A DNA stretch of 64,000 nt, from positions 1,184,001-1,248,000 of the forward strand of contig OZ245003.1 in NCBI GenBank assembly GCA_965223425.1. The letters are read 5' to 3'. This document shows positions 1-64,000 of this stretch, piece by piece. This DNA comes from Nitrosopumilus sp. GTDB taxonomy: Archaea > Thermoproteota > Nitrososphaeria > Nitrososphaerales > Nitrosopumilaceae. Both the position numbers and the translations under genes were made by a program. The first letter of the stretch is position 1, and each line of letters starts with the position of its first letter. The notes below the pieces were generated by a model. The model was not told the DNA's origin. It made no database searches and saw only the letters and a list, made by a program, of their open reading frames with translations.

Positions 1-279
1 AATCTTGATGGTACCTTCAATTGCTTCTAGAATTGTTGCAGTTTTAACATTATAAATTGATAATGGCAATTGCAATTCCTTTGAAATCATTTGGCAGTAT
101 GTCAGATCTGTTGAAACAAAATCTTCTGCAATTATTGCAATGGTTTTTGGTTTTTTTTGTCTTAGGAAATATGCTATGATGGAACTGTCTAATCCTCCTG
201 ATAACGAAATCAAATTTGATTTGCATGAATTACAAGATTCTTCCAATGTTTTGTAAATCTTCTTGGAAATTTCATCCAA
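1..279 (-). CDS. Asparagine synthase C-terminal-domain (PP-loop) protein, 5' part; runs off the window edge
   Basis: Manual translation of the minus strand: MDEISKKIYKTLEESC...LISLSGGLDSSIIAYFL..., with the SGGLDS PP-loop motif. Confidence 0.7.
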   Translation of the reverse strand, partial: MDEISKKIYKTLEESCNSCKSNLISLSGGLDSSIIAYFLRQKKPKTIAIIAEDFVSTDLTYCQMISKELQLPLSIYNVKTATILEAIEGTIKI

Positions 280-386
280 CACCAAACGTACAATTTTGAA
301 ATTAAAATAGCTATGCCTAATGATTTCGTGCCGAGCAATTCGTTGCTTTATTGCAAACTTTAAATTCTTTATAGAATCCTTGAGAA

Positions 387-806
387 TTGATGTTACTTCC
401 CGCTGAAATTGAATCTAAAACCCTAATCCCTGCATTGCGGGCGATTCTTGCTAAGAAACTAGCCGAAGATCACAATATTAGGGAAGATGAGATCTCAAAA
501 ATGCTTGGCGTTACTCAAGCAGCAGTTAGCAATTACATTCGTGGCACAAGAGGTGATCCATCCTTGATTGCAAAACTTTTGGCAGAAAAACAGGTTGCGA
601 CTATGATTTATGAATTAAGTGATAATCTTTCTTCAGACATGGCCTACACTCCATCTAGCCTTTCAAAATTCATCGGTCTTTGTAACTATATTAAATCGAG
701 TCTGCTAATATGTGAAATTCATCACAATTTGGAGTCAAACATTGACGAACAGGTGTGCAAGGAATGTGAAAACATGCTTCTTAAAGGCCCTGGAAGCGTC
801 TACTAA
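387..806 (+). CDS. Archaeal HTH transcriptional regulator with a C-terminal Cys/His motif
   Basis: EISKMLGVTQAAVSNY HTH; CEIHH...CKEC. Confidence 0.75.
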   Translation: MMLLPAEIESKTLIPALRAILAKKLAEDHNIREDEISKMLGVTQAAVSNYIRGTRGDPSLIAKLLAEKQVATMIYELSDNLSSDMAYTPSSLSKFIGLCNYIKSSLLICEIHHNLESNIDEQVCKECENMLLKGPGSVY

Positions 807-1117
807 TTTTTATTTAAGACAAGTTCGATAGTTGATGTCATTCTACCAATACCTGCAGCTTCTACTGTGTCTAAGGTGATTTTTTGAACACTGGAATTTC
901 CCTTTAACATTTTTTCTGTAATTATGTTTGCAACTGCTACTGCATTTGGAATTGAATTTCCTCTTGCTCTGAGAATGACGTTGTTCTTGTCTCCCAATAT
1001 GGATAAAACGTCAACAGCTGATTGCATTACTGGGTCGTTTCCAATGTTTATGATGGTCTCCTCAGACATGCTGGTCTGCTCATGACCATACTGTTCACTT
1101 GTCTCCTCCATGAGCAT
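803..1117 (-). CDS. Alba-family DNA/RNA-binding protein
   Basis: IGNDPVM...VILRARGNSIPNAVAVANII...STIELVL, Alba fold motifs. Confidence 0.8.
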   Translation of the reverse strand: MLMEETSEQYGHEQTSMSEETIINIGNDPVMQSAVDVLSILGDKNNVILRARGNSIPNAVAVANIITEKMLKGNSSVQKITLDTVEAAGIGRMTSTIELVLNKN

Positions 1118-1168
1118 TATTCAACAATCAGCAATTTTTTCTTCTTTTAAGTTTTATCGACCAATGAT

Positions 1169-1651
1169 TCATTTTTCAGAGTATTCAATTGGAATATTCT
1201 GATAATCCCCGTTTGGAAGTACTCTTCTAATGGTAATTGGGATCACCCTCTGTTCAAGTTCTTCCATCGAAATGTCCAATGAAATTCTTGCAGTTTTTGG
1301 AATTGGGATAAATGGCGGTGCCCCTTGAGATAATTGTAATGCTCTGGCGCCCATAATTCTTGCTTTCTCAAATCTTGTTAAAGTTGGTGGGCCTATTGTT
1401 ATCTTTTCTTTTTCACATGGAATTTCTGTTGGCTCGTGCTCCTCTACCTTTTCAACAACCTCCCTGTTTTCAATTTCCTTGATTCTCTTTTCAAGATCTT
1501 CTTGCTCTTTCTCTGTTAATGCCTCTATCCCGTCTTTTTTCTCAATTAATTTCCGATACGTGTCGAGTGCTTTGTTTAATCCGACATTTTCTTCTACTAT
1601 AATTTCTTCAGGGTCTTCTATTACTAATTCAGTTTTCTCAGCATCAGGCAA
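1169..1651 (-). CDS. rpoK: DNA-directed RNA polymerase subunit K (Rpo6) with N-terminal extension
   Basis: LTRFEKARIMGARALQLSQGAPP...IPITIRRVLPNG. Confidence 0.93.
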   Translation of the reverse strand: MPDAEKTELVIEDPEEIIVEENVGLNKALDTYRKLIEKKDGIEALTEKEQEDLEKRIKEIENREVVEKVEEHEPTEIPCEKEKITIGPPTLTRFEKARIMGARALQLSQGAPPFIPIPKTARISLDISMEELEQRVIPITIRRVLPNGDYQNIPIEYSEK

Positions 1652-1800
1652 GTACCAAAATTTTCTTAAAACGTTATTTAATTGCTACTTTTCCCGATTT
1701 TCATTTATTCAAACCATGTAATTTGTGCCTATTTTTTTCATCGTATTTTCAAATAATCTGATAGTATCTTGTCTGTCTTTTTTGTAATCTCGATCTTTTT

Positions 1801-2088
1801 TCATCGATAATCTTCTAGATTCTTATCTGATTCTTCAAGTAATTCATCACCCAATACTTTACCATCATCATCATCATCATCATCATCAAGTTTCTCATCT
1901 GTCTTGCTACGTCTAAGTCTGGATCTATCTGTATTATCTTCTATGACTTGTATTTTCTTCAAATCTTTTCCTCCGTATCTGCAATACTCTCCACCACCAT
2001 CTGGAAATGTCCTATTCTCACATGAACATCTAATCAAATTATGCACTGACTTGCTTTCTAGCATTTCTCCGAATAGTGAGTATTTTTC
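1801..2088 (-). pseudogene. Small phage-type Cys-motif protein, probably 5'-truncated by the adjacent IS end; poly-Asp tail encoded by a (TCA)n tract
   Basis: LESKSVHNLIRCSCE...DGGGEYCRYGG; the upstream in-frame YSLFGEM looks like a decayed CxxC; an IS end abuts at 2089. Confidence 0.4.
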
Positions 2089-2240
2089 GGCTACCTAGAA
2101 ATCATCACTAAAACAATACAAAAAATAATACACATTCTGTGACAATTGTAAGCCAGTACACGATACGAGACTTTATGCATAATTGAATCATAAAAATTTT
2201 TCCGAAAGATTTAGATCCATTTTGATCGCCGCAACAGGTA

Positions 2241-3518
2241 ATGGAATCTTCAGAACAGACTATACGCAGGCTGCAAAGGGAGCTCAAGCAAAAGGACACA
2301 GCAATCAGGCAAAAGGACACAGCAATCAGGCAAAAGGACACAGCAATCAGGCAAAAGGACACAGCAATCAAGCAGAACAACAGAGCAATCAAGCAGAACA
2401 ACAGAGCAATCAAGCAAAAGGACGCAGCAATCAGCAGGCGCGAGAAGACGATTGGCCTGCTGCGCGAGCAGCTGCTGCGCGAGGACAGCCTGTGGGCCGT
2501 TACAGATGCAGGCCGCTCTGATACGGACACGTCGCTGCTGCACATCAGGGAGGTGATCCACGGCATACTGCACAACAGCGCAAAGCTTGCGGGAATTACC
2601 TCGTATGACCTTGACCAGTTTGACTACATCTGCAATGACTTTGTGGCAGAGTCAAAGAGGCACAACAAAGACGCGCCGCTCTTTTCAGAGGACGGGACAC
2701 CGGATCCCGGAAACCGCTGCCTGCTTGACCGCAGGTCCGTCCTGCTGCTTGCGCTGTTCCGCAAGCGCTCAAACGTGACGCAGGATGCCCTGGGTGTGCT
2801 GTTTGATGTTGACCAGTCCACCGTGTGCAGGTACCTCCGGTTCGCAGATTCCGTGCTGGCAGGGATCCTGCCTACTGCAGACAGGATGACCCGTCTGGTA
2901 AAAAAGGCCGAGACATCAGAGCAGCTAGAGCAGCTAATGCCGGACAGAACCATCATAATTGACGGCACCGAGGTGGTGCCAAGGCAGCGTCCGCAGGACA
3001 AGGATAAAAGAAAAAACACGTACTCTGGCAAAAAGAAGCGCTTTACGATTAACACCACCATAACAACAAACAAGGCAGGCCTGATACTTGCAGCAGGCAG
3101 GTCCTTTGAGGGCGGGACGCACGACCTTACCATGATAAGAGAGGATCCGATAGACTTTGGCAGGTGGTCTGAATCCATGTACAAAAAGGACACTCCGGAA
3201 AAGGACAGGATACGGTGCTTGCAGACAAGGGGTACCAGGGATGCCAATCACTACACGGGAATAGCACTTGAGATGCCGGAAAAAAAGAGGCCACGAGCGG
3301 AGCTGACGCAGCAACAAAAGGACTCGAACAAAAGGATCAGCGCCAAGAGGGTAAAGGTGGAGCACGCCATCGGAAGAATAAAGCAGTGGGCGAGGATGAC
3401 AGACCCGTATGACGGCACGGTAGAGGAGTTTCACGAGGAGCTGGTTGTGTGTACCGGCCTTGCGAACTTTCAACTGCTGTGGGATGCAAAGAAAAAGCGG
3501 CCGTCACTTGGTTATTGA
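2241..3518 (+). CDS. ISL2-type DDE transposase with an N-terminal tandem-repeat coiled coil; probably defective (second catalytic Asp motif out of frame)
   Basis: IIIDGTE...YSGKKKRFT...RVKVEHAIGRIKQW; VLADKGYQG is encoded in a shifted frame near 3215-3241. Confidence 0.8.
   Translation: MESSEQTIRRLQRELKQKDTAIRQKDTAIRQKDTAIRQKDTAIKQNNRAIKQNNRAIKQKDAAISRREKTIGLLREQLLREDSLWAVTDAGRSDTDTSLLHIREVIHGILHNSAKLAGITSYDLDQFDYICNDFVAESKRHNKDAPLFSEDGTPDPGNRCLLDRRSVLLLALFRKRSNVTQDALGVLFDVDQSTVCRYLRFADSVLAGILPTADRMTRLVKKAETSEQLEQLMPDRTIIIDGTEVVPRQRPQDKDKRKNTYSGKKKRFTINTTITTNKAGLILAAGRSFEGGTHDLTMIREDPIDFGRWSESMYKKDTPEKDRIRCLQTRGTRDANHYTGIALEMPEKKRPRAELTQQQKDSNKRISAKRVKVEHAIGRIKQWARMTDPYDGTVEEFHEELVVCTGLANFQLLWDAKKKRPSLGY
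2289..2432 (+). repeat. 21-bp tandem repeat (~7 units) encoding QKDTAIR/QNNRAIK heptads
   Basis: CAAAAGGACACAGCAATCAGG units, then CAGAACAACAGAGCAATCAAG units. Confidence 0.9.
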
Positions 3519-4125
3519 CGGCACAGCACAGGGTGCATGAGGCACTGCAAGAGTGCGCACGGATTTCTAATTTCTGCGAATTTACAATGATCTTTTGCAT
3601 CAAAATTAAATAATTTCCTGGACTGGCTTTGTGTGTCTTGGTAGTGTGTGCTGCAGAAAAAATTTGACGGGTCAATTATGCATAAAGTCTACGGTAACTC
3701 CTGTGTCTTCATGACATTATCACGTGAATCAAGTTCTGATCCAAATCTCCTCTTCACTACAGAAAGTATTGTTTCAGTCTTGTTTCTCTGAGAGTAAATG
3801 ATTACATCAAATTCCCCTCTCATCTGTTTTCTGTACTTTCCTTTGGTTGAACCGACTGTATTTTCTCCTCTTACTGGAATAATCATTGAGAGAATATTCT
3901 TGTCTCTGATTCTCTTGTGAACTGATTCTGCATCATACCCTCTGTCTAACACTGTACTCATTGAAGTCACATCAAGCATTTGTGAGAATAATTTTGGAAA
4001 ATGTTTGATGTCGTGGGATGTGGGATGATGCTGTATTACAACTGCACAGATCAGCTGCGATTCCATGTCAGAACCTGCTGACGTTTTTGTAAATGCATGC
4101 CTGAGACTGCATCTGTAAGAATAGT

Positions 4126-4224
4126 AGACCTTATGCGTAATCGACTAAAAATTCAAAATCAAATTGGTTTACTAAGGCAAAAATCATCTCGCAATATTAG
4201 TTTGATCGATTATGCATAAGGTCT
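4126..4224. mobile_element. 99-bp MITE with ISL2-like TIRs
   Basis: AGACCTTATGCGTAATCGA ... TCGATTATGCATAAGGTCT (1 mismatch), related to the TIRs of 2168-3690; no TSD. Confidence 0.8.
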
Positions 4225-4780
4225 ACCACAGAAAATAGATTAATAAAAATAGTAAGTGTTCGCATAGTTTCTCTTGTTTTTTTGCTGCAAGACCACTAGC
4301 TCAGAAATTAAAAATATATCCCTACCGTAGGCGTTGTCCAAATCTTAGTTTTTCAAGCCTGTTTGATATTACTTTATCTCACTTCATTACTTCTAATTTC
4401 CGGCATGCTGCAGAATTTTCCCGTAACAGGATCTGTGGTGTATCTTATATCAAAACGTGAGGGTTGTGCAGTTGACATAGCAATCATTGGTGTAGTGGAA
4501 CCTGAAAATGCCGCGCAATCGGACCGGAACTGGTACGATTTAAAAATATAGTTCAAACACTATGGATCTGAGTAACTGCCGGAAGGAAGATCATTCTCGG
4601 AACCATAATGACGTGCTTGCTTACGTGGGACATGCTGGGACTGAACTGGTTCAAAAAACAATCCAAAGTATTATGGGCTACCCAACCTTTAACCTCCAAA
4701 ACTGAAGCAAAGATTGATTTTGCTCTTCTGTTAATCATTTCTGAATAATATTTAATATACTACAAAGTATCATAATCTGT

Positions 4781-4969
4781 ATGGGCAAAAAGAATTCTGC
4801 AAAAAATAGTGAATATGACAAACTCCTAAACCAAGCCTTAAAAAATCCCGGAATCCGAGAAGTCTCAAAACTGTATGACAATTATCATGGAATTGCCAAA
4901 CAAATGAATTCCATAGAATCTGGCATGCATAAGGGATCAACTATAATAACGTCAAATTCTTCTGCGTAA
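4781..4969 (+). CDS. Small hypothetical protein (62 aa) immediately upstream of the SDH protease
   Basis: ATG start, TATA-like sequence upstream, stop 1 bp before the next ATG. Confidence 0.6.
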   Translation: MGKKNSAKNSEYDKLLNQALKNPGIREVSKLYDNYHGIAKQMNSIESGMHKGSTIITSNSSA

Positions 4970-4970
4970 C

Positions 4971-5464
4971 ATGCCTACTTGGGGAGAATTATTAATTGAA
5001 TTAAACAAGGAGGTTGCTTCTGGAAATAAAATTCCTCATGATTTTCTTCGAAGAAAATATCTGACAAAGTTATATCAAAAAACAGGAAGAAATGTAATTC
5101 TGTATGCATCTGCATGGACTCAAACTGGGAAAAATATTGATCCTGGACTGTTAAGCATCACTGAAGAAGATTTACAGGGTTTGATGGAAGTGGTTCACGG
5201 ATTAAAAGGAGATAAACTTGATCTAATTATTCACAGCCCCGGCGGATCCCCGACTGCAACTGAAGCGCTAGTCACTTATCTTAGATCAAAATTTGAAGAT
5301 ATACGGGTAATTATTCCTCATGCCGCAATGTCAGCAGCTACCATGTTAGCTTGTTCAGCAAACAGTATTGTCATGGGAAAACATTCGTTTATCGGACCAA
5401 TCGATCCACAGATGATTCTGCAAACCAAATTAGGTGCGACATCTGTCCCTGCACAAGCTATTAT
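4971..5464 (+). pseudogene. SDH-family ClpP-class serine protease, 3'-truncated by an ISH3-type element
   Basis: LDLIIHSPGGSPTATE...AMSAATMLAC...HSFIGPIDPQ; IS terminus begins at 5465. Confidence 0.85.
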
Positions 5465-5978
5465 CAGTAGTTGGGATTGTACCGTTCCAAAACAGCCTGC
5501 CAGTCACCCAATAGGCGGCGGCCACCTGGCGTAGACAGATGTTACAAACACGCGGATTATCCTGTTTAAAATACCGGCAAGTGTCACATGATATCTTTGC
5601 TTGCCCACCATGCGACGCAGGCCTATCCAGATGTTGCTGAGCACCAGTGACAAGACAAACAAAAGCATCCGTACGGAGGGGTTCTTGCTGGAGGTGTGCG
5701 GGCGTATGCTCTTTGCAGACCTGTACCCCGTTTCAATTCCCCACCGTCTTTTGTACTGCTCTGGGACGTACTTGACAACATCCCTTTCATTCTCGCATGG
5801 CAGCGACGTTGCAAATGCGCGGTACCTGTCAAACATGTTGGTGCCGTCTTTTTTCTTGGCGTCATCCCTGATCAGAACCAGGTTGAACGTGAACTTCTCG
5901 GAGCCTGACTGTATGGTGTACTGTGAAACATCGCCGCGCTTTCCTTGGGCGTGCTGTACAATGGCGCGCTTGATGCCG
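5465..5978 (-). mobile_element. ISH3-type (IS4 superfamily) element, 3' fragment (variant B)
   Basis: YKRRWGIETGYR motif; terminus CAGTAGTTGGGATTGTA at 5465. Confidence 0.8.
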
Positions 5979-7123
5979 TAGTTAGCACATTAAATAATTG
6001 AACATTTTCACAGGCAGGATCTCCTTTCTGGCAAACAGCTTGCGTACTGACTGCTCCATCCCACCTGGCGTGCCAAACACCTTTGCAGACAGTACCCGTT
6101 TTATCACCCTCCACTGCATCTCAATGGGATTAAGCTCCGGCGTGTACGGCAGCAGGCATTCCAGAACTGTCTCGCCGTTGTATCTTTCCAGAAACTCCCT
6201 TGCCTTTTTGGATTTGTGATATGACGCATTGTCCACAGACAGCAGCAGCACCTTGCCGAATCTTTTGTGAACCCGTTCCAAAAAGCTGCAAAAGCTGTCG
6301 CTGTTTGACTTTTCATAAAACATAAAGTAAAACGCGCTTGCTGACAGGACTCCAAATGTATCTTCTCTTGCGTGACAAAACAGAGGGCGGGGATGTGGCG
6401 CGCTTGCCGCGCCTTCTCCATCCGTAGCCGGGCCTGTCTGGTGCCTTTTGAATCGAGGATGCATCGCCGGCCAGTACGGCGTATCCCTGCGCCGACTTTT
6501 CTGCAACGGGTTTTTTTGCCCGCTCCTGAAACTCTTTTTGCTTTCTTTTTGAGGCTGATTTTGGGTTTTTTGGACGCGCCCTGCTCCACGAAAAGCCCAT
6601 CTCCCTGATCAGCTGCAGCACGCCTGCCTTGCTGTACTGCACGCCGAACTTTCGCCTGATGTGCAGCCTTGCGAGGTTGGAATCCCACAGGCTGCTCTCA
6701 AAGCCGCATGACTCCGGGCCTGCATCCAGGTCTGCTGCAAGCTGTCTTGTCTGCGGTCCGTCTATCAAACGCTTTCGTCCCCTGCCGCTGCGCTCGAACC
6801 TTGCGCGCATTCCCTCTTCCTGTGCGCGGTTGAGCCATGCAGATATGGTGGATTTGGGCCTTCCCAGCATCCTTCCGATCCTGTCTAGCGGCACGCCGTC
6901 CTTGCGCTGCACGTACGCAAGCAGCCTGTCGCGCCTTCTGGGATCGGTCTCCTTTTTGTATGCCCTTTTGAGGTCTGCAACGCCGGTGTTTGGCAGAAAT
7001 TTTGCCCCCCTGCAGCCTGTCTCTTTTTTTGTTTGTACATGCAGTGTGTGCGATATGGCCGGTCTTGGATCTTTTGGCCAAAAATAATTGTCAAAATGGT
7101 TCAGGTTTTTTATGTACTTACTA
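5979..7123 (-). mobile_element. IS630-family element, copy 1 (frameshifted transposase)
   Basis: DNASYHKS and YTPELNPIEMQW motifs; TA at both ends; imperfect ~30-bp TIRs; 2-bp deletion near 6357 relative to copy 3. Confidence 0.9.
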
Positions 7124-7603
7124 CAGAGGCAGGAAGGGGCGGGTGCCGCCATATCATGCCTGTCATCATGAACTCCAAGATCAGGAAGATAGCCAAGCTG
7201 TACGAGGATGGAAAGGCAAACCATGTGTCGCAGCAGTCAATGGCTAACAAAGACGGCCTAACTGTGACCTGCAACCTTGTAATTGTCAAAAGAGACAGGA
7301 AGAGGAGGAGAAGGAGGAAGAGCAATACATTGCATTTGCAACAAACATTCCCATCAGGAGTGCCAGGGCCATGACAGACATCATACCGGAGCAGTACCGC
7401 AAGAGATGGGGCATCGAGACGGGATTTCGCGTCATAAGGGAGCTGGAAAGAGGCATGGAAGAGTATCTTCTGCAGGAAAAAAACTTACCATGGTGCTGTT
7501 TATTGTGCATATTACAAGCAGAAACGAGCTGTTTGTCAATGATCGAGGCAAGTAGAACCGATGCTAGTTGTGGTAGCGGTAAACCTACATCTGGGAACTA
7601 CTG
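7124..7603 (+). mobile_element. ISH3-type element, 3' fragment (variant A), internally deleted and frameshifted
   Basis: Highly similar to 25392-25993 in reverse; YRKRWGIETGFRVI; terminus TACATCTGGGAACTACTG. Confidence 0.85.
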
Positions 7604-7608
7604 AAATG

Positions 7609-8166
7609 TTATGTACTTACATGATTTGCTTTTGGTGTTTCTTCTGACATGCTCTCTAATTCTGGATACAATTCCAGTGCACCTTTTGCAATGTATAATC
7701 CATCTTCTGTAAGGTAGAATTTATTGTCAATCTTGCCAACATGTTCTGCCTCTACTAACTCTTCAATCATTTTACCTTCTGGCAGAAATATTGCATTTCT
7801 TGCCTCCGTTGCATTTTTCAAAAGTAAATGTACTAGAATCTCTTCGTCTCTTGATGCTACCGGATAATGGTTTGTTTTGATGATTAGATTCTGTATAGTT
7901 TCTGGAAACAACAACAATCCTGTTTTTTCTTTTAGTTGTATTATGGTGGTGCTCTCTAAATTTGATACTTCAAGCTGTTTTCCAGAAAACGAGTCATGAC
8001 TTGACTGTAAAACACCTATGATCTTTTTTACAGTTCTAAAGTTCAGGTCAGATTCCCTTGCTAGTTTATTTAGAGTAAATGGCTCCCCTGATTTCAAAAT
8101 CTCCAGTATGATGTGTACTGCATCAACGATGCTTGTTCGTGATTTCATTTCTATGCTTATTATCAT
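7609..8166 (-). CDS. Putative winged-helix DNA-binding protein (possibly two wHTH domains)
   Basis: ILEILKSGEPFTLNKLARESDLNFRTVKKII; C-terminal KFYLTEDG wing motif. Confidence 0.6.
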   Translation of the reverse strand: MIISIEMKSRTSIVDAVHIILEILKSGEPFTLNKLARESDLNFRTVKKIIGVLQSSHDSFSGKQLEVSNLESTTIIQLKEKTGLLLFPETIQNLIIKTNHYPVASRDEEILVHLLLKNATEARNAIFLPEGKMIEELVEAEHVGKIDNKFYLTEDGLYIAKGALELYPELESMSEETPKANHVST

Positions 8167-8184
8167 GTATACTTATATAATAAT

Positions 8185-8204
8185 TACTGTATAATTATAC
8201 AGTA
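8185..8204. promoter_or_regulatory. Perfect 20-bp palindrome in the 40-bp spacer between two divergent genes; candidate operator
   Basis: TACTGTATAATTATACAGTA equals its own reverse complement. Confidence 0.6.
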
Positions 8205-8206
8205 TA

Positions 8207-8530
8207 TTGCCACTTAAACCGTATGAAATTGCTATTTTACTTCAAATGTATGATGAGCGAATCATTGGACCAGGTGGTTACACTAGTATCCAAACAGTTC
8301 GAAGTAAGATAAACTGGAAAAGAATCTCATCATATTATAGAGTTAAGGAAAGTTTTGAATCTATAGCCCGAAAGCTGGTCAGAAAAAAACTACTTTTTGA
8401 TGATGGAAAAAGTATGGCAGTCTTGCTTCTATCTAAACTAGGCGTGTCATTTGTAGTTGGATATAACAAAGTAAATCCTAATTCCTTTAAGGAATTAGAA
8501 TTGATTCTTAGTGGCATTGATCCTAAATGA
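8207..8530 (+). CDS. Hypothetical protein, possibly winged-helix
   Basis: 107-aa ORF; IARKLVRKKLL...LLSKLG pattern. Confidence 0.55.
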   Translation: MPLKPYEIAILLQMYDERIIGPGGYTSIQTVRSKINWKRISSYYRVKESFESIARKLVRKKLLFDDGKSMAVLLLSKLGVSFVVGYNKVNPNSFKELELILSGIDPK

Positions 8531-8565
8531 TAGTTAATTTTTAAACTCATTATGATAAATTATTT

Positions 8566-8973
8566 TTGATAGCCTTTTCTAGCTTGTTTCTTATTTGTAT
8601 TGTTATTTGTATTGTTATTTGTATTGTTATTTGTATTGTTATTTGTATTGTTATTTGTATTGTTATTTGTATTGTTATTTGTATTGTTATTTGTATTGTT
8701 ATTTGTATTGTTATTTGTATTGTTATTTGTATTGTTATTTGTATTGTTATTTGTATTGTTATTTGTATTGTTATTTGTATTGTTATTTGTATTGTTATTG
8801 CATTATTGATTGTAACTGAAACATTTTCTGGAATTGATGTATTTAATTATGAAATAATTGAAGGAACAACTGTAAAAAATGGAATTCTAGTTGGTGTCTC
8901 AACATATGTTGCAGTATTTTTTATAATTCTGATAACTGTTAAAACGTTATATAATCTAATTATTTTAAAGTAG
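8566..8973 (+). CDS. Small membrane protein or remnant carrying an in-frame (ICIV)17 expansion
   Basis: Open frame across the repeat; hydrophobic C-terminal segment; stop 3 bp before the next gene. Confidence 0.35.
   Translation: MIAFSSLFLICIVICIVICIVICIVICIVICIVICIVICIVICIVICIVICIVICIVICIVICIVICIVICIVICIVIALLIVTETFSGIDVFNYEIIEGTTVKNGILVGVSTYVAVFFIILITVKTLYNLIILK
8593..8796 (+). repeat. Perfect 12-bp minisatellite (ATTTGTATTGTT) x17
   Basis: Counted directly. Confidence 0.97.
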
Positions 8974-8976
8974 AAA

Positions 8977-9363
8977 TTGAGTACGTCTTCTGTCTCTAGA
9001 AAACAACTGATTTTAGAAATTCGAGGAAAAGCAAAGATTTCCTGTGATCTTAAACTTCATTTATCTCCGCGAACTGTTGGAACAATTATGAGATCATTGC
9101 CCTTAGAGGGTCATGCTCATCAGCTCGGACAAAGTATTTTGTATTTTGAAACTTCAATTGATTCAGGGATTGAAAGGGCAAGGTCTGAATTTAAAAAAGG
9201 TGACGTTGCTTTTTTGCCTTCAACTGGAAGCATTTGTTTTTTTACACACGATGTGGGATCTGGGAAAACTATGACTCCTATTGGAAAGCTAAGAAATAAT
9301 ATTGATGCATTAAATGATGTCAAGTCTGGAGATGTCTTTTGTATCTATGAAGAAACCATTTGA
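8977..9363 (+). CDS. Cyclophilin-like fold protein
   Basis: LSPRTVGTIMRSLPL...KKGDVAFLPSTGSICFF...PIGKL. Confidence 0.75.
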   Translation: MSTSSVSRKQLILEIRGKAKISCDLKLHLSPRTVGTIMRSLPLEGHAHQLGQSILYFETSIDSGIERARSEFKKGDVAFLPSTGSICFFTHDVGSGKTMTPIGKLRNNIDALNDVKSGDVFCIYEETI

Positions 9364-9653
9364 TACAGGTGATGTCCTGAATGGCCCCCGACACGTTTTA
9401 TGGTTCCTTTTTTTGCAGATTCTTTTAGGAATGCGTTTGCAGCAGAAATCTTAACCCCTGTTTGTCTTGCAAGGTCTTGAATTGTAACTACTTTGGAGTT
9501 TTGAATAATTTTCATTGCTTGTTGTTCGTTTACTTTAACTGTGATCTCTGCTTTCCTTGGTCCGCCTTCCCCCCTGTCTTTCTTTCCTTTTTTGGATTCT
9601 TTACTAGTCTGCTTGTCTTGTTTTGCAGCAGTTGGTTTTTTTGCCCCGCCCAT
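9345..9653 (-). CDS. rps25e: 30S ribosomal protein S25e
   Basis: Lys-rich N-terminus MGGAKKPT; KVVTIQDLARQTGVKISAANAFLKE wHTH; GHHLY. Confidence 0.85.
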   Translation of the reverse strand: MGGAKKPTAAKQDKQTSKESKKGKKDRGEGGPRKAEITVKVNEQQAMKIIQNSKVVTIQDLARQTGVKISAANAFLKESAKKGTIKRVGGHSGHHLYQMVSS

Positions 9654-9773
9654 AAATTGAGAAAAAATATTCCTCTTATAAACGATGAATCATATTTTAA
9701 AATTATTTTTTTATCAAAAACTCAGACAGCTTGTTCTTTTCAACTATAAATAACATCTTGATCACTTGGTTGT

Positions 9774-9986
9774 ATGGGAATTGTCTCAAAAGGTGCAAAA
9801 TGCAACGTTGAAGGATGTGATCAAGGCGGTGTTCGCTCTCTGAATACCACTAAAGTTGAAAACGCAGGATTGAGCGTAAATTCTACGGGCAAAAAAACGG
9901 TTCTTTGCAAAGAGCACTACAAAGAATGGAAAAAAGAGTCCAAGGATGATAGGGCACTTGAACGTGCTAGATTCGACAAGTTCTAG
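9774..9986 (+). CDS. Small conserved archaeal Zn-finger-like protein
   Basis: CNVEGC...LCKEHYKEWKK. Confidence 0.7.
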   Translation: MGIVSKGAKCNVEGCDQGGVRSLNTTKVENAGLSVNSTGKKTVLCKEHYKEWKKESKDDRALERARFDKF

Positions 9987-11077
9987 CGTCTCTTTTTTGA
10001 TTTTTTAGCATTGCTTATTGGATTTTTGAAATAATCATCACGTAATCTGTCATACAATTTGCCTAATTTTCTGTATAGCCGTTTTGGCTTACGTTTCTTT
10101 TGGTTGCTCAACACATACAATGCAAGAATAGGAAATGCAATTGTTGCATCTGCATAAACTGTCACCATTCCATTATGTGCGTCTTGAATTTTACCCCAAC
10201 TCTTCCCTTCTTGCAATGTTGCCCCTGATAATCCTCCGGTGTCTGGACGTGCATCTGTAATTTGAATTATGTAGTCCTGTCCTCCATCATTTCTTCTGAG
10301 AATTTGATCTAGTATGGGGCCTGTTTGCTGAGCAGTATTTTTTGGCACCCCTCCACCTAACTCTACAATTCCAGATTTTTTTGAACCGTAAAGAATTGCC
10401 GCCTGCTCAATAATTTCCCTAACAAAATCTAGGTTGTATTCCTTGTTCTGTAACCTATGAACCACTAAATTTAATGCCAACGACGAGTCTTTTATTGTGG
10501 AAACATACACTGGAACGTCATATTTATATGCTGAAGTAATGAAACTTTTTTCAGGGTATTTTGCATGGTCTTTGCTCATTTTTCCCATTAAATTACAAAA
10601 TTCCGCTGTTGTAAACGGTTTGTTTGGAAAGTCTTCACCAAACATTTTCTGAATAACCTGATCTTCTGCTTCTAATGTTTCATAAAATTTTATGTACACA
10701 TCTCTAATTCTAACAATCTCATTTTGATACAGTTTCATATCGTCAACTTGAGAGCTTCCTTGTTTTATGGGCAGACCCCAGGCAAAATGGTCTTCGTGGT
10801 ATACATTTGCCCCAGTTGTAACAATCCAATCAATAAAGCCCCTTTCAATCAATGTCTTAATTATCCCCCCAAAACCTACTGGCGTCATTGCGCCTGAGAC
10901 TGTAAGACAAATTGTAGCATCCTCCTTTATCATCTTTGCAAAAAGTTTTGCAGCCTCTCCAAGACTTCTTCCGTTATATCCCGTATCTGCAAACACGTTG
11001 ACCAAGTCCTCTATAGACATTTTTGGATCTAGTTTTATGTGTGGGATATCTTTACCATGAAATTTGTGCGGATCCAC
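9983..11077 (-). CDS. Deoxyhypusine synthase family protein (SpeY/homospermidine-synthase-like)
   Basis: SGAMTPVG, TTGANVYH, GGGVPKN, QITDARPDTGGLSGAT, SWGK active-site Lys. Confidence 0.88.
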   Translation of the reverse strand: MDPHKFHGKDIPHIKLDPKMSIEDLVNVFADTGYNGRSLGEAAKLFAKMIKEDATICLTVSGAMTPVGFGGIIKTLIERGFIDWIVTTGANVYHEDHFAWGLPIKQGSSQVDDMKLYQNEIVRIRDVYIKFYETLEAEDQVIQKMFGEDFPNKPFTTAEFCNLMGKMSKDHAKYPEKSFITSAYKYDVPVYVSTIKDSSLALNLVVHRLQNKEYNLDFVREIIEQAAILYGSKKSGIVELGGGVPKNTAQQTGPILDQILRRNDGGQDYIIQITDARPDTGGLSGATLQEGKSWGKIQDAHNGMVTVYADATIAFPILALYVLSNQKKRKPKRLYRKLGKLYDRLRDDYFKNPISNAKKSKKRR

Positions 11078-11197
11078 TTTAACAAATAATCTTATACTGT
11101 AAATAATACTTGCGCAAGGATTTTCTTATGTGTAATATATTGTTCTGAATTTTCATACAAACATTACTTATGTGGGAATGATGTGTATTGATACTAC

Positions 11198-11530
11198 ATG
11201 ACTGTTGTTGATCTACATAATCCAGAACGTGTAAACAAGGCTCCAAACGCTGTTAAGGTCTTGCTCTCTTCGGGCGGCTTTATTCAAGATGAATTTAAAA
11301 TTTCCAAAGTGGAGTTGCGTCTTTATCTGGAAAAAACTGACAAAAAATTAGGGGACTATGCTTTGATAACATCTTTTGTTGAAACTGACAAGGGTTCTAT
11401 TGAAATGATTTATGATGAAGGATTTCGTGGAAAAGAACCCCTTTTGCGTGCAACAGAATTTCTTACTTCTAATCTGGGAATCTCTGGGTTGATTTTACGC
11501 TCAATAGTTTCCCTGCGCGAGAAAGCATAA
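11198..11530 (+). CDS. Hypothetical protein
   Basis: Clean 110-aa ORF with host-like composition. Confidence 0.65.
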   Translation: MTVVDLHNPERVNKAPNAVKVLLSSGGFIQDEFKISKVELRLYLEKTDKKLGDYALITSFVETDKGSIEMIYDEGFRGKEPLLRATEFLTSNLGISGLILRSIVSLREKA

Positions 11531-11690
11531 AATTTAAAATATTTTTAAAAGATTGAAAGATTTAACACCACTATTCTCAAGATTGTATATGGCTGAAAAT
11601 TCCAGCTAAACAAAAGCCAATAAAAAGTACTTGCTTCTCAAGTAGAAAATTTTGTTTTATTCGTATATGAAGTAAAATAACAAAAAACAT

Positions 11691-11822
11691 ATGCTCTTTG
11701 CAGTGCCTGTGTTGGCAGCATCTATTTTTGGTTCACTAGCAACAACTAGTGTATTTGCCCAAGATGCAAATTCTGATCTTGCCGCTGACAACGTTTCATC
11801 AATGAAAACAGATGGGCTCTAG
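11691..11822 (+). pseudogene. Remnant of an exported-protein gene (signal peptide only)
   Basis: MLFAVPVLAASIFGSLATTSVFAQDANSD...*, a signal peptide with VFA|Q cleavage site, then a stop. Confidence 0.4.
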
Positions 11823-12033
11823 ATGCGCCTGTTGCACCACCAAATCAAAAAGCCAAAGTCGTATTTTGAGGCGGCACTTATGGAGGGACATGTTTGCCAG
11901 TCAAGCATCTTCTGGAATAGAAAGTATCTGGAAACGCAGTTGATCAACCTCTTTTTCCCCTTATCCTAGTAAAAGATTCTAAACCTGCCCAAAAGTGAAA
12001 GATTTAATTCAATTGTGGTTACTGTTTGAAATT

Positions 12034-13899
12034 ATGCGGATATTACAACTACATTGTGACAGTATCGAGTATACGCCCACAAAAAAGGAGATCAAAATGG
12101 CCGAAGACATTGAAAATCCTGAAACTCAGCGACTTGAAGAAATTGTAGTTGCGTTTGTTGCAGTTGAGGATGGTGATGACTCCTCAGTGGCTCAAAATGC
12201 AATGTCTCAAATAAAAAACTCTATGGATAAAATCGGTTGTAAGAAATTGTTGTTGTACCCCTATGCCCATCTTAGTTCTAATCTTGCAAAACCCTCTGTT
12301 GCTATGACTCTGCTCAATGAAATGGAAAATGGTGCGCCAGATCTTAAAGTATCGCATTCCCCATTTGGTTGGACCAAATCATACAAAGTGCAAGTCAAAG
12401 GCCATCCATTAGCTGAAAGCTCCAAGGTAATCACAAAGGATTCTTCAGATTCTACAGATGCCGAAATTACTTCTGATGCCCTAAAAAGCGAGTCAAAAAT
12501 TCGCTCTTACTGGAAAATACTGTCTCCTGATGGAACGATGGCAAATATTGGTGATTTTGATTTTTCAAATCACAAAAAATTAGAAATTTTAGCAAAATAT
12601 GAATCAGCAAAACAACGCCATGTGGATGAACCCTCCCCGCATGTTGCATTAATGAAAAAAATGGCAATAGCAGACTATGAGCCCGTGTCTGATTCGGGCA
12701 ATATGAGGTTTTTTCCTAACGGCCGTTTGATAAAATCCCTGATTGAGCGTTATGTTACTGACAGAGTAAAAGATTATGGCGGTTTTGAAGTTGAAACCCC
12801 AATCATGTATGACTCTGAGCACCCTAGCATGGCTAGTTATTTTAACAGATTTCCGGCAAGACAATACAGCATTGACTCGGAAGGAAAAAAACTATTTTTG
12901 AGATTCGCTGCCTGCTTTGGGCAATTTTTAATGGCAAATCAGTTTCAGATGTCGCACAAAAATTTGCCATACAAACTCTATGAATTAACACGATACAGCT
13001 TTAGGCGAGAACAATCAGGCGAGCTTGTTGGTCTGAGACGACTCAGGGCCTTTACCATGCCTGACTGCCATGCATTTTGCAAAGACATGCCCCAGGCAGT
13101 TGATGAAATTATGACAAGATTTGAGTTATCTCAAAGTGTACTCTGTGAGCTCGGAATTGAAGAGTCCGACTATGAGATGGCAATTAGATTCACTGAAGAT
13201 TTTTACAACGAAAACAAATCCTCAATTGAAAACCTAGTCAAGAAACATGGAAAACCCGTCCTAGTTGAAATGTGGAAAGAAAAATTCTTTTATTTTGTTT
13301 TAAAATGGGAGTTCAACTTTATTGACAATCTTGGAAAGGCCTCTGCTTTGTCAACAGATCAAATTGATGTAGAAAATGGAGACCGATATGGAATTAAATT
13401 TATTGATGAAAATAACAGTGCACGACATCCTGTTATTTTACACAATTCTCCTAGCGGTGCAATTGAAAGGATTATCTATGCACTGCTAGAAAAAGCAGCA
13501 AAAGATTCCCAAGAAGGAAAAAAACCCCAATTTCCATTATGGTTGGCACCAACGCAAGTGAGAATTATTCCATTAAAAGAAGAATTTTACAATTTTTGTG
13601 AAACTTTGAGTGATAAAATTTCTGGCAACAATGTCCGTGTTGACATGGATGACAGAAATGAAAGCATAGGAAAAAGAATTCGTGAGGCAGAAAAGGAATG
13701 GATACGATACATTTTGGTAATTGGTGAAAAAGAGGCAGGTTCTGCAAATCTTAGTATTCGTGACAGACAAACAGGTGACGTTCGAGAATTACCCCTTGGT
13801 GATTTCTTGACTGAAATTAATAAACAGACTAAAAACAAGCCGTTTACAGGCTTGAATTTGCCAAAACGTCTTTCAAAGAGGCCCCAACTAATGGTGTAA
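12034..13899 (+). CDS. thrS: Threonyl-tRNA synthetase (archaeal type with N-terminal editing domain)
   Basis: MRILQLHCD, YPYAHLSS, FRREQSGELVGLRRLRAFTMPDCH; ATG at 12034 preferred as start. Confidence 0.96.
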   Translation: MRILQLHCDSIEYTPTKKEIKMAEDIENPETQRLEEIVVAFVAVEDGDDSSVAQNAMSQIKNSMDKIGCKKLLLYPYAHLSSNLAKPSVAMTLLNEMENGAPDLKVSHSPFGWTKSYKVQVKGHPLAESSKVITKDSSDSTDAEITSDALKSESKIRSYWKILSPDGTMANIGDFDFSNHKKLEILAKYESAKQRHVDEPSPHVALMKKMAIADYEPVSDSGNMRFFPNGRLIKSLIERYVTDRVKDYGGFEVETPIMYDSEHPSMASYFNRFPARQYSIDSEGKKLFLRFAACFGQFLMANQFQMSHKNLPYKLYELTRYSFRREQSGELVGLRRLRAFTMPDCHAFCKDMPQAVDEIMTRFELSQSVLCELGIEESDYEMAIRFTEDFYNENKSSIENLVKKHGKPVLVEMWKEKFFYFVLKWEFNFIDNLGKASALSTDQIDVENGDRYGIKFIDENNSARHPVILHNSPSGAIERIIYALLEKAAKDSQEGKKPQFPLWLAPTQVRIIPLKEEFYNFCETLSDKISGNNVRVDMDDRNESIGKRIREAEKEWIRYILVIGEKEAGSANLSIRDRQTGDVRELPLGDFLTEINKQTKNKPFTGLNLPKRLSKRPQLMV

Positions 13900-13905
13900 G
13901 TGAAA

Positions 13906-14778
13906 ATGAGCTATGTTGATTTATACATGAACAAAACCCCCCTCATTACTGCCTCTGATGAGGATTCAGAGCCTGTAGCAACCGTGTTTGGAGTTCCCTT
14001 TGATGCCACGCACTCTTACAAACCTGGCTGTAGGTTTGGTCCTGACGTAATTCGTGATTCATTTAACAACATTGAGATCTTTCACCCGGATCTACAAGTA
14101 GATGTGGAATCTACGCATATTGAAGATTTAGGGAACACCCGTCACACTGCTGTTCCATCTGAAATGGTTGACATGGTAAAAAAAATTACTGCCGAACTTG
14201 TTGCAAAACACAGACAGCTTTTCATTCTGGGTGGCGAACACTCGATAACATACGGTGCGTATACAAGTTTTCCAAAAGAAGCTGGCTATGTTGTGTTTGA
14301 TGCACATTATGACCTGCGAGATGAATTTGCAGATACAAAACTAAGTCATGCCTCTTATCTAAGGCGGCTTGTTGAAGAGCGAGGTTCTGAAAACATCTTA
14401 CATGTGGGTGCTAGGGCGTTTGTCCAAGAAGAGTTGGAGTTTTTAAAAGAAAACAACATCAGGACAATTTCTGACAAAGAAATTAGGGAGGGCAAGGCCC
14501 CCCAACTCTTAAAGGATCATCTGTCTACATTTAATGCCGTTTATTCTAGTTTTGATCTTGATGTTTTGGATCCCGCGTTTGCACCAGGGGTTGGCAACCC
14601 CGAAGCTGTGGGAGTCACGTCTAGAGAACTGTTTGACTTGATATCCTCCTTTGAAGAGACCAAGATTGTTGGTGCAGACATTGTGGAGCTTAACCCCTAT
14701 CATGATAACGGCTCAACTGCAGCTATAGCGGGTAAAATAATGTCTACATTGATTGCCATGAATCTGTCTCAAAATTAG
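13906..14778 (+). CDS. speB: Agmatinase
   Basis: GGEHS, DAHYD, DLDVLDPAFAPGVGNPE ureohydrolase motifs. Confidence 0.9.
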   Translation: MSYVDLYMNKTPLITASDEDSEPVATVFGVPFDATHSYKPGCRFGPDVIRDSFNNIEIFHPDLQVDVESTHIEDLGNTRHTAVPSEMVDMVKKITAELVAKHRQLFILGGEHSITYGAYTSFPKEAGYVVFDAHYDLRDEFADTKLSHASYLRRLVEERGSENILHVGARAFVQEELEFLKENNIRTISDKEIREGKAPQLLKDHLSTFNAVYSSFDLDVLDPAFAPGVGNPEAVGVTSRELFDLISSFEETKIVGADIVELNPYHDNGSTAAIAGKIMSTLIAMNLSQN

Positions 14779-15027
14779 AGATTATGCATGTTGATCAAGG
14801 GCACCATCAACAAGTTTAGATCAGCCTGGTGATTGCCAAGTCTGTCTTTTCTGCATCAAGGCGCCATGCTGCCGTCATCTGTAGAAATTTTTATCCGTTA
14901 CGATGATCTCTGCTAATATTCATTATTGAAAATTCAGTTATCACGCCTGATTTTGTAAACTTTGACGCCATTTTGGCTTTATTTTCTCCCTGCTTACTTT
15001 ATTAGCTAGTGGTGTTGGGTTTATCAC

Positions 15028-15600
15028 GTGCTAAATAATCTACGAGAGACACTCGGCCCTACCCTGGAAAAGATTGGTAAAGGGTTTGCATCCACAGGAT
15101 TGACTCCAAATTTCTGGACTTGTGTTGGCCTTGCATTTGCATTTTTGTCTGCCATCGTATACGGCTTGGGAATTGAATTTGGATTAATGCTTGGAGGAAT
15201 TTTGTTGCTTGTTTCAGGATTTTTTGATATGGTGGATGGTCAAGTAGCACGAGTTACTGGCAAGACTTCCAAAAAGGGCTCCTATCTTGACTCAATGTTT
15301 GATAAGACTGCCGAAGTCGCAATATTTTTGGGAATCTTAGTTGGCGGTTATGCCGAACCTTATCTGGTTTTACTTGCAATATCTTTGTCACTGCTGGTCA
15401 GTTACGCAAGAGCAAAATCTGATGCGCTAAATGTAAAGTTGCAGGGGGTTGGAATTGGAGAAAGGGCTGAAAGACTTTTAGTGCTGGCAATAATTGGAAT
15501 GGTCGGTTTCATGGAATATGCCGTGTTGATTGTTGTGGCAATTGCTGGAATTACCTTGATTCAAAGAATGGTTGTCACTTTAAAAAGTATCAAGGAATAA
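15028..15600 (+). CDS. CDP-alcohol phosphatidyltransferase (archaetidylinositol-phosphate synthase-like)
   Basis: DMVDGQVAR...GSYLDSMFDK signature. Confidence 0.9.
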   Translation: MLNNLRETLGPTLEKIGKGFASTGLTPNFWTCVGLAFAFLSAIVYGLGIEFGLMLGGILLLVSGFFDMVDGQVARVTGKTSKKGSYLDSMFDKTAEVAIFLGILVGGYAEPYLVLLAISLSLLVSYARAKSDALNVKLQGVGIGERAERLLVLAIIGMVGFMEYAVLIVVAIAGITLIQRMVVTLKSIKE

Positions 15601-15602
15601 TC

Positions 15603-15890
15603 CTATCGAAGTTTTCCACGCTTTCTTCTACTGTCTGCGGATCTAATCTTAAGAATTTTAAAGTGAATTGCACATGAAATACAATACCATTTCAAAACTG
15701 TCGGTGATGCAATGTATGCCCCCTGTGCCCGTAGTTCTTTTGCCAACGTATGTTCCACTAGGTTTAGCCTAGATGTGACTTTTTTTGCCTTGTCTTTTGG
15801 AACTGTTTGTCCGCAATTTGTACATTGAACAACACCTGAGGAACCTTTTCCTCCTTTGGTACGGCCCCTACTTGCACGTTTTAGTGGCAT
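15603..15890 (-). CDS. rps26e: 30S ribosomal protein S26e
   Basis: MPLKRASRGR...CTNCG...PKDKAKK...YCISCAIH. Confidence 0.95.
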   Translation of the reverse strand: MPLKRASRGRTKGGKGSSGVVQCTNCGQTVPKDKAKKVTSRLNLVEHTLAKELRAQGAYIASPTVLKWYCISCAIHFKILKIRSADSRRKRGKLR

Positions 15891-15932
15891 GACCGTAAAC
15901 TCATCTGCCTACTTATATTCTTGCGGATAATT

Positions 15933-16276
15933 GGTTCTGTAAAGTTATCGGGAGTCAACCCCCATAACTCGACTTTGACATATCGACTATTCGGATTGCC
16001 AATGGTGTGCCGGGTTCCGTCATCGCCCGCTCAAAAGTGCCGGACTGCGCTTCACTTATGCCGCCTCTACTGCCCCTAAACCTAGGGGGCAGCTTGCGTG
16101 ATATGTTTTCATATCCGCAATTAGTACACGATTGTTGTTGCATGTCCTCTTGGAAATTCTTTCCGCATCATGGACACGTCATGCTCGTGTTTTTCATGTT
16201 TTTGAGTGTGTTATGTGGATATAAATATTCTGTGATGTGGTGGCTGCATGTCAACTCCCGACAGCGTTACAGAACC
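15933..16276. mobile_element. 344-bp non-autonomous TIR cassette carrying one passenger gene
   Basis: TIRs GGTTCTGTAAaGtTaTCGGGAGT and GGTTCTGTAAcGcTgTCGGGAGT; 8-bp TSD GGATAATT (15925-15932 and 16277-16284). Confidence 0.88.
15955..16197 (-). pseudogene. Passenger zinc-ribbon protein with an internal TGA
   Basis: MKNTSMTCP*CGKNFQEDMQQQSCTNCGY...; TATA-like sequence ~25 bp upstream; terminal stop lies at the inner edge of the left TIR. Confidence 0.55.
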
Positions 16277-16504
16277 GGATAATTCAAAAATTCTGATAAA
16301 TTTGTGCCTGAGTCAAGGTAAAAAATGCCCCATGTTTTAATCCTATATCGAGGGACTCTATTTGATAGTTAATGCGAGGTCTTTGTCATAAATGCCTGAA
16401 TTCGGGCGTTGAGCTGGTGGTATCAAAAGGAGAAATAATTTGTCATGACTGTCTTGATAAGAACAATGCAAAAAACTAAATCTGTTATTTAATGACCAAA
16501 AGAA

Positions 16505-17374
16505 ATGAAATTGGCGATTTTTGCCCACTGTGCCATAGATACAATTACTATCAACGATAGTAATTATGAGCAAATTGGCGGTGCTGCCTGCTATTGTGGA
16601 ATAACTGCAAGGCAGTTCAAGTTTGATGTGGATTTGTTTACAAAATTTGGCCCTGACTTTCCCAGGCAATATCTTGTTGAAAACAAAATAAATCTTATAA
16701 ATTCCGAGTCAGACAAAAAGACCACCAAATTTGCAATTTCTATCGCCGGTTCGGACAGAACTTTAAAACTTGAAAACCAATGTGAAGAAATAGCCTACTC
16801 TGATGCTGATGCTGATGGACACATTGTGAGTCCGATATATCATGAAATTTCTAGCGATACTTTTAAAAAAATTAAAGGCAATTCCAATTTTCTTTTTGTT
16901 GACCCTCAGGGTTTTTTGAGACAGCAGGACTCGCAAAATAATGTCGTTCTGGAAAAAACTGATGTTGATCTGGCAAATGTAAATGCGATAAAAATCAACC
17001 CTGAAGAATCCCAGCAAATTGTTAGTGGCTCCCATGATGAAATGATGCTGGCATTGCAAAAAAAAGGCGCGGAATACGTGCTACTTACAGATAAAACCGA
17101 TGTCTCCCTTTTGGTAAAAGATAAAGTCTATTCTATTGCTCTTCCAAACAAACAAATTCATGATACTACCGGAATTGGTGATATTTTCTGCTCAGCATTC
17201 TGCTGCACCATGCTAAAAGAAAAAGACTTTTTGTGGGCACTTTGTTTTGCAGGAGGAGCTGCCCAGGCTGCACTTGACTCAAAAAATGTGGGCCTGCAAA
17301 AAATCCCCAAAAAAGGCGCCATTCAGACCAATGCCTCTTATTTTTACAATCTGGTAAAATTCAGGGATTTGTAG
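16505..17374 (+). CDS. PfkB/ribokinase-family carbohydrate kinase
   Basis: GGAACY; DTTGIGDIF anion-hole motif. Confidence 0.88.
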   Translation: MKLAIFAHCAIDTITINDSNYEQIGGAACYCGITARQFKFDVDLFTKFGPDFPRQYLVENKINLINSESDKKTTKFAISIAGSDRTLKLENQCEEIAYSDADADGHIVSPIYHEISSDTFKKIKGNSNFLFVDPQGFLRQQDSQNNVVLEKTDVDLANVNAIKINPEESQQIVSGSHDEMMLALQKKGAEYVLLTDKTDVSLLVKDKVYSIALPNKQIHDTTGIGDIFCSAFCCTMLKEKDFLWALCFAGGAAQAALDSKNVGLQKIPKKGAIQTNASYFYNLVKFRDL

Positions 17375-17624
17375 AACATTATTCGGTTCTGTCAAGTTAT
17401 CGTGTGCTGAGCATGAATCTTAGGAATTCAGCAAAACATTACCTAAATCCAAACTCTTAATGTCTGTATGATTAGTTTGACCTGTTCAGGTGGCAGATTG
17501 CCTGAACTCTGAAATGATATCCATTTGCTGTTTATAGGATTATAGACACCTACAAAGTAATCTTATGTGCCCCGATCAAGGAAATCAGATGATAAGAGTG
17601 GTTCTGGTTCAAAAAACAGAGCCG

Positions 17625-18766
17625 TAGTTAGCACATTAAATAATTGAACATTTTCACAGGCAGGATCTCCTTTCTGGCAAACAGCTTGCGTACTGACTGC
17701 TCCATCTCATCTAGCGTGCCAAACACTTTTGCAGACAGTACCCGTTTTATCACCCTCCACTGCATCTCAATGGGATTAAGCTCCGGCGTGTACGGCAGCA
17801 GGTACTCCAGAACTATCTCGCCGTTGTATCTTTCCAGAAACTCCTTTACCTTTTTGGATTTGTGATATGACGCATTGTCTACAAACAGCAGCACCTTGCC
17901 GAATCTTTTGTGAACCCGTTCCAAAAAGTTGCAAAAGCTGTCGCTGTTTGACTTTTCATAAAACATAAAGTAAAATGCGTTTGCCGCCAAAGCTCCAAAG
18001 ATGTATCTTCTTTCGCGTGACAAAACAGAGGGGGATGTGGCGCGCTTGCCGCGCCTTCTCCACCCGTAGCCGGGCCTGTTTGATGCCTTTTGAATCGAGG
18101 ATGCATCGCCGGCCAGTACGGTGTATCCCTGCGCCGACTTTTCTGCAACGAGTTTTTTTGCCCGCTCCTGAAACTCTTTTTGCTTTCTTTTTGAGGCTGA
18201 TCTTGGGTTTTTTGGACGCGCCTTGCTCCACGAAAAGCCCATCTCCCTGACCAGCTGCAGCGCGCCTGTCTTGCTGTACTGCACGCCGAACTTTTTCTTG
18301 ATGTGCAGCCTTACCAGGTTGGAATCCCACAGGCTGCTCTCAAAGCCGCATGATTCCGGCCCCGCATCCAGGTCTGCTGCAAGCTGTCTTGCCTGCGGCC
18401 CGCCTATCAGGTGCTTTCGTCCCCTGCCGCTGCGCTCGAACCTTGCGCGTATTCCCTCGTCCTGTGCGCGGTTGAGCCATGCAGATATGGTGGACTTGGG
18501 CCTTCCCAGCATCCTTCCAATCCTGTCTAGCGGCACGCCGTCCTTGCGCTGCATGTACGCAAGCAGCCTGTCGCGCCTTCTGGGATCGGTCTCTTTTTTG
18601 TATGCCCTTTTGAGGTCTGCAACGCTGGTGTTTGGCAGAAATTTTGCCCCCCTTGCAACCTGTCTCTTTTTTTGTTTGTACATGCAGTGTGTGCGGTATG
18701 GCCTGTCTTGGATCTTTTGGCCAAAAATAATTGTCAAAATGGTTCAGGTTTTTTATGTACTTACTA
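17625..18766 (-). mobile_element. IS630-family element, copy 2 (intact transposase ORF 17628-18683)
   Basis: Continuous frame from MYKQKKRQ to NYLMC; D-D-E motifs; TA ends. Confidence 0.93.
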
Positions 18767-18824
18767 CGGTACTGCAAAGATCAGAAATGCAAACAAACAC
18801 ACAACCCCAGATCCGAGGATATGC

Positions 18825-19864
18825 ATGTCAGCTGTCTTTGTCGGCCTGGATGTCCACAAGAAGACCATCCAGATGTCAGTCATGGATGAAAACGGCGAGG
18901 AACTGCTCAACAAAGAGATAGCAAACACAGCCGAAGACATCAGGTACAACATAGGCTGTTTGCACAAGGACTCTAAGCTTGTGATGGAGTCCTCGTCTGT
19001 TGGAAGGCGCCGTTCTTTCAGACAAGAGACGAGCTAAGCATGGACGTGTCGCTATCAAACCCGTACACCACCAAGCTCATAGCAGAGTCCAAAAAGAATA
19101 CTGACAAGGTGGATGCCAGAATTCTGGCAGACATGCACAGGGGAGGATACATAGTATCGTGCCACGTACCCACGTTGCAGAACATGAACAACAGGGACCT
19201 GGTGAATTACCGGCACAACCTGGTACGCCACAGGACAGGACTGAAGAACTCCATACACGGCATACTGCTGCAGAGATCGATTCGGCCTGACGGCAAGCCG
19301 TTTTGCGGGCCATGGATTGCGCAGGTTCGAAAGATAAGCGACTATAGGATAGACTCGTACCTGGACACGATAAACAGCATAAACGACAAGATACTCCAGT
19401 CAGATGCAAGGGTGCGCCAGGCAGCAAAGGAGAACGAGGATGCAACTCTGCTGCAGACCGTTCCGGGTGTCGGGGCATACTCTGCACTGGTCATTGCATG
19501 TACAATAGACGGCATAGGAAGGTTCGTCAACTCGCACAAGCTGTGCTCTTATGTCGGCGTTGTTCCGTCTGTGAGATCCTCCGGCGAGTCCGTGCACTAT
19601 GGACACATAACGCACCATGGAAGCAGCATATGCAGGTGGGTTCTGACAGAGTGCGTCTTGTCGCATGTAAGGTATGCGCCAGAGTCTGACATTTCGATAT
19701 TCTACAAGAGGCTTGCAAAGAGGAGGGGCAAGGGACGTGCATCAGTGGCTGCTGCCTCAAAGCTGCTGCGAGTCATTTACCGGATGCTCAAGGAGAGAAG
19801 GGCGTTTGTTACAAATTACAGTCAGGATGCCAATTGCGATGAACTCGTTGAGGGACAGACCTAG
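18825..19864 (+). pseudogene. IS110-family (DEDD) transposase, frameshifted near 19000
   Basis: FVGLDVHKK, VMESS, KNTDKVDARILA, LQTVPGVG, GVVPSVRSSG, AAASKLLRVIY. Confidence 0.88.
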
Positions 19865-20078
19865 TAGTCTGTATGCCTCGCCTTGTAATTGCATTATACC
19901 CTGATAAAAGAATGGAGAATGATACTGAGGGATTGCCTCTGTGATTGCCTCGGATGGATAACTGTTCGCCTCTTTGTTGTCTTGGGCCTTTGCGGTCTGG
20001 AAATAATCCTAGCTTGTGCCGTACCTGTCAGGATGAAAAATGTTGGGAATTCTTATAAGGATGGCACATGGATATGAG
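19865..20078 (+). ncRNA. Candidate IS110 non-coding end (bridge/seek RNA)
   Basis: ~210 bp with no convincing ORF after the transposase, stem-forming segments (TGTGCCGT...ATGGCACA), ending ATGGATATGAG; function inferred from IS110 biology. Confidence 0.4.
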
Positions 20079-20235
20079 TTCACCTACTCTGCGTAAACAA
20101 CACAAATTCCGTAAAATTCGCGCCTATTTGTAAGGGGCCGTGAACTCGTACCCTACAAAAGAAGGGGAAGTATGTTGTTCGATCTTGCATCCGAAACTTT
20201 GCAGAAGCTTCTGCAAGGTGTGGCTACTCATTCGA

Positions 20236-20445
20236 TTAGTTTGGCCCAATTTCTATTACGGAAATTTTCACATCAATGGCGTTTTTAGCTAACAATTCCT
20301 TGTGTCCTGGCAATGCTTCTATGAACATTTTTTTGAGTTCTTTGTCAGATTTTGCCGAGACGATAATCCCTGGGTATTCCACGCCTTGACCTACACAATA
20401 TCCATCATAGGATTGCTTTTTCATGTGCAATTTTTCCATCACCAT
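20236..20445 (-). CDS. HicB-like antitoxin
   Basis: DGYCVGQGVEYPGIIVSAKSDKELKKMFIEAL resembles the HicB N-terminal fold. Confidence 0.6.
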   Translation of the reverse strand: MVMEKLHMKKQSYDGYCVGQGVEYPGIIVSAKSDKELKKMFIEALPGHKELLAKNAIDVKISVIEIGPN

Positions 20446-20487
20446 ACTTTTGTAAAACTATTGACTTAATAGTGTTTGGTGTGAGAT

Positions 20488-21715
20488 GGTGCTGTCCAAA
20501 TTTTTCCCGGAAATTTCCAGAAAAGCTTATAGATCATGACGAAATCCTGCTGCAAGGCTTTTGGATCACGGGCTTGGCACCACGTCAATGTCAAAACGAC
20601 GAAAAAAGGGCAGGAAAAACGGACAGCATGACGCCCACGTCCGAAGGTACAGGATCCAGATGTGCCGGAACTATTCAGCATACGAGAAGAAGCGGAGGAG
20701 GGGCGAGGGCAACAAGATAGTGACGAGGATCAAAAAACTCAAAGAAATGATCCCCGCCGTCTTGGAGGGCGCCTCCGAGGACGAGACATCAGCACTATTG
20801 TGCGTGCTGGACATGGTGTTCCGTAACCACTCGTACAGGGTTCACGTCACGTACATGGAACTGCACCCGGGTACGGTAAACGCCTACGGCCTAAAAAGGA
20901 TTCCATCAAAATCGTCACTGCACAACATGGCAAAAGCGCTGTCAGCAGGACCGAGCAGCTCGCAGGACTGCTTCTGGCACAGGCAGGAGACGACGCGCGC
21001 GGCACCGTCATAGGCGACTCGTCTGGGTTCTCCATCATGAATTACGTGGACTGGGAGGACGCCAAGAAAGGACTCGTCTCAAGGCGCGAGTTTGACAAGC
21101 TGCACGTGCTGGTGGCCCCGCACGGCATGATATCTGCGTGCGAGGTGACGTACGGCAGAAAGCACGACTCGCCGGTGTTCTGCGACATGTACGGGAGGAT
21201 CCCGCACGGCGACACCGGCGGCCACGTCCTGCTGGATGCGGCATACCTCTCAAGGAAGAACTGCCGTATCATTGCAGACAGCGGAAGGGAGCCGGTCATA
21301 TGTCCCAAGAAGAACTCTGTTCCCAGGGGGTTTAACCCCATGGGAAAAATGCTTCGCTGGCACAGGGACGACCCGTGCGGGTTTGCAAAGGCCTACGGCC
21401 AGCGCAGCCTGGTGGAGAACACGTTTTCTGTCATGAAGGAGAGGTTCGGCGCAGTCGCCCGTGCAAGGACGGCATCCATGAGAAGGCTGCAGCTTGTCCT
21501 AAAGTGCATCTGCTACAACCTGGTCGCATAAGACTGCCGTAATGCGGAGAGGGCTTTCCCAGCGTAAGCTGTACTCCTGCTTGCCATTCTTTGGGACAAG
21601 GCACCTGATGACGGTGTCACCGGTATTCTTCTGGCATGGGCATCACCGATGCTTGCCTGTTTTTGCGCAAAAATCACGAAACATGTGATCGAAATCAGTC
21701 AATTTGGACAGCACC
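20488..21715 (+). mobile_element. IS5-family element (IS903-like 9-bp TSD); transposase 20588-21531 frameshifted
   Basis: TIR GGTGCTGTCCAAATT at both ends; TSD GTGTGAGAT; GDSSGFS, LLDAAY, YGQRSLVENTFSVMK. Confidence 0.9.
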
Positions 21716-21857
21716 GTGTGAGATAACATTGCCCAAATTGAGAAAAAAATCGTAACAATTCGGATTTCTGGAGTGCCGTGCCTAAATTGGATGTAAAATC
21801 TGTGATTTTGATGTGTTTTACGCATGCAACTTCAGAAACTCGAACTGTTACAAAAAA

Positions 21858-22074
21858 TCAAATTGACCCTGTATTATGCAAACTGGCATTCTGTATGATA
21901 GTCTTCCATTTGTTAGAACCATCTACAAGAATACCTGCACATTCAGCAGGTGTCTCTTTGTTGATACCACCATGTTTTTTTGAGAAATTATAGAATGCTT
22001 GGAATCCGTCAAACAGCGGACTGTCCATCTTTTTTATTCCCCTGTATGCGACTTCTCTATCCCTGATTGTGCCA
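21858..22074 (-). pseudogene. C-terminal remnant of an IS6-like (IS240-type DDE) transposase
   Basis: Manual translation GTIRDREVAYRGIKKMDSPLFDGFQAFYNFSKKHGGINKETPAECAGILVDGSNKWKTIIQNA*; cut by IS630 copy 3. Confidence 0.75.
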
Positions 22075-23221
22075 TAGTTAGCATATTAAATAATTGAACA
22101 TTTTCACAGGCAGGATCTCCTTTCTGGCAAACAGCTTGCGTACTGACTGCTCCATCTCATCTAGCGTGCCAAACACCTTTGCAGACAGTACCCGTTTTAT
22201 CACCCTCCACTGCATCTCAATGGGATTAAGCTCCGGCGTGTACGGCAGCAGGTACTCCAGAACTATCTCGCCGTTGTATCTTTCCAGAAACTTCTTTACC
22301 TTTTTGGATTTGTGATATGACGCATTGTCTACAAACAGCAGCAGCACCCTGCCGAATCTTTTGTGAACCCGTTCCAAAAAGCTGCAAAAGCTGTCGCTGT
22401 CTGGCTTTTCATAAAACATAAAGTAAAACGCGCTTGCTGACAGGACTCCAAAGATGTATCTTCTCTTGCGTGACAAAACAGAGGGCGGGGATGTGGCGCG
22501 CTTGCCGCGCCTTCTCCATCCGTAGCCGGGCCTGTCTGGTGCCTTTTGAATCGAGGATGCATCGCCGGCCAGTACGGCGTATCCCTGCGCCGACTTTTCT
22601 GCAACGGGTTTTTTTGCCCGCTCCTGAAACTCTTTTTGCTTTCTTTTTGAGGCTGATTTTGGGTTTTTTGGACGCGCCCTGCTCCACGAAAAGCCCATCT
22701 CCCTGATCAGCTGCAGCACGCCTGCCTTGCTGTACTGCACGCCGAACTTTCGCCTGATGTGCAGCCTTGCGAGGTTGGAATCCCACAGGCTGCTCTCAAA
22801 GCCGCATGACTCCGGGCCTGCATCCAGGTCTGCTGCAAGCTGTCTTGTCTGCGGTCTGTCTATCAAACGCTTTCGTCCCCTGCCGCTGCGCTCGAACCTT
22901 GCGCGCATTCCCTCTTCCTGTGCGCGGTTGAGCCATGCAGATATGGTGGATTTGGGCCTTCCCAGCATCCTTCCGATCCTGTCTAGCGGCACGCCGTCCT
23001 TGCGCTGCACGTACGCAAGCAGCCTGTCGCGCCTTCTGGGATCGGTCTCCTTTTTGTATGCCCTTTTGAGGTCTGCAACGCCGGTGTTTGGCAGAAATTT
23101 TGATCCCCTGCAGCCTGTCTCTTTTTTTGTTTGTACATGCAGTGTGTGCGATATGGCCGGTCTTGGATCTTTTGGCCAAAAATAATTGTCAAAATGATTC
23201 AGTTTTTTTATGTGCATACTA
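22075..23221 (-). mobile_element. IS630-family element, copy 3 (1-bp deletion near the start)
   Basis: Near-identical to copy 1; TA ends. Confidence 0.92.
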
Positions 23222-23417
23222 CATCTCTTCATACTTGTTTGCCATCTTTTCTATTGTCTGCTTTTGAATCAGATTTTCTGTGCGGAGCTGCTTGTACATT
23301 TTCTTGTAGTTGCGCGTATCCTTCAATATGACAGGTAAACCGAACTGGTATTTAGCTTGAGATGGTGATCAAAAATTGATCCATTGGGGAAAAATTAGGC
23401 ATGACGTGAACAGATAC
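23222..23417 (-). mobile_element. Left-end fragment of a probable IS66 (ISBst12-like) element
   Basis: Terminus GTATCTGTTCAC at 23417 on the minus strand; coiled-coil N-terminus LKDTRNYKKMYKQLRTENLIQKQTIEKMANKYEEM. Confidence 0.4.
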
Positions 23418-24196
23418 AAAAAATCAAATCTTATGGACAAACTGGAGGTGGTCAATTTGGGAAGGTTGTTTATTACAAGGACGAAAAAGGAAGTTATTCA
23501 ATAGTATCAGCATTAGACTGGTGGAATATATCCATGTTGGCAACAACGCATAGTGAACGACTGGGTTATCCTACACAGAAACCGCTTGAACTGTATGAAC
23601 GCATAACCAAGGCATCAAGCAATGAAGGGGACGTGGTACTTGATCCGTTTTGCGGATGTGCCACTACTTGTGTAGCTGCCGAGAAGTTAAACAGACAGTG
23701 GGTTGGAATAGACATCTGGGACAAGGCACACAAGGTAGTCATAGAACGTCTCAAAAAAGAGGGTTATCTGGCAGATACCGATGAAGAACGTGAGGATTTG
23801 ATACACACCAAGGGTAACATAACATACTCCAAAAAACCACTCATACGCACAGACGGGGGTTTTGAGGCAGTGCCATTTCTCGAGACAAAACTGAAACAAT
23901 TTGATGATATGGAGCGTGATCCATATAGCAACAAGGAGAAAAAATGCATGTTAGTGGAGCAATACGGATCGTATTGTCAGTGGTGTGGCTTTGAATTACA
24001 TGAAAGGTATCTTGAGCTGGATCACAGGGAGCCTAGATCAGACGGTGGATCAAACCTACTCAGAAACAGGATTCTGTTATGTGGGCCATGCAACAAGCTG
24101 AAAAGACATCTCTACACAATATCGTGGCTGAGAAACGAGAACAAGAAGCTGGGGTACATGGTAAATGAAAATGTACTTTTCAACCTGAAACAGTAA
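23418..24196 (+). pseudogene. N4/N6 DNA methyltransferase-HNH endonuclease fusion, 5'-truncated
   Basis: DWWNI...YPTQKPLEL...VLDPFCGCATT, then CQWCG...LELDHREPRSDGG...LLCGPCNKLK; the N-terminal DPPY/F region is absent. Confidence 0.85.
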
Positions 24197-24274
24197 ACCC
24201 CTCATTAATGCTCAACACACGATAACTTGACAGAACCCATTATTCTTTTATTGTATTGATGGCTTGTTTCTTCT

Positions 24275-25273
24275 GTGCAAATAGGTATTTACGGTTCTGG
24301 AACTGCAGATATTGCAGCCAAGACGATAAGAAAAATTTTAGATGATGCCGGAATAAGCTCGTTTGTATTAACAAAGTCAAAGAGCAAACAGGCTGATTGT
24401 ATTGTTGTTTTAGGCGGCGATAAAGGGGTGCGAAATTATTTTCATAGAACGTTTGATTCTGCTTCTCCTGTATTGGGAATTAGTGAGGGTGAATCAAGTG
24501 GATTTTTGGCCCAAATAGATCTTCGAGAATTTTCATCTTATGTTGGCGTTTTAAAAAAACAAAAATACACTATTGAAAAAGTTCCACGTCTTGGTGTAAA
24601 AATAGATGGAAAAAATGTTTACCCGGTGCTAAACGATGTTGCTGTATTTTCCTCAAAAAGCGCAATGCTGATGGAGCATACTTTACATGTCAATGGTGAA
24701 GAAGTATGGCATGATAACAGCGATGGAATTATCGTATCCACCCCTATTGGATCTTCTGCCTATTCCATGTCTGCCGGCGGTCCTGTTTTGTTCCAGGACT
24801 CTGCGGTATTTGAGATAATTTCTGTAAACTCCCTTGATGTTACTAGAAGGCCCATCATTGTATCTAATGACAGCTCTATTGAAATTGATGACATTTTTGC
24901 GCGACTTCACTGTGAGGTGGTTCTTGACGGTTTGGATAGATACAAAGTAAACAAATCAGTTGAGTGTACCCAATTTTTTCCTCCTGCAAAAATCATTCGG
25001 CTTAAAAAAGATTCCACTGCTATTTCTGCCCTTGCAAAGAAAGTACACCTTGCCGAGGAGCTGCTTCGTATGCCTCCAAGCTCCAAATTACTTTTAAAAA
25101 CCTTGGAATACGAAGGTGCGCTAACTCAGAAAGACCTGGCAAACAAAACATTGCTCCCCGATAGAACCGTCAGGTTGGCGCTAAGCCATCTTTTGCAAAA
25201 AGGATACGTGAAAAAGAAAGTTTCAATCAGGGATGCCAGACAGAAAATTTATGAAATCTCAAAGATTGAGTAA
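24275..25273 (+). CDS. NAD kinase-family protein with C-terminal MarR/wHTH domain
   Basis: LGGDKG, VLND, DGIIVSTPIGSSAYSMSAGG; LTQKDLANKTLLPDRTVRLALSHL. Confidence 0.85.
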   Translation: MQIGIYGSGTADIAAKTIRKILDDAGISSFVLTKSKSKQADCIVVLGGDKGVRNYFHRTFDSASPVLGISEGESSGFLAQIDLREFSSYVGVLKKQKYTIEKVPRLGVKIDGKNVYPVLNDVAVFSSKSAMLMEHTLHVNGEEVWHDNSDGIIVSTPIGSSAYSMSAGGPVLFQDSAVFEIISVNSLDVTRRPIIVSNDSSIEIDDIFARLHCEVVLDGLDRYKVNKSVECTQFFPPAKIIRLKKDSTAISALAKKVHLAEELLRMPPSSKLLLKTLEYEGALTQKDLANKTLLPDRTVRLALSHLLQKGYVKKKVSIRDARQKIYEISKIE

Positions 25274-25335
25274 TTTTTGAGAACTCTTTTTGGCCATTTC
25301 ACTTGTGCGTGATTTGTCGTTTCTTGTTGCTTCGT

Positions 25336-25382
25336 GGCTCTGGCGTATTTTGATGATCTGATCACTGTTTTGCACCAGAACC
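25336..25382. repeat. 47-bp imperfect palindrome, copy 1
   Basis: GGCTCTGGCGTATTTTGATGATCTGATCACTGTTTTGCACCAGAACC. Confidence 0.85.
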
Positions 25383-25391
25383 ACCACACGT

Positions 25392-27901
25392 CAGTAGTTC
25401 CCAGATGTAGATTTACCGCAACCACAGCCAGCATCGGTTCTACCTGCCTCGATCATTGACAAACAACTCGTTCCTGCTTGTAATATGCACGATAAACAAC
25501 GCCATGGTAAGTTTTTCCCCCGCAGAAGACACTCCTCCATACATCTTTCCTGCATCAAGGCAGAACCTGGCAATCCTCCACAGGTTGTACAGAAGCAGCG
25601 GCAGATAAAACATCAGCAGCCTCACAGCCAGGGAGTTGCTGCATGTCCTGCCCATGATTTTCTTTATGACGCGAAACCCCGTCTCGATGCCCCATCTCTT
25701 GCGGTACTGCTCCGGTATGATGTCTGTCATGGCTCTGGCACTCCTGATGGGAATGTTTGTTGCAAATGCAATGTATTGCTCCTTCTCTTCCTCCTCCTCC
25801 CCCTCCTTTTTCTTCTTCCCGTCTCTTTTGACAATTACAAGGTTGTAGGTCACAGTTACGCCGTCCTTGTTGGTCATTGACTGCTGCGATACCTGGTTTG
25901 CCTTTCCGTCCTCGTACAGCTTGACTATCCTCTTGATCTTGGAGTTCATGATGACAGGCATGATGTAGCGGCACCCGCCCTTTCCTGCCTCTGTCATGCA
26001 GTCAACGTTGTAAAAGGCGCGGTCGTACAGGAACACAGTCTTTGAATGTGCGCCTCCTCTGAGGATTTTCGTGCGTGTTTTGGCGATAAAATCGGCCAGT
26101 TTCTCCTTTGCCGTAGTTAGCACATTAAATAATTGAACATTTTCACAGGCAGGATCTCCTTTCTGGCAAACAGCTTGCGTACTGACTGCTCCATCTCATC
26201 TAGCGTGCCAAACACCTTTGCAGACAGTACCCGCTTTATCACCCTCCACTGCATCTCAATGGGATTAAGCTCCGGCGTGTACGGCAGCAGGTACTCCAGA
26301 ACTATCTCGCCGTTGTATCTTTCCAGAAACTCCCTTACCTTTTTGGATTTGTGATATGACGCATTGTCTACAAACAGCAGCACCCTGCCGAATCTTTTGT
26401 GAACCCGTTCCAAAAAGCTGCAAAAGCTGTCGCTGTTTGACTTTTCATAAAACATAAAGTAAAATGCGTTTGCCGCCAAAGCTCCAAAGATGTATCTTCT
26501 TTCGCGTGACAAAACAGAGGGGGATGTGGCGCGCTTGCCGCGCCTTCTCCACCCGTAGCCGGGCCTGTTTGATGCCTTTTGAATCGAGGATGCATCGCCG
26601 GCCAGTACGGTGTATCCCTGCGCCGACTTTTCTGCAACGAGTTTTTTTGCCCGCTCCTGAAACTCTTTTTGCTTTCTTTTTGAGGCTGATCTTGGGTTTT
26701 TTGGACGCGCCTTGCTCCACGAAAAGCCCATCTCCCTGACCAGCTGCAGCACGCCTGCCTTGCTGTACTGCACGCCGAACTTTCGCTTGATGTGCAGCCT
26801 TGCGAGGTTGGAATCCCACAGGCTGCTCTCAAAGCCGCATGATTCTGGCCCCGCATCCAGGTCTGCTGCAAGCTGTCTTGTCTGCAGTCCGTCTAGCAGG
26901 TGCTTTCGTCCCCTGCCGCTGCGCTCGAACCTTGCGCGTATTCCCTCGTCTTGTGCGCGGTTGAGCCATGCAGATATGGTGGACTTGGGCCTTCCCAGCA
27001 TCCTTCCAATCCTGTCTAGCGGCACGCCGTCCTTGCGCTGCATGTACGCAAGCAGCCTGTCGCGTCTTCGGGGATCGGTCTCTTTTTTGTATGCCCTTTT
27101 GAGGTCTGCAACGGCCGGTGTTTGGCAGAAATTTTGCCCCCCTTGCAACCTGTCTCTTTTTTTGTTTGTACATGCAGTGTGTGCGGTATGGCCGGTCTTG
27201 GATCTTTTGGCCAAAAATAATTGTCAAAATGATTCAGTTTTTTTATGTGCATACTACGGCAGCAGCTTCGACTCTAGGACAACCTGCGAGGAGTCCCTGC
27301 CGACTCCGTGCACTGCGACATACGAGAGAAACGTGGATGTTCCTGCCTTTGGACGCGACTTTCTTGTATGCTCCTGCAGATGCTCCCCATGGTATGGCGT
27401 GTCCGTAACGTCTATTGCAATGGCGTCGATGTCCTGCAGCATTCCTGCACGGCCGGCGTGCCGTACCGTGCGTGCCAATGTCTTTGCACACCAGTCCTGC
27501 ACGTCTGCCGGTTCGACGCCACGGACTGCAGACATGACCAGGTCTGCATCAGGCGTACGTGCGCCCGTGTCTTGAAGCCTGCTGCGCCGTACGAGGGATT
27601 CTACAAACGTGTTTCTCTCAGACGCCCTGATTAGCACGTCCAGTATGTCGCCGCATCCGTATACGGCGTTGTGCCTCTCAGACATTGGCATGCCAAGCTT
27701 TTGAAACGACGAGCGCAAGATTTTAAACTGGTTTGATGCTATGTTGTACTGGTGTGCGATCGGATCGTCGTGTGTTTGATTGCTCATGACACCTTGCACA
27801 CCGTAACCTAATCTAGATCTTTGCATTGCAATATGCGGTAACGCACCGGCATCTGGGCACAAGCATACATCTGGGCACAAATCTACATCTGGGAACTACT
27901 G
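25392..27901 (-). mobile_element. ISH3-type element (variant A), transposase ~27787-25440 interrupted by IS630 copy 4
   Basis: TIRs CAGTAGTTCCCAGATGTAGATTT; AIDVTDTPYHG, LYDRAFY, YRKRWGIETGFR; subterminal 18-bp repeats at 27850-27901; no matching TSD. Confidence 0.9.
26114..27256 (-). mobile_element. IS630-family element, copy 4 (frameshift near the start)
   Basis: Inserted at the TA of the palindrome GCCG-TA-CGGC inside the ISH3 transposase. Confidence 0.92.
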
Positions 27902-28569
27902 ATGTACGGGACACGGATTTTTCACAATCAAAGAAACTATATGGGACGTGAGAAAATCCAGTTCTTGGGTGTGGGCATCGTGATAGTACTTCCAGTACTG
28001 ATCACGTCTCTTATGACAATTCATTAGAGAACTCACATCCTCCCTGATCAATATGCGTGAAAAATCACAAAATTAGATCATTTGGTCGAATTTGGCGACA
28101 ACCCCCGCTCCACGTACTTTGCATTGTCTGTGGATGCCACTGTATTGGTTGACAGGCATGCCTGATCCAAGTGTCTTTTGGCGTAGCGATGTTTATCCCA
28201 ATGGCAAAAATTGTTGGCATCAGTCAGGTTTTAGGCGTGGTTATGCAACAGACTAACGTAATCGAAACCTACATTATATTGTGATTGTATCATAAAAATC
28301 GTAAGGTCAAAACAAGGCACGCATACGGTAGCGTGTTACTCTAACTGATTGTGATTTTATGCGTTATTTGTACTCTCAGAAATTATCTTTACATCATTAG
28401 TAGTGTCTACAAATTGTGATGCGGAACAAAAGCCTGCTGATCTCGAAAGATGTATTGGAGTTTTGTTTTGCTTCATTTTCAAATCATTATTACTTTTACT
28501 CATTAGTATATTTTCCCAATTTTATATATAAAAGAAATAGATACGTGAAATTTAACAGATTGTTACTCA

Positions 28570-30655
28570 TCACACACCATTATTAGAAATCCATTCTTCT
28601 TGTCTTAATGTGGATTGGTAACTAATTTCATTACCAGATTGACCAGATACCATTTTTTTGTCAACAGATCGGATTGTTGTATATGTATGGGTAAGTTCAA
28701 TACTCTCAACAAAACATCTATGAAATGTACATGTTTTAGAGTTGTTTCCATCCAACTCTAATTCATAATTCAGCGGTGAACCCAGCTTTAATATTGAATC
28801 ATAATGACTAAATAAATCCATGATATTTTCCTCTAAATCCTCAGAAATTTCTCTAATGTTTAATTTGAGAACTTCCTTAGCCTCTTTTTTACTGATCAAA
28901 TAATTATGTGAAAATCTTTCTTCTACCAAAATCTTAACAATACGTTTGAGGTCTTCATTGTTTTCTAAATGCCTTGAAAGCAACATTTCTGATAAAAATC
29001 TAATTTCAGCACGAGATCTATAGACCCTATCCGTTATTAACATAATTTTACCATTTTCCAGATATTTGTTCGCAACTAGATCCAAAACAGGCAAAATGCC
29101 ATGCATGTCATGTTAAACCACAAAAAGCTGGCAAAAAAACCAAAATTATTCCTGTCCATGACGGGAGTTACCCCCGGGCAGTTTTATGATCTGTGCCCGG
29201 AGATAGAGTCACAGTACAAGATAACGGAGGAAAGACGCCTCTCCAGGAATAACAGAATCCGAGACATCGGCGCAGGGCGCAGGTTCAAACACTGCCGCAG
29301 GGACAGAATCCTGATGGCACTGATCCACTACAGGACATACGTCACACAGGGTCTCCTGAGCCTGCTTTTTGACCTGAGCCAGTCAAATGTCAGCACCGGC
29401 ATACGATACATGGAGCCTGCCATAAAATCTGCACTGTCACTGCCTGACAAAAAGCTTGCAGAGACCAGACAGATATCAGACATTCGGGAGCTGGCATGCG
29501 CCTTTCCTGGGCTGCACGCAATCATTGACGCATCAGAGCAGCAGATTCAAAGGCCCAAGAACAAGTCCATGAGAAAAACACACTATTCGGGCAAAAAGAA
29601 GATGCATACGGTCAAGACACAGTACGTTGTAAACGCAGACGGCATGATTATGCACAGGACGCCGCACTCGCCTGGAAGCAGGCATGACTATTCTGTCTTC
29701 AAGTCAAAGTGCCCAAAACTTTCAAGAGATCTGAAAATCCTTGTGGATCTTGGATATCAGGGGATACGGAAGGACTATCCGGAGCTTGACGTGTTGATCC
29801 CGTACAAGAAGCCAAGGGGCGGCAAGCTTGATGATGCGCAGAAGGAATTCAACCGGGAGCTGTCCAGAGCAAGGGTACTGGTGGAGCATGTCATCTCAAG
29901 GATCAAGAAATTCGGCATAATGAGGGACAAGTTTAGGAACAGACTGTGCAGGTATGACTGCATCAATGCCATAATCTGCGGCCTGATCAACTACAAGCTG
30001 AAGACGCGCGATTTTGTTGTGATACCATGACGTAACAAGGAATCAGTTTGGTGAAACGTCAGGTTTTGTTAGTAATTACAGATCAGGTCTTATTAACAGC
30101 ACCAAGAACCAGAGGATGTATTTTTTCGGCTATAGATATAAAAATTTCAGTTAAATTGTCTTGTGTACTAATATTACATTGCGCTTTTGCCAAATCAAAA
30201 TAGCTCATGACATCCTCAACATTAACAGGAACCGATACAGGTACTGTTGGGTTTTGAGAAATGGGAACCGAAGGTGCAAGAGGATGTTGTGTAGAAGGAT
30301 CAACTGGACCTAGTTGAGCCATTTTAGACATCATTATTGAATTTCCGCCCAATGCCATCAGTGTGCCCGTACTAAGACATTTGTATGGAATAATAAAATG
30401 TAATTCTTTACAATGTTCTCTGATTAAATTAACTATGCCATATCCCGCAACAGTAATACCTCCTGGCGTATAGATGAATAATGATATCCTATCAGAATTA
30501 AATTTGGATATGTGTTTAGAAATAATTGGGATTACGTCATGTGATATTCTTGTTTCTAATCCTTGTCGATCACCTGTAAAATAAACTAAAACTTTTGAAT
30601 TTGTTTTCTCTTCAATCTGCTTAATTAATTTAATTCGTTCCTCTTTACTCAACAT
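28570..30655 (-). pseudogene. SDH-family ClpP-class serine protease (~337 aa) interrupted by an ISL2-like IS
   Basis: IYTPGG, CLSTGTLMALG, LGPVDPS, SHNYLISKKEA; removing the IS and one TSD restores ...LGAVNRSRAEIR... in frame. Confidence 0.88.
29022..30090 (+). mobile_element. IS5-family ISL2-like element with intact transposase (29110-30030)
   Basis: Imperfect TIRs AGACC..ATC.GT.ATTA; TSD TAT; IIDASEQ, YSGKKKMHT, VDLGYQG, RVLVEHVI. Confidence 0.92.
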
Positions 30656-30752
30656 TTTAGCTGAAAAATATAAGGATATAAACCAATCTTGATTGCTAGG
30701 GTGGTTCCATATCTCAAGATTCTGTTCAATCAGAGTGATATAGGCCAATGGT

Positions 30753-31232
30753 ATGATTAACATTCATAAAACTAAGGAAGGAAAATCAGAAGAATATGAA
30801 TCCATATTACAACTCAATTTTGGAAATGTCATAAAAGAAATGCTAAATGTGTTTGACAATAAAGAAGAAAATATCTTTAATTATATGCTTCAAAATTTAA
30901 AACCAGTGAATTTTACTGAAAAAGAATTTGAAAACTGCCATATTATTCCAAATAACATTAAGCAAGAATTTACAAAAATTGCTCAACATACTAAGAGAAA
31001 AATAACGATTCCTAAAGAAGGTATTTCTGAGATTGATGAATCAAAAGCATGGATAAAGTGCAATGATGCGCAAGAAAAAACTGGAATGTCAGGTTTGGTT
31101 TATGATGATGAAAAATTGATAGGGTGTATCGTTGAGCATGAAGACAAATATGCATATTTTCCTTTGACGGCCTTGGAAAATTCAAACATGGCGAAGGTGT
31201 TGACTAAATTGATATCCGATAATTCTACTTGA
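30753..31232 (+). CDS. Hypothetical protein, divergent from the SDH protease
   Basis: Clean 159-aa AT-rich ORF. Confidence 0.6.
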   Translation: MINIHKTKEGKSEEYESILQLNFGNVIKEMLNVFDNKEENIFNYMLQNLKPVNFTEKEFENCHIIPNNIKQEFTKIAQHTKRKITIPKEGISEIDESKAWIKCNDAQEKTGMSGLVYDDEKLIGCIVEHEDKYAYFPLTALENSNMAKVLTKLISDNST

Positions 31233-31586
31233 TCCTGACTTTTTGCTCGTAAAATATGCACAAATGTCAATACTTGAGTAGAGCCATCTTTGATAATAAG
31301 GCCTCAATAGAACCTGTAACAATCCCCCGTCTGTCAGCTAGAAAAAAGCGTCAGACTCAAGCTTTGACTCGTATCTTTTTATGTTCTTTTCAAGTTTTGA
31401 TCTTTTCCGTTTAAGATGCTTTAGATCTAGTCGCCGCCTTTTTGCGTGATTATGAATACTTGATGTTGTTACAGATAACATCTGCTCTTTTTCTGTTCTT
31501 GCTGTGTTTTTGATAGTAATACCTATTTCCAGTTATGGTTTTGATGATGCTCATTACACATTTCTCCATCAAAGATTTTCTAAGGA

Positions 31587-32102
31587 TCATTTTTCAATCC
31601 AATCCAAATCTACAAACATTATATCAGTTGAATTATCTGTATGAGGAATGTGCACAAATCCTCTGCGTACATACCAATCCACTACATCAGATTCGGGATT
31701 CAACATTACAATTCTACAACCAATGTCTTTGGAATATTTTTTTGCTTCGTTGATAGCATGTTGGATCATTGCCTGTCCTACCCCAGATCTCTCAAAATCA
31801 GCATGTGTTGCCAGTTGTCCTATCAATAAAGCCGGAATGTTGCTATGTGGAAAAGCTTCTAGTTTGGCATGTTCTTTTTTATTCGTGTCTGCCATCGCAA
31901 TCGTGATGAATCCTATTACGTGATTTTCGTACTGAAAGACCCAAGTCTTGCCGATTCTGGCTTTTTGATCTTGGAATGAAGTGGTTTGCAAGTACGTGAC
32001 AAACTTGTCCTTAGAACATCTAAAGGCGGCAATTCCGGGTATGTCTCTAGTTAATTTTCTAACTTGCACTTTACTAAAATCAATCTGGGTTTTGGGATGC
32101 AA
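31587..32102 (-). CDS. GNAT acetyltransferase, TacT/AtaT-like toxin
   Basis: FRCS..., VIGFITI, PALLIGQLATHADFERSGVGQAMI, WYVRRGF. Confidence 0.8.
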   Translation of the reverse strand: MHPKTQIDFSKVQVRKLTRDIPGIAAFRCSKDKFVTYLQTTSFQDQKARIGKTWVFQYENHVIGFITIAMADTNKKEHAKLEAFPHSNIPALLIGQLATHADFERSGVGQAMIQHAINEAKKYSKDIGCRIVMLNPESDVVDWYVRRGFVHIPHTDNSTDIMFVDLDWIEK

Positions 32103-32110
32103 TGAAAAAT

Positions 32111-32257
32111 CTAATCTCTTTGTACGTTTAGTTTTTTTGCCTTTGCTATGGCTTCAGTCATCATTTTTCTTTGTTGTGTGGTTGGACCTTTTTTGAGAAT
32201 GTCGACTACCTGATTCCATTGTTTGTTATCTAGTGGTTTTACCTCTCTTAAAGCCAT
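32111..32257 (-). CDS. Putative 48-aa antitoxin (resembles the TacA/DUF1778 C-terminus)
   Basis: PLDNKQWNQVVDILKKGPTTQQRKMM, directly upstream of the GNAT; TATA-like sequence ~25 bp upstream. Confidence 0.55.
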   Translation of the reverse strand: MALREVKPLDNKQWNQVVDILKKGPTTQQRKMMTEAIAKAKKLNVQRD

Positions 32258-32324
32258 GATGTGCCATGTGACAATATTGTATATAAAACATGTCCTCAAG
32301 GTTACGTAAAGTTACAGACTCCTT

Positions 32325-32371
32325 GGTTTTGATTTATTTCGGTGATCTGATCACTGTTTTGCACCAGAACC
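32325..32371. repeat. 47-bp imperfect palindrome, copy 2
   Basis: GGTTTTGATTTATTTCGGTGATCTGATCACTGTTTTGCACCAGAACC. Confidence 0.85.
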
Positions 32372-32374
32372 TAA

Positions 32375-33976
32375 TTATTTTTCTGAGGCTGCCTTGATAA
32401 ATCCTGCAAATGATTCTTCAGGAAACCCGGGACGGCTATTGAATTCTGGATGAAATTGAACTCCCAGATAGAATTTATGTGACGGAATTTCAAGCATTTC
32501 CATTCTCTTCCCCCCATCACTTTCAGCTGAAAATATTAGTCCGTTTTTTTCAAATTCGGGAATATACTCTTTGTTAATTTCATATCTGTGCCTGTGACGT
32601 TTACTGATGCTTGTTGCATTGTAAATTTTTTGCGCAACTGTGTCTTCTTTAATTAAAATTTCATTTGCACCCAATCTGAGGGATCCGCCCATGTCTGAAA
32701 CATCTTTCTGCTCGGGAAGCAAGTCTACCACCGGATTTTTCGCACCGCTCTTAATTTCAGCTGAATTTGCATCCTCCAAATCCAACACACTTCTTCCAAA
32801 TGCAATTGCAGCTAGCTGAAATCCAAAACATATGCCAAGATACGGTATGTTTTTCTCACGTGCAAAATTCGCTGTCTGAATGATTCCTTCAGAACCTCTA
32901 GTGCCAAATCCGCCTGGAACCAGGATTCCGTCATAGCTTGATAAAGTATTGTAATCCGTGATTGATTCGGAGTCTATCCAATCAATATCTGTTGATCTGC
33001 CTATCTGTGCACCTGCATGTCTTAGCGCGTGATTTACACTCACATAACTGTCGGCAAGCGTGACGTACTTTCCGACCATTGCAATCTTTACTTTTTGCTC
33101 TTCATGATTAACCATGTCTTGGGCAATCATATTCCATTTGTCCCAGTTAGCTGAGGCGTTTACCATTCCTACTTTTCCAAACTTTGTAAACATTGAATCC
33201 ATGATTCCCTGATCATAAAGCATCTGCGGCACTTCAAAGATTGATTTTGCATCATGACATGACAAAACGTCTTTTGTTGTTACATTTGTAAACATTCCAA
33301 TCTTCTTTTTTGTTTTTTCTTCTAACGGAAGCGTACACCTGACTGCTAAAAAGTCTGGCTGAATACCAATTCTTCGCAACTCTTGCACGCTGTGCTGAGT
33401 TGGCTTTGTTTTTTGCTCTCCTACCACATCTAGTGACGGTGCTAAAGTTACATGAACAAAAATTACTCCTTGTGAACCTTCTTCTGCCCTCATCTGTCTT
33501 AGTGCTTCTAAAAATGGCAATGACTCGATATCCCCTACAGTTCCGCCACATTCTACAATCAAAAAGTCTAATTTTTCACCTTCTGCTATTTTCTTGATTC
33601 GATTTTTAATTTCATCAGTTACATGTGGAATAATCTGAACGCATGCCCCCAAATATTCACCTTTTCTTTCTGCTTCAATTACTGAAGAATACACCTGAGC
33701 CGTTGTAATGTTGTGACTTTTTGGAATATTCTGATTAAGAAATCTTTCATAATTACCAATGTCCATATCGCATTCCCCTCCATCTTCTGTTACGAATACT
33801 TCGCCGTGAGCTATCGGATTCATCGTTCCTGCATCATAGTTTAGATATGGATCTATCTTGACACAAGAAACTTTTTGGTATGCTAATTGTAATAATTTTG
33901 CAATCGAGGAAGTTGTTATGCCTTTTCCAAGGCCAGACATCACACCGCCTGTGACAAAAATAAACTTCGTCTGCAC
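32375..33976 (-). CDS. pyrG: CTP synthase
   Basis: KFIFVTGGVMSGLGKG, GICFGFQ, RHRHRYE, QFHPEF. Confidence 0.97.
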   Translation of the reverse strand: MQTKFIFVTGGVMSGLGKGITTSSIAKLLQLAYQKVSCVKIDPYLNYDAGTMNPIAHGEVFVTEDGGECDMDIGNYERFLNQNIPKSHNITTAQVYSSVIEAERKGEYLGACVQIIPHVTDEIKNRIKKIAEGEKLDFLIVECGGTVGDIESLPFLEALRQMRAEEGSQGVIFVHVTLAPSLDVVGEQKTKPTQHSVQELRRIGIQPDFLAVRCTLPLEEKTKKKIGMFTNVTTKDVLSCHDAKSIFEVPQMLYDQGIMDSMFTKFGKVGMVNASANWDKWNMIAQDMVNHEEQKVKIAMVGKYVTLADSYVSVNHALRHAGAQIGRSTDIDWIDSESITDYNTLSSYDGILVPGGFGTRGSEGIIQTANFAREKNIPYLGICFGFQLAAIAFGRSVLDLEDANSAEIKSGAKNPVVDLLPEQKDVSDMGGSLRLGANEILIKEDTVAQKIYNATSISKRHRHRYEINKEYIPEFEKNGLIFSAESDGGKRMEMLEIPSHKFYLGVQFHPEFNSRPGFPEESFAGFIKAASEK

Positions 33977-34060
33977 ATTAATGAAACAAATATCTGTCTT
34001 TTGTATGTTTTGCCTGCATCTGGATAAAAACTAGGCTTGGCTTATCTTCCAATTACCTGT

Positions 34061-34106
34061 AAGGATGGTGTATTCTGGTGACAGATCATCATTTTGCACC
34101 AGAGCC
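34061..34106. repeat. ~46-bp imperfect palindrome, copy 3
   Basis: AAGGATGGTGTATTCTGGTGACAGATCATCATTTTGCACCAGAGCC. Confidence 0.8.
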
Positions 34107-34596
34107 TATTGGCCGCGCCGTGATTAACCCGTAGCCTGCTGCCCTCGGACTTGCGGATTTCAGTCCTGCCATCTGGAATGCCTTAGAACAGACAGACAGA
34201 CAGACAACACCTAGCATCTTCGGATCTGCCACCCGCGCCGCGCCATCAGAACCTTATCCGTCTTTTGCCATGATCGAGATCCGCAGAACCGGCAGCATCT
34301 GTTGCGCATGCCATGTTTTGGTCAATCTTATTTCTGCAAACAGAATCCAGAATCTGAAAAAAATATATAAATACCAAAACAAAAGCATCAAATTGTTGAT
34401 TTACACCTCTCAGTTATCTGCTTTCAAGCCGTTGCCAACAGTACCGTACTTTTGTCATTCCTGCAATAATTCTGCCTTCCCTGCCACAATGTTGCCTGAC
34501 TCCGGGGGGGGGGGGGGTGCGTGTGCGTGTGTGGAGGAAGGATCAGCGGCAGCAATAATGGTATTGGGAGAAGAAGAGGACGGGAGATTCTGATAG

Positions 34597-37500
34597 TTGC
34601 AACGATTGATAAAGTCACCGCTGCCTGCAATAGCAGCAATAGCGGCACTTGTTCTTCTGATTCCCCTTTGCATCTCCCTTGCTGATGCCGCGATAGATTC
34701 GCCTGTTCCAGTCGCCTCTGTTGCTGACGGCTCGGCCTACCCCGAGCTTGCAGGCGCATGGGATATTACCACCGTGGTTATCAACGCCAGCACCTACGCC
34801 CTTGTTACGGGATCTCACGACTTAGGAGTCCAGATAATTGACATTACGGATCCCGCAAGCCCCACACATGTAGCTGCTATCATTGATGGTCAGTCCCATT
34901 CCAACAGCAAGAAATTTGACACGCTCTCATCTCCACATGGAATCACCACCGTGGATATTGGCACCAGCACCTACGCCCTGGTCGCATCATCCCATGAGGG
35001 CGGCATCCAGATAATAAATATCACAGATCCCGCAGACCCTGCCCCAGTCGTCTCTATCCGTAACGACAAGACCTACCCCAAGCTTGCAGGCGCATGGGAT
35101 GTCACCACCGTGAAGATAAACTCCAGCACCTACGCCATGGTCACATCAAACGAATCCACTAACGGTGGCGGCGTCCAGATAATCAACATTACTAATCCCG
35201 CAGACCCTGCCCCCGTCTCCTCCTTTGGTAACGGGGACGCCGTCACAGTCGGCGAGGAAGAGAAGACATACGACACGCTTGCAGGCGCCAATGGAATAAC
35301 CACAGTGAATATGGGCTCCAGCACCTACGCCCTTGTTACGGCATATTACGACAACGGCGTCCAGATAATCAACATTACTAATCCTGCCAGCCCCGTCCCA
35401 GCCGCCTCTATTACTGACAACTCTACCATAAATCTTGCAGGCGCGGTAGACATCACCACCGTGAAGATAGACTCCAGCACCTACGCCCTTGTTGCGGCAT
35501 ATTACGACAACGGCGTCCAGATAATCAACATTACTAATCCTGCCAGCCCCGTCCCAGCCGCCTCTATTACTGACAACTCTACCATAAATCTTGCAGGCGC
35601 CTATGGAATAACCACCGTGACTGACGGCTCCAGCACCTACGCCCTTGTTGCGGCATCTACCGACAACGGCGTCCAGATAATTGACATTACTAATCCTGCC
35701 AGCCCCGTCCCAGCCGCCTCTATTACTGACGAACAGGAACATGACAACGGCAAGACATTTGACGAGCTTGAAGGCGCACATGGCATTACCACAGTGACTG
35801 ACGGCTCCAGTACCTACGCTTTGGTCGCATCAACCGGCGACAACGGAGTCCAGATAATTGACATCTCGACGGCAGCAGAAGAAGAATCCACTACAGACAG
35901 GCAGCCATCAACACAATCAGACACAGATGCTATTACCACAAGCAAACAAACATCCGCAGATGCAACGTCTGTCCCGGCAGACTGGGGCCTGATACCCTCG
36001 GGCCTTGGCGAGGGACAAGACCGGTTCAGGCTGCTCATCGTGACATCTACTGAACACAACGCCACATCTTCTGACATAGCAGTATATGACACATTCGTCC
36101 AAAACCTCGTAGCAGCAGGCCATGAAGACATACAAGAATACAGCTCGTCATTCAGGGTGGTGGGCAGCACGTCTACAGTCGATGCGCGCAACCACACCGG
36201 TACCACCCATACCGATACAAACAAGGGCCCCCCAATCTACTGGCTAGACGGCGCAAAGGTGGCAGACAACTATCAGGACTTTTACGACGGATCATGGGAT
36301 GAGGAGAGATCCGCGCGAAACGAGAATGGAGATGAATTCGTGTTTGGTACTACTTCTATATTTACTGGTTCTAAGTCTGATGGGACAAAAGCATCCTTTT
36401 TTTACTTAGGTAATAACCTAGGGGCACTACTGGGGCTTCCAAACATAGATAGGGATCCACTCACCAGTGATAATCCTTTCACCTCATCTGAAACCCTTCG
36501 GTTTTACGGCATCTCGCCTGTATTTCAGATAGGCACAACAAATGCCGCCCCAATCGCCGATGCCGGCCCAAACCAGCACGTGCAGGAAAGAGACACGGTG
36601 ACCCTTGACGGGACTAACTCGGCGGATCCTGATAACGGCGACGACACTACCCTGACGTACTCGTGGTCCCAGACATCAGGTACCCCTGCCGTAACCCTGG
36701 CAAACGCCAACACAACAAGCCCCACATTCACGGCACCGTCCACTGCCAACTTTACTGCCCTGACGTTCGCGCTTACAACAAATGACGGCTCCCTGTCAAG
36801 CAACAATGACACGGTAACAGTAACAGTCTACGACGACCAGACGATCTTTGCCAGGTCTGCCACATACTATGAAAACCACGGCATCCTCGGCATAACCTTC
36901 AACAAGGACGTCAACCTGCTCATTAGTACTGAGCTTGACTTGTTCCATATCCGCGAGTCCGGCTCTGATGATGGCGGCTCGAATCTTCTCTCCTCCAAGC
37001 TGCTGATCACGACGGGCAGCACGGCGCATTTCAAGCTTGATTCATCCACAGACAGCGCAGTCAGGGCATTGGCATCCCCGGAGGCTGACATAGAACCCGA
37101 TTTCACATATTCACAAGGAGGATTCTCATTTGATTACGACCAGAACGACCTGCCAATAAAGAGCGGCGCATTTCTTCCGCTGATAGAATCTGTTACCCTT
37201 GCGGCCCGTGACGAGCTCACCGTGCGCTTTTTGTCCAACGTCGACACGGACATTACTAACGGCACGGGGTGGATCCTGTTTGGCGCAGACGTAACGGCAG
37301 CAAACCTTGCCATAGAATCAAACTCGGATCCGGGCGGAATAAAAGACACCATGACGCTTGCGCTAAATGCCTCCCTGCCAGGCACTGCCACCAGGTTCGA
37401 TGACGTGCACGTCAAATACCAGAGGCCGTCAGGCGATGGCGGAGGCATCTTCAACGGCACTGAATACCTCGGGAACACTGCTGACATCAAGGCAGCCGAC

Positions 37501-40500
37501 GGCCTGCCGCCGGTTCCAGTCAGCGCCGCAGCAGCCTCTGCCATGTCAACGTCGATAACTGTAACCTTCTCAGAGAACGTCCTGGGCTCGCATGGCGCCG
37601 GAAGCTTTTCGCTCTCACGTGCCGCAGGCAGCGCCACCACGACGCCCGTACCTGCAGTGGTGCCAGAAACGATATTCACTGACTCTGAGACCCTCACGCT
37701 CAACCTTAATAGCACCATCGGCAACAACGACCTGACTGTCGCCTACAACCAGGACCTGGCAGGCAGCGGCATAGCAGACGTTGCAGGCAACCCCGTGGCA
37801 AGCTTTGAAGGAATACCGGTGGGCACGCAGTCTGCGCCAACGCCTCCAACGCCGCCGGACGGCAACGCCCCACCGACTGCCTCAATTGCCGCGCCTGCCC
37901 GGGCAGCAGAGGGCACGACTGTAACCCTTGTCGGGACCGGCTCCAGTGACAGTGACGGCACAATATCATTATACGCGTGGACTGCCAACAACACGTCCAT
38001 CACAATAATTGATGCTGACAAGGCAGAAGCATCATTTACGGCACCCCAGGTCACTGCGAACGCCACTCTGGTCATCACGCTGAAGGTAACTGATGATGAC
38101 GGCGCCACAGGCTCTGCAAACCACACCATGACGCTCTACGACACAAACAGGCTGCCAGCTGCCGATGCCGGCCCAAACCAGCACGTGCAGGAGGGCGACA
38201 CGGTGACCCTTGACGGGACTAGATCGGCGGATCCTGATGACGGCGACACCCTGACGTACTCGTGGTCCCAGACATCAGGTACCCCTACCGTACCCCTGAC
38301 AAACGCCGACACTGCAAGCCCCACCTTCACTGCACCGTCCACTGCCAACTTTACTGCCCTGACGTTCGCGCTTACAACAAATGACGGCTCCCTGTCAAGC
38401 AACAATGACACGGTAACAGTAACAGTCTACGACGACCAGACGATCTTTGCCAGGTCTGCCACATACTATGAAAACCACGGCATCCTCGGTGTAACCTTCA
38501 ACAAGGACGTCAACCTGCTCATTAGTACTGAGCTTGACTTGTTCCATATCCGCGAGTCCGGCTCTGACTCTGGCGGCTCGAATCTTGCCTTCCCCCTACT
38601 GCTGCACACGAGTGGCAGCACGGCGCATTACAAGCTTGACCCGTCCACAGATAACGCATTCAGGGCTTTGACATCCCCGGAGGCTGACATAGAGGGATTC
38701 TTTACATATTCCCAAAACGGGTTCTCATTTGAATACGACCAGAACGACCTGCCAATAGGCAAAAGCGGCGCATTTCTTCCGCTGATAGAATCTGTTACCC
38801 TCGTAGCCCATAACGAGCTTGCCGTGCGCTTTTTGTCCAACGTTGATACGGACATAACTGACGGCACGGGATGGATCCTGTTTGGCGCAGACGCGGCAGG
38901 CCTTGCCATAAAATCAAACTCGGATCCCGGCGGGACAACAGACGCCATGACGCTTGCGCTGAACGCCTCCCTGCCGGACACTGCCACTAGGTTTGATGCC
39001 GTGCACGCCCATTACCAGAGGCCGCCTGCCGATGGTGATGGTGCCACCTCACACAGGGGCGGCATCTTCAACGGGACCGAGTACCTCGATAACGCACGCA
39101 ACATCATGGCAAATGACGGCCTGCCGCCTGTCCCAGTCAGCGCCGCGGCAGCTTCTGCCACGTCAACGTCAATAACCGTAACCTTCTCGGAGAACGTCAA
39201 GGGCTCGCATGGCACCGGGAGCTTTTCGCTCTCACGTGCTGCAGGCAGCGCAACAACGTCTACACCAATACCTGCAGTGGTGCCGCAAACAATACTCACT
39301 GACTCTTCAACCCTCACGCTTGGCCTTGACGGTCCTGTCGGCAACAACACCCTGGTTATCAGCTACCGCCAGGATCTGGAAGGCAGCAGCATGGCAGACG
39401 TTGCAGGCAACCCCGTGGCAAGCTTTGCAAACATACCGGTGGGCACGCCTGACGTGAACCGGCTCCCGACTGCGATAATCAGCGCACCGGCCAGAGTAAC
39501 CGAGGGCGACGCGGTAACCCTTGACGGGACAGCGTCTGCTGATGATGACGGCACCATATCATCATACGAATGGATCGCCAACGACACGTCAATTACAATA
39601 ACAAACCCCTCTCAGGCAACTGCATCATTTACGGCGCCCCGGGTCACAGAGGACACTTCTCTGGTCATCACGCTGCAGGTAACTGATGATGACGGCGACA
39701 CCGGCTCTGCAAACCACACCATGACCATAGCCAACGTAAACCAGCGTGTGACAGATCCCCCTAGGTTCGTCTCAGCAGAGCTAGACGAGTCAGCAGGCGT
39801 GCTGAACATCACCTTTGACAAGGCGATAGACGCATCCGGCGTTAATGCTACAAAGTTCCACATCAGGGAGTCCGGATCCGTCACGGGCGGCGTGACCCTG
39901 TCCGGCGCCTCCGTTACCGTGACCACCCCCAACACGATTACCCTCAGGCTGGCAGAGGCAGACAGGCAGACAGTCATCGCGATGAACACGCCGTACCTGG
40001 AGATAGACGCCGGCGCGGTGTCTGACAGGTCAGGCAACCTCCTAACGGAGTCCTTTGACCTGACCCACGACCCGTCATTCTCGGGATCGTTCTACGTGGC
40101 GCAGGACACCCAGCCGGTGGACATCGCCTTCTCGCCTGACGGCACCAAGATGTTCATAATGGGTATTGATCACAAAACCGTGCGCCAGTACGCGCTCTCC
40201 ACACCCTTTGATGTCACCAACGCCTCCTACAACAACAAGTTCTTCGTGGTCAAAACCCAGGACGACACGCCGTTGAGCATCGCCTTCTCGCCTGACGGCA
40301 CCAAGATGTTCATGATGGGCGGTGAGCACGGCGCCGTGCGCCAGTACGCGCTCTCCACGCCCTTTGATGTCACCACTGCCTCCTACAGCGACGAGTTCTT
40401 CGTGGTCAGACACCAGGACGACCAGCCGGTGGGCATCACCTTCTCGCCTGACGGCACCAAGATGTCCATGGTGGGCCGTGTGCACGACGCCGTGCGCCAG

Positions 40501-43500
40501 TACGCGCTCTCCACGCCCTTTGATGTCACCACTGCCTCCTACAGCGACGAGTTCTTCGTGGTCAGAAACCAGGAGAAGGAGCCGACGGGCTTTGCCTTCT
40601 CGCCTGACGGCACCAAGATATTCATAGTGGGCCGTCAGCACGACGCCGTGCAACAGTACGCGCTCTCCACGCCCTTTGATATCACCACTGCCTCCTACAA
40701 CAACAAGTCCTTTGTGGTCAAAACCCAGGACGACGCGCCGAATGGCATCGCCTTCTCGTCTGACGGCACCAAGATGTTCATAATAGGCAATCAGCACGAC
40801 AGAGTGTACGAGTACCACATGAGGCTGCTCTACGACATAAACAGGTTGCCAACTGCCGATGCCGGCCCAAACCAGCACGTGCAGGAAGGAGACACGGTGA
40901 CCCTTGACGGGACAGGCTCGGCGGATCCTGACGGCGGCGACGACACCCTGACGTACTCGTGGTCCCAGACATCCGGCTCCCCTGCTGTAACACTGACAAA
41001 CGCCAACACAACAAGCCCCACATTCACTGCACCGTCCACCACCACCGCCGCCGATCCTATCACGCTAGAGTTCACGCTTACGGCAAGCGACTCTTCCTCC
41101 TCAAACGGCACTGACACGGTAACAGTAACAGTCTACGACGACCAGACAGTCTTTGCCAGGTCTGCCACGTACTATGAAAACCACGGCCTCCTTGACATAA
41201 CCTTCAACAGGGACATCGACAGAACGCGAGAAATTGTATTTGACTCGTTTCTTATCCGCGAGTCCGGCTCTAATTCCGGCGGCTCGGTTCTTACCTCCTC
41301 TGAATGGCTGCGAGACACGGCAGCAGGCAGCACGATGACCTTCAGGCTTAACCCGTCCACGGATGACGCAGTCGGGGCTTTGACATCCCCGGAGATTGAC
41401 ATAGAGAGTTTTGCCGTGTTTGGCACAAATAACATCCTATTTAATTACGACCAAGTCGAACTGCCAGTAGTCAAAAGCGGCGCATTTCTTCCGCTGATAG
41501 ACTCTGTTACCCTCATAACCCATAACGAGCTTGCCGTGCGCTTTTTGTCCAACGTTGATACGGACATAACTGACGGAGCGGGATGGATCCTGTTTGGCGC
41601 AGACGCGGCAGGCCTTGCCATAAAATCAAACTCGGATCCGGGCGGGACAACAGACGCCATGACGCTTGCGCTGAACGCCTCCCTGCCGGGCACTGCCACC
41701 AGGTTCGATGACGTGCACGTCCATTACCAGAGGCCGCCTGCCGATGATGCCGCCGGACAGAGGGGCGGCATCTTCAACGGGACCGAGTACCTCGATAACG
41801 CACGCGACATCAAGGCAGCCGACGGCCTGCCGCCTGTCCCAGTCAGCGCCGCGGCAGATTCTGCCACGTCAACGTCAATAACCGTAACCTTCTCGGAGAA
41901 CGTCAAGGGCTCGCATGGCGCCGGGAGCTTTTCGCTCTTGCGTGCTGCAGGCAGCGCAACAACGTCTATACCAATACCTGCTGTGGTGCCGCAAACAATA
42001 CTCACTGACTCTTCAACCCTCACGCTTGGCCTTGACGGTCCTGTCGGCAACAACACCCTGGTTATCGGCTACAACCAGGATCTGGAAGGCAGCAGCATGG
42101 CAGACGTTGCAGGCAACCCCGTGGCAAGCTTTGCAAACATACCGGTGAGCACGCCGTTTACGGGCGATACCGGCGGCGGCACGCCTGACGCAAACAGGCG
42201 ACCGATCGCAGAGGCCGGAGAACCACAGACGGTAAACGAGGGCGACACGGTAACCCTTGACGGGACAGCATCGCATGATCCTGACGGCGACCCCCTGACG
42301 TACGTGTGGGAGCAGGCAGCCCTGCAAGGTGAGCCGCCGCTGCGTATTGAAATCGACGGCGCGACTGCCACATTTACGGCCCCGCAGGTCACAGGACTTA
42401 CCTTCTACACCTTTACTCTAACCGTATATGACGGCAAGGTCTACTCGCACGTCGACACGGTCAACGTCATCGTCAACAACAGCGCCTCTGACGACCCGGT
42501 CGCAGACGCCGGTGCCAACCAGACGGAAAACGAGGGCTCCACGGTAACCCTTGACGGGACCGCCTCTGCTGACCCCAACGGCGACCCCCTGACGTACCTG
42601 TGGCGCCAGGTGTCCCCCGAGTCGCCGCAGATTGCCCTTGACGATGCCGCCTCGGCCACGCCGTCGTTTGTAGCACCCGTGACGCTGGCAGCCTGGACTG
42701 ACTTTGTCTTTGAGCTTGCAGTGGATGACGGACAGGGCAACTCCCACACTGATACTGTCACCGTCACCGTCCGCGACACTGTCTCCAACCGCCCCGTCGC
42801 AGACGCCGGTGCCAACCAGACGGTAAACGAGGGCGACACGGTAACCCTTGACGGGACCGGCTCCGCTGACCCCAACGGCGACCCCCTGACGTACTCGTGG
42901 AAGCAGGACAGGCCGGCCACGCCGCAGCTGCTCCTGGACGACCTCAACTCCCCTGTTGCCAACTTTGTTGCGCCACAGGTCAGAAACGCAACTGAGTACG
43001 TCCTTGAGCTTACAGTCAATGACGGACACGGCAACAGGAACACCGACCTGGTCACAATCACCGTCCGCGATACCGGCTCTGCTGACCCCAACATACCCGT
43101 GGCACGCGCAGGCGGAGGCCAGAGGGTCATGGAGGGCTCCACGGTGACACTTGACGGGACCGCCTCTGCTGACCCCAACGGCGACCCCCTGACGTACCTG
43201 TGGCGCCAGATCTCGATCCCAGGCGCACCAACGGTGCAACTTGAGGGCGCCAACACTGCCACTGCCACCTTCACCGCACCCGCGGTGGACGCCGAGATCG
43301 ACCTTGTCTTTGAGCTTGCAGTCAATGACGGAGACGGCAACAGGGACACTGACTATGTCGTAATCATCGTCCGTGACGGCGACCACGAACACGCCGGCTC
43401 CGTCCACGAACACGTCGGCCCCACCGCCGACGCAGGCCCAGACCAGGCATACCCCGAGGGGACAGTCATAACCCTCTTCGGCGGTTCATCCCGTGGCCAG

Positions 43501-46500
43501 GTTGACGGGCTCGACGCCGTCCTGCAACACCGCTGGATCCAGCTCTTGCCTGAGACGCCGCAGGTGCGCATTGTCAATGCCAACCACTCAGAAGCGTCAT
43601 TTCTGGCACCGCAGGTCTCCTCGACTACGGAATTTCTCTTTCTCCTTACCGTGTGGGACCGCACAATCAGCACGGGCACCGACTTTGTCACCATGACTGT
43701 GATAGACGTGGCACCTGACAGGCCCACCGCGCAGGCAGGCCGGGATCAGGAGATAAACGAGGGCTTTACTGTCCACCTCAACGGCCGCGACTCCACTGAT
43801 CCCAACGGCGACCCCCTGACGTACCTGTGGCGCCAGGTGTCCCCTGCCTCCCCGCAGGTCTCCTTTGATAATGCCACCTCCTCCCGGACGTCATTTACGG
43901 CACCGACTGTCTCAAACCAGACTGACTTTGTCTTTGAGCTTGCAGTGGATGACGGACAGGGCAACTCTCACACTGATACTGTCACCGTCACCGTCTTTGA
44001 CAGCGCCTCCAACTCGCCCACAGCTGAGGCAGGCGCAGCCCAGAATGTCACCAAGGGATCCACCGTGCGTCTTGACGGCACCCTGTCCTCGGATCCAAAC
44101 GGCGACCAGCTGACCTACTCGTGGAGTCAGCTCATTCCCAACAGGCCACGTGTGCAGCTAGACGACTCTGCCTCCCCCACGCCGTCATTTACGGTTCCCT
44201 CTTTGACTCTTGGCGACCTGCTTATCTTCGAGCTTATAGTGGATGACGGCAACGGCAACACGGGCAAGGACAATGTAATACTGACTGTCGTAAGACCGCC
44301 CCCAGCTGCCGATGCCGGCCCAAACCAGCACGTGCAGGAAGGAGACACGGTGACCCTTGACGGGACCAACTCGACGGATCCTGACGGCGGCGACGACACC
44401 CTGACGTACTCGTGGTCCCAGACATCCGGCTCCCCTGCCGTATCCCTGGAAAACGCCAACACAACAAGCCCCACATTCAGGGCACCGCAAACCGGCAGTA
44501 CTGCCACCCTAGAGTTCACGCTTACGGCAAGCGACGATTCCTTGTCAAACGGCACTGACACGGTAACTGTCACAGTCTACGACGACCAGACAGTCTTTGC
44601 CAGGTCTGCCACGTACTATGAAAACCACGGCATCCTCGGCATAACCTTCAACAGGGACATCGATAGACTGCCAGGTATTTTATTTGACTTGTTTTCTATC
44701 CGCGAGTCCGGCTCTAATTCTGGCGGCTCGGATCTTGGCTCCTCTGAATGGCTGGAAAACACGGCAGCGCGCAGCACGATGATCTTCATGCTTGACCCGT
44801 CCACGGATGACGCAGTCAGGGCTTTGACATTCCCGGAGATTGACATAGAGGCTTTTGCCGTGTCTGGCACAAATGGCATCCAATTTATGTACGACCAAAC
44901 CGAACTGCCAGTCGTCAAAAGCGGCGCATTTCTTCCGCGGGTAACCACTGCTGTTGCCACTGCCCAAAGCGAGATCACCGTGCGCTTTTTGTCCAACGTC
45001 GACACGGACATAACCAACGGCACGGGATGGTCCGTGGGCGCCTCCGTGGACGTGGGCCTGGAAGAAAACCTTGCCGTAGAGTCAAACTCGGATCCCGGCG
45101 GGACGACAGACGCCATGACGCTTGCGCTAAACGGCTCGCTGCCAACAGGATTCAGGTCAGGTGCCATCTTCCTTGACTACCAGAGGCCGTCTGATGACGG
45201 CACCGGCATCTTCAACGGCACCGAATACCTGGGCAGCACCAACCGCATCTTGCTAACTGACGGCATACCACCGGTAATAGTCAATGCCAGCGCAGCTTCT
45301 CCAACTGCCACGTCAATAACCCTGACCTTCTCAGAGAGGATCACAGGCCAGGCCAACGCCGAAAGCTTTTCGCTCTCGCGTACGGCAGGCAGCGCCACCA
45401 CGACGCCGGTGCCTGCAGTGGTGTCGCAGGTAGAGGCCGGCTCATCTCCCACCATCACGCTTAACCTTAACGGCACCATCGGCAACAACGACCTGGTTAT
45501 CGGCTACAACCGGGATCTGGGAGGCGACAGCAGCATGGCAGACATTGCAGGCAACCCCGTGGCAAGCTTTGCAGACATACCGGTGGCCACGCCGCCTGCG
45601 GATCCCGTTCTGCCTACACCACCGGAAGACGACAGCTACGCGATAGATTCGCCTGTTCCAGTAGCCTCTATCACTGACGGCCAGACCCATTCTAACGGCA
45701 AGACATTTGACGAGCTTAACGGCGTATATGACATCGCCACAGTAAAGATAGACACTAGTACCTACGCCCTGGTTGTAGCAAGCACATTTGGTGCTGACAA
45801 CGGCGTCCAGATAATCGACATTACAGATCCCGCAAATCCCGCACCAGTCGCCTCCTTTGATAAAGGGGATACCGTCACAGTCGGCAATGCAACCAAGACA
45901 TTTGACGAGCTTCTTGGCGCACGAGCTATCACCACAGTAAAGATAGACACTAGTACCTACGCCCTGGTCGCAGCATTCACTGACAACGGCGTCCAGATAA
46001 TCAACGTCACCAATCCCGACTTGCCAGCCCCAGTCGCCTCCTTTGATGACGGGGATACTGTCACAGTCAACGGGACAACCAAGACATTTGACACGCTTCG
46101 AGGTACACGAGCCATCACCACCGTGGATATAGACTCCAGCACGTACGCCCTGGTAGCAGCATCCAATGACGACGGCGTCCAGATAGTCGACATTACAGAT
46201 CCCGCAAAACCCGTCCCAACCGCCTCCTTTGATGACGGGGACATCGTCACAGTTGGCGATACAGAGAAGACGTTTGACGAGCTTAATGGCGCACGGGCCA
46301 TCACCACCGTGGATATAGGTTCCAGCACGTACGCCCTGGTCGCATCATTTAATGACGACGGCGTCCAGATAGTCGACATTACAGATCCCACAAAACCCGT
46401 CCCAACCGCCTCCTTTGATGACGGGGACACCGTCGAAGTCGGCGGGACAAACAAGACATTTGACGAGCTTGATCAGGCAAATGGCATCACCACAGTAAAG

Positions 46501-49500
46501 ATAGATTCCAGCACGTACGCCCTGGTCGCATCATTAGATGACGACGGCGTCCAGATAGTCGACATTACAGATCCCGCAAAACCCGTCCCAACCGCCTCCT
46601 TTGGTGACGGGGACACCGTCACAGTCGGCAATGCAAACAGGACATTTGACGAGCTTGACGGCGCACGGGCCATCACCACCGTGGATATAGGTTCCAGCAC
46701 GTACGCCCTGGTCGCATCATTTAATGACGACGGCGTCCAGATAGTCGACATTACGGATCCCTCAAACCCCTTCCCGACAGCCTCCTTTGATGACGGGGAC
46801 ACCGTCACAGTCAATGGGACAACCAGGACATTTGACGAGCTTGACGGCGCACGGGCCATCACCACCGTGGATATAGGTTCCAGCACGTACGCCCTGGTCG
46901 CATCACTCACTGACAACGGCGTCCAGATAGTCGGCATCTCGTCAAGATCTATTACAAACCAGCCCACTGTAGCCCCAACCCTCGTATCTGTTGAAAGGCA
47001 CGACCCTGCCACACAGAGCACAAACGATACCACCCCGACCTTCAGGGCAACCTTCAGCAAGGCAGTAACCAACGTGGATGCGCCAGACTTTGTGATCATA
47101 GGTGATGCCACAGCGACAGTCTCTGCTGTCACCCCGGTATCTGATACGGTATACCACGTGGAGGTAAACGTGACTGCAGACGGCATAGTCAACCTTGGCA
47201 TTGATGCAGGACACAACATCCAAGATGCCGCAGGCAACTCCCTGTCCGGTACTGAGCCTACCGATACAGACGAGCCATACACCATAGATACTGCTCCGCC
47301 AACCCTCCTGGCCGTTACAAGGATACACCCTGCAGCAGAAAACACAAACGATCGCAACCCGATCTTCAGGGTCATATTCGGCGAGGCAGTCACCAACGTG
47401 GACAAGGAAGACTTTGAGACCTTGGGCAATGCCACTTCAACAGTCTCTTCGGCCACCCGCATATTTGATACCCAATACGACGTGCTGGTAACGGTAACTG
47501 CAGACGGCACGGTCAACCTTGGCATTGATGCAGGACACAACATCACAGATGTTGCAGGCAACGCCCTGTCAGACACGACACCTACCGGAGCAAACGAGCC
47601 ATACACCATAGATACCGTTCAGCCAACCATCCTGTCCATTAAAAGGCATAACCCCCTCACAGAAAACACAACTGATTCCACCCCGACCTTCAGGGTAACC
47701 TTCAGCGAGGAGGTACTTGAGGTGAACAAGCCAGACTTTGCGATCACAGACAGCAGCAGCGCCAATGCGACAGTCTCTACAGTCACCCCTGTACCCGGCA
47801 GTACGGTATACGACGTGGGGGTGACCGTAACTGCAAACGGCACAGTCAGCCTTGTGCTTGCAGGATTACACTATATCATTGATACTGCAAGCAACTCCCT
47901 GTCTCCTGCGGATCCGCCCGTCAGCGAATCATACAATGTCCTCCTCACGCAGGCAGAAAACCGGCAGCCGACAATCACCCTAACCGGCGACAACCCTGCA
48001 ACTGCAGAAAGGTACGTCACGTATACAGATGCCGGGGCAGCCTGCGCCGATCCTGACGGCGATGATATAACGCTTACCAGCTCCTCCAATGTGGACACGG
48101 ACACAGTATCTTTGCCGGCATCTCCTTACCGGTACACCTACTCGTGTACAGACCAACACGGGCTTGCCGCGACAAACAAGACCAGACTCGTCAGTGTGGA
48201 GGATACCGTGAAACCTGTGATTACCCTTGTCGGCCCGGCATCAGTACCGCTGACAGTGGGCGACACATACACGGAAGAAGGGGCAACCTGCACTGACTCT
48301 GGCCGTCTGCTTGGTGCTGCCAGTATCGGCGGCGCTACGGTGGACACGGCTGTCGTCAACGAGTACGATGTGGTGTATGCCTGCTCAGACGGGTACAACA
48401 ACGCTATTCCGGTAACCAGGACCGTAACTGTTACAGAGCCCACGATAACGCCACCACCACCGGACGTCAACGTCCCCCCATCTGCGTCAATCAGCGCGCC
48501 TCCCCGGGCAGCAGAGGGAACGCAGGTAACCCTTGACGGGAGCGGCTCGACAGACACTGACGGCACCATACAATCATACAACTGGACTGCCAGCAACCCG
48601 GCAGTAGCCATCACCGGCAGCAACCTGCCAACTGCATCATTTATTGCGCCCCAGGTCACAGAGGACACTTCTCTGGCCATCACGCTGAAGGTAACTGACG
48701 ACGACGGCGCCACAAACTCTGCACAGCACAACATGACCATAACCAACACAAGCCCGCCACCTGACGACAGTGCCGCCCCGACGTTTACTGCCAGGACCGG
48801 CCCTGCCACAAACCAGATAACTGTAACATTCTCCAAGGCCGTCAACAGCACTGCTGACTCCCACGCAGCATGGGGCGTGGCAGGAAGCACGGTCACCGCA
48901 GTCACCGGCCTTGACGGGACAGGCAATACTGCAACCCTGACGCTGCAAAGCCCGGTACAGCCGCCTGATGCAACGCCTGCCGTAACATACAATGCCGATG
49001 CGGGGGACATCTCAGATGTTGCAGGCAACCCGCTGGCAACTGCAACTGTCACTGCTGCTGCGGGACATCCTGCAGGTCTTCACATCCACCTGATCGGCGA
49101 TGCCTTCCTATACCACACATACGGGGAACCGTACACCGACAAGGGCGCCCTGTGCCATGACGCAGACGGAAACGACATAACTGACACCGGCGACTATGAA
49201 AACCCGCCATACCTGAATCAGACGCAGACAATAAACGCCACCCTTCATGCAGATACCGTTCTTAATTTTACCCACCAATCCCAAAACGAGTACCGCCCCT
49301 TTGATCCGCAGGAGGTAATATACAAGTGTGCTACCTCGCCGTCTGAATTCGTAGAGGAGACCAGGACCGTAGCCCTGCGTGATGACACACCTCCTGAAAT
49401 CCGACTAAACGGGCCACGCGACGTGGATCTGGAGATAGGCGAGACATTTGAGGAGACTGCCACATGCACTGACGCTCCTCTCAAATACCAGACAGAACTT

Positions 49501-52500
49501 CTAAACGCCGCATTTTATCTGACTTTTCGCATCTCTTTCCTCCCTGACGGGTACCAAGACACCGCAGGAGAGCACACGATAAGCTACACATGTTCGGACT
49601 CTAAAGGCAACGACGCAGAGGATACAAGCAGGACGCTTCATGTAGGCACGCCTGACAACACGCCACCCGTGCTTGCAGTCAACCCCGGTGTGGTGACCAC
49701 CCTGGCAAACGGCACGCATGTAGTACGGCAGGATGTCGGCTTTGCAGCAGCAGGTGACGGCGGCGGCCTGCAGTCCGCAGTATCATGCACCGATAACAGG
49801 GACAGCACCCCTGCAATCACGCTGGATCCTGCCACGGTGGACACCTCAGTTAGCGGCGCCCACACCATAACGTACTCCTGCACGGATGCTGCCGGCAACC
49901 CATCTAATGATATAACAGTAACCTGGGATTTCGGTCCTGCAGCCCCCGTGCTTGCAGTAACGCCCGGAGACACCCAAGTCACGCTGGCACTCGACGCGTC
50001 ATACGAGATCCCCGCAGCATCCTGCACAGACCACAGGGACGGCGACATCACCGGCACCGGGATTGTAACTGCCATCTCGTCTGGAGGCCAGCCAGTCGAC
50101 GAAATAGACACCTCCTCTGCAGGCACATACGGTATAACGTACTCCTGCACGGACTCTGATGACAACACCTCAGAGCACAACGTGACAGTCACAATCCTGC
50201 CTGCCGTAGTTGACAGCACGCCGCCTACCATAGTGCTAAACCCGCCTGAAATCATATTTGTTCCAGTCGGGGGCAGCTTTGCAGATGCTGATACCGGCGC
50301 CCTCTGCATTGATGGCCAGGGCAATATCATAGAAGGCAGAACCACCGTGGATGCCACCGCACTTGACACGGCCGTTCTTGGCAACCACACCGTGACGTAC
50401 TCCTGCACGGTTTCTGAAGAAAACCCCCAGTCTAGCACCATATCAAGGACAGTCAGCGTGTACGGATTCACCGTAAACGGAAACATCGCCGACTTTGCAA
50501 CTGACATCACCACCTCTGATGACTACGAGGAAGGCATAATCCAAAACATTACGAATATTGAGAATCCATACCAAAGCATAAAGTATTACGATACAGCCGG
50601 GCAAGACACCGACTCTTTTGACAATCAAACACGCCCGGCAGGAACCTATACCGTACAGTATACCGTGTCTACCCCAATGTCGTCCCCGCCCATAACCTAC
50701 ACCATCACAGAGACAGTAACCGTGGTAAACGCCACCACGCAGCCAGACGGCAACACGCCCCCAATTGTGGCAATCAGCGTAGTACCTGAAGTAGAGGCAG
50801 CAGAGGGAACGCTGGTATCCCTTGACGGGACTAACTCGAGGGATGATGACGGCACCATATCATCATACGCGTGGACCACCGACGATGCGTCCATCGCAAT
50901 AACTGATGCTGACCGGCCAACTGCATCATTTACGGCGCCCCAGGTCACAGAAGACACTCCTCTGCTCATCACGCTGCGTGTAACTGACAACCAAGGCGCT
51001 CCAGGCTCTGCACAGTATACCCTGATCATAACTGACAGCGAGTCTCCTGTCGTACCTGACACCACGCCTCCAACATTTACGGTAGACGGCCACACAGGCG
51101 ACTTTGAGACGTCCCTAACAGAAGGCCAGACCTACAGGAACGGCAAGATAGATAACATCAACGAGACTGGCAGCCATCCGACCAGCACGGAGATAAGGTA
51201 CTACAGCGGCACCGGCGATGTCATCACCACCACTGACGAAAACGAGATCAACTCCATTAACAATACCAGGCCTGCCATCGGAGGCTACACCATACAGTAC
51301 CGCGTCTCTGACTCGGCCGTTTCACCAAACACCCACACAATCACAGAGACACTCACCGTGCGCGCACCTGCCACGGTAACCATAGGGGCAATCGTCTCGA
51401 CTACCGGCTCCATCTCGTCACTTGGCATACCTGCAAATGACGCCATACACCTGGCAGTAAATGACTTTAACGACAGATACCTTGCGCCAAAGGAGGCCGC
51501 ATGGAGGCTTGCAGTGTCTGGGTATGATGATAGGTCTACTTCTGAGGGCGCAATTGCAGCACTGGAACTGCTTGCAGGCAGCAACATAACCTCCATTGTG
51601 GGGCCCCTCACAAGCGATGCGCTGTCTGCAGTAAAGGGCCACGCCCTGTTTGATGAGCCGCCAAGGCTTGCCATAAGCTACGCATCCACTGCGCCTGCGG
51701 AGGATCTCAAGCAGAAAGACGACCGCGTCTTTAGGACAGTCCCTGATGATTCCAACACAGTCAGGGCGTACGTCAGCCTCTTTGAGGCAGACTCTGTGGA
51801 TTACGTGATTCCGGTGTTCCGCAACGACGCGTGGGGGGTAGCACTGAACCGGACCCTTGCAGATGAAATTGATGATCATAACAACAACAACAACAACAAC
51901 AACGAAATAACCGTACACGGCGGAATACTGTACGACCCTGACACCGTGTCACTTTCTGCCAACACAACGCTTGCCTTGCTGAATGACACGCTAAGTCGGG
52001 ATTCCGTCAGTGAAAAGGCCCCCGCAGTGGTGGTGTTCGGATTTAGTGAGACCCTTGACATACTCGACGAGGCTGCAGCCACTGCGAATCTGCCTGCAGC
52101 AAAGTGGTACGGCAGCGACGCCGTGGCGCCATCAAAGCTGCTTGAGGGTGATACCACACGGGACGAGAATCGCAGGGCATTCCTTGAGCGCACCGACTAT
52201 AACGTGCTCACCCTTGCAATAGACCAAAACGAGGCAAACAAGAGGATAGACCGCTCTGTGGACAACGCTGACGTATACTCTTATGCGGCATACGATGCAG
52301 TATACATACTCGGCACTGCCATACACCTCAACGGCGGCCCTGCAGGCAATGTGGTCAACGGGGGCCTGATTGGCAACATCACGCAGGTAGCAGACAACGC
52401 AAACGGGCACTACACAGACCCTGCCATGGGCAACACCACGCTCAACGAGTACGGCGACCTGCTGCAGGCTGACTACTTTGTCCTCTCCCTTGATGCAGGC

Positions 52501-53526
52501 AGCGGGACCTCCTTTGAGCCAGAATTCAGGTATTACGGATCATCAGGCACCCTTGAGGGCCTTGTATCCTCTGGCGGCGGTGGTGGTGGCAGCAGCGGAG
52601 ACGTCTCTGCCCCCTCAATCCGCACGGGCTTTGGCGCGGGCCAGTACCCCCTGGTATACGACGGGGTAAAGTACGGCCCTGACACGATCAACTCGCCCCA
52701 CACTGCCACGATACGCGCAGGCAGCGGCGAGAGGCTTCTCAGCACCCTCACAGTATACGAGAACGGCGGGGCGCAAAACGTACAGCACGTCGACATGTTT
52801 GTCGCACACGACGGCAGGACAATACACAACGACGGCACAGAAACCCACGTGACCTACGATTCAGGCAACGTCCGGATAACTGATCCGCACGGCCTTATTG
52901 CCAGTGCCACTGTGGATGCGTCTGCCATTGATGCCACAAAGGCGCAGTTTGAGTTTGTCATAACCTTTGCCAAGAAGGTCCCGCTCTCTGACGTGCTGTA
53001 CCGCCTGTGGGACACCGGCAGAAACGCGCTTTACATCCACCTTGAGGACGCCCTTGTGGTGTCTGAGGGAAGGAAAGGCGGCAGCAGCAGTAGCGGCGGC
53101 GGCGGTGGCGGAGGCGGCAGCAGCAGCAGTGGCGGCGGAGGCGGAGGCGGCGGTAGCAGCAGCAGCAGCAGCAGTACTGTCCCCCCAGCCACCGGCAGCG
53201 GCACAACCACAACAACAACCGCTACTGGCAACGGCACCGCAGCTGACACTGCAGACAAGCAGCAACCACAACAACCCCGACAGGGCTTTACCGCAGAACA
53301 GCTTGACACCCTAAAGCAGTGGGGCGGATTTGCGTCCCAGTCCGCATCTGACTCGCAGCTTTTAGCCCAGTTCGGAATAGAGGGCACCAGCATCCCCACA
53401 TACTTTAAGCAGACAGCAAAGTGGTTCCTCGACGCAGACGCAGATGACGCAGATGACGGCCTGACTGCGCAGGAGTTTGTCGCAGCGCTGTCGTACCTCG
53501 GGCAGCGCGGGCTGCTGCTAAACTGA
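34597..53526 (+). CDS. Giant (6309 aa) modular cell-surface protein/adhesin
   Basis: Signal peptide; LVIVD-like propeller repeats; lectin-like domain; many PKD/Ig domains; SwmB-like domains; FSPDGTKM propeller; Cys-containing Ig (DUF5011-like) domains; type-1 periplasmic binding domain; Gly/Ser linker; thaumarchaeal-type C-terminal IP..FKQTAKW...EFVAALSYL motif. Confidence 0.9.
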   Translation: MQRLIKSPLPAIAAIAALVLLIPLCISLADAAIDSPVPVASVADGSAYPELAGAWDITTVVINASTYALVTGSHDLGVQIIDITDPASPTHVAAIIDGQSHSNSKKFDTLSSPHGITTVDIGTSTYALVASSHEGGIQIINITDPADPAPVVSIRNDKTYPKLAGAWDVTTVKINSSTYAMVTSNESTNGGGVQIINITNPADPAPVSSFGNGDAVTVGEEEKTYDTLAGANGITTVNMGSSTYALVTAYYDNGVQIINITNPASPVPAASITDNSTINLAGAVDITTVKIDSSTYALVAAYYDNGVQIINITNPASPVPAASITDNSTINLAGAYGITTVTDGSSTYALVAASTDNGVQIIDITNPASPVPAASITDEQEHDNGKTFDELEGAHGITTVTDGSSTYALVASTGDNGVQIIDISTAAEEESTTDRQPSTQSDTDAITTSKQTSADATSVPADWGLIPSGLGEGQDRFRLLIVTSTEHNATSSDIAVYDTFVQNLVAAGHEDIQEYSSSFRVVGSTSTVDARNHTGTTHTDTNKGPPIYWLDGAKVADNYQDFYDGSWDEERSARNENGDEFVFGTTSIFTGSKSDGTKASFFYLGNNLGALLGLPNIDRDPLTSDNPFTSSETLRFYGISPVFQIGTTNAAPIADAGPNQHVQERDTVTLDGTNSADPDNGDDTTLTYSWSQTSGTPAVTLANANTTSPTFTAPSTANFTALTFALTTNDGSLSSNNDTVTVTVYDDQTIFARSATYYENHGILGITFNKDVNLLISTELDLFHIRESGSDDGGSNLLSSKLLITTGSTAHFKLDSSTDSAVRALASPEADIEPDFTYSQGGFSFDYDQNDLPIKSGAFLPLIESVTLAARDELTVRFLSNVDTDITNGTGWILFGADVTAANLAIESNSDPGGIKDTMTLALNASLPGTATRFDDVHVKYQRPSGDGGGIFNGTEYLGNTADIKAADGLPPVPVSAAAASAMSTSITVTFSENVLGSHGAGSFSLSRAAGSATTTPVPAVVPETIFTDSETLTLNLNSTIGNNDLTVAYNQDLAGSGIADVAGNPVASFEGIPVGTQSAPTPPTPPDGNAPPTASIAAPARAAEGTTVTLVGTGSSDSDGTISLYAWTANNTSITIIDADKAEASFTAPQVTANATLVITLKVTDDDGATGSANHTMTLYDTNRLPAADAGPNQHVQEGDTVTLDGTRSADPDDGDTLTYSWSQTSGTPTVPLTNADTASPTFTAPSTANFTALTFALTTNDGSLSSNNDTVTVTVYDDQTIFARSATYYENHGILGVTFNKDVNLLISTELDLFHIRESGSDSGGSNLAFPLLLHTSGSTAHYKLDPSTDNAFRALTSPEADIEGFFTYSQNGFSFEYDQNDLPIGKSGAFLPLIESVTLVAHNELAVRFLSNVDTDITDGTGWILFGADAAGLAIKSNSDPGGTTDAMTLALNASLPDTATRFDAVHAHYQRPPADGDGATSHRGGIFNGTEYLDNARNIMANDGLPPVPVSAAAASATSTSITVTFSENVKGSHGTGSFSLSRAAGSATTSTPIPAVVPQTILTDSSTLTLGLDGPVGNNTLVISYRQDLEGSSMADVAGNPVASFANIPVGTPDVNRLPTAIISAPARVTEGDAVTLDGTASADDDGTISSYEWIANDTSITITNPSQATASFTAPRVTEDTSLVITLQVTDDDGDTGSANHTMTIANVNQRVTDPPRFVSAELDESAGVLNITFDKAIDASGVNATKFHIRESGSVTGGVTLSGASVTVTTPNTITLRLAEADRQTVIAMNTPYLEIDAGAVSDRSGNLLTESFDLTHDPSFSGSFYVAQDTQPVDIAFSPDGTKMFIMGIDHKTVRQYALSTPFDVTNASYNNKFFVVKTQDDTPLSIAFSPDGTKMFMMGGEHGAVRQYALSTPFDVTTASYSDEFFVVRHQDDQPVGITFSPDGTKMSMVGRVHDAVRQYALSTPFDVTTASYSDEFFVVRNQEKEPTGFAFSPDGTKIFIVGRQHDAVQQYALSTPFDITTASYNNKSFVVKTQDDAPNGIAFSSDGTKMFIIGNQHDRVYEYHMRLLYDINRLPTADAGPNQHVQEGDTVTLDGTGSADPDGGDDTLTYSWSQTSGSPAVTLTNANTTSPTFTAPSTTTAADPITLEFTLTASDSSSSNGTDTVTVTVYDDQTVFARSATYYENHGLLDITFNRDIDRTREIVFDSFLIRESGSNSGGSVLTSSEWLRDTAAGSTMTFRLNPSTDDAVGALTSPEIDIESFAVFGTNNILFNYDQVELPVVKSGAFLPLIDSVTLITHNELAVRFLSNVDTDITDGAGWILFGADAAGLAIKSNSDPGGTTDAMTLALNASLPGTATRFDDVHVHYQRPPADDAAGQRGGIFNGTEYLDNARDIKAADGLPPVPVSAAADSATSTSITVTFSENVKGSHGAGSFSLLRAAGSATTSIPIPAVVPQTILTDSSTLTLGLDGPVGNNTLVIGYNQDLEGSSMADVAGNPVASFANIPVSTPFTGDTGGGTPDANRRPIAEAGEPQTVNEGDTVTLDGTASHDPDGDPLTYVWEQAALQGEPPLRIEIDGATATFTAPQVTGLTFYTFTLTVYDGKVYSHVDTVNVIVNNSASDDPVADAGANQTENEGSTVTLDGTASADPNGDPLTYLWRQVSPESPQIALDDAASATPSFVAPVTLAAWTDFVFELAVDDGQGNSHTDTVTVTVRDTVSNRPVADAGANQTVNEGDTVTLDGTGSADPNGDPLTYSWKQDRPATPQLLLDDLNSPVANFVAPQVRNATEYVLELTVNDGHGNRNTDLVTITVRDTGSADPNIPVARAGGGQRVMEGSTVTLDGTASADPNGDPLTYLWRQISIPGAPTVQLEGANTATATFTAPAVDAEIDLVFELAVNDGDGNRDTDYVVIIVRDGDHEHAGSVHEHVGPTADAGPDQAYPEGTVITLFGGSSRGQVDGLDAVLQHRWIQLLPETPQVRIVNANHSEASFLAPQVSSTTEFLFLLTVWDRTISTGTDFVTMTVIDVAPDRPTAQAGRDQEINEGFTVHLNGRDSTDPNGDPLTYLWRQVSPASPQVSFDNATSSRTSFTAPTVSNQTDFVFELAVDDGQGNSHTDTVTVTVFDSASNSPTAEAGAAQNVTKGSTVRLDGTLSSDPNGDQLTYSWSQLIPNRPRVQLDDSASPTPSFTVPSLTLGDLLIFELIVDDGNGNTGKDNVILTVVRPPPAADAGPNQHVQEGDTVTLDGTNSTDPDGGDDTLTYSWSQTSGSPAVSLENANTTSPTFRAPQTGSTATLEFTLTASDDSLSNGTDTVTVTVYDDQTVFARSATYYENHGILGITFNRDIDRLPGILFDLFSIRESGSNSGGSDLGSSEWLENTAARSTMIFMLDPSTDDAVRALTFPEIDIEAFAVSGTNGIQFMYDQTELPVVKSGAFLPRVTTAVATAQSEITVRFLSNVDTDITNGTGWSVGASVDVGLEENLAVESNSDPGGTTDAMTLALNGSLPTGFRSGAIFLDYQRPSDDGTGIFNGTEYLGSTNRILLTDGIPPVIVNASAASPTATSITLTFSERITGQANAESFSLSRTAGSATTTPVPAVVSQVEAGSSPTITLNLNGTIGNNDLVIGYNRDLGGDSSMADIAGNPVASFADIPVATPPADPVLPTPPEDDSYAIDSPVPVASITDGQTHSNGKTFDELNGVYDIATVKIDTSTYALVVASTFGADNGVQIIDITDPANPAPVASFDKGDTVTVGNATKTFDELLGARAITTVKIDTSTYALVAAFTDNGVQIINVTNPDLPAPVASFDDGDTVTVNGTTKTFDTLRGTRAITTVDIDSSTYALVAASNDDGVQIVDITDPAKPVPTASFDDGDIVTVGDTEKTFDELNGARAITTVDIGSSTYALVASFNDDGVQIVDITDPTKPVPTASFDDGDTVEVGGTNKTFDELDQANGITTVKIDSSTYALVASLDDDGVQIVDITDPAKPVPTASFGDGDTVTVGNANRTFDELDGARAITTVDIGSSTYALVASFNDDGVQIVDITDPSNPFPTASFDDGDTVTVNGTTRTFDELDGARAITTVDIGSSTYALVASLTDNGVQIVGISSRSITNQPTVAPTLVSVERHDPATQSTNDTTPTFRATFSKAVTNVDAPDFVIIGDATATVSAVTPVSDTVYHVEVNVTADGIVNLGIDAGHNIQDAAGNSLSGTEPTDTDEPYTIDTAPPTLLAVTRIHPAAENTNDRNPIFRVIFGEAVTNVDKEDFETLGNATSTVSSATRIFDTQYDVLVTVTADGTVNLGIDAGHNITDVAGNALSDTTPTGANEPYTIDTVQPTILSIKRHNPLTENTTDSTPTFRVTFSEEVLEVNKPDFAITDSSSANATVSTVTPVPGSTVYDVGVTVTANGTVSLVLAGLHYIIDTASNSLSPADPPVSESYNVLLTQAENRQPTITLTGDNPATAERYVTYTDAGAACADPDGDDITLTSSSNVDTDTVSLPASPYRYTYSCTDQHGLAATNKTRLVSVEDTVKPVITLVGPASVPLTVGDTYTEEGATCTDSGRLLGAASIGGATVDTAVVNEYDVVYACSDGYNNAIPVTRTVTVTEPTITPPPPDVNVPPSASISAPPRAAEGTQVTLDGSGSTDTDGTIQSYNWTASNPAVAITGSNLPTASFIAPQVTEDTSLAITLKVTDDDGATNSAQHNMTITNTSPPPDDSAAPTFTARTGPATNQITVTFSKAVNSTADSHAAWGVAGSTVTAVTGLDGTGNTATLTLQSPVQPPDATPAVTYNADAGDISDVAGNPLATATVTAAAGHPAGLHIHLIGDAFLYHTYGEPYTDKGALCHDADGNDITDTGDYENPPYLNQTQTINATLHADTVLNFTHQSQNEYRPFDPQEVIYKCATSPSEFVEETRTVALRDDTPPEIRLNGPRDVDLEIGETFEETATCTDAPLKYQTELLNAAFYLTFRISFLPDGYQDTAGEHTISYTCSDSKGNDAEDTSRTLHVGTPDNTPPVLAVNPGVVTTLANGTHVVRQDVGFAAAGDGGGLQSAVSCTDNRDSTPAITLDPATVDTSVSGAHTITYSCTDAAGNPSNDITVTWDFGPAAPVLAVTPGDTQVTLALDASYEIPAASCTDHRDGDITGTGIVTAISSGGQPVDEIDTSSAGTYGITYSCTDSDDNTSEHNVTVTILPAVVDSTPPTIVLNPPEIIFVPVGGSFADADTGALCIDGQGNIIEGRTTVDATALDTAVLGNHTVTYSCTVSEENPQSSTISRTVSVYGFTVNGNIADFATDITTSDDYEEGIIQNITNIENPYQSIKYYDTAGQDTDSFDNQTRPAGTYTVQYTVSTPMSSPPITYTITETVTVVNATTQPDGNTPPIVAISVVPEVEAAEGTLVSLDGTNSRDDDGTISSYAWTTDDASIAITDADRPTASFTAPQVTEDTPLLITLRVTDNQGAPGSAQYTLIITDSESPVVPDTTPPTFTVDGHTGDFETSLTEGQTYRNGKIDNINETGSHPTSTEIRYYSGTGDVITTTDENEINSINNTRPAIGGYTIQYRVSDSAVSPNTHTITETLTVRAPATVTIGAIVSTTGSISSLGIPANDAIHLAVNDFNDRYLAPKEAAWRLAVSGYDDRSTSEGAIAALELLAGSNITSIVGPLTSDALSAVKGHALFDEPPRLAISYASTAPAEDLKQKDDRVFRTVPDDSNTVRAYVSLFEADSVDYVIPVFRNDAWGVALNRTLADEIDDHNNNNNNNNEITVHGGILYDPDTVSLSANTTLALLNDTLSRDSVSEKAPAVVVFGFSETLDILDEAAATANLPAAKWYGSDAVAPSKLLEGDTTRDENRRAFLERTDYNVLTLAIDQNEANKRIDRSVDNADVYSYAAYDAVYILGTAIHLNGGPAGNVVNGGLIGNITQVADNANGHYTDPAMGNTTLNEYGDLLQADYFVLSLDAGSGTSFEPEFRYYGSSGTLEGLVSSGGGGGGSSGDVSAPSIRTGFGAGQYPLVYDGVKYGPDTINSPHTATIRAGSGERLLSTLTVYENGGAQNVQHVDMFVAHDGRTIHNDGTETHVTYDSGNVRITDPHGLIASATVDASAIDATKAQFEFVITFAKKVPLSDVLYRLWDTGRNALYIHLEDALVVSEGRKGGSSSSGGGGGGGGSSSSGGGGGGGGSSSSSSSTVPPATGSGTTTTTTATGNGTAADTADKQQPQQPRQGFTAEQLDTLKQWGGFASQSASDSQLLAQFGIEGTSIPTYFKQTAKWFLDADADDADDGLTAQEFVAALSYLGQRGLLLN

Positions 53527-54239
53527 GGGGACGCCAAAGGGTATCACCTGCCCGTCAAAGACAGATGCCCGCCGCAGATCACCGGGAACGCAGCTAGGAT
53601 CTGCTTGTCTGGCACCACGCACACACACAGGGTCTTACCAAACCCCCACCCCTGCAGTCCCCAGTTGAGCCTGCAACCGGATTGCGGCGCATCATCATAT
53701 CATCATCACATATGCGTTGTTTTCCTTGGCCGTTCCAAACAGCAGCAGCAGCAGCAGCAGCAGCGCCCTTTTCAGATCCCTGGCCGTATAATGGGCAGTG
53801 CCCTCTCTGGCTCTTAACCTGGCAAACCCCGTTGCGCAAATACGCGCCTCTGGCAGGCCCTTCTGATATGCAGTCTGCAATCGCAGTGCTGTTTTCTGCC
53901 GGCCTGGTGACATGACAGTCTCCGCACCGGTCAGACCCGGGCAGCGGCAAGCCCCTGTACATCACCCCAACCGGCAGTTTCCTGCACCTTTTGCATCCAT
54001 GGCCGGAGCTACGCACCGTCTGGCTGCCCATTCCTCCAAAACCCCGCAGATCCGAGAACCTGTATGTCGCCGCTTTCTCCCCCCCGGATCTCCGTAGCGT
54101 ATCTCCAGACGAACAACCACCTGCGTTCACTTTTTCTAGTTTTCAGAGGCGGCCCTGTCTCAATCCAGGTTCCAGTCTGCAGTGCCGTGCTTTCTGCAAA
54201 CTTGCATCTCTGATCAAGCGTGATTGGATCAGACTCGAC

Positions 54240-54286
54240 GGTTATGGTGTATTCCAGCGATCAGATCATCATTTTGCACCAGATCT
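54240..54286. repeat. 47-bp imperfect palindrome, copy 4
   Basis: GGTTATGGTGTATTCCAGCGATCAGATCATCATTTTGCACCAGATCT. Confidence 0.8.
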
Positions 54287-54472
54287 TCTGTAAATGGTAA
54301 GAAATACAAGATCTGTACAATTGTAAAAAAAAATCTTATTTTTTTAACGAGTTTACGAGATTTTAAAGGATCTTTTTTATTTTTCATTGTGTATGATGTA
54401 CTGAGAACCTCAAGATTGGTGGTCATGTCTGAAAGAGTTCCCCTCCATCCAGTTTAATATCTGACCATCACT

Positions 54473-55282
54473 CTATGACGGCTTGAGCATTGTTTGTTTT
54501 TTGAGACTTTTTGTAAACGATGTAATCTTTGATTCCAATTGTCTTTGGGGCGTCTTTTCAATTAACTTCAAATACGCACTTCCAACAATTACCGCATCTG
54601 CACCTGCCTTGATGTATTTTTTTACATCTTCGGGAGTTGACACGCCAAACCCGACGCCAATCGGAATTTTTCCTCTAGTTTGTTTTTTTACATCCCTGAT
54701 TGCCTTTAGCGTATAATTTTTAATTCCTGTTTTAACACCTGTCGTTCCATAAACTGCAACAAGATAGAGGAACCCTGTTGATGCTTTAGCAATTTTTTGC
54801 ATTCTTGCTTTGTTCGTATTTGGGGATATCAGAAATATTGTGTCTGCCTTGTTTTTTGCCGCATGCAAGTAATCTTTTGATTCTTCAATTGGCATGTCAG
54901 GAAGGACGAATCCGTCTATTCCTGCCTTCCTTGCCTCAGAAATGAATTTTGGATATCCCTTATGATACAAAATATTGGTGTATGTCATCAATACAAGTGG
55001 AATCCCCGTTTCTTTTCTGATTTTTTTTACAATGCTCAAAAACTTGTTTATCCTTGTGCCTTTTTTTAGCGACATGGTACCTGCATTCTGAATCACTGGC
55101 CCATCTGCTAGAGGATCTGAAAAAGGAAAACCCAATTCTATAATGTCTGCGCCTCCTTTTACCAGTCCCCTTACTGCGGCAATTGTTGCTTTTTCATTTG
55201 GGAACCCGGCCATAACGTATGAGATGAGTGCTTTTTGGCCTTTGGCCTCCAATTCCGTAAACTTTTCTTCAATCTTTGACAT
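54473..55282 (-). CDS. trpA: Tryptophan synthase alpha chain
   Basis: [28 protein letters not shown]. Confidence 0.96.
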
Positions 55283-56459
55283 TTTTATTCAGATAATCTT
55301 GTACTTCTTCAACATCTTTGTCCCCCCGTCCAGAAAGCGTCACCACTATTGACTCTGACTTTTTTCCTTTTCCTGCCACCTTGATTGCCTCTGCCATTGC
55401 GTGAGCTGATTCTAGTGCTGGGATGATTCCTTCTGTCCTAGTCAGCATCAAGAACGCATCAATAACTTTTGCATCCGTAGCTGAATGATATTTTACGCGT
55501 TTTGTATCTTTAAAGTAAGAATGCTCAGGACCCACCCCCGGATAATCAAGTCCTGCTGAAATGCTGTGCGTCTCTGCAATCTGCCCCTCCTCATTTTGAA
55601 GTAAATAAGTCATCATGCCGTGTAAAACCCCTTTTGTACCAGCTGATAGTGTTGCCGAGTGTAGTTTTGATTTTAACCCTTGACCTGCAGCTTCTACCCC
55701 AATAATTTCTGCGTTTGTATCGGCCAGGGGATAAAACGTTCCAATCGCATTAGAACCCCCGCCCACACATGCTATCACGCTATCTGGAGTCTTGTTGTTG
55801 ATTTTTTTCATTTGCGATTTGATCTCATTCCCAATCACGCTTTGAAAGTCCCTTACCATTACCGGATAAGGGTGTGGGCCTACGGCAGATCCTAGCAGAT
55901 AGTATGTTGTCCCCACGTTTGTGATCCAGTCCCTAATTGCCTCGTTGATTGCATCCTTTAGTGTTTTTGAACCTGATTTTACCGGATGAACTTTACAACC
56001 AAGCAAGTTCATTCTAAACACGTTAAGCTTTTGGCGAATTGTATCCTTGTATCCCATGTATACTTCGGCTTTCATTCCCAATGCTGCACATGCCATAGCT
56101 GTTGCAACACCGTGCTGGCCTGCTCCGGTCTCTGCAATGACTCGCCTCTTTTTCATTTTTTTTGCAAGAAGCGCCTGGCCTAGCGTGTTGTTGATTTTAT
56201 GGGCCCCCCCATGCAGCAAGTCCTCCCGCTTGAGATAGATTTTGGAGCCTCCTAGCTTTTCTGATAGATTCTTTGCATAGTACAGGGGGGTCGGTCTTCC
56301 TGCGTAAGCTTTGAGATAGTAATCAAGTTCTTTTTTGAAGTTTCTGTCATTTTTGTATTTGAGATAGTTCTCTTCTAGTTCTTCAACTGCTGGCACCAAT
56401 GTTTCAGGAATGTATCTTCCGCCAAATTCCCCAAATCTTCCATTCTTGGGATATCTCAA
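55269..56459 (-). CDS. trpB: Tryptophan synthase beta chain
   Basis: [39 protein letters not shown]; TTG start overlapping the trpC stop. Confidence 0.97.
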
Positions 56460-57235
56460 TATGCACTCGCCAACTTTCTTATCTGCTCTCCGATATTGTC
56501 GCTTTTCATGATACTTGAGCCTATCAAAAATGCGTCTGCTCCACATTTTTTCAGATATCGAACATCTTTGGCACTTTCAATCCCGCTTTCTGAAAGAATT
56601 GGCCTTGTATCTTCATATCCGTCTAGAACCGTTTCTGTAGTTTTCAAATCAATCTCCAACGTATCCAAGTTTCTGTTGTTAATGCCGATAAGATCAGCGG
56701 CCGTCTCTGATGCATTTTCAAATTCTTGTTTTGTATGAACTTCAAGAAGAATTTTTAATCCTTTTCTGTGTCCATAGTCGATAAACTCATCAATTTCTTT
56801 TAGGAATCCCTGATCAAATAAGGACTGAATCACTAGCATATAGTCTGCCCCGATCTTCTCTGCAGCATCAATCTGAATTTTGTCTATCATGATATCCTTC
56901 ATCAGCAATGGGGCATCCACTGCCTCTCTAACTTTGATGAAGTGTTTGGGCGAACCGTGAAATAAGTGTGGTTGTGTCAGCACTGACAACGCTTTTGAGC
57001 CTCCGGCAATCATCTGTCTTGCTATGTTTGCAGGATCTGCAAGGGTTCTGATTTTTCCAAGGGAGGGCGATGCAAATTTTATCTCAGCTAGGAGCGTTGG
57101 ATGGGGATTTGTCTTGATAATCTGAATAAAATCCCTGTCTGATTTTTGTAGATTTACATCTACATCATATGTCCCATCATCGACTGCTGTCTGTGAATTG
57201 CTTACCAGTCTTTTTAAAATATTTTCAGCCGTCAT
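56456..57235 (-). CDS. trpC: Indole-3-glycerol phosphate synthase
   Basis: [28 protein letters not shown]. Confidence 0.95.
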
Positions 57236-58272
57236 GCCATCTCCCTTAGTTTTGAAATGTCTCCTGTGTCTGCCACAAAGTTTTCCAAAAGCTTGAATGC
57301 TTTTCCATCTTTAATTGCGTCTAGTGCAATATCTACCCCCTCTTCAAAACTATCTGCAATGTCTGCAACAATCAGCCCGCCTGCCGCATTTAGTGCTGTA
57401 GTTTCAACCATTGCCTGATTTGCAGTATTGTTAAGAACTCTCACAAAAGACTTGACGGCCTGATCTTTATCTTCAATTTGTATGTCTTTGAGTGATGATT
57501 TGTGCAATCCGACTATTTCCGGATCAACTGCATTCATCAATATTTTCCCGTTACGTAAAATACATACTCTATTAACTGAGCTAGTTGAAAACTCATCCAT
57601 TCCATCATCAGAACGCACTGTCATAACATTCTGCGCATTTTTTCTTTTAAGAATCGCTGGCAGCCTTTCAAGATATTCATCTGAAAACACCCCCACTAGT
57701 TGATTCTTTACTCCAGCTGGATTTGAAAGGGGGCCTAAAAGATTGAATGCCGTTCTTTTGCCCAGCTGTCTTCTTGCAGCAGCAACATGTTCCATTGCAG
57801 GATGAAATTTCTGTGCAAACATAAAACAAATCTTGTGTTTTTCTAAAATCTCTGTAGTTTTTGCTGGCCCTTGATTCAGGTCATATCCAAAATATTCAAA
57901 AATATCTGCACTTCCTGACACTCCTGAGCTGGAGCGGTTCCCGTGCTTTGCAACTATTCCGCCTGCCGCTGCTACCACAAACGATGCAGCAGTCGACACA
58001 TTGAAGGTTTGAAGTTTATCTCCTCCGGTTCCACACATATCGATAACCGTTCCCGCGTTTTTAGGCTCGATTTTTAAGGATAACTCCTGCATTTTATCTA
58101 GCATTCCCAGCAACTCGTCATCTGTCTCTCCTTTGTCTGCAAGGCCTGATAGAAAATCCGCATTTTCTTTGATGGAGGTATTTCCTGAAAGAATGTGCGT
58201 CATGACGCTGTTTATCTCATCGTATGTCAAGTCTGTCTTTTCTTGCAGTTTTTCAATAAAATCTGAAATCAT
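57232..58272 (-). CDS. trpD: Anthranilate phosphoribosyltransferase
   Basis: DMCGTGGD, NVST, KHGNRSSSGVSGSAD. Confidence 0.96.
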   Translation of the reverse strand: MISDFIEKLQEKTDLTYDEINSVMTHILSGNTSIKENADFLSGLADKGETDDELLGMLDKMQELSLKIEPKNAGTVIDMCGTGGDKLQTFNVSTAASFVVAAAGGIVAKHGNRSSSGVSGSADIFEYFGYDLNQGPAKTTEILEKHKICFMFAQKFHPAMEHVAAARRQLGKRTAFNLLGPLSNPAGVKNQLVGVFSDEYLERLPAILKRKNAQNVMTVRSDDGMDEFSTSSVNRVCILRNGKILMNAVDPEIVGLHKSSLKDIQIEDKDQAVKSFVRVLNNTANQAMVETTALNAAGGLIVADIADSFEEGVDIALDAIKDGKAFKLLENFVADTGDISKLREMA

Positions 58273-58859
58273 TTCTCTCTTACCTGCTTGATGAAATTTT
58301 CTAGAATTTTTTTACCCTCTTCAGTCATTATTGATTCGGGATGAAACTGCACTCCCTCAATAAGATATTTTTTGTGTTTTACTGCCATAATCTCTCCATC
58401 GTCTTCAGCAGTGGCAGTTACTTCTAGCACGTCTGGAATTATTGCTTTATCCCCTACTAAACTGTGATATCTTGTTGCTCTAAATGGATTTTTTACCCCC
58501 TTGAACAGTTCTGAACCCTTGTGAGCAACTGGACTTGTTTTCCCATGTCTTACACATCCTGCATTTGTTACTCTTCCTCCAAACGCATAAATGATTCCCT
58601 GATGCCCAAGACAAACTCCTAGTATCGGCGTTGTTGTGCCCATATCCTTGATTACGTCACCACACACTCCAAAGCTTTTCCTGTCCTCAGGTGTTCCCGG
58701 ACCTGGCGAAATTATTATTGCATCATAATTTTTTTCTCTAATTTCATTTAGTGCAATCCTGTCATTTCTGATGACGTCTGATTCTACTCCAAGCTCTCCA
58801 AGATACTGTGCAATGTTAAATACAAACGAATCATAATTGTCAATAATTAGAAATTTCAA
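58269..58859 (-). CDS. trpG: Anthranilate synthase component II
   Basis: IDNYDSF, SPGPG, GVCLGHQ, QFHPES. Confidence 0.95.
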   Translation of the reverse strand: MKFLIIDNYDSFVFNIAQYLGELGVESDVIRNDRIALNEIREKNYDAIIISPGPGTPEDRKSFGVCGDVIKDMGTTTPILGVCLGHQGIIYAFGGRVTNAGCVRHGKTSPVAHKGSELFKGVKNPFRATRYHSLVGDKAIIPDVLEVTATAEDDGEIMAVKHKKYLIEGVQFHPESIMTEEGKKILENFIKQVREK

Positions 58860-60205
58860 TTTGATGCCTCCTTTAATGCCTGTAACATGGCTTTGGCTTT
58901 GTGTTCTGTCTCTTTGAACTCATATTCTGCTACCGAGTCTGATACAATGCCTGCCCCTGATTGAACAAACCCTTTTCCATCTTCTAAGAATATGCTCCTG
59001 ATGGCAATTGCAAAATCACAGCACCCATTAAATGAAAAATACCCCACGGCTCCCGCATACGGCCCTCTGGCTTCAGTTTCCAAGCTATCAATTATTTCCA
59101 TAGCCCTGACTTTTGGCGCGCCTGATACGGTTCCGGCCGGAAATACTGCTTTGAATGCATCAAACATGTCCTTTTCAGGCGCCAAATTGCCTACTAGATG
59201 AGTAACTATGTGCTGAACATGGCTAAATTGCTTGATCTGCATTAGTGATTCTGGATGCACTGTACCATATTTACAAACCCTGCCAATGTCGTTTCTTCCC
59301 AAATCCACTAACATGGTGTGCTCTGCAAGCTCTTTTTCATCATGCAGCAACTCGCCTGCTAGTTTTTTATTACTTTCTTCATCGTCAGTAATCTTTCTGG
59401 TCCCTGCAATGGGAAATGTTTCTACTTTATCGCTTGTTATTCTGACCAGCATTTCCGGGGACGCACCTATGATTGTTTTCTTGCCTTGTTTTAGATGATA
59501 CATGTATGGTGACGGATTTAGTTTTCTTAAAGTCTTGTACAATGTTAAATTATCTCCATTTGCACCAAATGAAAACTTTCTTGATAGTACCGCCTGAAAA
59601 ACATCCCCATCATGAACGTATTTTTTTGCTTTGTTTACAATCTCAGAAAATTTTTCTTTATTCATGTTTGGAATGATTTCACTTGAATGAAACTCATCAA
59701 ATTTACCTTCATCCATTTCTAGCTGATCAAATCTGTTCTCGTTATGGTAGAAATAAAACAATTTTTTATGAACATTATCATATAATATCCCGTCATCATA
59801 TATTCCAAATTCCATTAATGGCTGTGGCGCTGAATGAGAATCCGGAATATTTTCTACCATTCTAATTGCGTCATAGTTTACAATTCCCACTGCCCCTCCG
59901 AGGTACCTGTAACTCTGATTTTCTGATCTTCCTACTAGTTTTTTCAGCTCTTTGAATGGATCCTTTGTTTGAACGGTCTGTGTTTCTCCCTTTGCTGTTA
60001 TTTCCACTTTGTCAGTATATCCTTTAAAAATAATTTTTGGATCAAATCCCATCACCGATGTTTCAGCTAGAACTTCAGGACCGGTTAGTGATTCAAAGAG
60101 AAATGAGTGGGCATAATTTCTAGAAATTTTATTATAAATTTGAAATTGGTTTTCAGATAAATCTAGGGGTATTACTTTTGCTTGCGAATTTCCAAAGGCA
60201 TCCAC
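58856..60205 (-). CDS. trpE: Anthranilate synthase component I
   Basis: LFES, NPSPYMY, PIAGT, EHTMLVDLGRND, GTVSGAPK. Confidence 0.95.
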   Translation of the reverse strand: MDAFGNSQAKVIPLDLSENQFQIYNKISRNYAHSFLFESLTGPEVLAETSVMGFDPKIIFKGYTDKVEITAKGETQTVQTKDPFKELKKLVGRSENQSYRYLGGAVGIVNYDAIRMVENIPDSHSAPQPLMEFGIYDDGILYDNVHKKLFYFYHNENRFDQLEMDEGKFDEFHSSEIIPNMNKEKFSEIVNKAKKYVHDGDVFQAVLSRKFSFGANGDNLTLYKTLRKLNPSPYMYHLKQGKKTIIGASPEMLVRITSDKVETFPIAGTRKITDDEESNKKLAGELLHDEKELAEHTMLVDLGRNDIGRVCKYGTVHPESLMQIKQFSHVQHIVTHLVGNLAPEKDMFDAFKAVFPAGTVSGAPKVRAMEIIDSLETEARGPYAGAVGYFSFNGCCDFAIAIRSIFLEDGKGFVQSGAGIVSDSVAEYEFKETEHKAKAMLQALKEASN

Positions 60206-60353
60206 CCATAGACAAAATTTTGGCGGTTTATTATTTAAATTGATGAGTAAGTTTTGCTGGTATCCTTTTTGTCTGAAATAGTTGATTCTACAGGCATGAA
60301 CATATTACGGTACAGTACGGTACCTTTATATCATATTTGATCGCATACTAATC

Positions 60354-60545
60354 ATGCAGGTGGCAAATAGGACAATCATGCAAGATATGCAAGTTCTCAA
60401 AAAATCACAGAATGTACAATCAACTGTTTCAGCAGTTGAGTGCTATGTATGCGGCAAAGGGCTCCAAGATGGCCGTAGTATTACTGCAAAAACGCTATCA
60501 AATGGCATAGTTCTATTTTGTGATGTTCATTATTCATTGCAATGA
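60354..60545 (+). CDS. Small Zn-finger-like protein
   Basis: CYVCG...FCDVHY; TATA-like sequence upstream. Confidence 0.65.
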   Translation: MQVANRTIMQDMQVLKKSQNVQSTVSAVECYVCGKGLQDGRSITAKTLSNGIVLFCDVHYSLQ

Positions 60546-61169
60546 ACTTCCAATTCAGAACTTGCTTCTTCTCCTCTTATTTTACTTGCGATAAGCACTG
60601 TCAAAACCATGGCAATATGTGTCAAAGATCTGCTGATCTATTTGTTCAAATCAGACTAACAAGGCATCTGTCTTTTTTTTGGCAGGTATTTTGCATATTG
60701 TTTTTCAACAACCTTTTTTGGCTATTTCATCTAGCTACCCATTGAATAGATCAAAGGCAGAATTCACAATGCATTGTAATTGCTTTGTACCAACGCCAAA
60801 TTTTTCTGCCGTTGCAGCTTCATCCTCACTGCTACCAAATGTCTTTTGTTACATCAGCAGCTTGTCGTAAAAAACCCGTCTGGAATTTTATTTGCCTGCT
60901 TAACTGATACTCTTCAGTTGGAGCATGTTTTTTTACATTGGACACAAACAATCTTGCACAAGTTTCATCCTGGCAGTATCCCTAGGTTGGTACTGATTTT
61001 AATTGTGCCAAATTCAGATGTGTCCTGTTGAATTTTTTATGGCAGTGAAAGAAATGGCTTGCAACCTCGTTTAAATTTAATTGCAAGTGGTTAGATTAGA
61101 CACAATCTTGATCTTATCTTGCATATTCAGTAAAATTAACGGGTGTTGATACAACACTGTATGAAGAAG

Positions 61170-61781
61170 TGTGTCTTGCTAACGGAAAAATACATTGAGT
61201 CATACATCTGATCTATGAAAAATGACGAACAGATGAGTTATCTCAAAATCAAGTGTGATAGAAAGCATCTTTATGCCGTGACAGACGATGAAACCAAATA
61301 TTGGATAGCAAAACAAGTATCAGATCACAAGTACACACAGGACGTAAAACCAATGTTTAGGTAGGCCGTCAAAGTAGCAAAAAACAAACAACTTGTTAAT
61401 CTCAGGTGAATCCCAAAACTTTCATGGGGGTAAAAATACAAATGGAAAGCCAAAAACTTTCTACATAAAGGTACCGAGCACATTAGAGGCATACACATGA
61501 AAAATGACAGAGATAGCAACAAGATAGAAGATTGAGCAGCATAACTAGAGACAGAGAAAAGGTGATCCGTTCCCCTCCAATAGAGGCGGTTCACAGGTTA
61601 TCAAGTGTATACAGATCGTCACAACTTCATTCGTGGACAAGGGAATAGATGGTAAGACACCAGCTAAAGAAGCAGGTGTCAAGACAAAAGGCGCTAACAA
61701 GTAATTACATTAATTCAGAATGCTAAAAAATCTCAGATCGCCAAACTTCCAGTAGAAATAGGTCACTAGTTTGCCAGAACC
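61170..61781 (+). pseudogene. Decayed IS6-like (IS240-type DDE) transposase with its right end
   Basis: RTDE..LKIK.DRKHLYAVTDDETKYWIAKQVSDHK..., HNFIR...KTPAKEAG...LIQNA with stops and frameshifts; ends TTTGCCAGAACC at 61781. Confidence 0.75.
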
Positions 61782-61998
61782 AAAACAACAAAAATTTCTT
61801 TAGCTAAAAGTAATTTTTTTTGGCCCCGATTTTTTTAACTAAACACTATCCTAGTTTACCTACGAGTCAGAGACATCTTGCGGTGTTAGCTGGGGGGGGG
61901 CCCAAAAGCTCACATAAACTAGTTAATACAGTCTCCAAAGCAAAGGAGACTGACTTTTTCTCTGCGATCAGGGACAACCATCAACACATGATATAATT

Positions 61999-62889
61999 AT
62001 GGCGACAACATCTGATCATTATAACATGTCCAGATATGAAAGTCCAAAAATCAATGTCAACATGGGCGCTGCAAAAGGTGTTCTGATTGGAATTATCGCA
62101 TTAATCGTTATTGGCGTGCTAGCTGTTGCTGCAGTACAAATCGTGGATGCCGGACATAGAGGTGTTTTACTTCATTGGAGTGCTGTTGACACAAGTGTTG
62201 CACCGCTAGATGAAGGACTTCACTTTGTAACCCCATTTGCAGATTCTGTAGTGAATATGGAAGTAAGAACACTAAAGTTTGTAAAATCAACATCTTCTGC
62301 ATCTCAAGATCTCCAGACAGTTACTACTGCAGTAACTGTCAACTATCATCCTTCCCCCGAATCCATCCATCACTTATACAAGGAAGTTGGACTTGACTAT
62401 GAAAACCGAATAATTCAGCCTGCAGTGGAAGAAGTTGTAAAACAAGTAACTGCAAATTATAATGCAGAAGAACTAATCACCAAAAGACCTCTAGTAAAAT
62501 CCGATATTGAAACAGAAATTACTTCCCGTTTAAACACATTTAACATAATAACTGAGGTTATCTCAATCACTGACTTTCAATTCTCATCACTCTTTGCTAG
62601 GGCAATTGAAGACAAAGTAGAAGCAGAACAAAAGGCACTCAAAGCAGAAAATGATCTCAGACGAATTGAAGTAGAAGCCAGGCAACATGAAGCACAAGCT
62701 CAAGGCATTGCTGCGGCAAACATTGCCGAGGCCCAAGGGGAGGCCGAAGCAATTAAAATCATCAATGAAGCTCTGGCAAACAATCCAAATTATTTAGAAT
62801 GGCTGAAAACACAAGCATGGGATGGAAAATTACCCCTTGTAGTCGGTGAGGGCGGAACACCTTTTATTCAAATACCAATACAACCATAA
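61999..62889 (+). CDS. SPFH/prohibitin-family membrane protein
   Basis: N-terminal TM; GHRGV, EGLHFVTPF, SQDLQTV, WDGKLP. Confidence 0.9.
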   Translation: MATTSDHYNMSRYESPKINVNMGAAKGVLIGIIALIVIGVLAVAAVQIVDAGHRGVLLHWSAVDTSVAPLDEGLHFVTPFADSVVNMEVRTLKFVKSTSSASQDLQTVTTAVTVNYHPSPESIHHLYKEVGLDYENRIIQPAVEEVVKQVTANYNAEELITKRPLVKSDIETEITSRLNTFNIITEVISITDFQFSSLFARAIEDKVEAEQKALKAENDLRRIEVEARQHEAQAQGIAAANIAEAQGEAEAIKIINEALANNPNYLEWLKTQAWDGKLPLVVGEGGTPFIQIPIQP

Positions 62890-62904
62890 CTTTAAAGTTC
62901 CACT

Positions 62905-63213
62905 CTAGTCTTTTTTATTGCCTTCAGCTTCGTCCCTAATGGAATCATACATTGCAAGAAATTGTTCAGGTTCATGTTGTCTGTAATGCTTTTGAAGTTG
63001 TAAAACCTCTTTTTCTGAAATTTTTTTTCCTTTTTTTACGTGAAACTCTCTTATGATCTGGGATTGAGTTTTTTTGATGTTGTATTTTCTAAGAGTGTCA
63101 TTAACTGATTTGTTGCAAAAATAATCATAAAGTACAAAACGATATGCCAAATAGCCAACTATTCCGGCAATGACAACTATGGTAAGCGGTATGATGATGG
63201 TTGCAACTGCCAT
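62905..63213 (-). CDS. Hypothetical single-pass membrane protein
   Basis: N-terminal TM helix; clean ORF. Confidence 0.7.
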   Translation of the reverse strand: MAVATIIIPLTIVVIAGIVGYLAYRFVLYDYFCNKSVNDTLRKYNIKKTQSQIIREFHVKKGKKISEKEVLQLQKHYRQHEPEQFLAMYDSIRDEAEGNKKD

Positions 63214-63502
63214 ATTTTTTATTAACTTGCTTGGTATTTAAAAACAAAGAGGGAAATTCTATTGAGATAATCCCTTCTAGATGAATGCAATTGGTTCTTG
63301 CTACCTCTTAATTTCTGCAATTTTGTTCCAATTCTGAGACGTAATCATGGTTTTCTGCTATTGCTGGAGATGTATGGTTCCAATCAATATTGCAAAATCC
63401 TAGACTCGGTACCGTTTTTTGCATTTGGTTCTGCTCACGGCATCTGCAAGGCTGAAAGTGTAATAGTCCATAGCAGCATCTATCTGCCAATCAGTTCAGG
63501 CC

Positions 63503-63853
63503 CTATTCGTCCCATATTGGCTGCGTTTTAAGCCATGCAATCAAATTTTGATATAGTTTACTTTTTTGCATGTTTACCACTCCGATCTCTAAATTGGTAG
63601 ATGATTTGACAGTCTTTGCATATTTTTCGTATTTTGCAAAAACTATCTTGTCCAAGTACATCTCGTTTTGCATCTCTTTTTTTGCCAATTCTTCAGATTC
63701 AGTCATGGCAAAGCTTGCAAACAGCACGCCATCTACCCAATACCCGCTGGCCCCTTCTAATGAGGACATCATTCCTATTAGATCATCTAGGCTCAGTTTT
63801 ATTATGTCGCGAACAAAAATTCGTTCATATGGTTTATAGATAAAATCTGTCAT
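63503..63853 (-). CDS. Conserved-type archaeal hypothetical protein
   Basis: Clean 116-aa ORF; YKPYERIFVRD...YWVDGVLF. Confidence 0.7.
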   Translation of the reverse strand: MTDFIYKPYERIFVRDIIKLSLDDLIGMMSSLEGASGYWVDGVLFASFAMTESEELAKKEMQNEMYLDKIVFAKYEKYAKTVKSSTNLEIGVVNMQKSKLYQNLIAWLKTQPIWDE

Positions 63854-64000
63854 GAAATTTGTTTTTTGTAGAGTTTAATGAGTATTTGGAAATTTTATAA
63901 CTGGTTTTTTTTAAATTGCTTTATGGCTGCCAAATCTGATGATTTTTCTGAACATGACATGTTCATCACAGAGTTCCCAAAAAAAGGATACAATATTGTA

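Follow-up and report, generated by a model that had tools for sequence, protein, structure and literature searches.

Two pairs of 47-bp repeats resembling fused transposon ends border two genomic islands, one carrying a giant gene, in a Nitrosopumilus genome

Gene movement by the insertion sequence IS26 is known from the spread of antibiotic resistance in bacteria. Members of the IS6 family, which includes IS26 and IS257, are described in one review as single-gene elements of about 0.7–0.9 kb that encode a transposase of 213–254 aa and share the family-wide end motifs GG tip, cTGTt and caaa (PMC7986276). The same review describes, for IS26 and IS257, pseudo-compound transposons and translocatable units in which cargo lies between co-oriented copies, inversions carrying an inverted duplication, copies that often lack target duplications, and loss of neighbouring DNA (PMC7986276). 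For IS26, targeted cointegration requires identical sequence at the reacting end only (PMC7885326). Two MITEs, MITEBth2 and MITEHarch3, are attributed to the IS6 family (PMC6807381), and its two MITEs measure 227 and 336 bp (PMC7986276). Archaeal insertion sequences filed under IS6 occur in Halobacteria, Thermococcales and Sulfolobales and carry inverted ends of at least 18 bp, longer than those of bacteria, but their family membership is disputed and no experiment exists (PMC6807381). The word Thaumarchaeota is absent from both IS6 reviews (PMC7986276, PMC6807381), and the host studied here is a thaumarchaeon. In a limited search of the literature on MITEs and palindromic elements of Thaumarchaeota, no paper among those listed dealt with such elements going by its title, which does not establish their absence from print.

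The window analysed here, a stretch of 64,000 nucleotides from a Nitrosopumilus genome (G000), carries two islands, A and B, each bordered by a pair of short repeats, and the original prediction of four such repeats in a common orientation, each of 46–47 bp, was confirmed at the positions listed in Table 1. A 20-base right-arm pattern, GATCAYYRTTTTGCACCAGA, searched with up to two mismatches, has four matches in the window, all on the + strand, as against a mean of 0.02 in shuffled windows, and none of 100 shuffles reached four. A stricter motif occurs four times in the 2.64-Mb genome, always inside this 29-kb stretch. Moreover, a profile built on 13 palindromes outside the window, and thus containing no window copy, detected exactly these four repeats in the window at E<0.01, with E-values of 9e-11, 1e-9, 6e-6 and 4e-3.

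Table 1. Coordinates of the repeats, islands and neighbouring genes in the window
Feature	Position	Strand	Remark
NAD kinase with C-terminal MarR-like domain	24275..25273	+	native left neighbour
Copy 1, mini-element of 47 bp (two arms around one central base)	25336..25382	+	island A left border; profile E 9e-11
Island A, 6.9 kb	25383..32324	.	mostly insertion sequences; absent from 12 relatives
High-copy insertion sequence, DDE_Tnp_1 transposase	25387..27905	-	at least 40 genome copies; starts 2–9 bases after copy 1
SDH-type protease in island A	30083-30763	-	
GNAT in island A	31587-32102	-	
Copy 2, mini-element	32325..32371	+	island A right border; 3 bases from pyrG stop codon
pyrG (CTP synthase)	32375..33976	-	native, between copies 2 and 3
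CTGTAA, left copy	34057..34062	+	likely decayed target duplication of the copy 3–island B–copy 4 unit
Copy 3, mini-element, 46 bp, eroded outer left tip	34061..34106	+	island B left border; 85 bp upstream of pyrG start
Island B, 20.1 kb	34107..54239	.	duplicate of chromosome segment C1:1927230-1952059; carries giant gene
Giant ORF, 6309 aa	34597..53526	+	PKD, Ig-like, ANF_receptor domains
Copy 4, mini-element	54240..54286	+	island B right border
CTGTAA, right copy	54288..54293	+	likely target duplication; two bases after copy 4
trpA	54473..55282	-	native right neighbour

Each repeat consists of two inverted 23-bp arms, one base apart, that meet in a GATCWGATC centre. The right arms are conserved (18–23 of 23 positions identical) and the left arms degenerate (13–17 of 23), as had been claimed, and the sharing of right arms within pairs was also borne out: copies 1 and 2 agree at 23/23 and copies 3 and 4 at 21/23 positions, compared with 18–19/23 between the pairs. 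The left arms agree at only 16/23 and 15/23 positions within the two pairs. Copies 1 and 2 are identical across 28 bases comprising the right arm and the centre. The earlier description of the repeats as palindromes holds for the outer 5–10 bp and the inner 4–7 bp, which pair, but the rest is unpaired and they are not good palindromes; a T-rich heptamer, YRTTTTG, recurs across both arms in direct, not inverted, orientation. A coding motif was considered, since the repeats are open in both directions (VLVQNSDQI-like), and rejected: stops occur in the flanks of nearly all copies and no ORF runs through the copies into the flanks.

A related Nitrosopumilus genome, G073, points to the source of the arms. 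Its complete transposon at L070:1539-6623 extends over 5,085 bp with five ORFs, begins and ends with the identical 23-mer GGCTCTGGTAAATCTAGGTGATC and is flanked on its two sides by the target duplication GAATCCCA, a perfect one of 8 bp. The 23-bp arms of the repeats are the termini of this element, which supports the original reading of each repeat as two TIRs placed head to head. Its inverted ends are longer, about 80 bp, and include several internal GATCACTTTTGAACAG repeats. The transposon encodes, at L070:4832-6442, a 537-aa protein with PF13610, the IS6-type DDE domain, and the sole transposase gene consistently adjoining these ends carries this domain, scoring 29.5 bits for the G000 copy and 33.3 bits for the G073 copy against a cut-off of 27. 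A gene of the 537-aa type followed by the same end structure is found in G000 (L014) and twice in G073, with a remnant in the genome G002, and in metagenomes the transposase family has 28 members of about 520–540 aa, 24 of them marked PF13610. It is from this adjacency that we infer that the 537-aa protein may bind, and act on, the arms. The protein also has cysteine motifs added at its N- and C-termini. A search of solved structures by sequence gave nothing useful (best E 0.04).

The proposed kinship with IS6 is supported by the 8-bp duplications and the tip motifs and, less clearly, by the PF13610 match, but the element is not a canonical IS6. From its tip, the right arm of the window repeats reads GGTTCTGGTGCAAAA, with a GG tip, CTG and CAAA, and the family consensus tip in G000 is GGYTCTGG/T...; short inverted ends with the GG tip and motifs of IS6/IS26 are therefore present, although the ends extend to about 80 bp. 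The 8-bp duplication characteristic of IS6/IS26 is perfect at the G073 element, matches at 7/8 positions at a second pair in G000 and at 6/8 at island B. On the other hand, the transposase, at 537 aa, is twice as large as IS6 transposases of about 240 aa and exceeds the size range given above, the element, at 5,085 bp with extra ORFs, lies outside the single-gene range, and the match to the NCBIfam IS6 model NF033587, at 37 bits, falls short of the cut-off of 125. With the archaeal IS6 members it shares an archaeal host, a DDE domain that matches PF13610 and longer inverted ends, whereas those elements are single-gene and of ordinary size.

The only 537-aa-type transposase copy in G000 has lost about 41 N-terminal residues, being cut by another insertion sequence, and also has a 36-residue insert. 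Since this copy is damaged, the helper would be an earlier copy, another PF13610 protein or one encoded by a donor genome; the other PF13610 proteins of G000 are 340–345-aa ORFs with GGTTCTGT tips. Nine scattered matches to residues ~493–531 of the transposase, including one at 21753-21863 in the window, were considered as 3'-end remnants of the transposon and rejected, because these residues are the G000-specific 36-residue insert and what the matches represent is a small repeat in several copies. IS630 was also entertained as a parent, as DDE_3 genes lie near some half copies, but the IS630 sub-families present here have quite different ends (TAGTTAGC..., CGTAGTGA..., TATAGTCT...), which argues against such parentage.

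Shorter derivatives with the same ends, of 120, 128, 172, ~205 and 232 bp, also exist, and in G002 and G073 they flank cargo including RmuC, PAPS reductase, HEPN/nucleotidyltransferase, serpins and an 1801-aa surface protein. On one G073 contig (L071) two 128-bp elements lie 12 kb apart in inverted orientation; the 8-mer GGCATTAT abuts the first at one end and recurs, as its reverse complement, outside the second, an inversion with inverted duplication that has the appearance of a copy-in signature. Like IS6-family MITEs, the repeats are gene-less, combine both inverted ends of a known transposon, are present in several copies and would depend on a transposase in trans, and their lineage extends to the 120–232-bp forms. 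They differ in that the 47-bp form has no internal sequence and in forming paired borders of large cargo. The duplication expected around each copy of a MITE was seen for none of 16 single full copies in G000 when at least seven of the eight flanking positions were required to agree; these flanks thus give no record of simple insertion of single copies.

The four repeats do not stand alone. While the strict motif is confined to them, they are not the only family members in the genome: G000 has ~17 full and ~8 half copies, and the window's four are a local sub-family of this genome-wide family. Of the other palindrome loci, five of five tested fall at the edge of, or inside, DNA missing from relatives. 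A second co-oriented pair lies at C1:1473259 and 1473912, and its outer flanks, GATTAGGA and GATTAAGA, match at 7/8 positions. The family is patchy in the genus, with a strict 14-base core present in 3 of 61 genomes, a count that underestimates the family, as the genome G007 has no core match yet at least four palindrome-like matches of 80–88% identity. In another genome, G048, repeats are linked with a NAD kinase paralogue (26% identity), which we treat as coincidence.

The native arrangement around the islands is evident from 12 relatives, in all of which NAD kinase adjoins pyrG, while trpA follows in nine of the 12 within the stretch fetched; pyrG has the same neighbours in the relatives, with 79–92% protein identity. 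Comparison at both junctions found all 12 relatives free of the islands and of the repeats. Copies at the same positions in cargo-free relatives, named in the original prediction as evidence against it, were seen in none of them (0/12). Four public runs from three studies hold the region, and their contigs match the arrangement at copies 1, 2 and 3; no joints skipping or circularising either island were seen in the contigs of these four runs, which drop rare forms and are therefore silent on excision.

These comparisons bear on whether the repeats are hairpin elements, whether REP-like, integron attC-like, ends of the IS200/IS605 type, terminators or regulator sites. Being intergenic and roughly palindromic, with copy 2 directly following the pyrG stop codon, they invite such a reading, and REPs are known to be targeted by insertion sequences. 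Single-strand folding of the four copies, however, is no better than that of shuffles (z -1.6 to +0.3), no Rfam family matches in the window, and the Y1 transposase (PF01797) has no match in G000 while control genomes were positive, so that neither the stable hairpin nor the Y1 transposase of REP/RAYT or IS200/IS605 systems is present. With the repeats also missing where 12 relatives have the corresponding intergenic sites, and patchily distributed in the genus, this explanation is hardly credible.

Island B has boundaries defined to the base. Its homology to the paralogous segment begins at 34107, the base after copy 3, and ends at 54238, before copy 4, with the two ends 100% and 98% identical. 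At the source locus, the first 28 bases of the island form the 3' end of a zinc alcohol dehydrogenase gene, and the left breakpoint thus falls inside the end of that gene; no mini-element is present at the source locus now. The shift in GC content claimed at copies 3 and 4 is real, from 0.39 to 0.50–0.62 and back to 0.41. CTGTAA does flank copies 3 and 4, but, contrary to the earlier account, its left occurrence is not wholly outside copy 3 as delimited, overlapping the first two bases of the repeat; taken as an 8-mer, the duplication matches at 6/8 positions with offsets of 1–2 bases. Alignment of the flanks with the empty sites of G007, G048 and G073 gives a single insertion point with no loss of flanking DNA.

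The description of island A as an SDH/GNAT-TA island is correct insofar as an SDH-type protease and a GNAT are present, but the bulk of it consists of insertion sequences, together with unnamed ORFs, and the high-copy insertion sequence beside copy 1 is in turn interrupted by an IS630-type element at 26113-27256. A small zinc-ribbon gene that lies downstream of NAD kinase in relatives loses its 5' part to copy 1, and the island lacks a duplication and is accompanied by a loss of ~190 bp. An apparent homologue of the zinc-ribbon N-terminus in the DNA to the right of copy 1 proved spurious, being the end of the high-copy insertion sequence.

The claim that paired copies carry cargo is supported by the empty sites of 12 relatives, the exact-boundary duplicate in island B and the 7/8 duplication at the second pair. 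It has to be weighed against the view that islands merely pile up beside the repeats, which would be old remnants, no longer mobile, that serve as landing pads for other mobile DNA. Most palindromes do sit within nests of mobile elements, the high-copy insertion sequence begins within a few bases of copy 1, and a palindrome at C1:801762-801967 has at its centre a different insertion sequence, with ends GGGGTTGTCGCC and the 8-bp duplication GATCTGAT, which is also found next to half palindromes at 1886882 and 1181686. Yet island B, a plain chromosomal duplicate without ends of its own, meets the tips of copies 3 and 4 within one base, resemblance within pairs exceeds that between pairs, the duplication lies outside the pair and not around the cargo, and the empty sites of 12 relatives hold no copy, which makes passive attraction unlikely.

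Alternatively, the repeats could be att-like sites of a site-specific recombinase, and recombination of circular one-site islands with a site on the chromosome would have left both borders with a site. The co-orientation of copies at both borders, the single copies lacking a flanking duplication and 12 matches to the tyrosine recombinase family (PF00589) in the genome are in keeping with this. None of the 12 matches lies inside the window, though, and neither the adjacent tyrosine recombinase nor the sites at empty positions in the 12 relatives that integron attC or recombinase att systems would entail were found; the arms coincide with the ends of a transposon whose 8-bp duplication is perfect, and a central crossover would yield hybrid copies rather than pairs with the same right and different left arms. 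Recombination at att-like sites is therefore very unlikely.

We consider it rather probable that the 47-bp repeats are transposons of which only the two ends are left and that IS26-like movement in trans placed both islands. The movement itself, the order of events and the route we infer from the structures above. Each repeat would comprise two inverted 23-bp transposase-binding arms, tips outward and without a gene, derived from an IS6/IS26-like transposon lineage of Nitrosopumilus-type archaea whose intact form encodes a transposase of ~537 aa and generates 8-bp duplications. Such mini-elements, moved in trans in the manner of IS26, would allow a segment carrying one of them to join the chromosome beside a resident mini-element, or by copying one, and the outcome would be a pseudo-compound transposon in which two co-oriented copies enclose the segment. 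For island B, a 20-kb stretch from the same chromosome, or from that of a close relative, with its giant surface-protein gene would have been picked up and placed in the gap between pyrG and trpA, and island A may have entered the gap between NAD kinase and pyrG in the same way, with ~190 bp of neighbouring DNA lost and insertion sequences filling it later.

The cargo between co-oriented copies, the inversion with inverted duplication, the copies without duplications and the lost neighbouring DNA all have counterparts in the account of IS26 and IS257 (PMC7986276), and the structures would fit the cointegrate-only movement of IS6/IS26, whether copy-in or targeted conservative; the flanking units are 0.8-kb insertion sequences in IS26 and IS257, in contrast to the gene-less 47-bp end pairs found here. 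Because right arms are alike and left arms unlike within pairs, each pair probably unites a resident and an incoming copy and not two replicas, and such one-sided identity is the pattern expected after IS26-type targeted cointegration (PMC7885326). The pairs were probably joined by a conservative route dependent on end identity, as known for IS26. More tentatively, the 47-bp two-arm element could be a working, trans-driven "mini-IS26" that picks up arbitrary segments as circles and re-inserts them conservatively by right-arm identity; this possibility, to which we give well under even weight, would provide ammonia-oxidising archaea with a general route to duplicate or exchange giant surface-protein, serpin and defence genes.

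Little is understood of how ammonia-oxidising archaea, which abound in the sea and usually have small, stable genomes, come by strain-specific islands and very large surface proteins. The locus offers a base-level example in which a 20-kb segment with a gene for 6309 aa has been copied to a second chromosomal site and lies there between two 47-bp end-only elements, and it suggests how Nitrosopumilus-type archaea may copy and move large genes. The event is thereby tied to a lineage of transposons whose IS6-type transposase is unusually long and not covered by the IS6 reviews consulted (PMC7986276, PMC6807381). The arm motif provides a marker of recently acquired DNA in these genomes. If the proposed mechanism is correct, an insertion sequence can shrink to as little as 47 bp and the gene-moving mode of IS26 would extend to archaea, and, should the "mini-IS26" reading also hold, the locus would be the first sign of an IS26-type dual mechanism outside bacteria.

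The four co-oriented repeats that the original prediction paired around two islands were all confirmed at their positions in the window. When up to two mismatches were allowed, a right-arm pattern of 20 bases matched the window four times and on the plus strand only, while shuffled windows gave a mean of 0.02 matches and 0/100 reached four. A stricter motif has just four occurrences across the 2.64-Mb assembly, every one inside this 29-kb stretch. A profile of 13 palindromes from elsewhere in the genome, with the window copies left out, yielded at E < 0.01 exactly the four copies, which form a local sub-family of a genome-wide repeat. Right arms are identical at 23/23 positions between copies 1 and 2 and at 21/23 between copies 3 and 4, whereas left arms agree at 13-17/23 positions whichever copies are compared. 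Their description as palindromes holds for the outer 5-10 and inner 4-7 bases, which pair, but not for the remainder, and a T-rich heptamer has the same orientation in the left as in the right arm. Rfam families searched against the window gave no match. CAGACTC opens the 10-base stretch on the left side of copy 2 and also that of copy 4, where these bases are part of the duplicated cargo; this may reflect chance or a target preference.

Throughout the genome, nhmmer detected the full 47-bp repeat about 17 times and a lone arm about eight times, with the family consensus GGTTCTGGaagATTTTGGTGATCwGATCACtaaAATTTACCAGAACC. A degenerate arm pattern matched 28 times in this genome and 57 and four times in the related genomes G002 and G048, respectively, and its reversed control gave no matches. 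A strict 14-base core is present in 3/61 genomes of the genus, a count that underestimates the spread of the family because the relative G007, with no strict core, holds at least four looser copies and G073, a related Nitrosopumilus assembly, has 27 arm matches. Copies are intergenic in nearly all cases, and open frames running through the repeat end at stops in the flanks. We also examined whether copies lie in conserved intergenic DNA regardless of islands, setting five loci of this genome outside the window against relatives: in 5/5 they were within or at the edge of DNA missing from relatives, and in only 1/5 right at the border, so that the pattern which would have told against the original prediction is not seen.

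Coordinates of repeats, islands and associated loci (plain numbers, window positions; C1, contig of this genome unless stated)
Feature	Position	Remarks
Copy 1	25336-25382	
Copy 2	32325-32371	
Copy 3	34061-34106	
Copy 4	54240-54286	
Bases left of copies 2 and 4	32315-32324, 54230-54239	
CTGTAA	34057-34062, 54288-54293	outside copies 3 and 4, respectively
Island A	25383-32324	NAD kinase/pyrG side
Gene remnant	25262-25335 (minus)	3' part of small gene
Third insertion	17375-24274	strain-specific, ~6.9 kb
Island B	34107-54239	pyrG/trpA side; 34107-54238 matches C1 locus
Locus matching island B	C1:1927230-1952059	~24.8 kb
Giant gene	34597-53526	6309 aa
Full G073 element	L070:1539-6623	5,085 bp
Transposase gene, this genome	C1:767550-769178	
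~108-bp repeat	C1:768,9xx; 21753-21863	residues 495-530 of L014 protein; window copy
Centred insertion	C1:801762-801967	in 47-bp palindrome
Half palindromes	C1:1886882, 1181686	
Co-oriented pair	C1:1473259, 1473912	adjacent copies
L056	G048 C2:1695590-1697263	inverted copies
L019	C1:125072	52 bp past end of block kept in 5/5 relatives; strain-specific DNA beyond
L017		none of its 6.1 kb matches any of 5 relatives, repeats excepted
L013		within 2.15-kb strain-specific insertion, 0.2 kb from edge
L016		strain-specific DNA; nearest conserved block 0.74 kb off
L011		within 4.2-kb strain-specific insertion, 0.72 kb from edge

The sites of both islands were compared in twelve relatives (ten loci, L037-L046, plus G073 and G048). 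NAD kinase adjoins pyrG in all twelve, with gaps of 3 to 1,067 bp, and trpA is next after pyrG in 9/12 within the stretch fetched. The predicted empty sites were found, a profile search of both intergenic sites yielding no repeat copy in any of the 12 relatives; copies do occur elsewhere in two of the stretches, 6-7 kb from pyrG in G002 and about 5 kb upstream in G073. This absence at the same sites tells against a reading of the repeats as hairpin elements, terminators or regulators, to which we attach next to no probability, given also that single-strand folding of the copies is no better than that of shuffled sequence (z -1.6 to +0.3) and that no Y1 transposase was found in the genome.

Island B matches a second locus on the same chromosome, the match beginning at the base after copy 3 and stopping one base before copy 4, identity being 100% over the left 73 bases and 98% over the right 740. 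This locus lies between genes for a 415-aa zinc alcohol dehydrogenase and eIF-1A, and the first 28 bases of the island are the last 28 of the dehydrogenase gene. Because no arms occur at the matching locus and the breakpoint falls inside the end of the dehydrogenase gene, the window copy is the derived one, its limits set by the end-only 47-bp repeats (mini-elements). CTGTAA lies outside both copy 3 and copy 4, and the island's flanks align to a single point in the empty sites of G007, G048 and G073, with nothing lost. The giant repeat-rich gene is present twice; the ends of the two copies are nearly identical, their internal PKD/Ig repeat blocks are rearranged, with 72-98% identity, and the interior shows many internal joints in public contigs.

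That the repeats are landing pads for other mobile DNA is rather unlikely: other insertion sequences occur in or beside them, but a plain chromosomal duplicate ending exactly at two repeat tips is left unaccounted for. One insertion sequence with GGGGTTGTCGCCAAATTC ends (about 50 ends in the genome), or a short derivative, lies precisely in the middle of one 47-bp palindrome and shows an 8-bp duplication, GATCTGAT; two more copies adjoin half palindromes and two further ones GGTGATCA-like sequence, which suggests that this element prefers a GATCWGATC centre.

Island A (6.9 kb) consists for the most part of insertion sequences, including a high-copy element that begins 2-9 bases past copy 1 and is split by an IS630-type element, and also holds an SDH-type protease, a GNAT and unnamed ORFs. 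No target duplication was found at this island, and about 190 bp of G007 and G048 are missing there, a loss that takes in the 5' portion of a small zinc-ribbon gene. The 3' remnant of this gene persists, its 5' part replaced by copy 1; the intact version in relatives (about 51 aa, CxxC and CxxxC motifs) lies just downstream of NAD kinase, and several relatives lack it entirely. A third insertion separates NAD kinase from a pfkB-type kinase gene, the two being 44-50 bp apart in relatives; it contains two IS630-type elements, a split IS110-type transposase, a DDE_Tnp_1 fragment and a fused DNA methylase/HNH fragment, with no family arms at its borders. The insertion-sequence load of this 2.64-Mb genome (relatives, 1.2-2.4 Mb) is very heavy for the genus: DDE_3 (IS630-type) matches number 84, a 1.38-kb DDE_Tnp_1 element is present in at least 40 copies, and many other elements occur. 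Its 123-kb contig C2 is richer in GC (0.47), has several matches to tyrosine recombinases and carries IS630-type genes of its own. The abundant IS630-type elements were rejected as the source of the arms, their ends being unrelated.

A full element with such arms was found in G073. It carries the 23-mer GGCTCTGGTAAATCTAGGTGATC, identical at both ends, with inverted similarity continuing about 80 bp inward, and is flanked on both sides by the same 8 bases, GAATCCCA, a perfect duplication. It codes for a 537-aa protein with PF13610, the IS6-type DDE domain, and has three unnamed ORFs as well as one of rve type, possibly a nested element. The same transposase gene occurs twice in G073, as a remnant in G002, and in the present genome, where the same end structure follows: GATCAC-TTTTGAACAG repeated several times, with the terminal arm after it. 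The latter protein lacks about 41 N-terminal residues and has a 36-residue insert; a repeat of about 108 bp, found in about nine further places, is inserted in frame in its gene. In public metagenomes, this long transposase family counts 28 members (roughly 520-540 aa), of which 24 are marked PF13610. Shorter PF13610 ORFs (340-345 aa, with GGTTCTGT tips) exist as well and are at most candidates for a link to the arms. Gene-less derivatives of 120-232 bp share ends and internal repeats with the full element, and the 47-bp repeat is their limit case: two arms, one base between, tips outward.

Three structures bear marks of IS6-type transposition, the first being the full G073 element with its perfect 8-bp duplication. 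In a second G073 locus, L071, a pair of 128-bp derivatives 12 kb from each other point in opposite directions; next to one end of the first is GGCATTAT, which recurs as its reverse complement on the outer side of the second, and this is what intramolecular copy-in with inversion leaves. The third is a co-oriented pair in the present genome with outer flanks GATTAGGA and GATTAAGA, the only direct left-right flank match of at least 7/8 in 16 x 16 comparisons; own left and right flanks of single full copies matched in 0/16. Recombinase att sites are a highly improbable reading: the genome has 12 tyrosine recombinase matches, but 0/12 lie within the window, and the 8-bp duplications speak against it. 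Elsewhere in G073 (L073, L072), two serpin genes (460 and 494 aa) alternate with ~235-bp derivatives of the same element, and a gene for an 1801-aa surface protein lies between identical inverted arms 7.4 kb apart. In G048, a distant paralogue of NAD kinase (26% identity) and a 163-aa ORF lie between two inverted TTTTGCACC sub-family copies spaced 1.6 kb, one of which occupies the expected place of the paralogue's first codons.

Passages of PMC7986276 give for the IS6 family 8-bp duplications, ends with GG tips and cTGTt and caaa motifs, transposases of 213-254 aa and only two MITEs, of 227 and 336 bp. The end motif, as described there, fits the window's right arm from its tip, GGTTCTGGTGCAAAA. 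Since the 537-aa-type protein fails the NCBI IS6 model (37 bits, cut-off 125) and the size of the element far exceeds that of any IS6, we claim likeness to IS6 in action only, and not family membership.

The best reading of both islands, from their structure, is an IS26-like mechanism, in which a segment with one mini-element would fuse to the chromosome and come to lie between two co-oriented copies. Replication of a single copy is disfavoured because identical pairs would be expected, whereas the left arms differ at 7-8/23 positions with right arm and centre identical; despite this divergence, the ends of island B are only 0-5% different from the source. The arm-identity pattern fits the targeted conservative route of IS26 relatives, for which PMC7885326 describes an incoming copy reacting with a resident one, identical DNA being needed at the reacting end only. 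If the resident copy first inserted with its own 8-bp duplication, the latter would end outside the final pair, as at island B. Intramolecular events of IS26 type usually bring some loss of adjacent DNA, and the loss at island A may be likened to it; passages of PMC7986276 agree with such loss. Four public runs, drawn from three studies, gave contigs with the same arrangement and no alternative joints, a survey that rare forms could escape. Overall, the proposal of composite islands built on 47-bp units is supported, as is an IS6/IS26-like system of unusual form, in which the 47-bp units consist of ends only, the transposase is long and the host is an archaeon.
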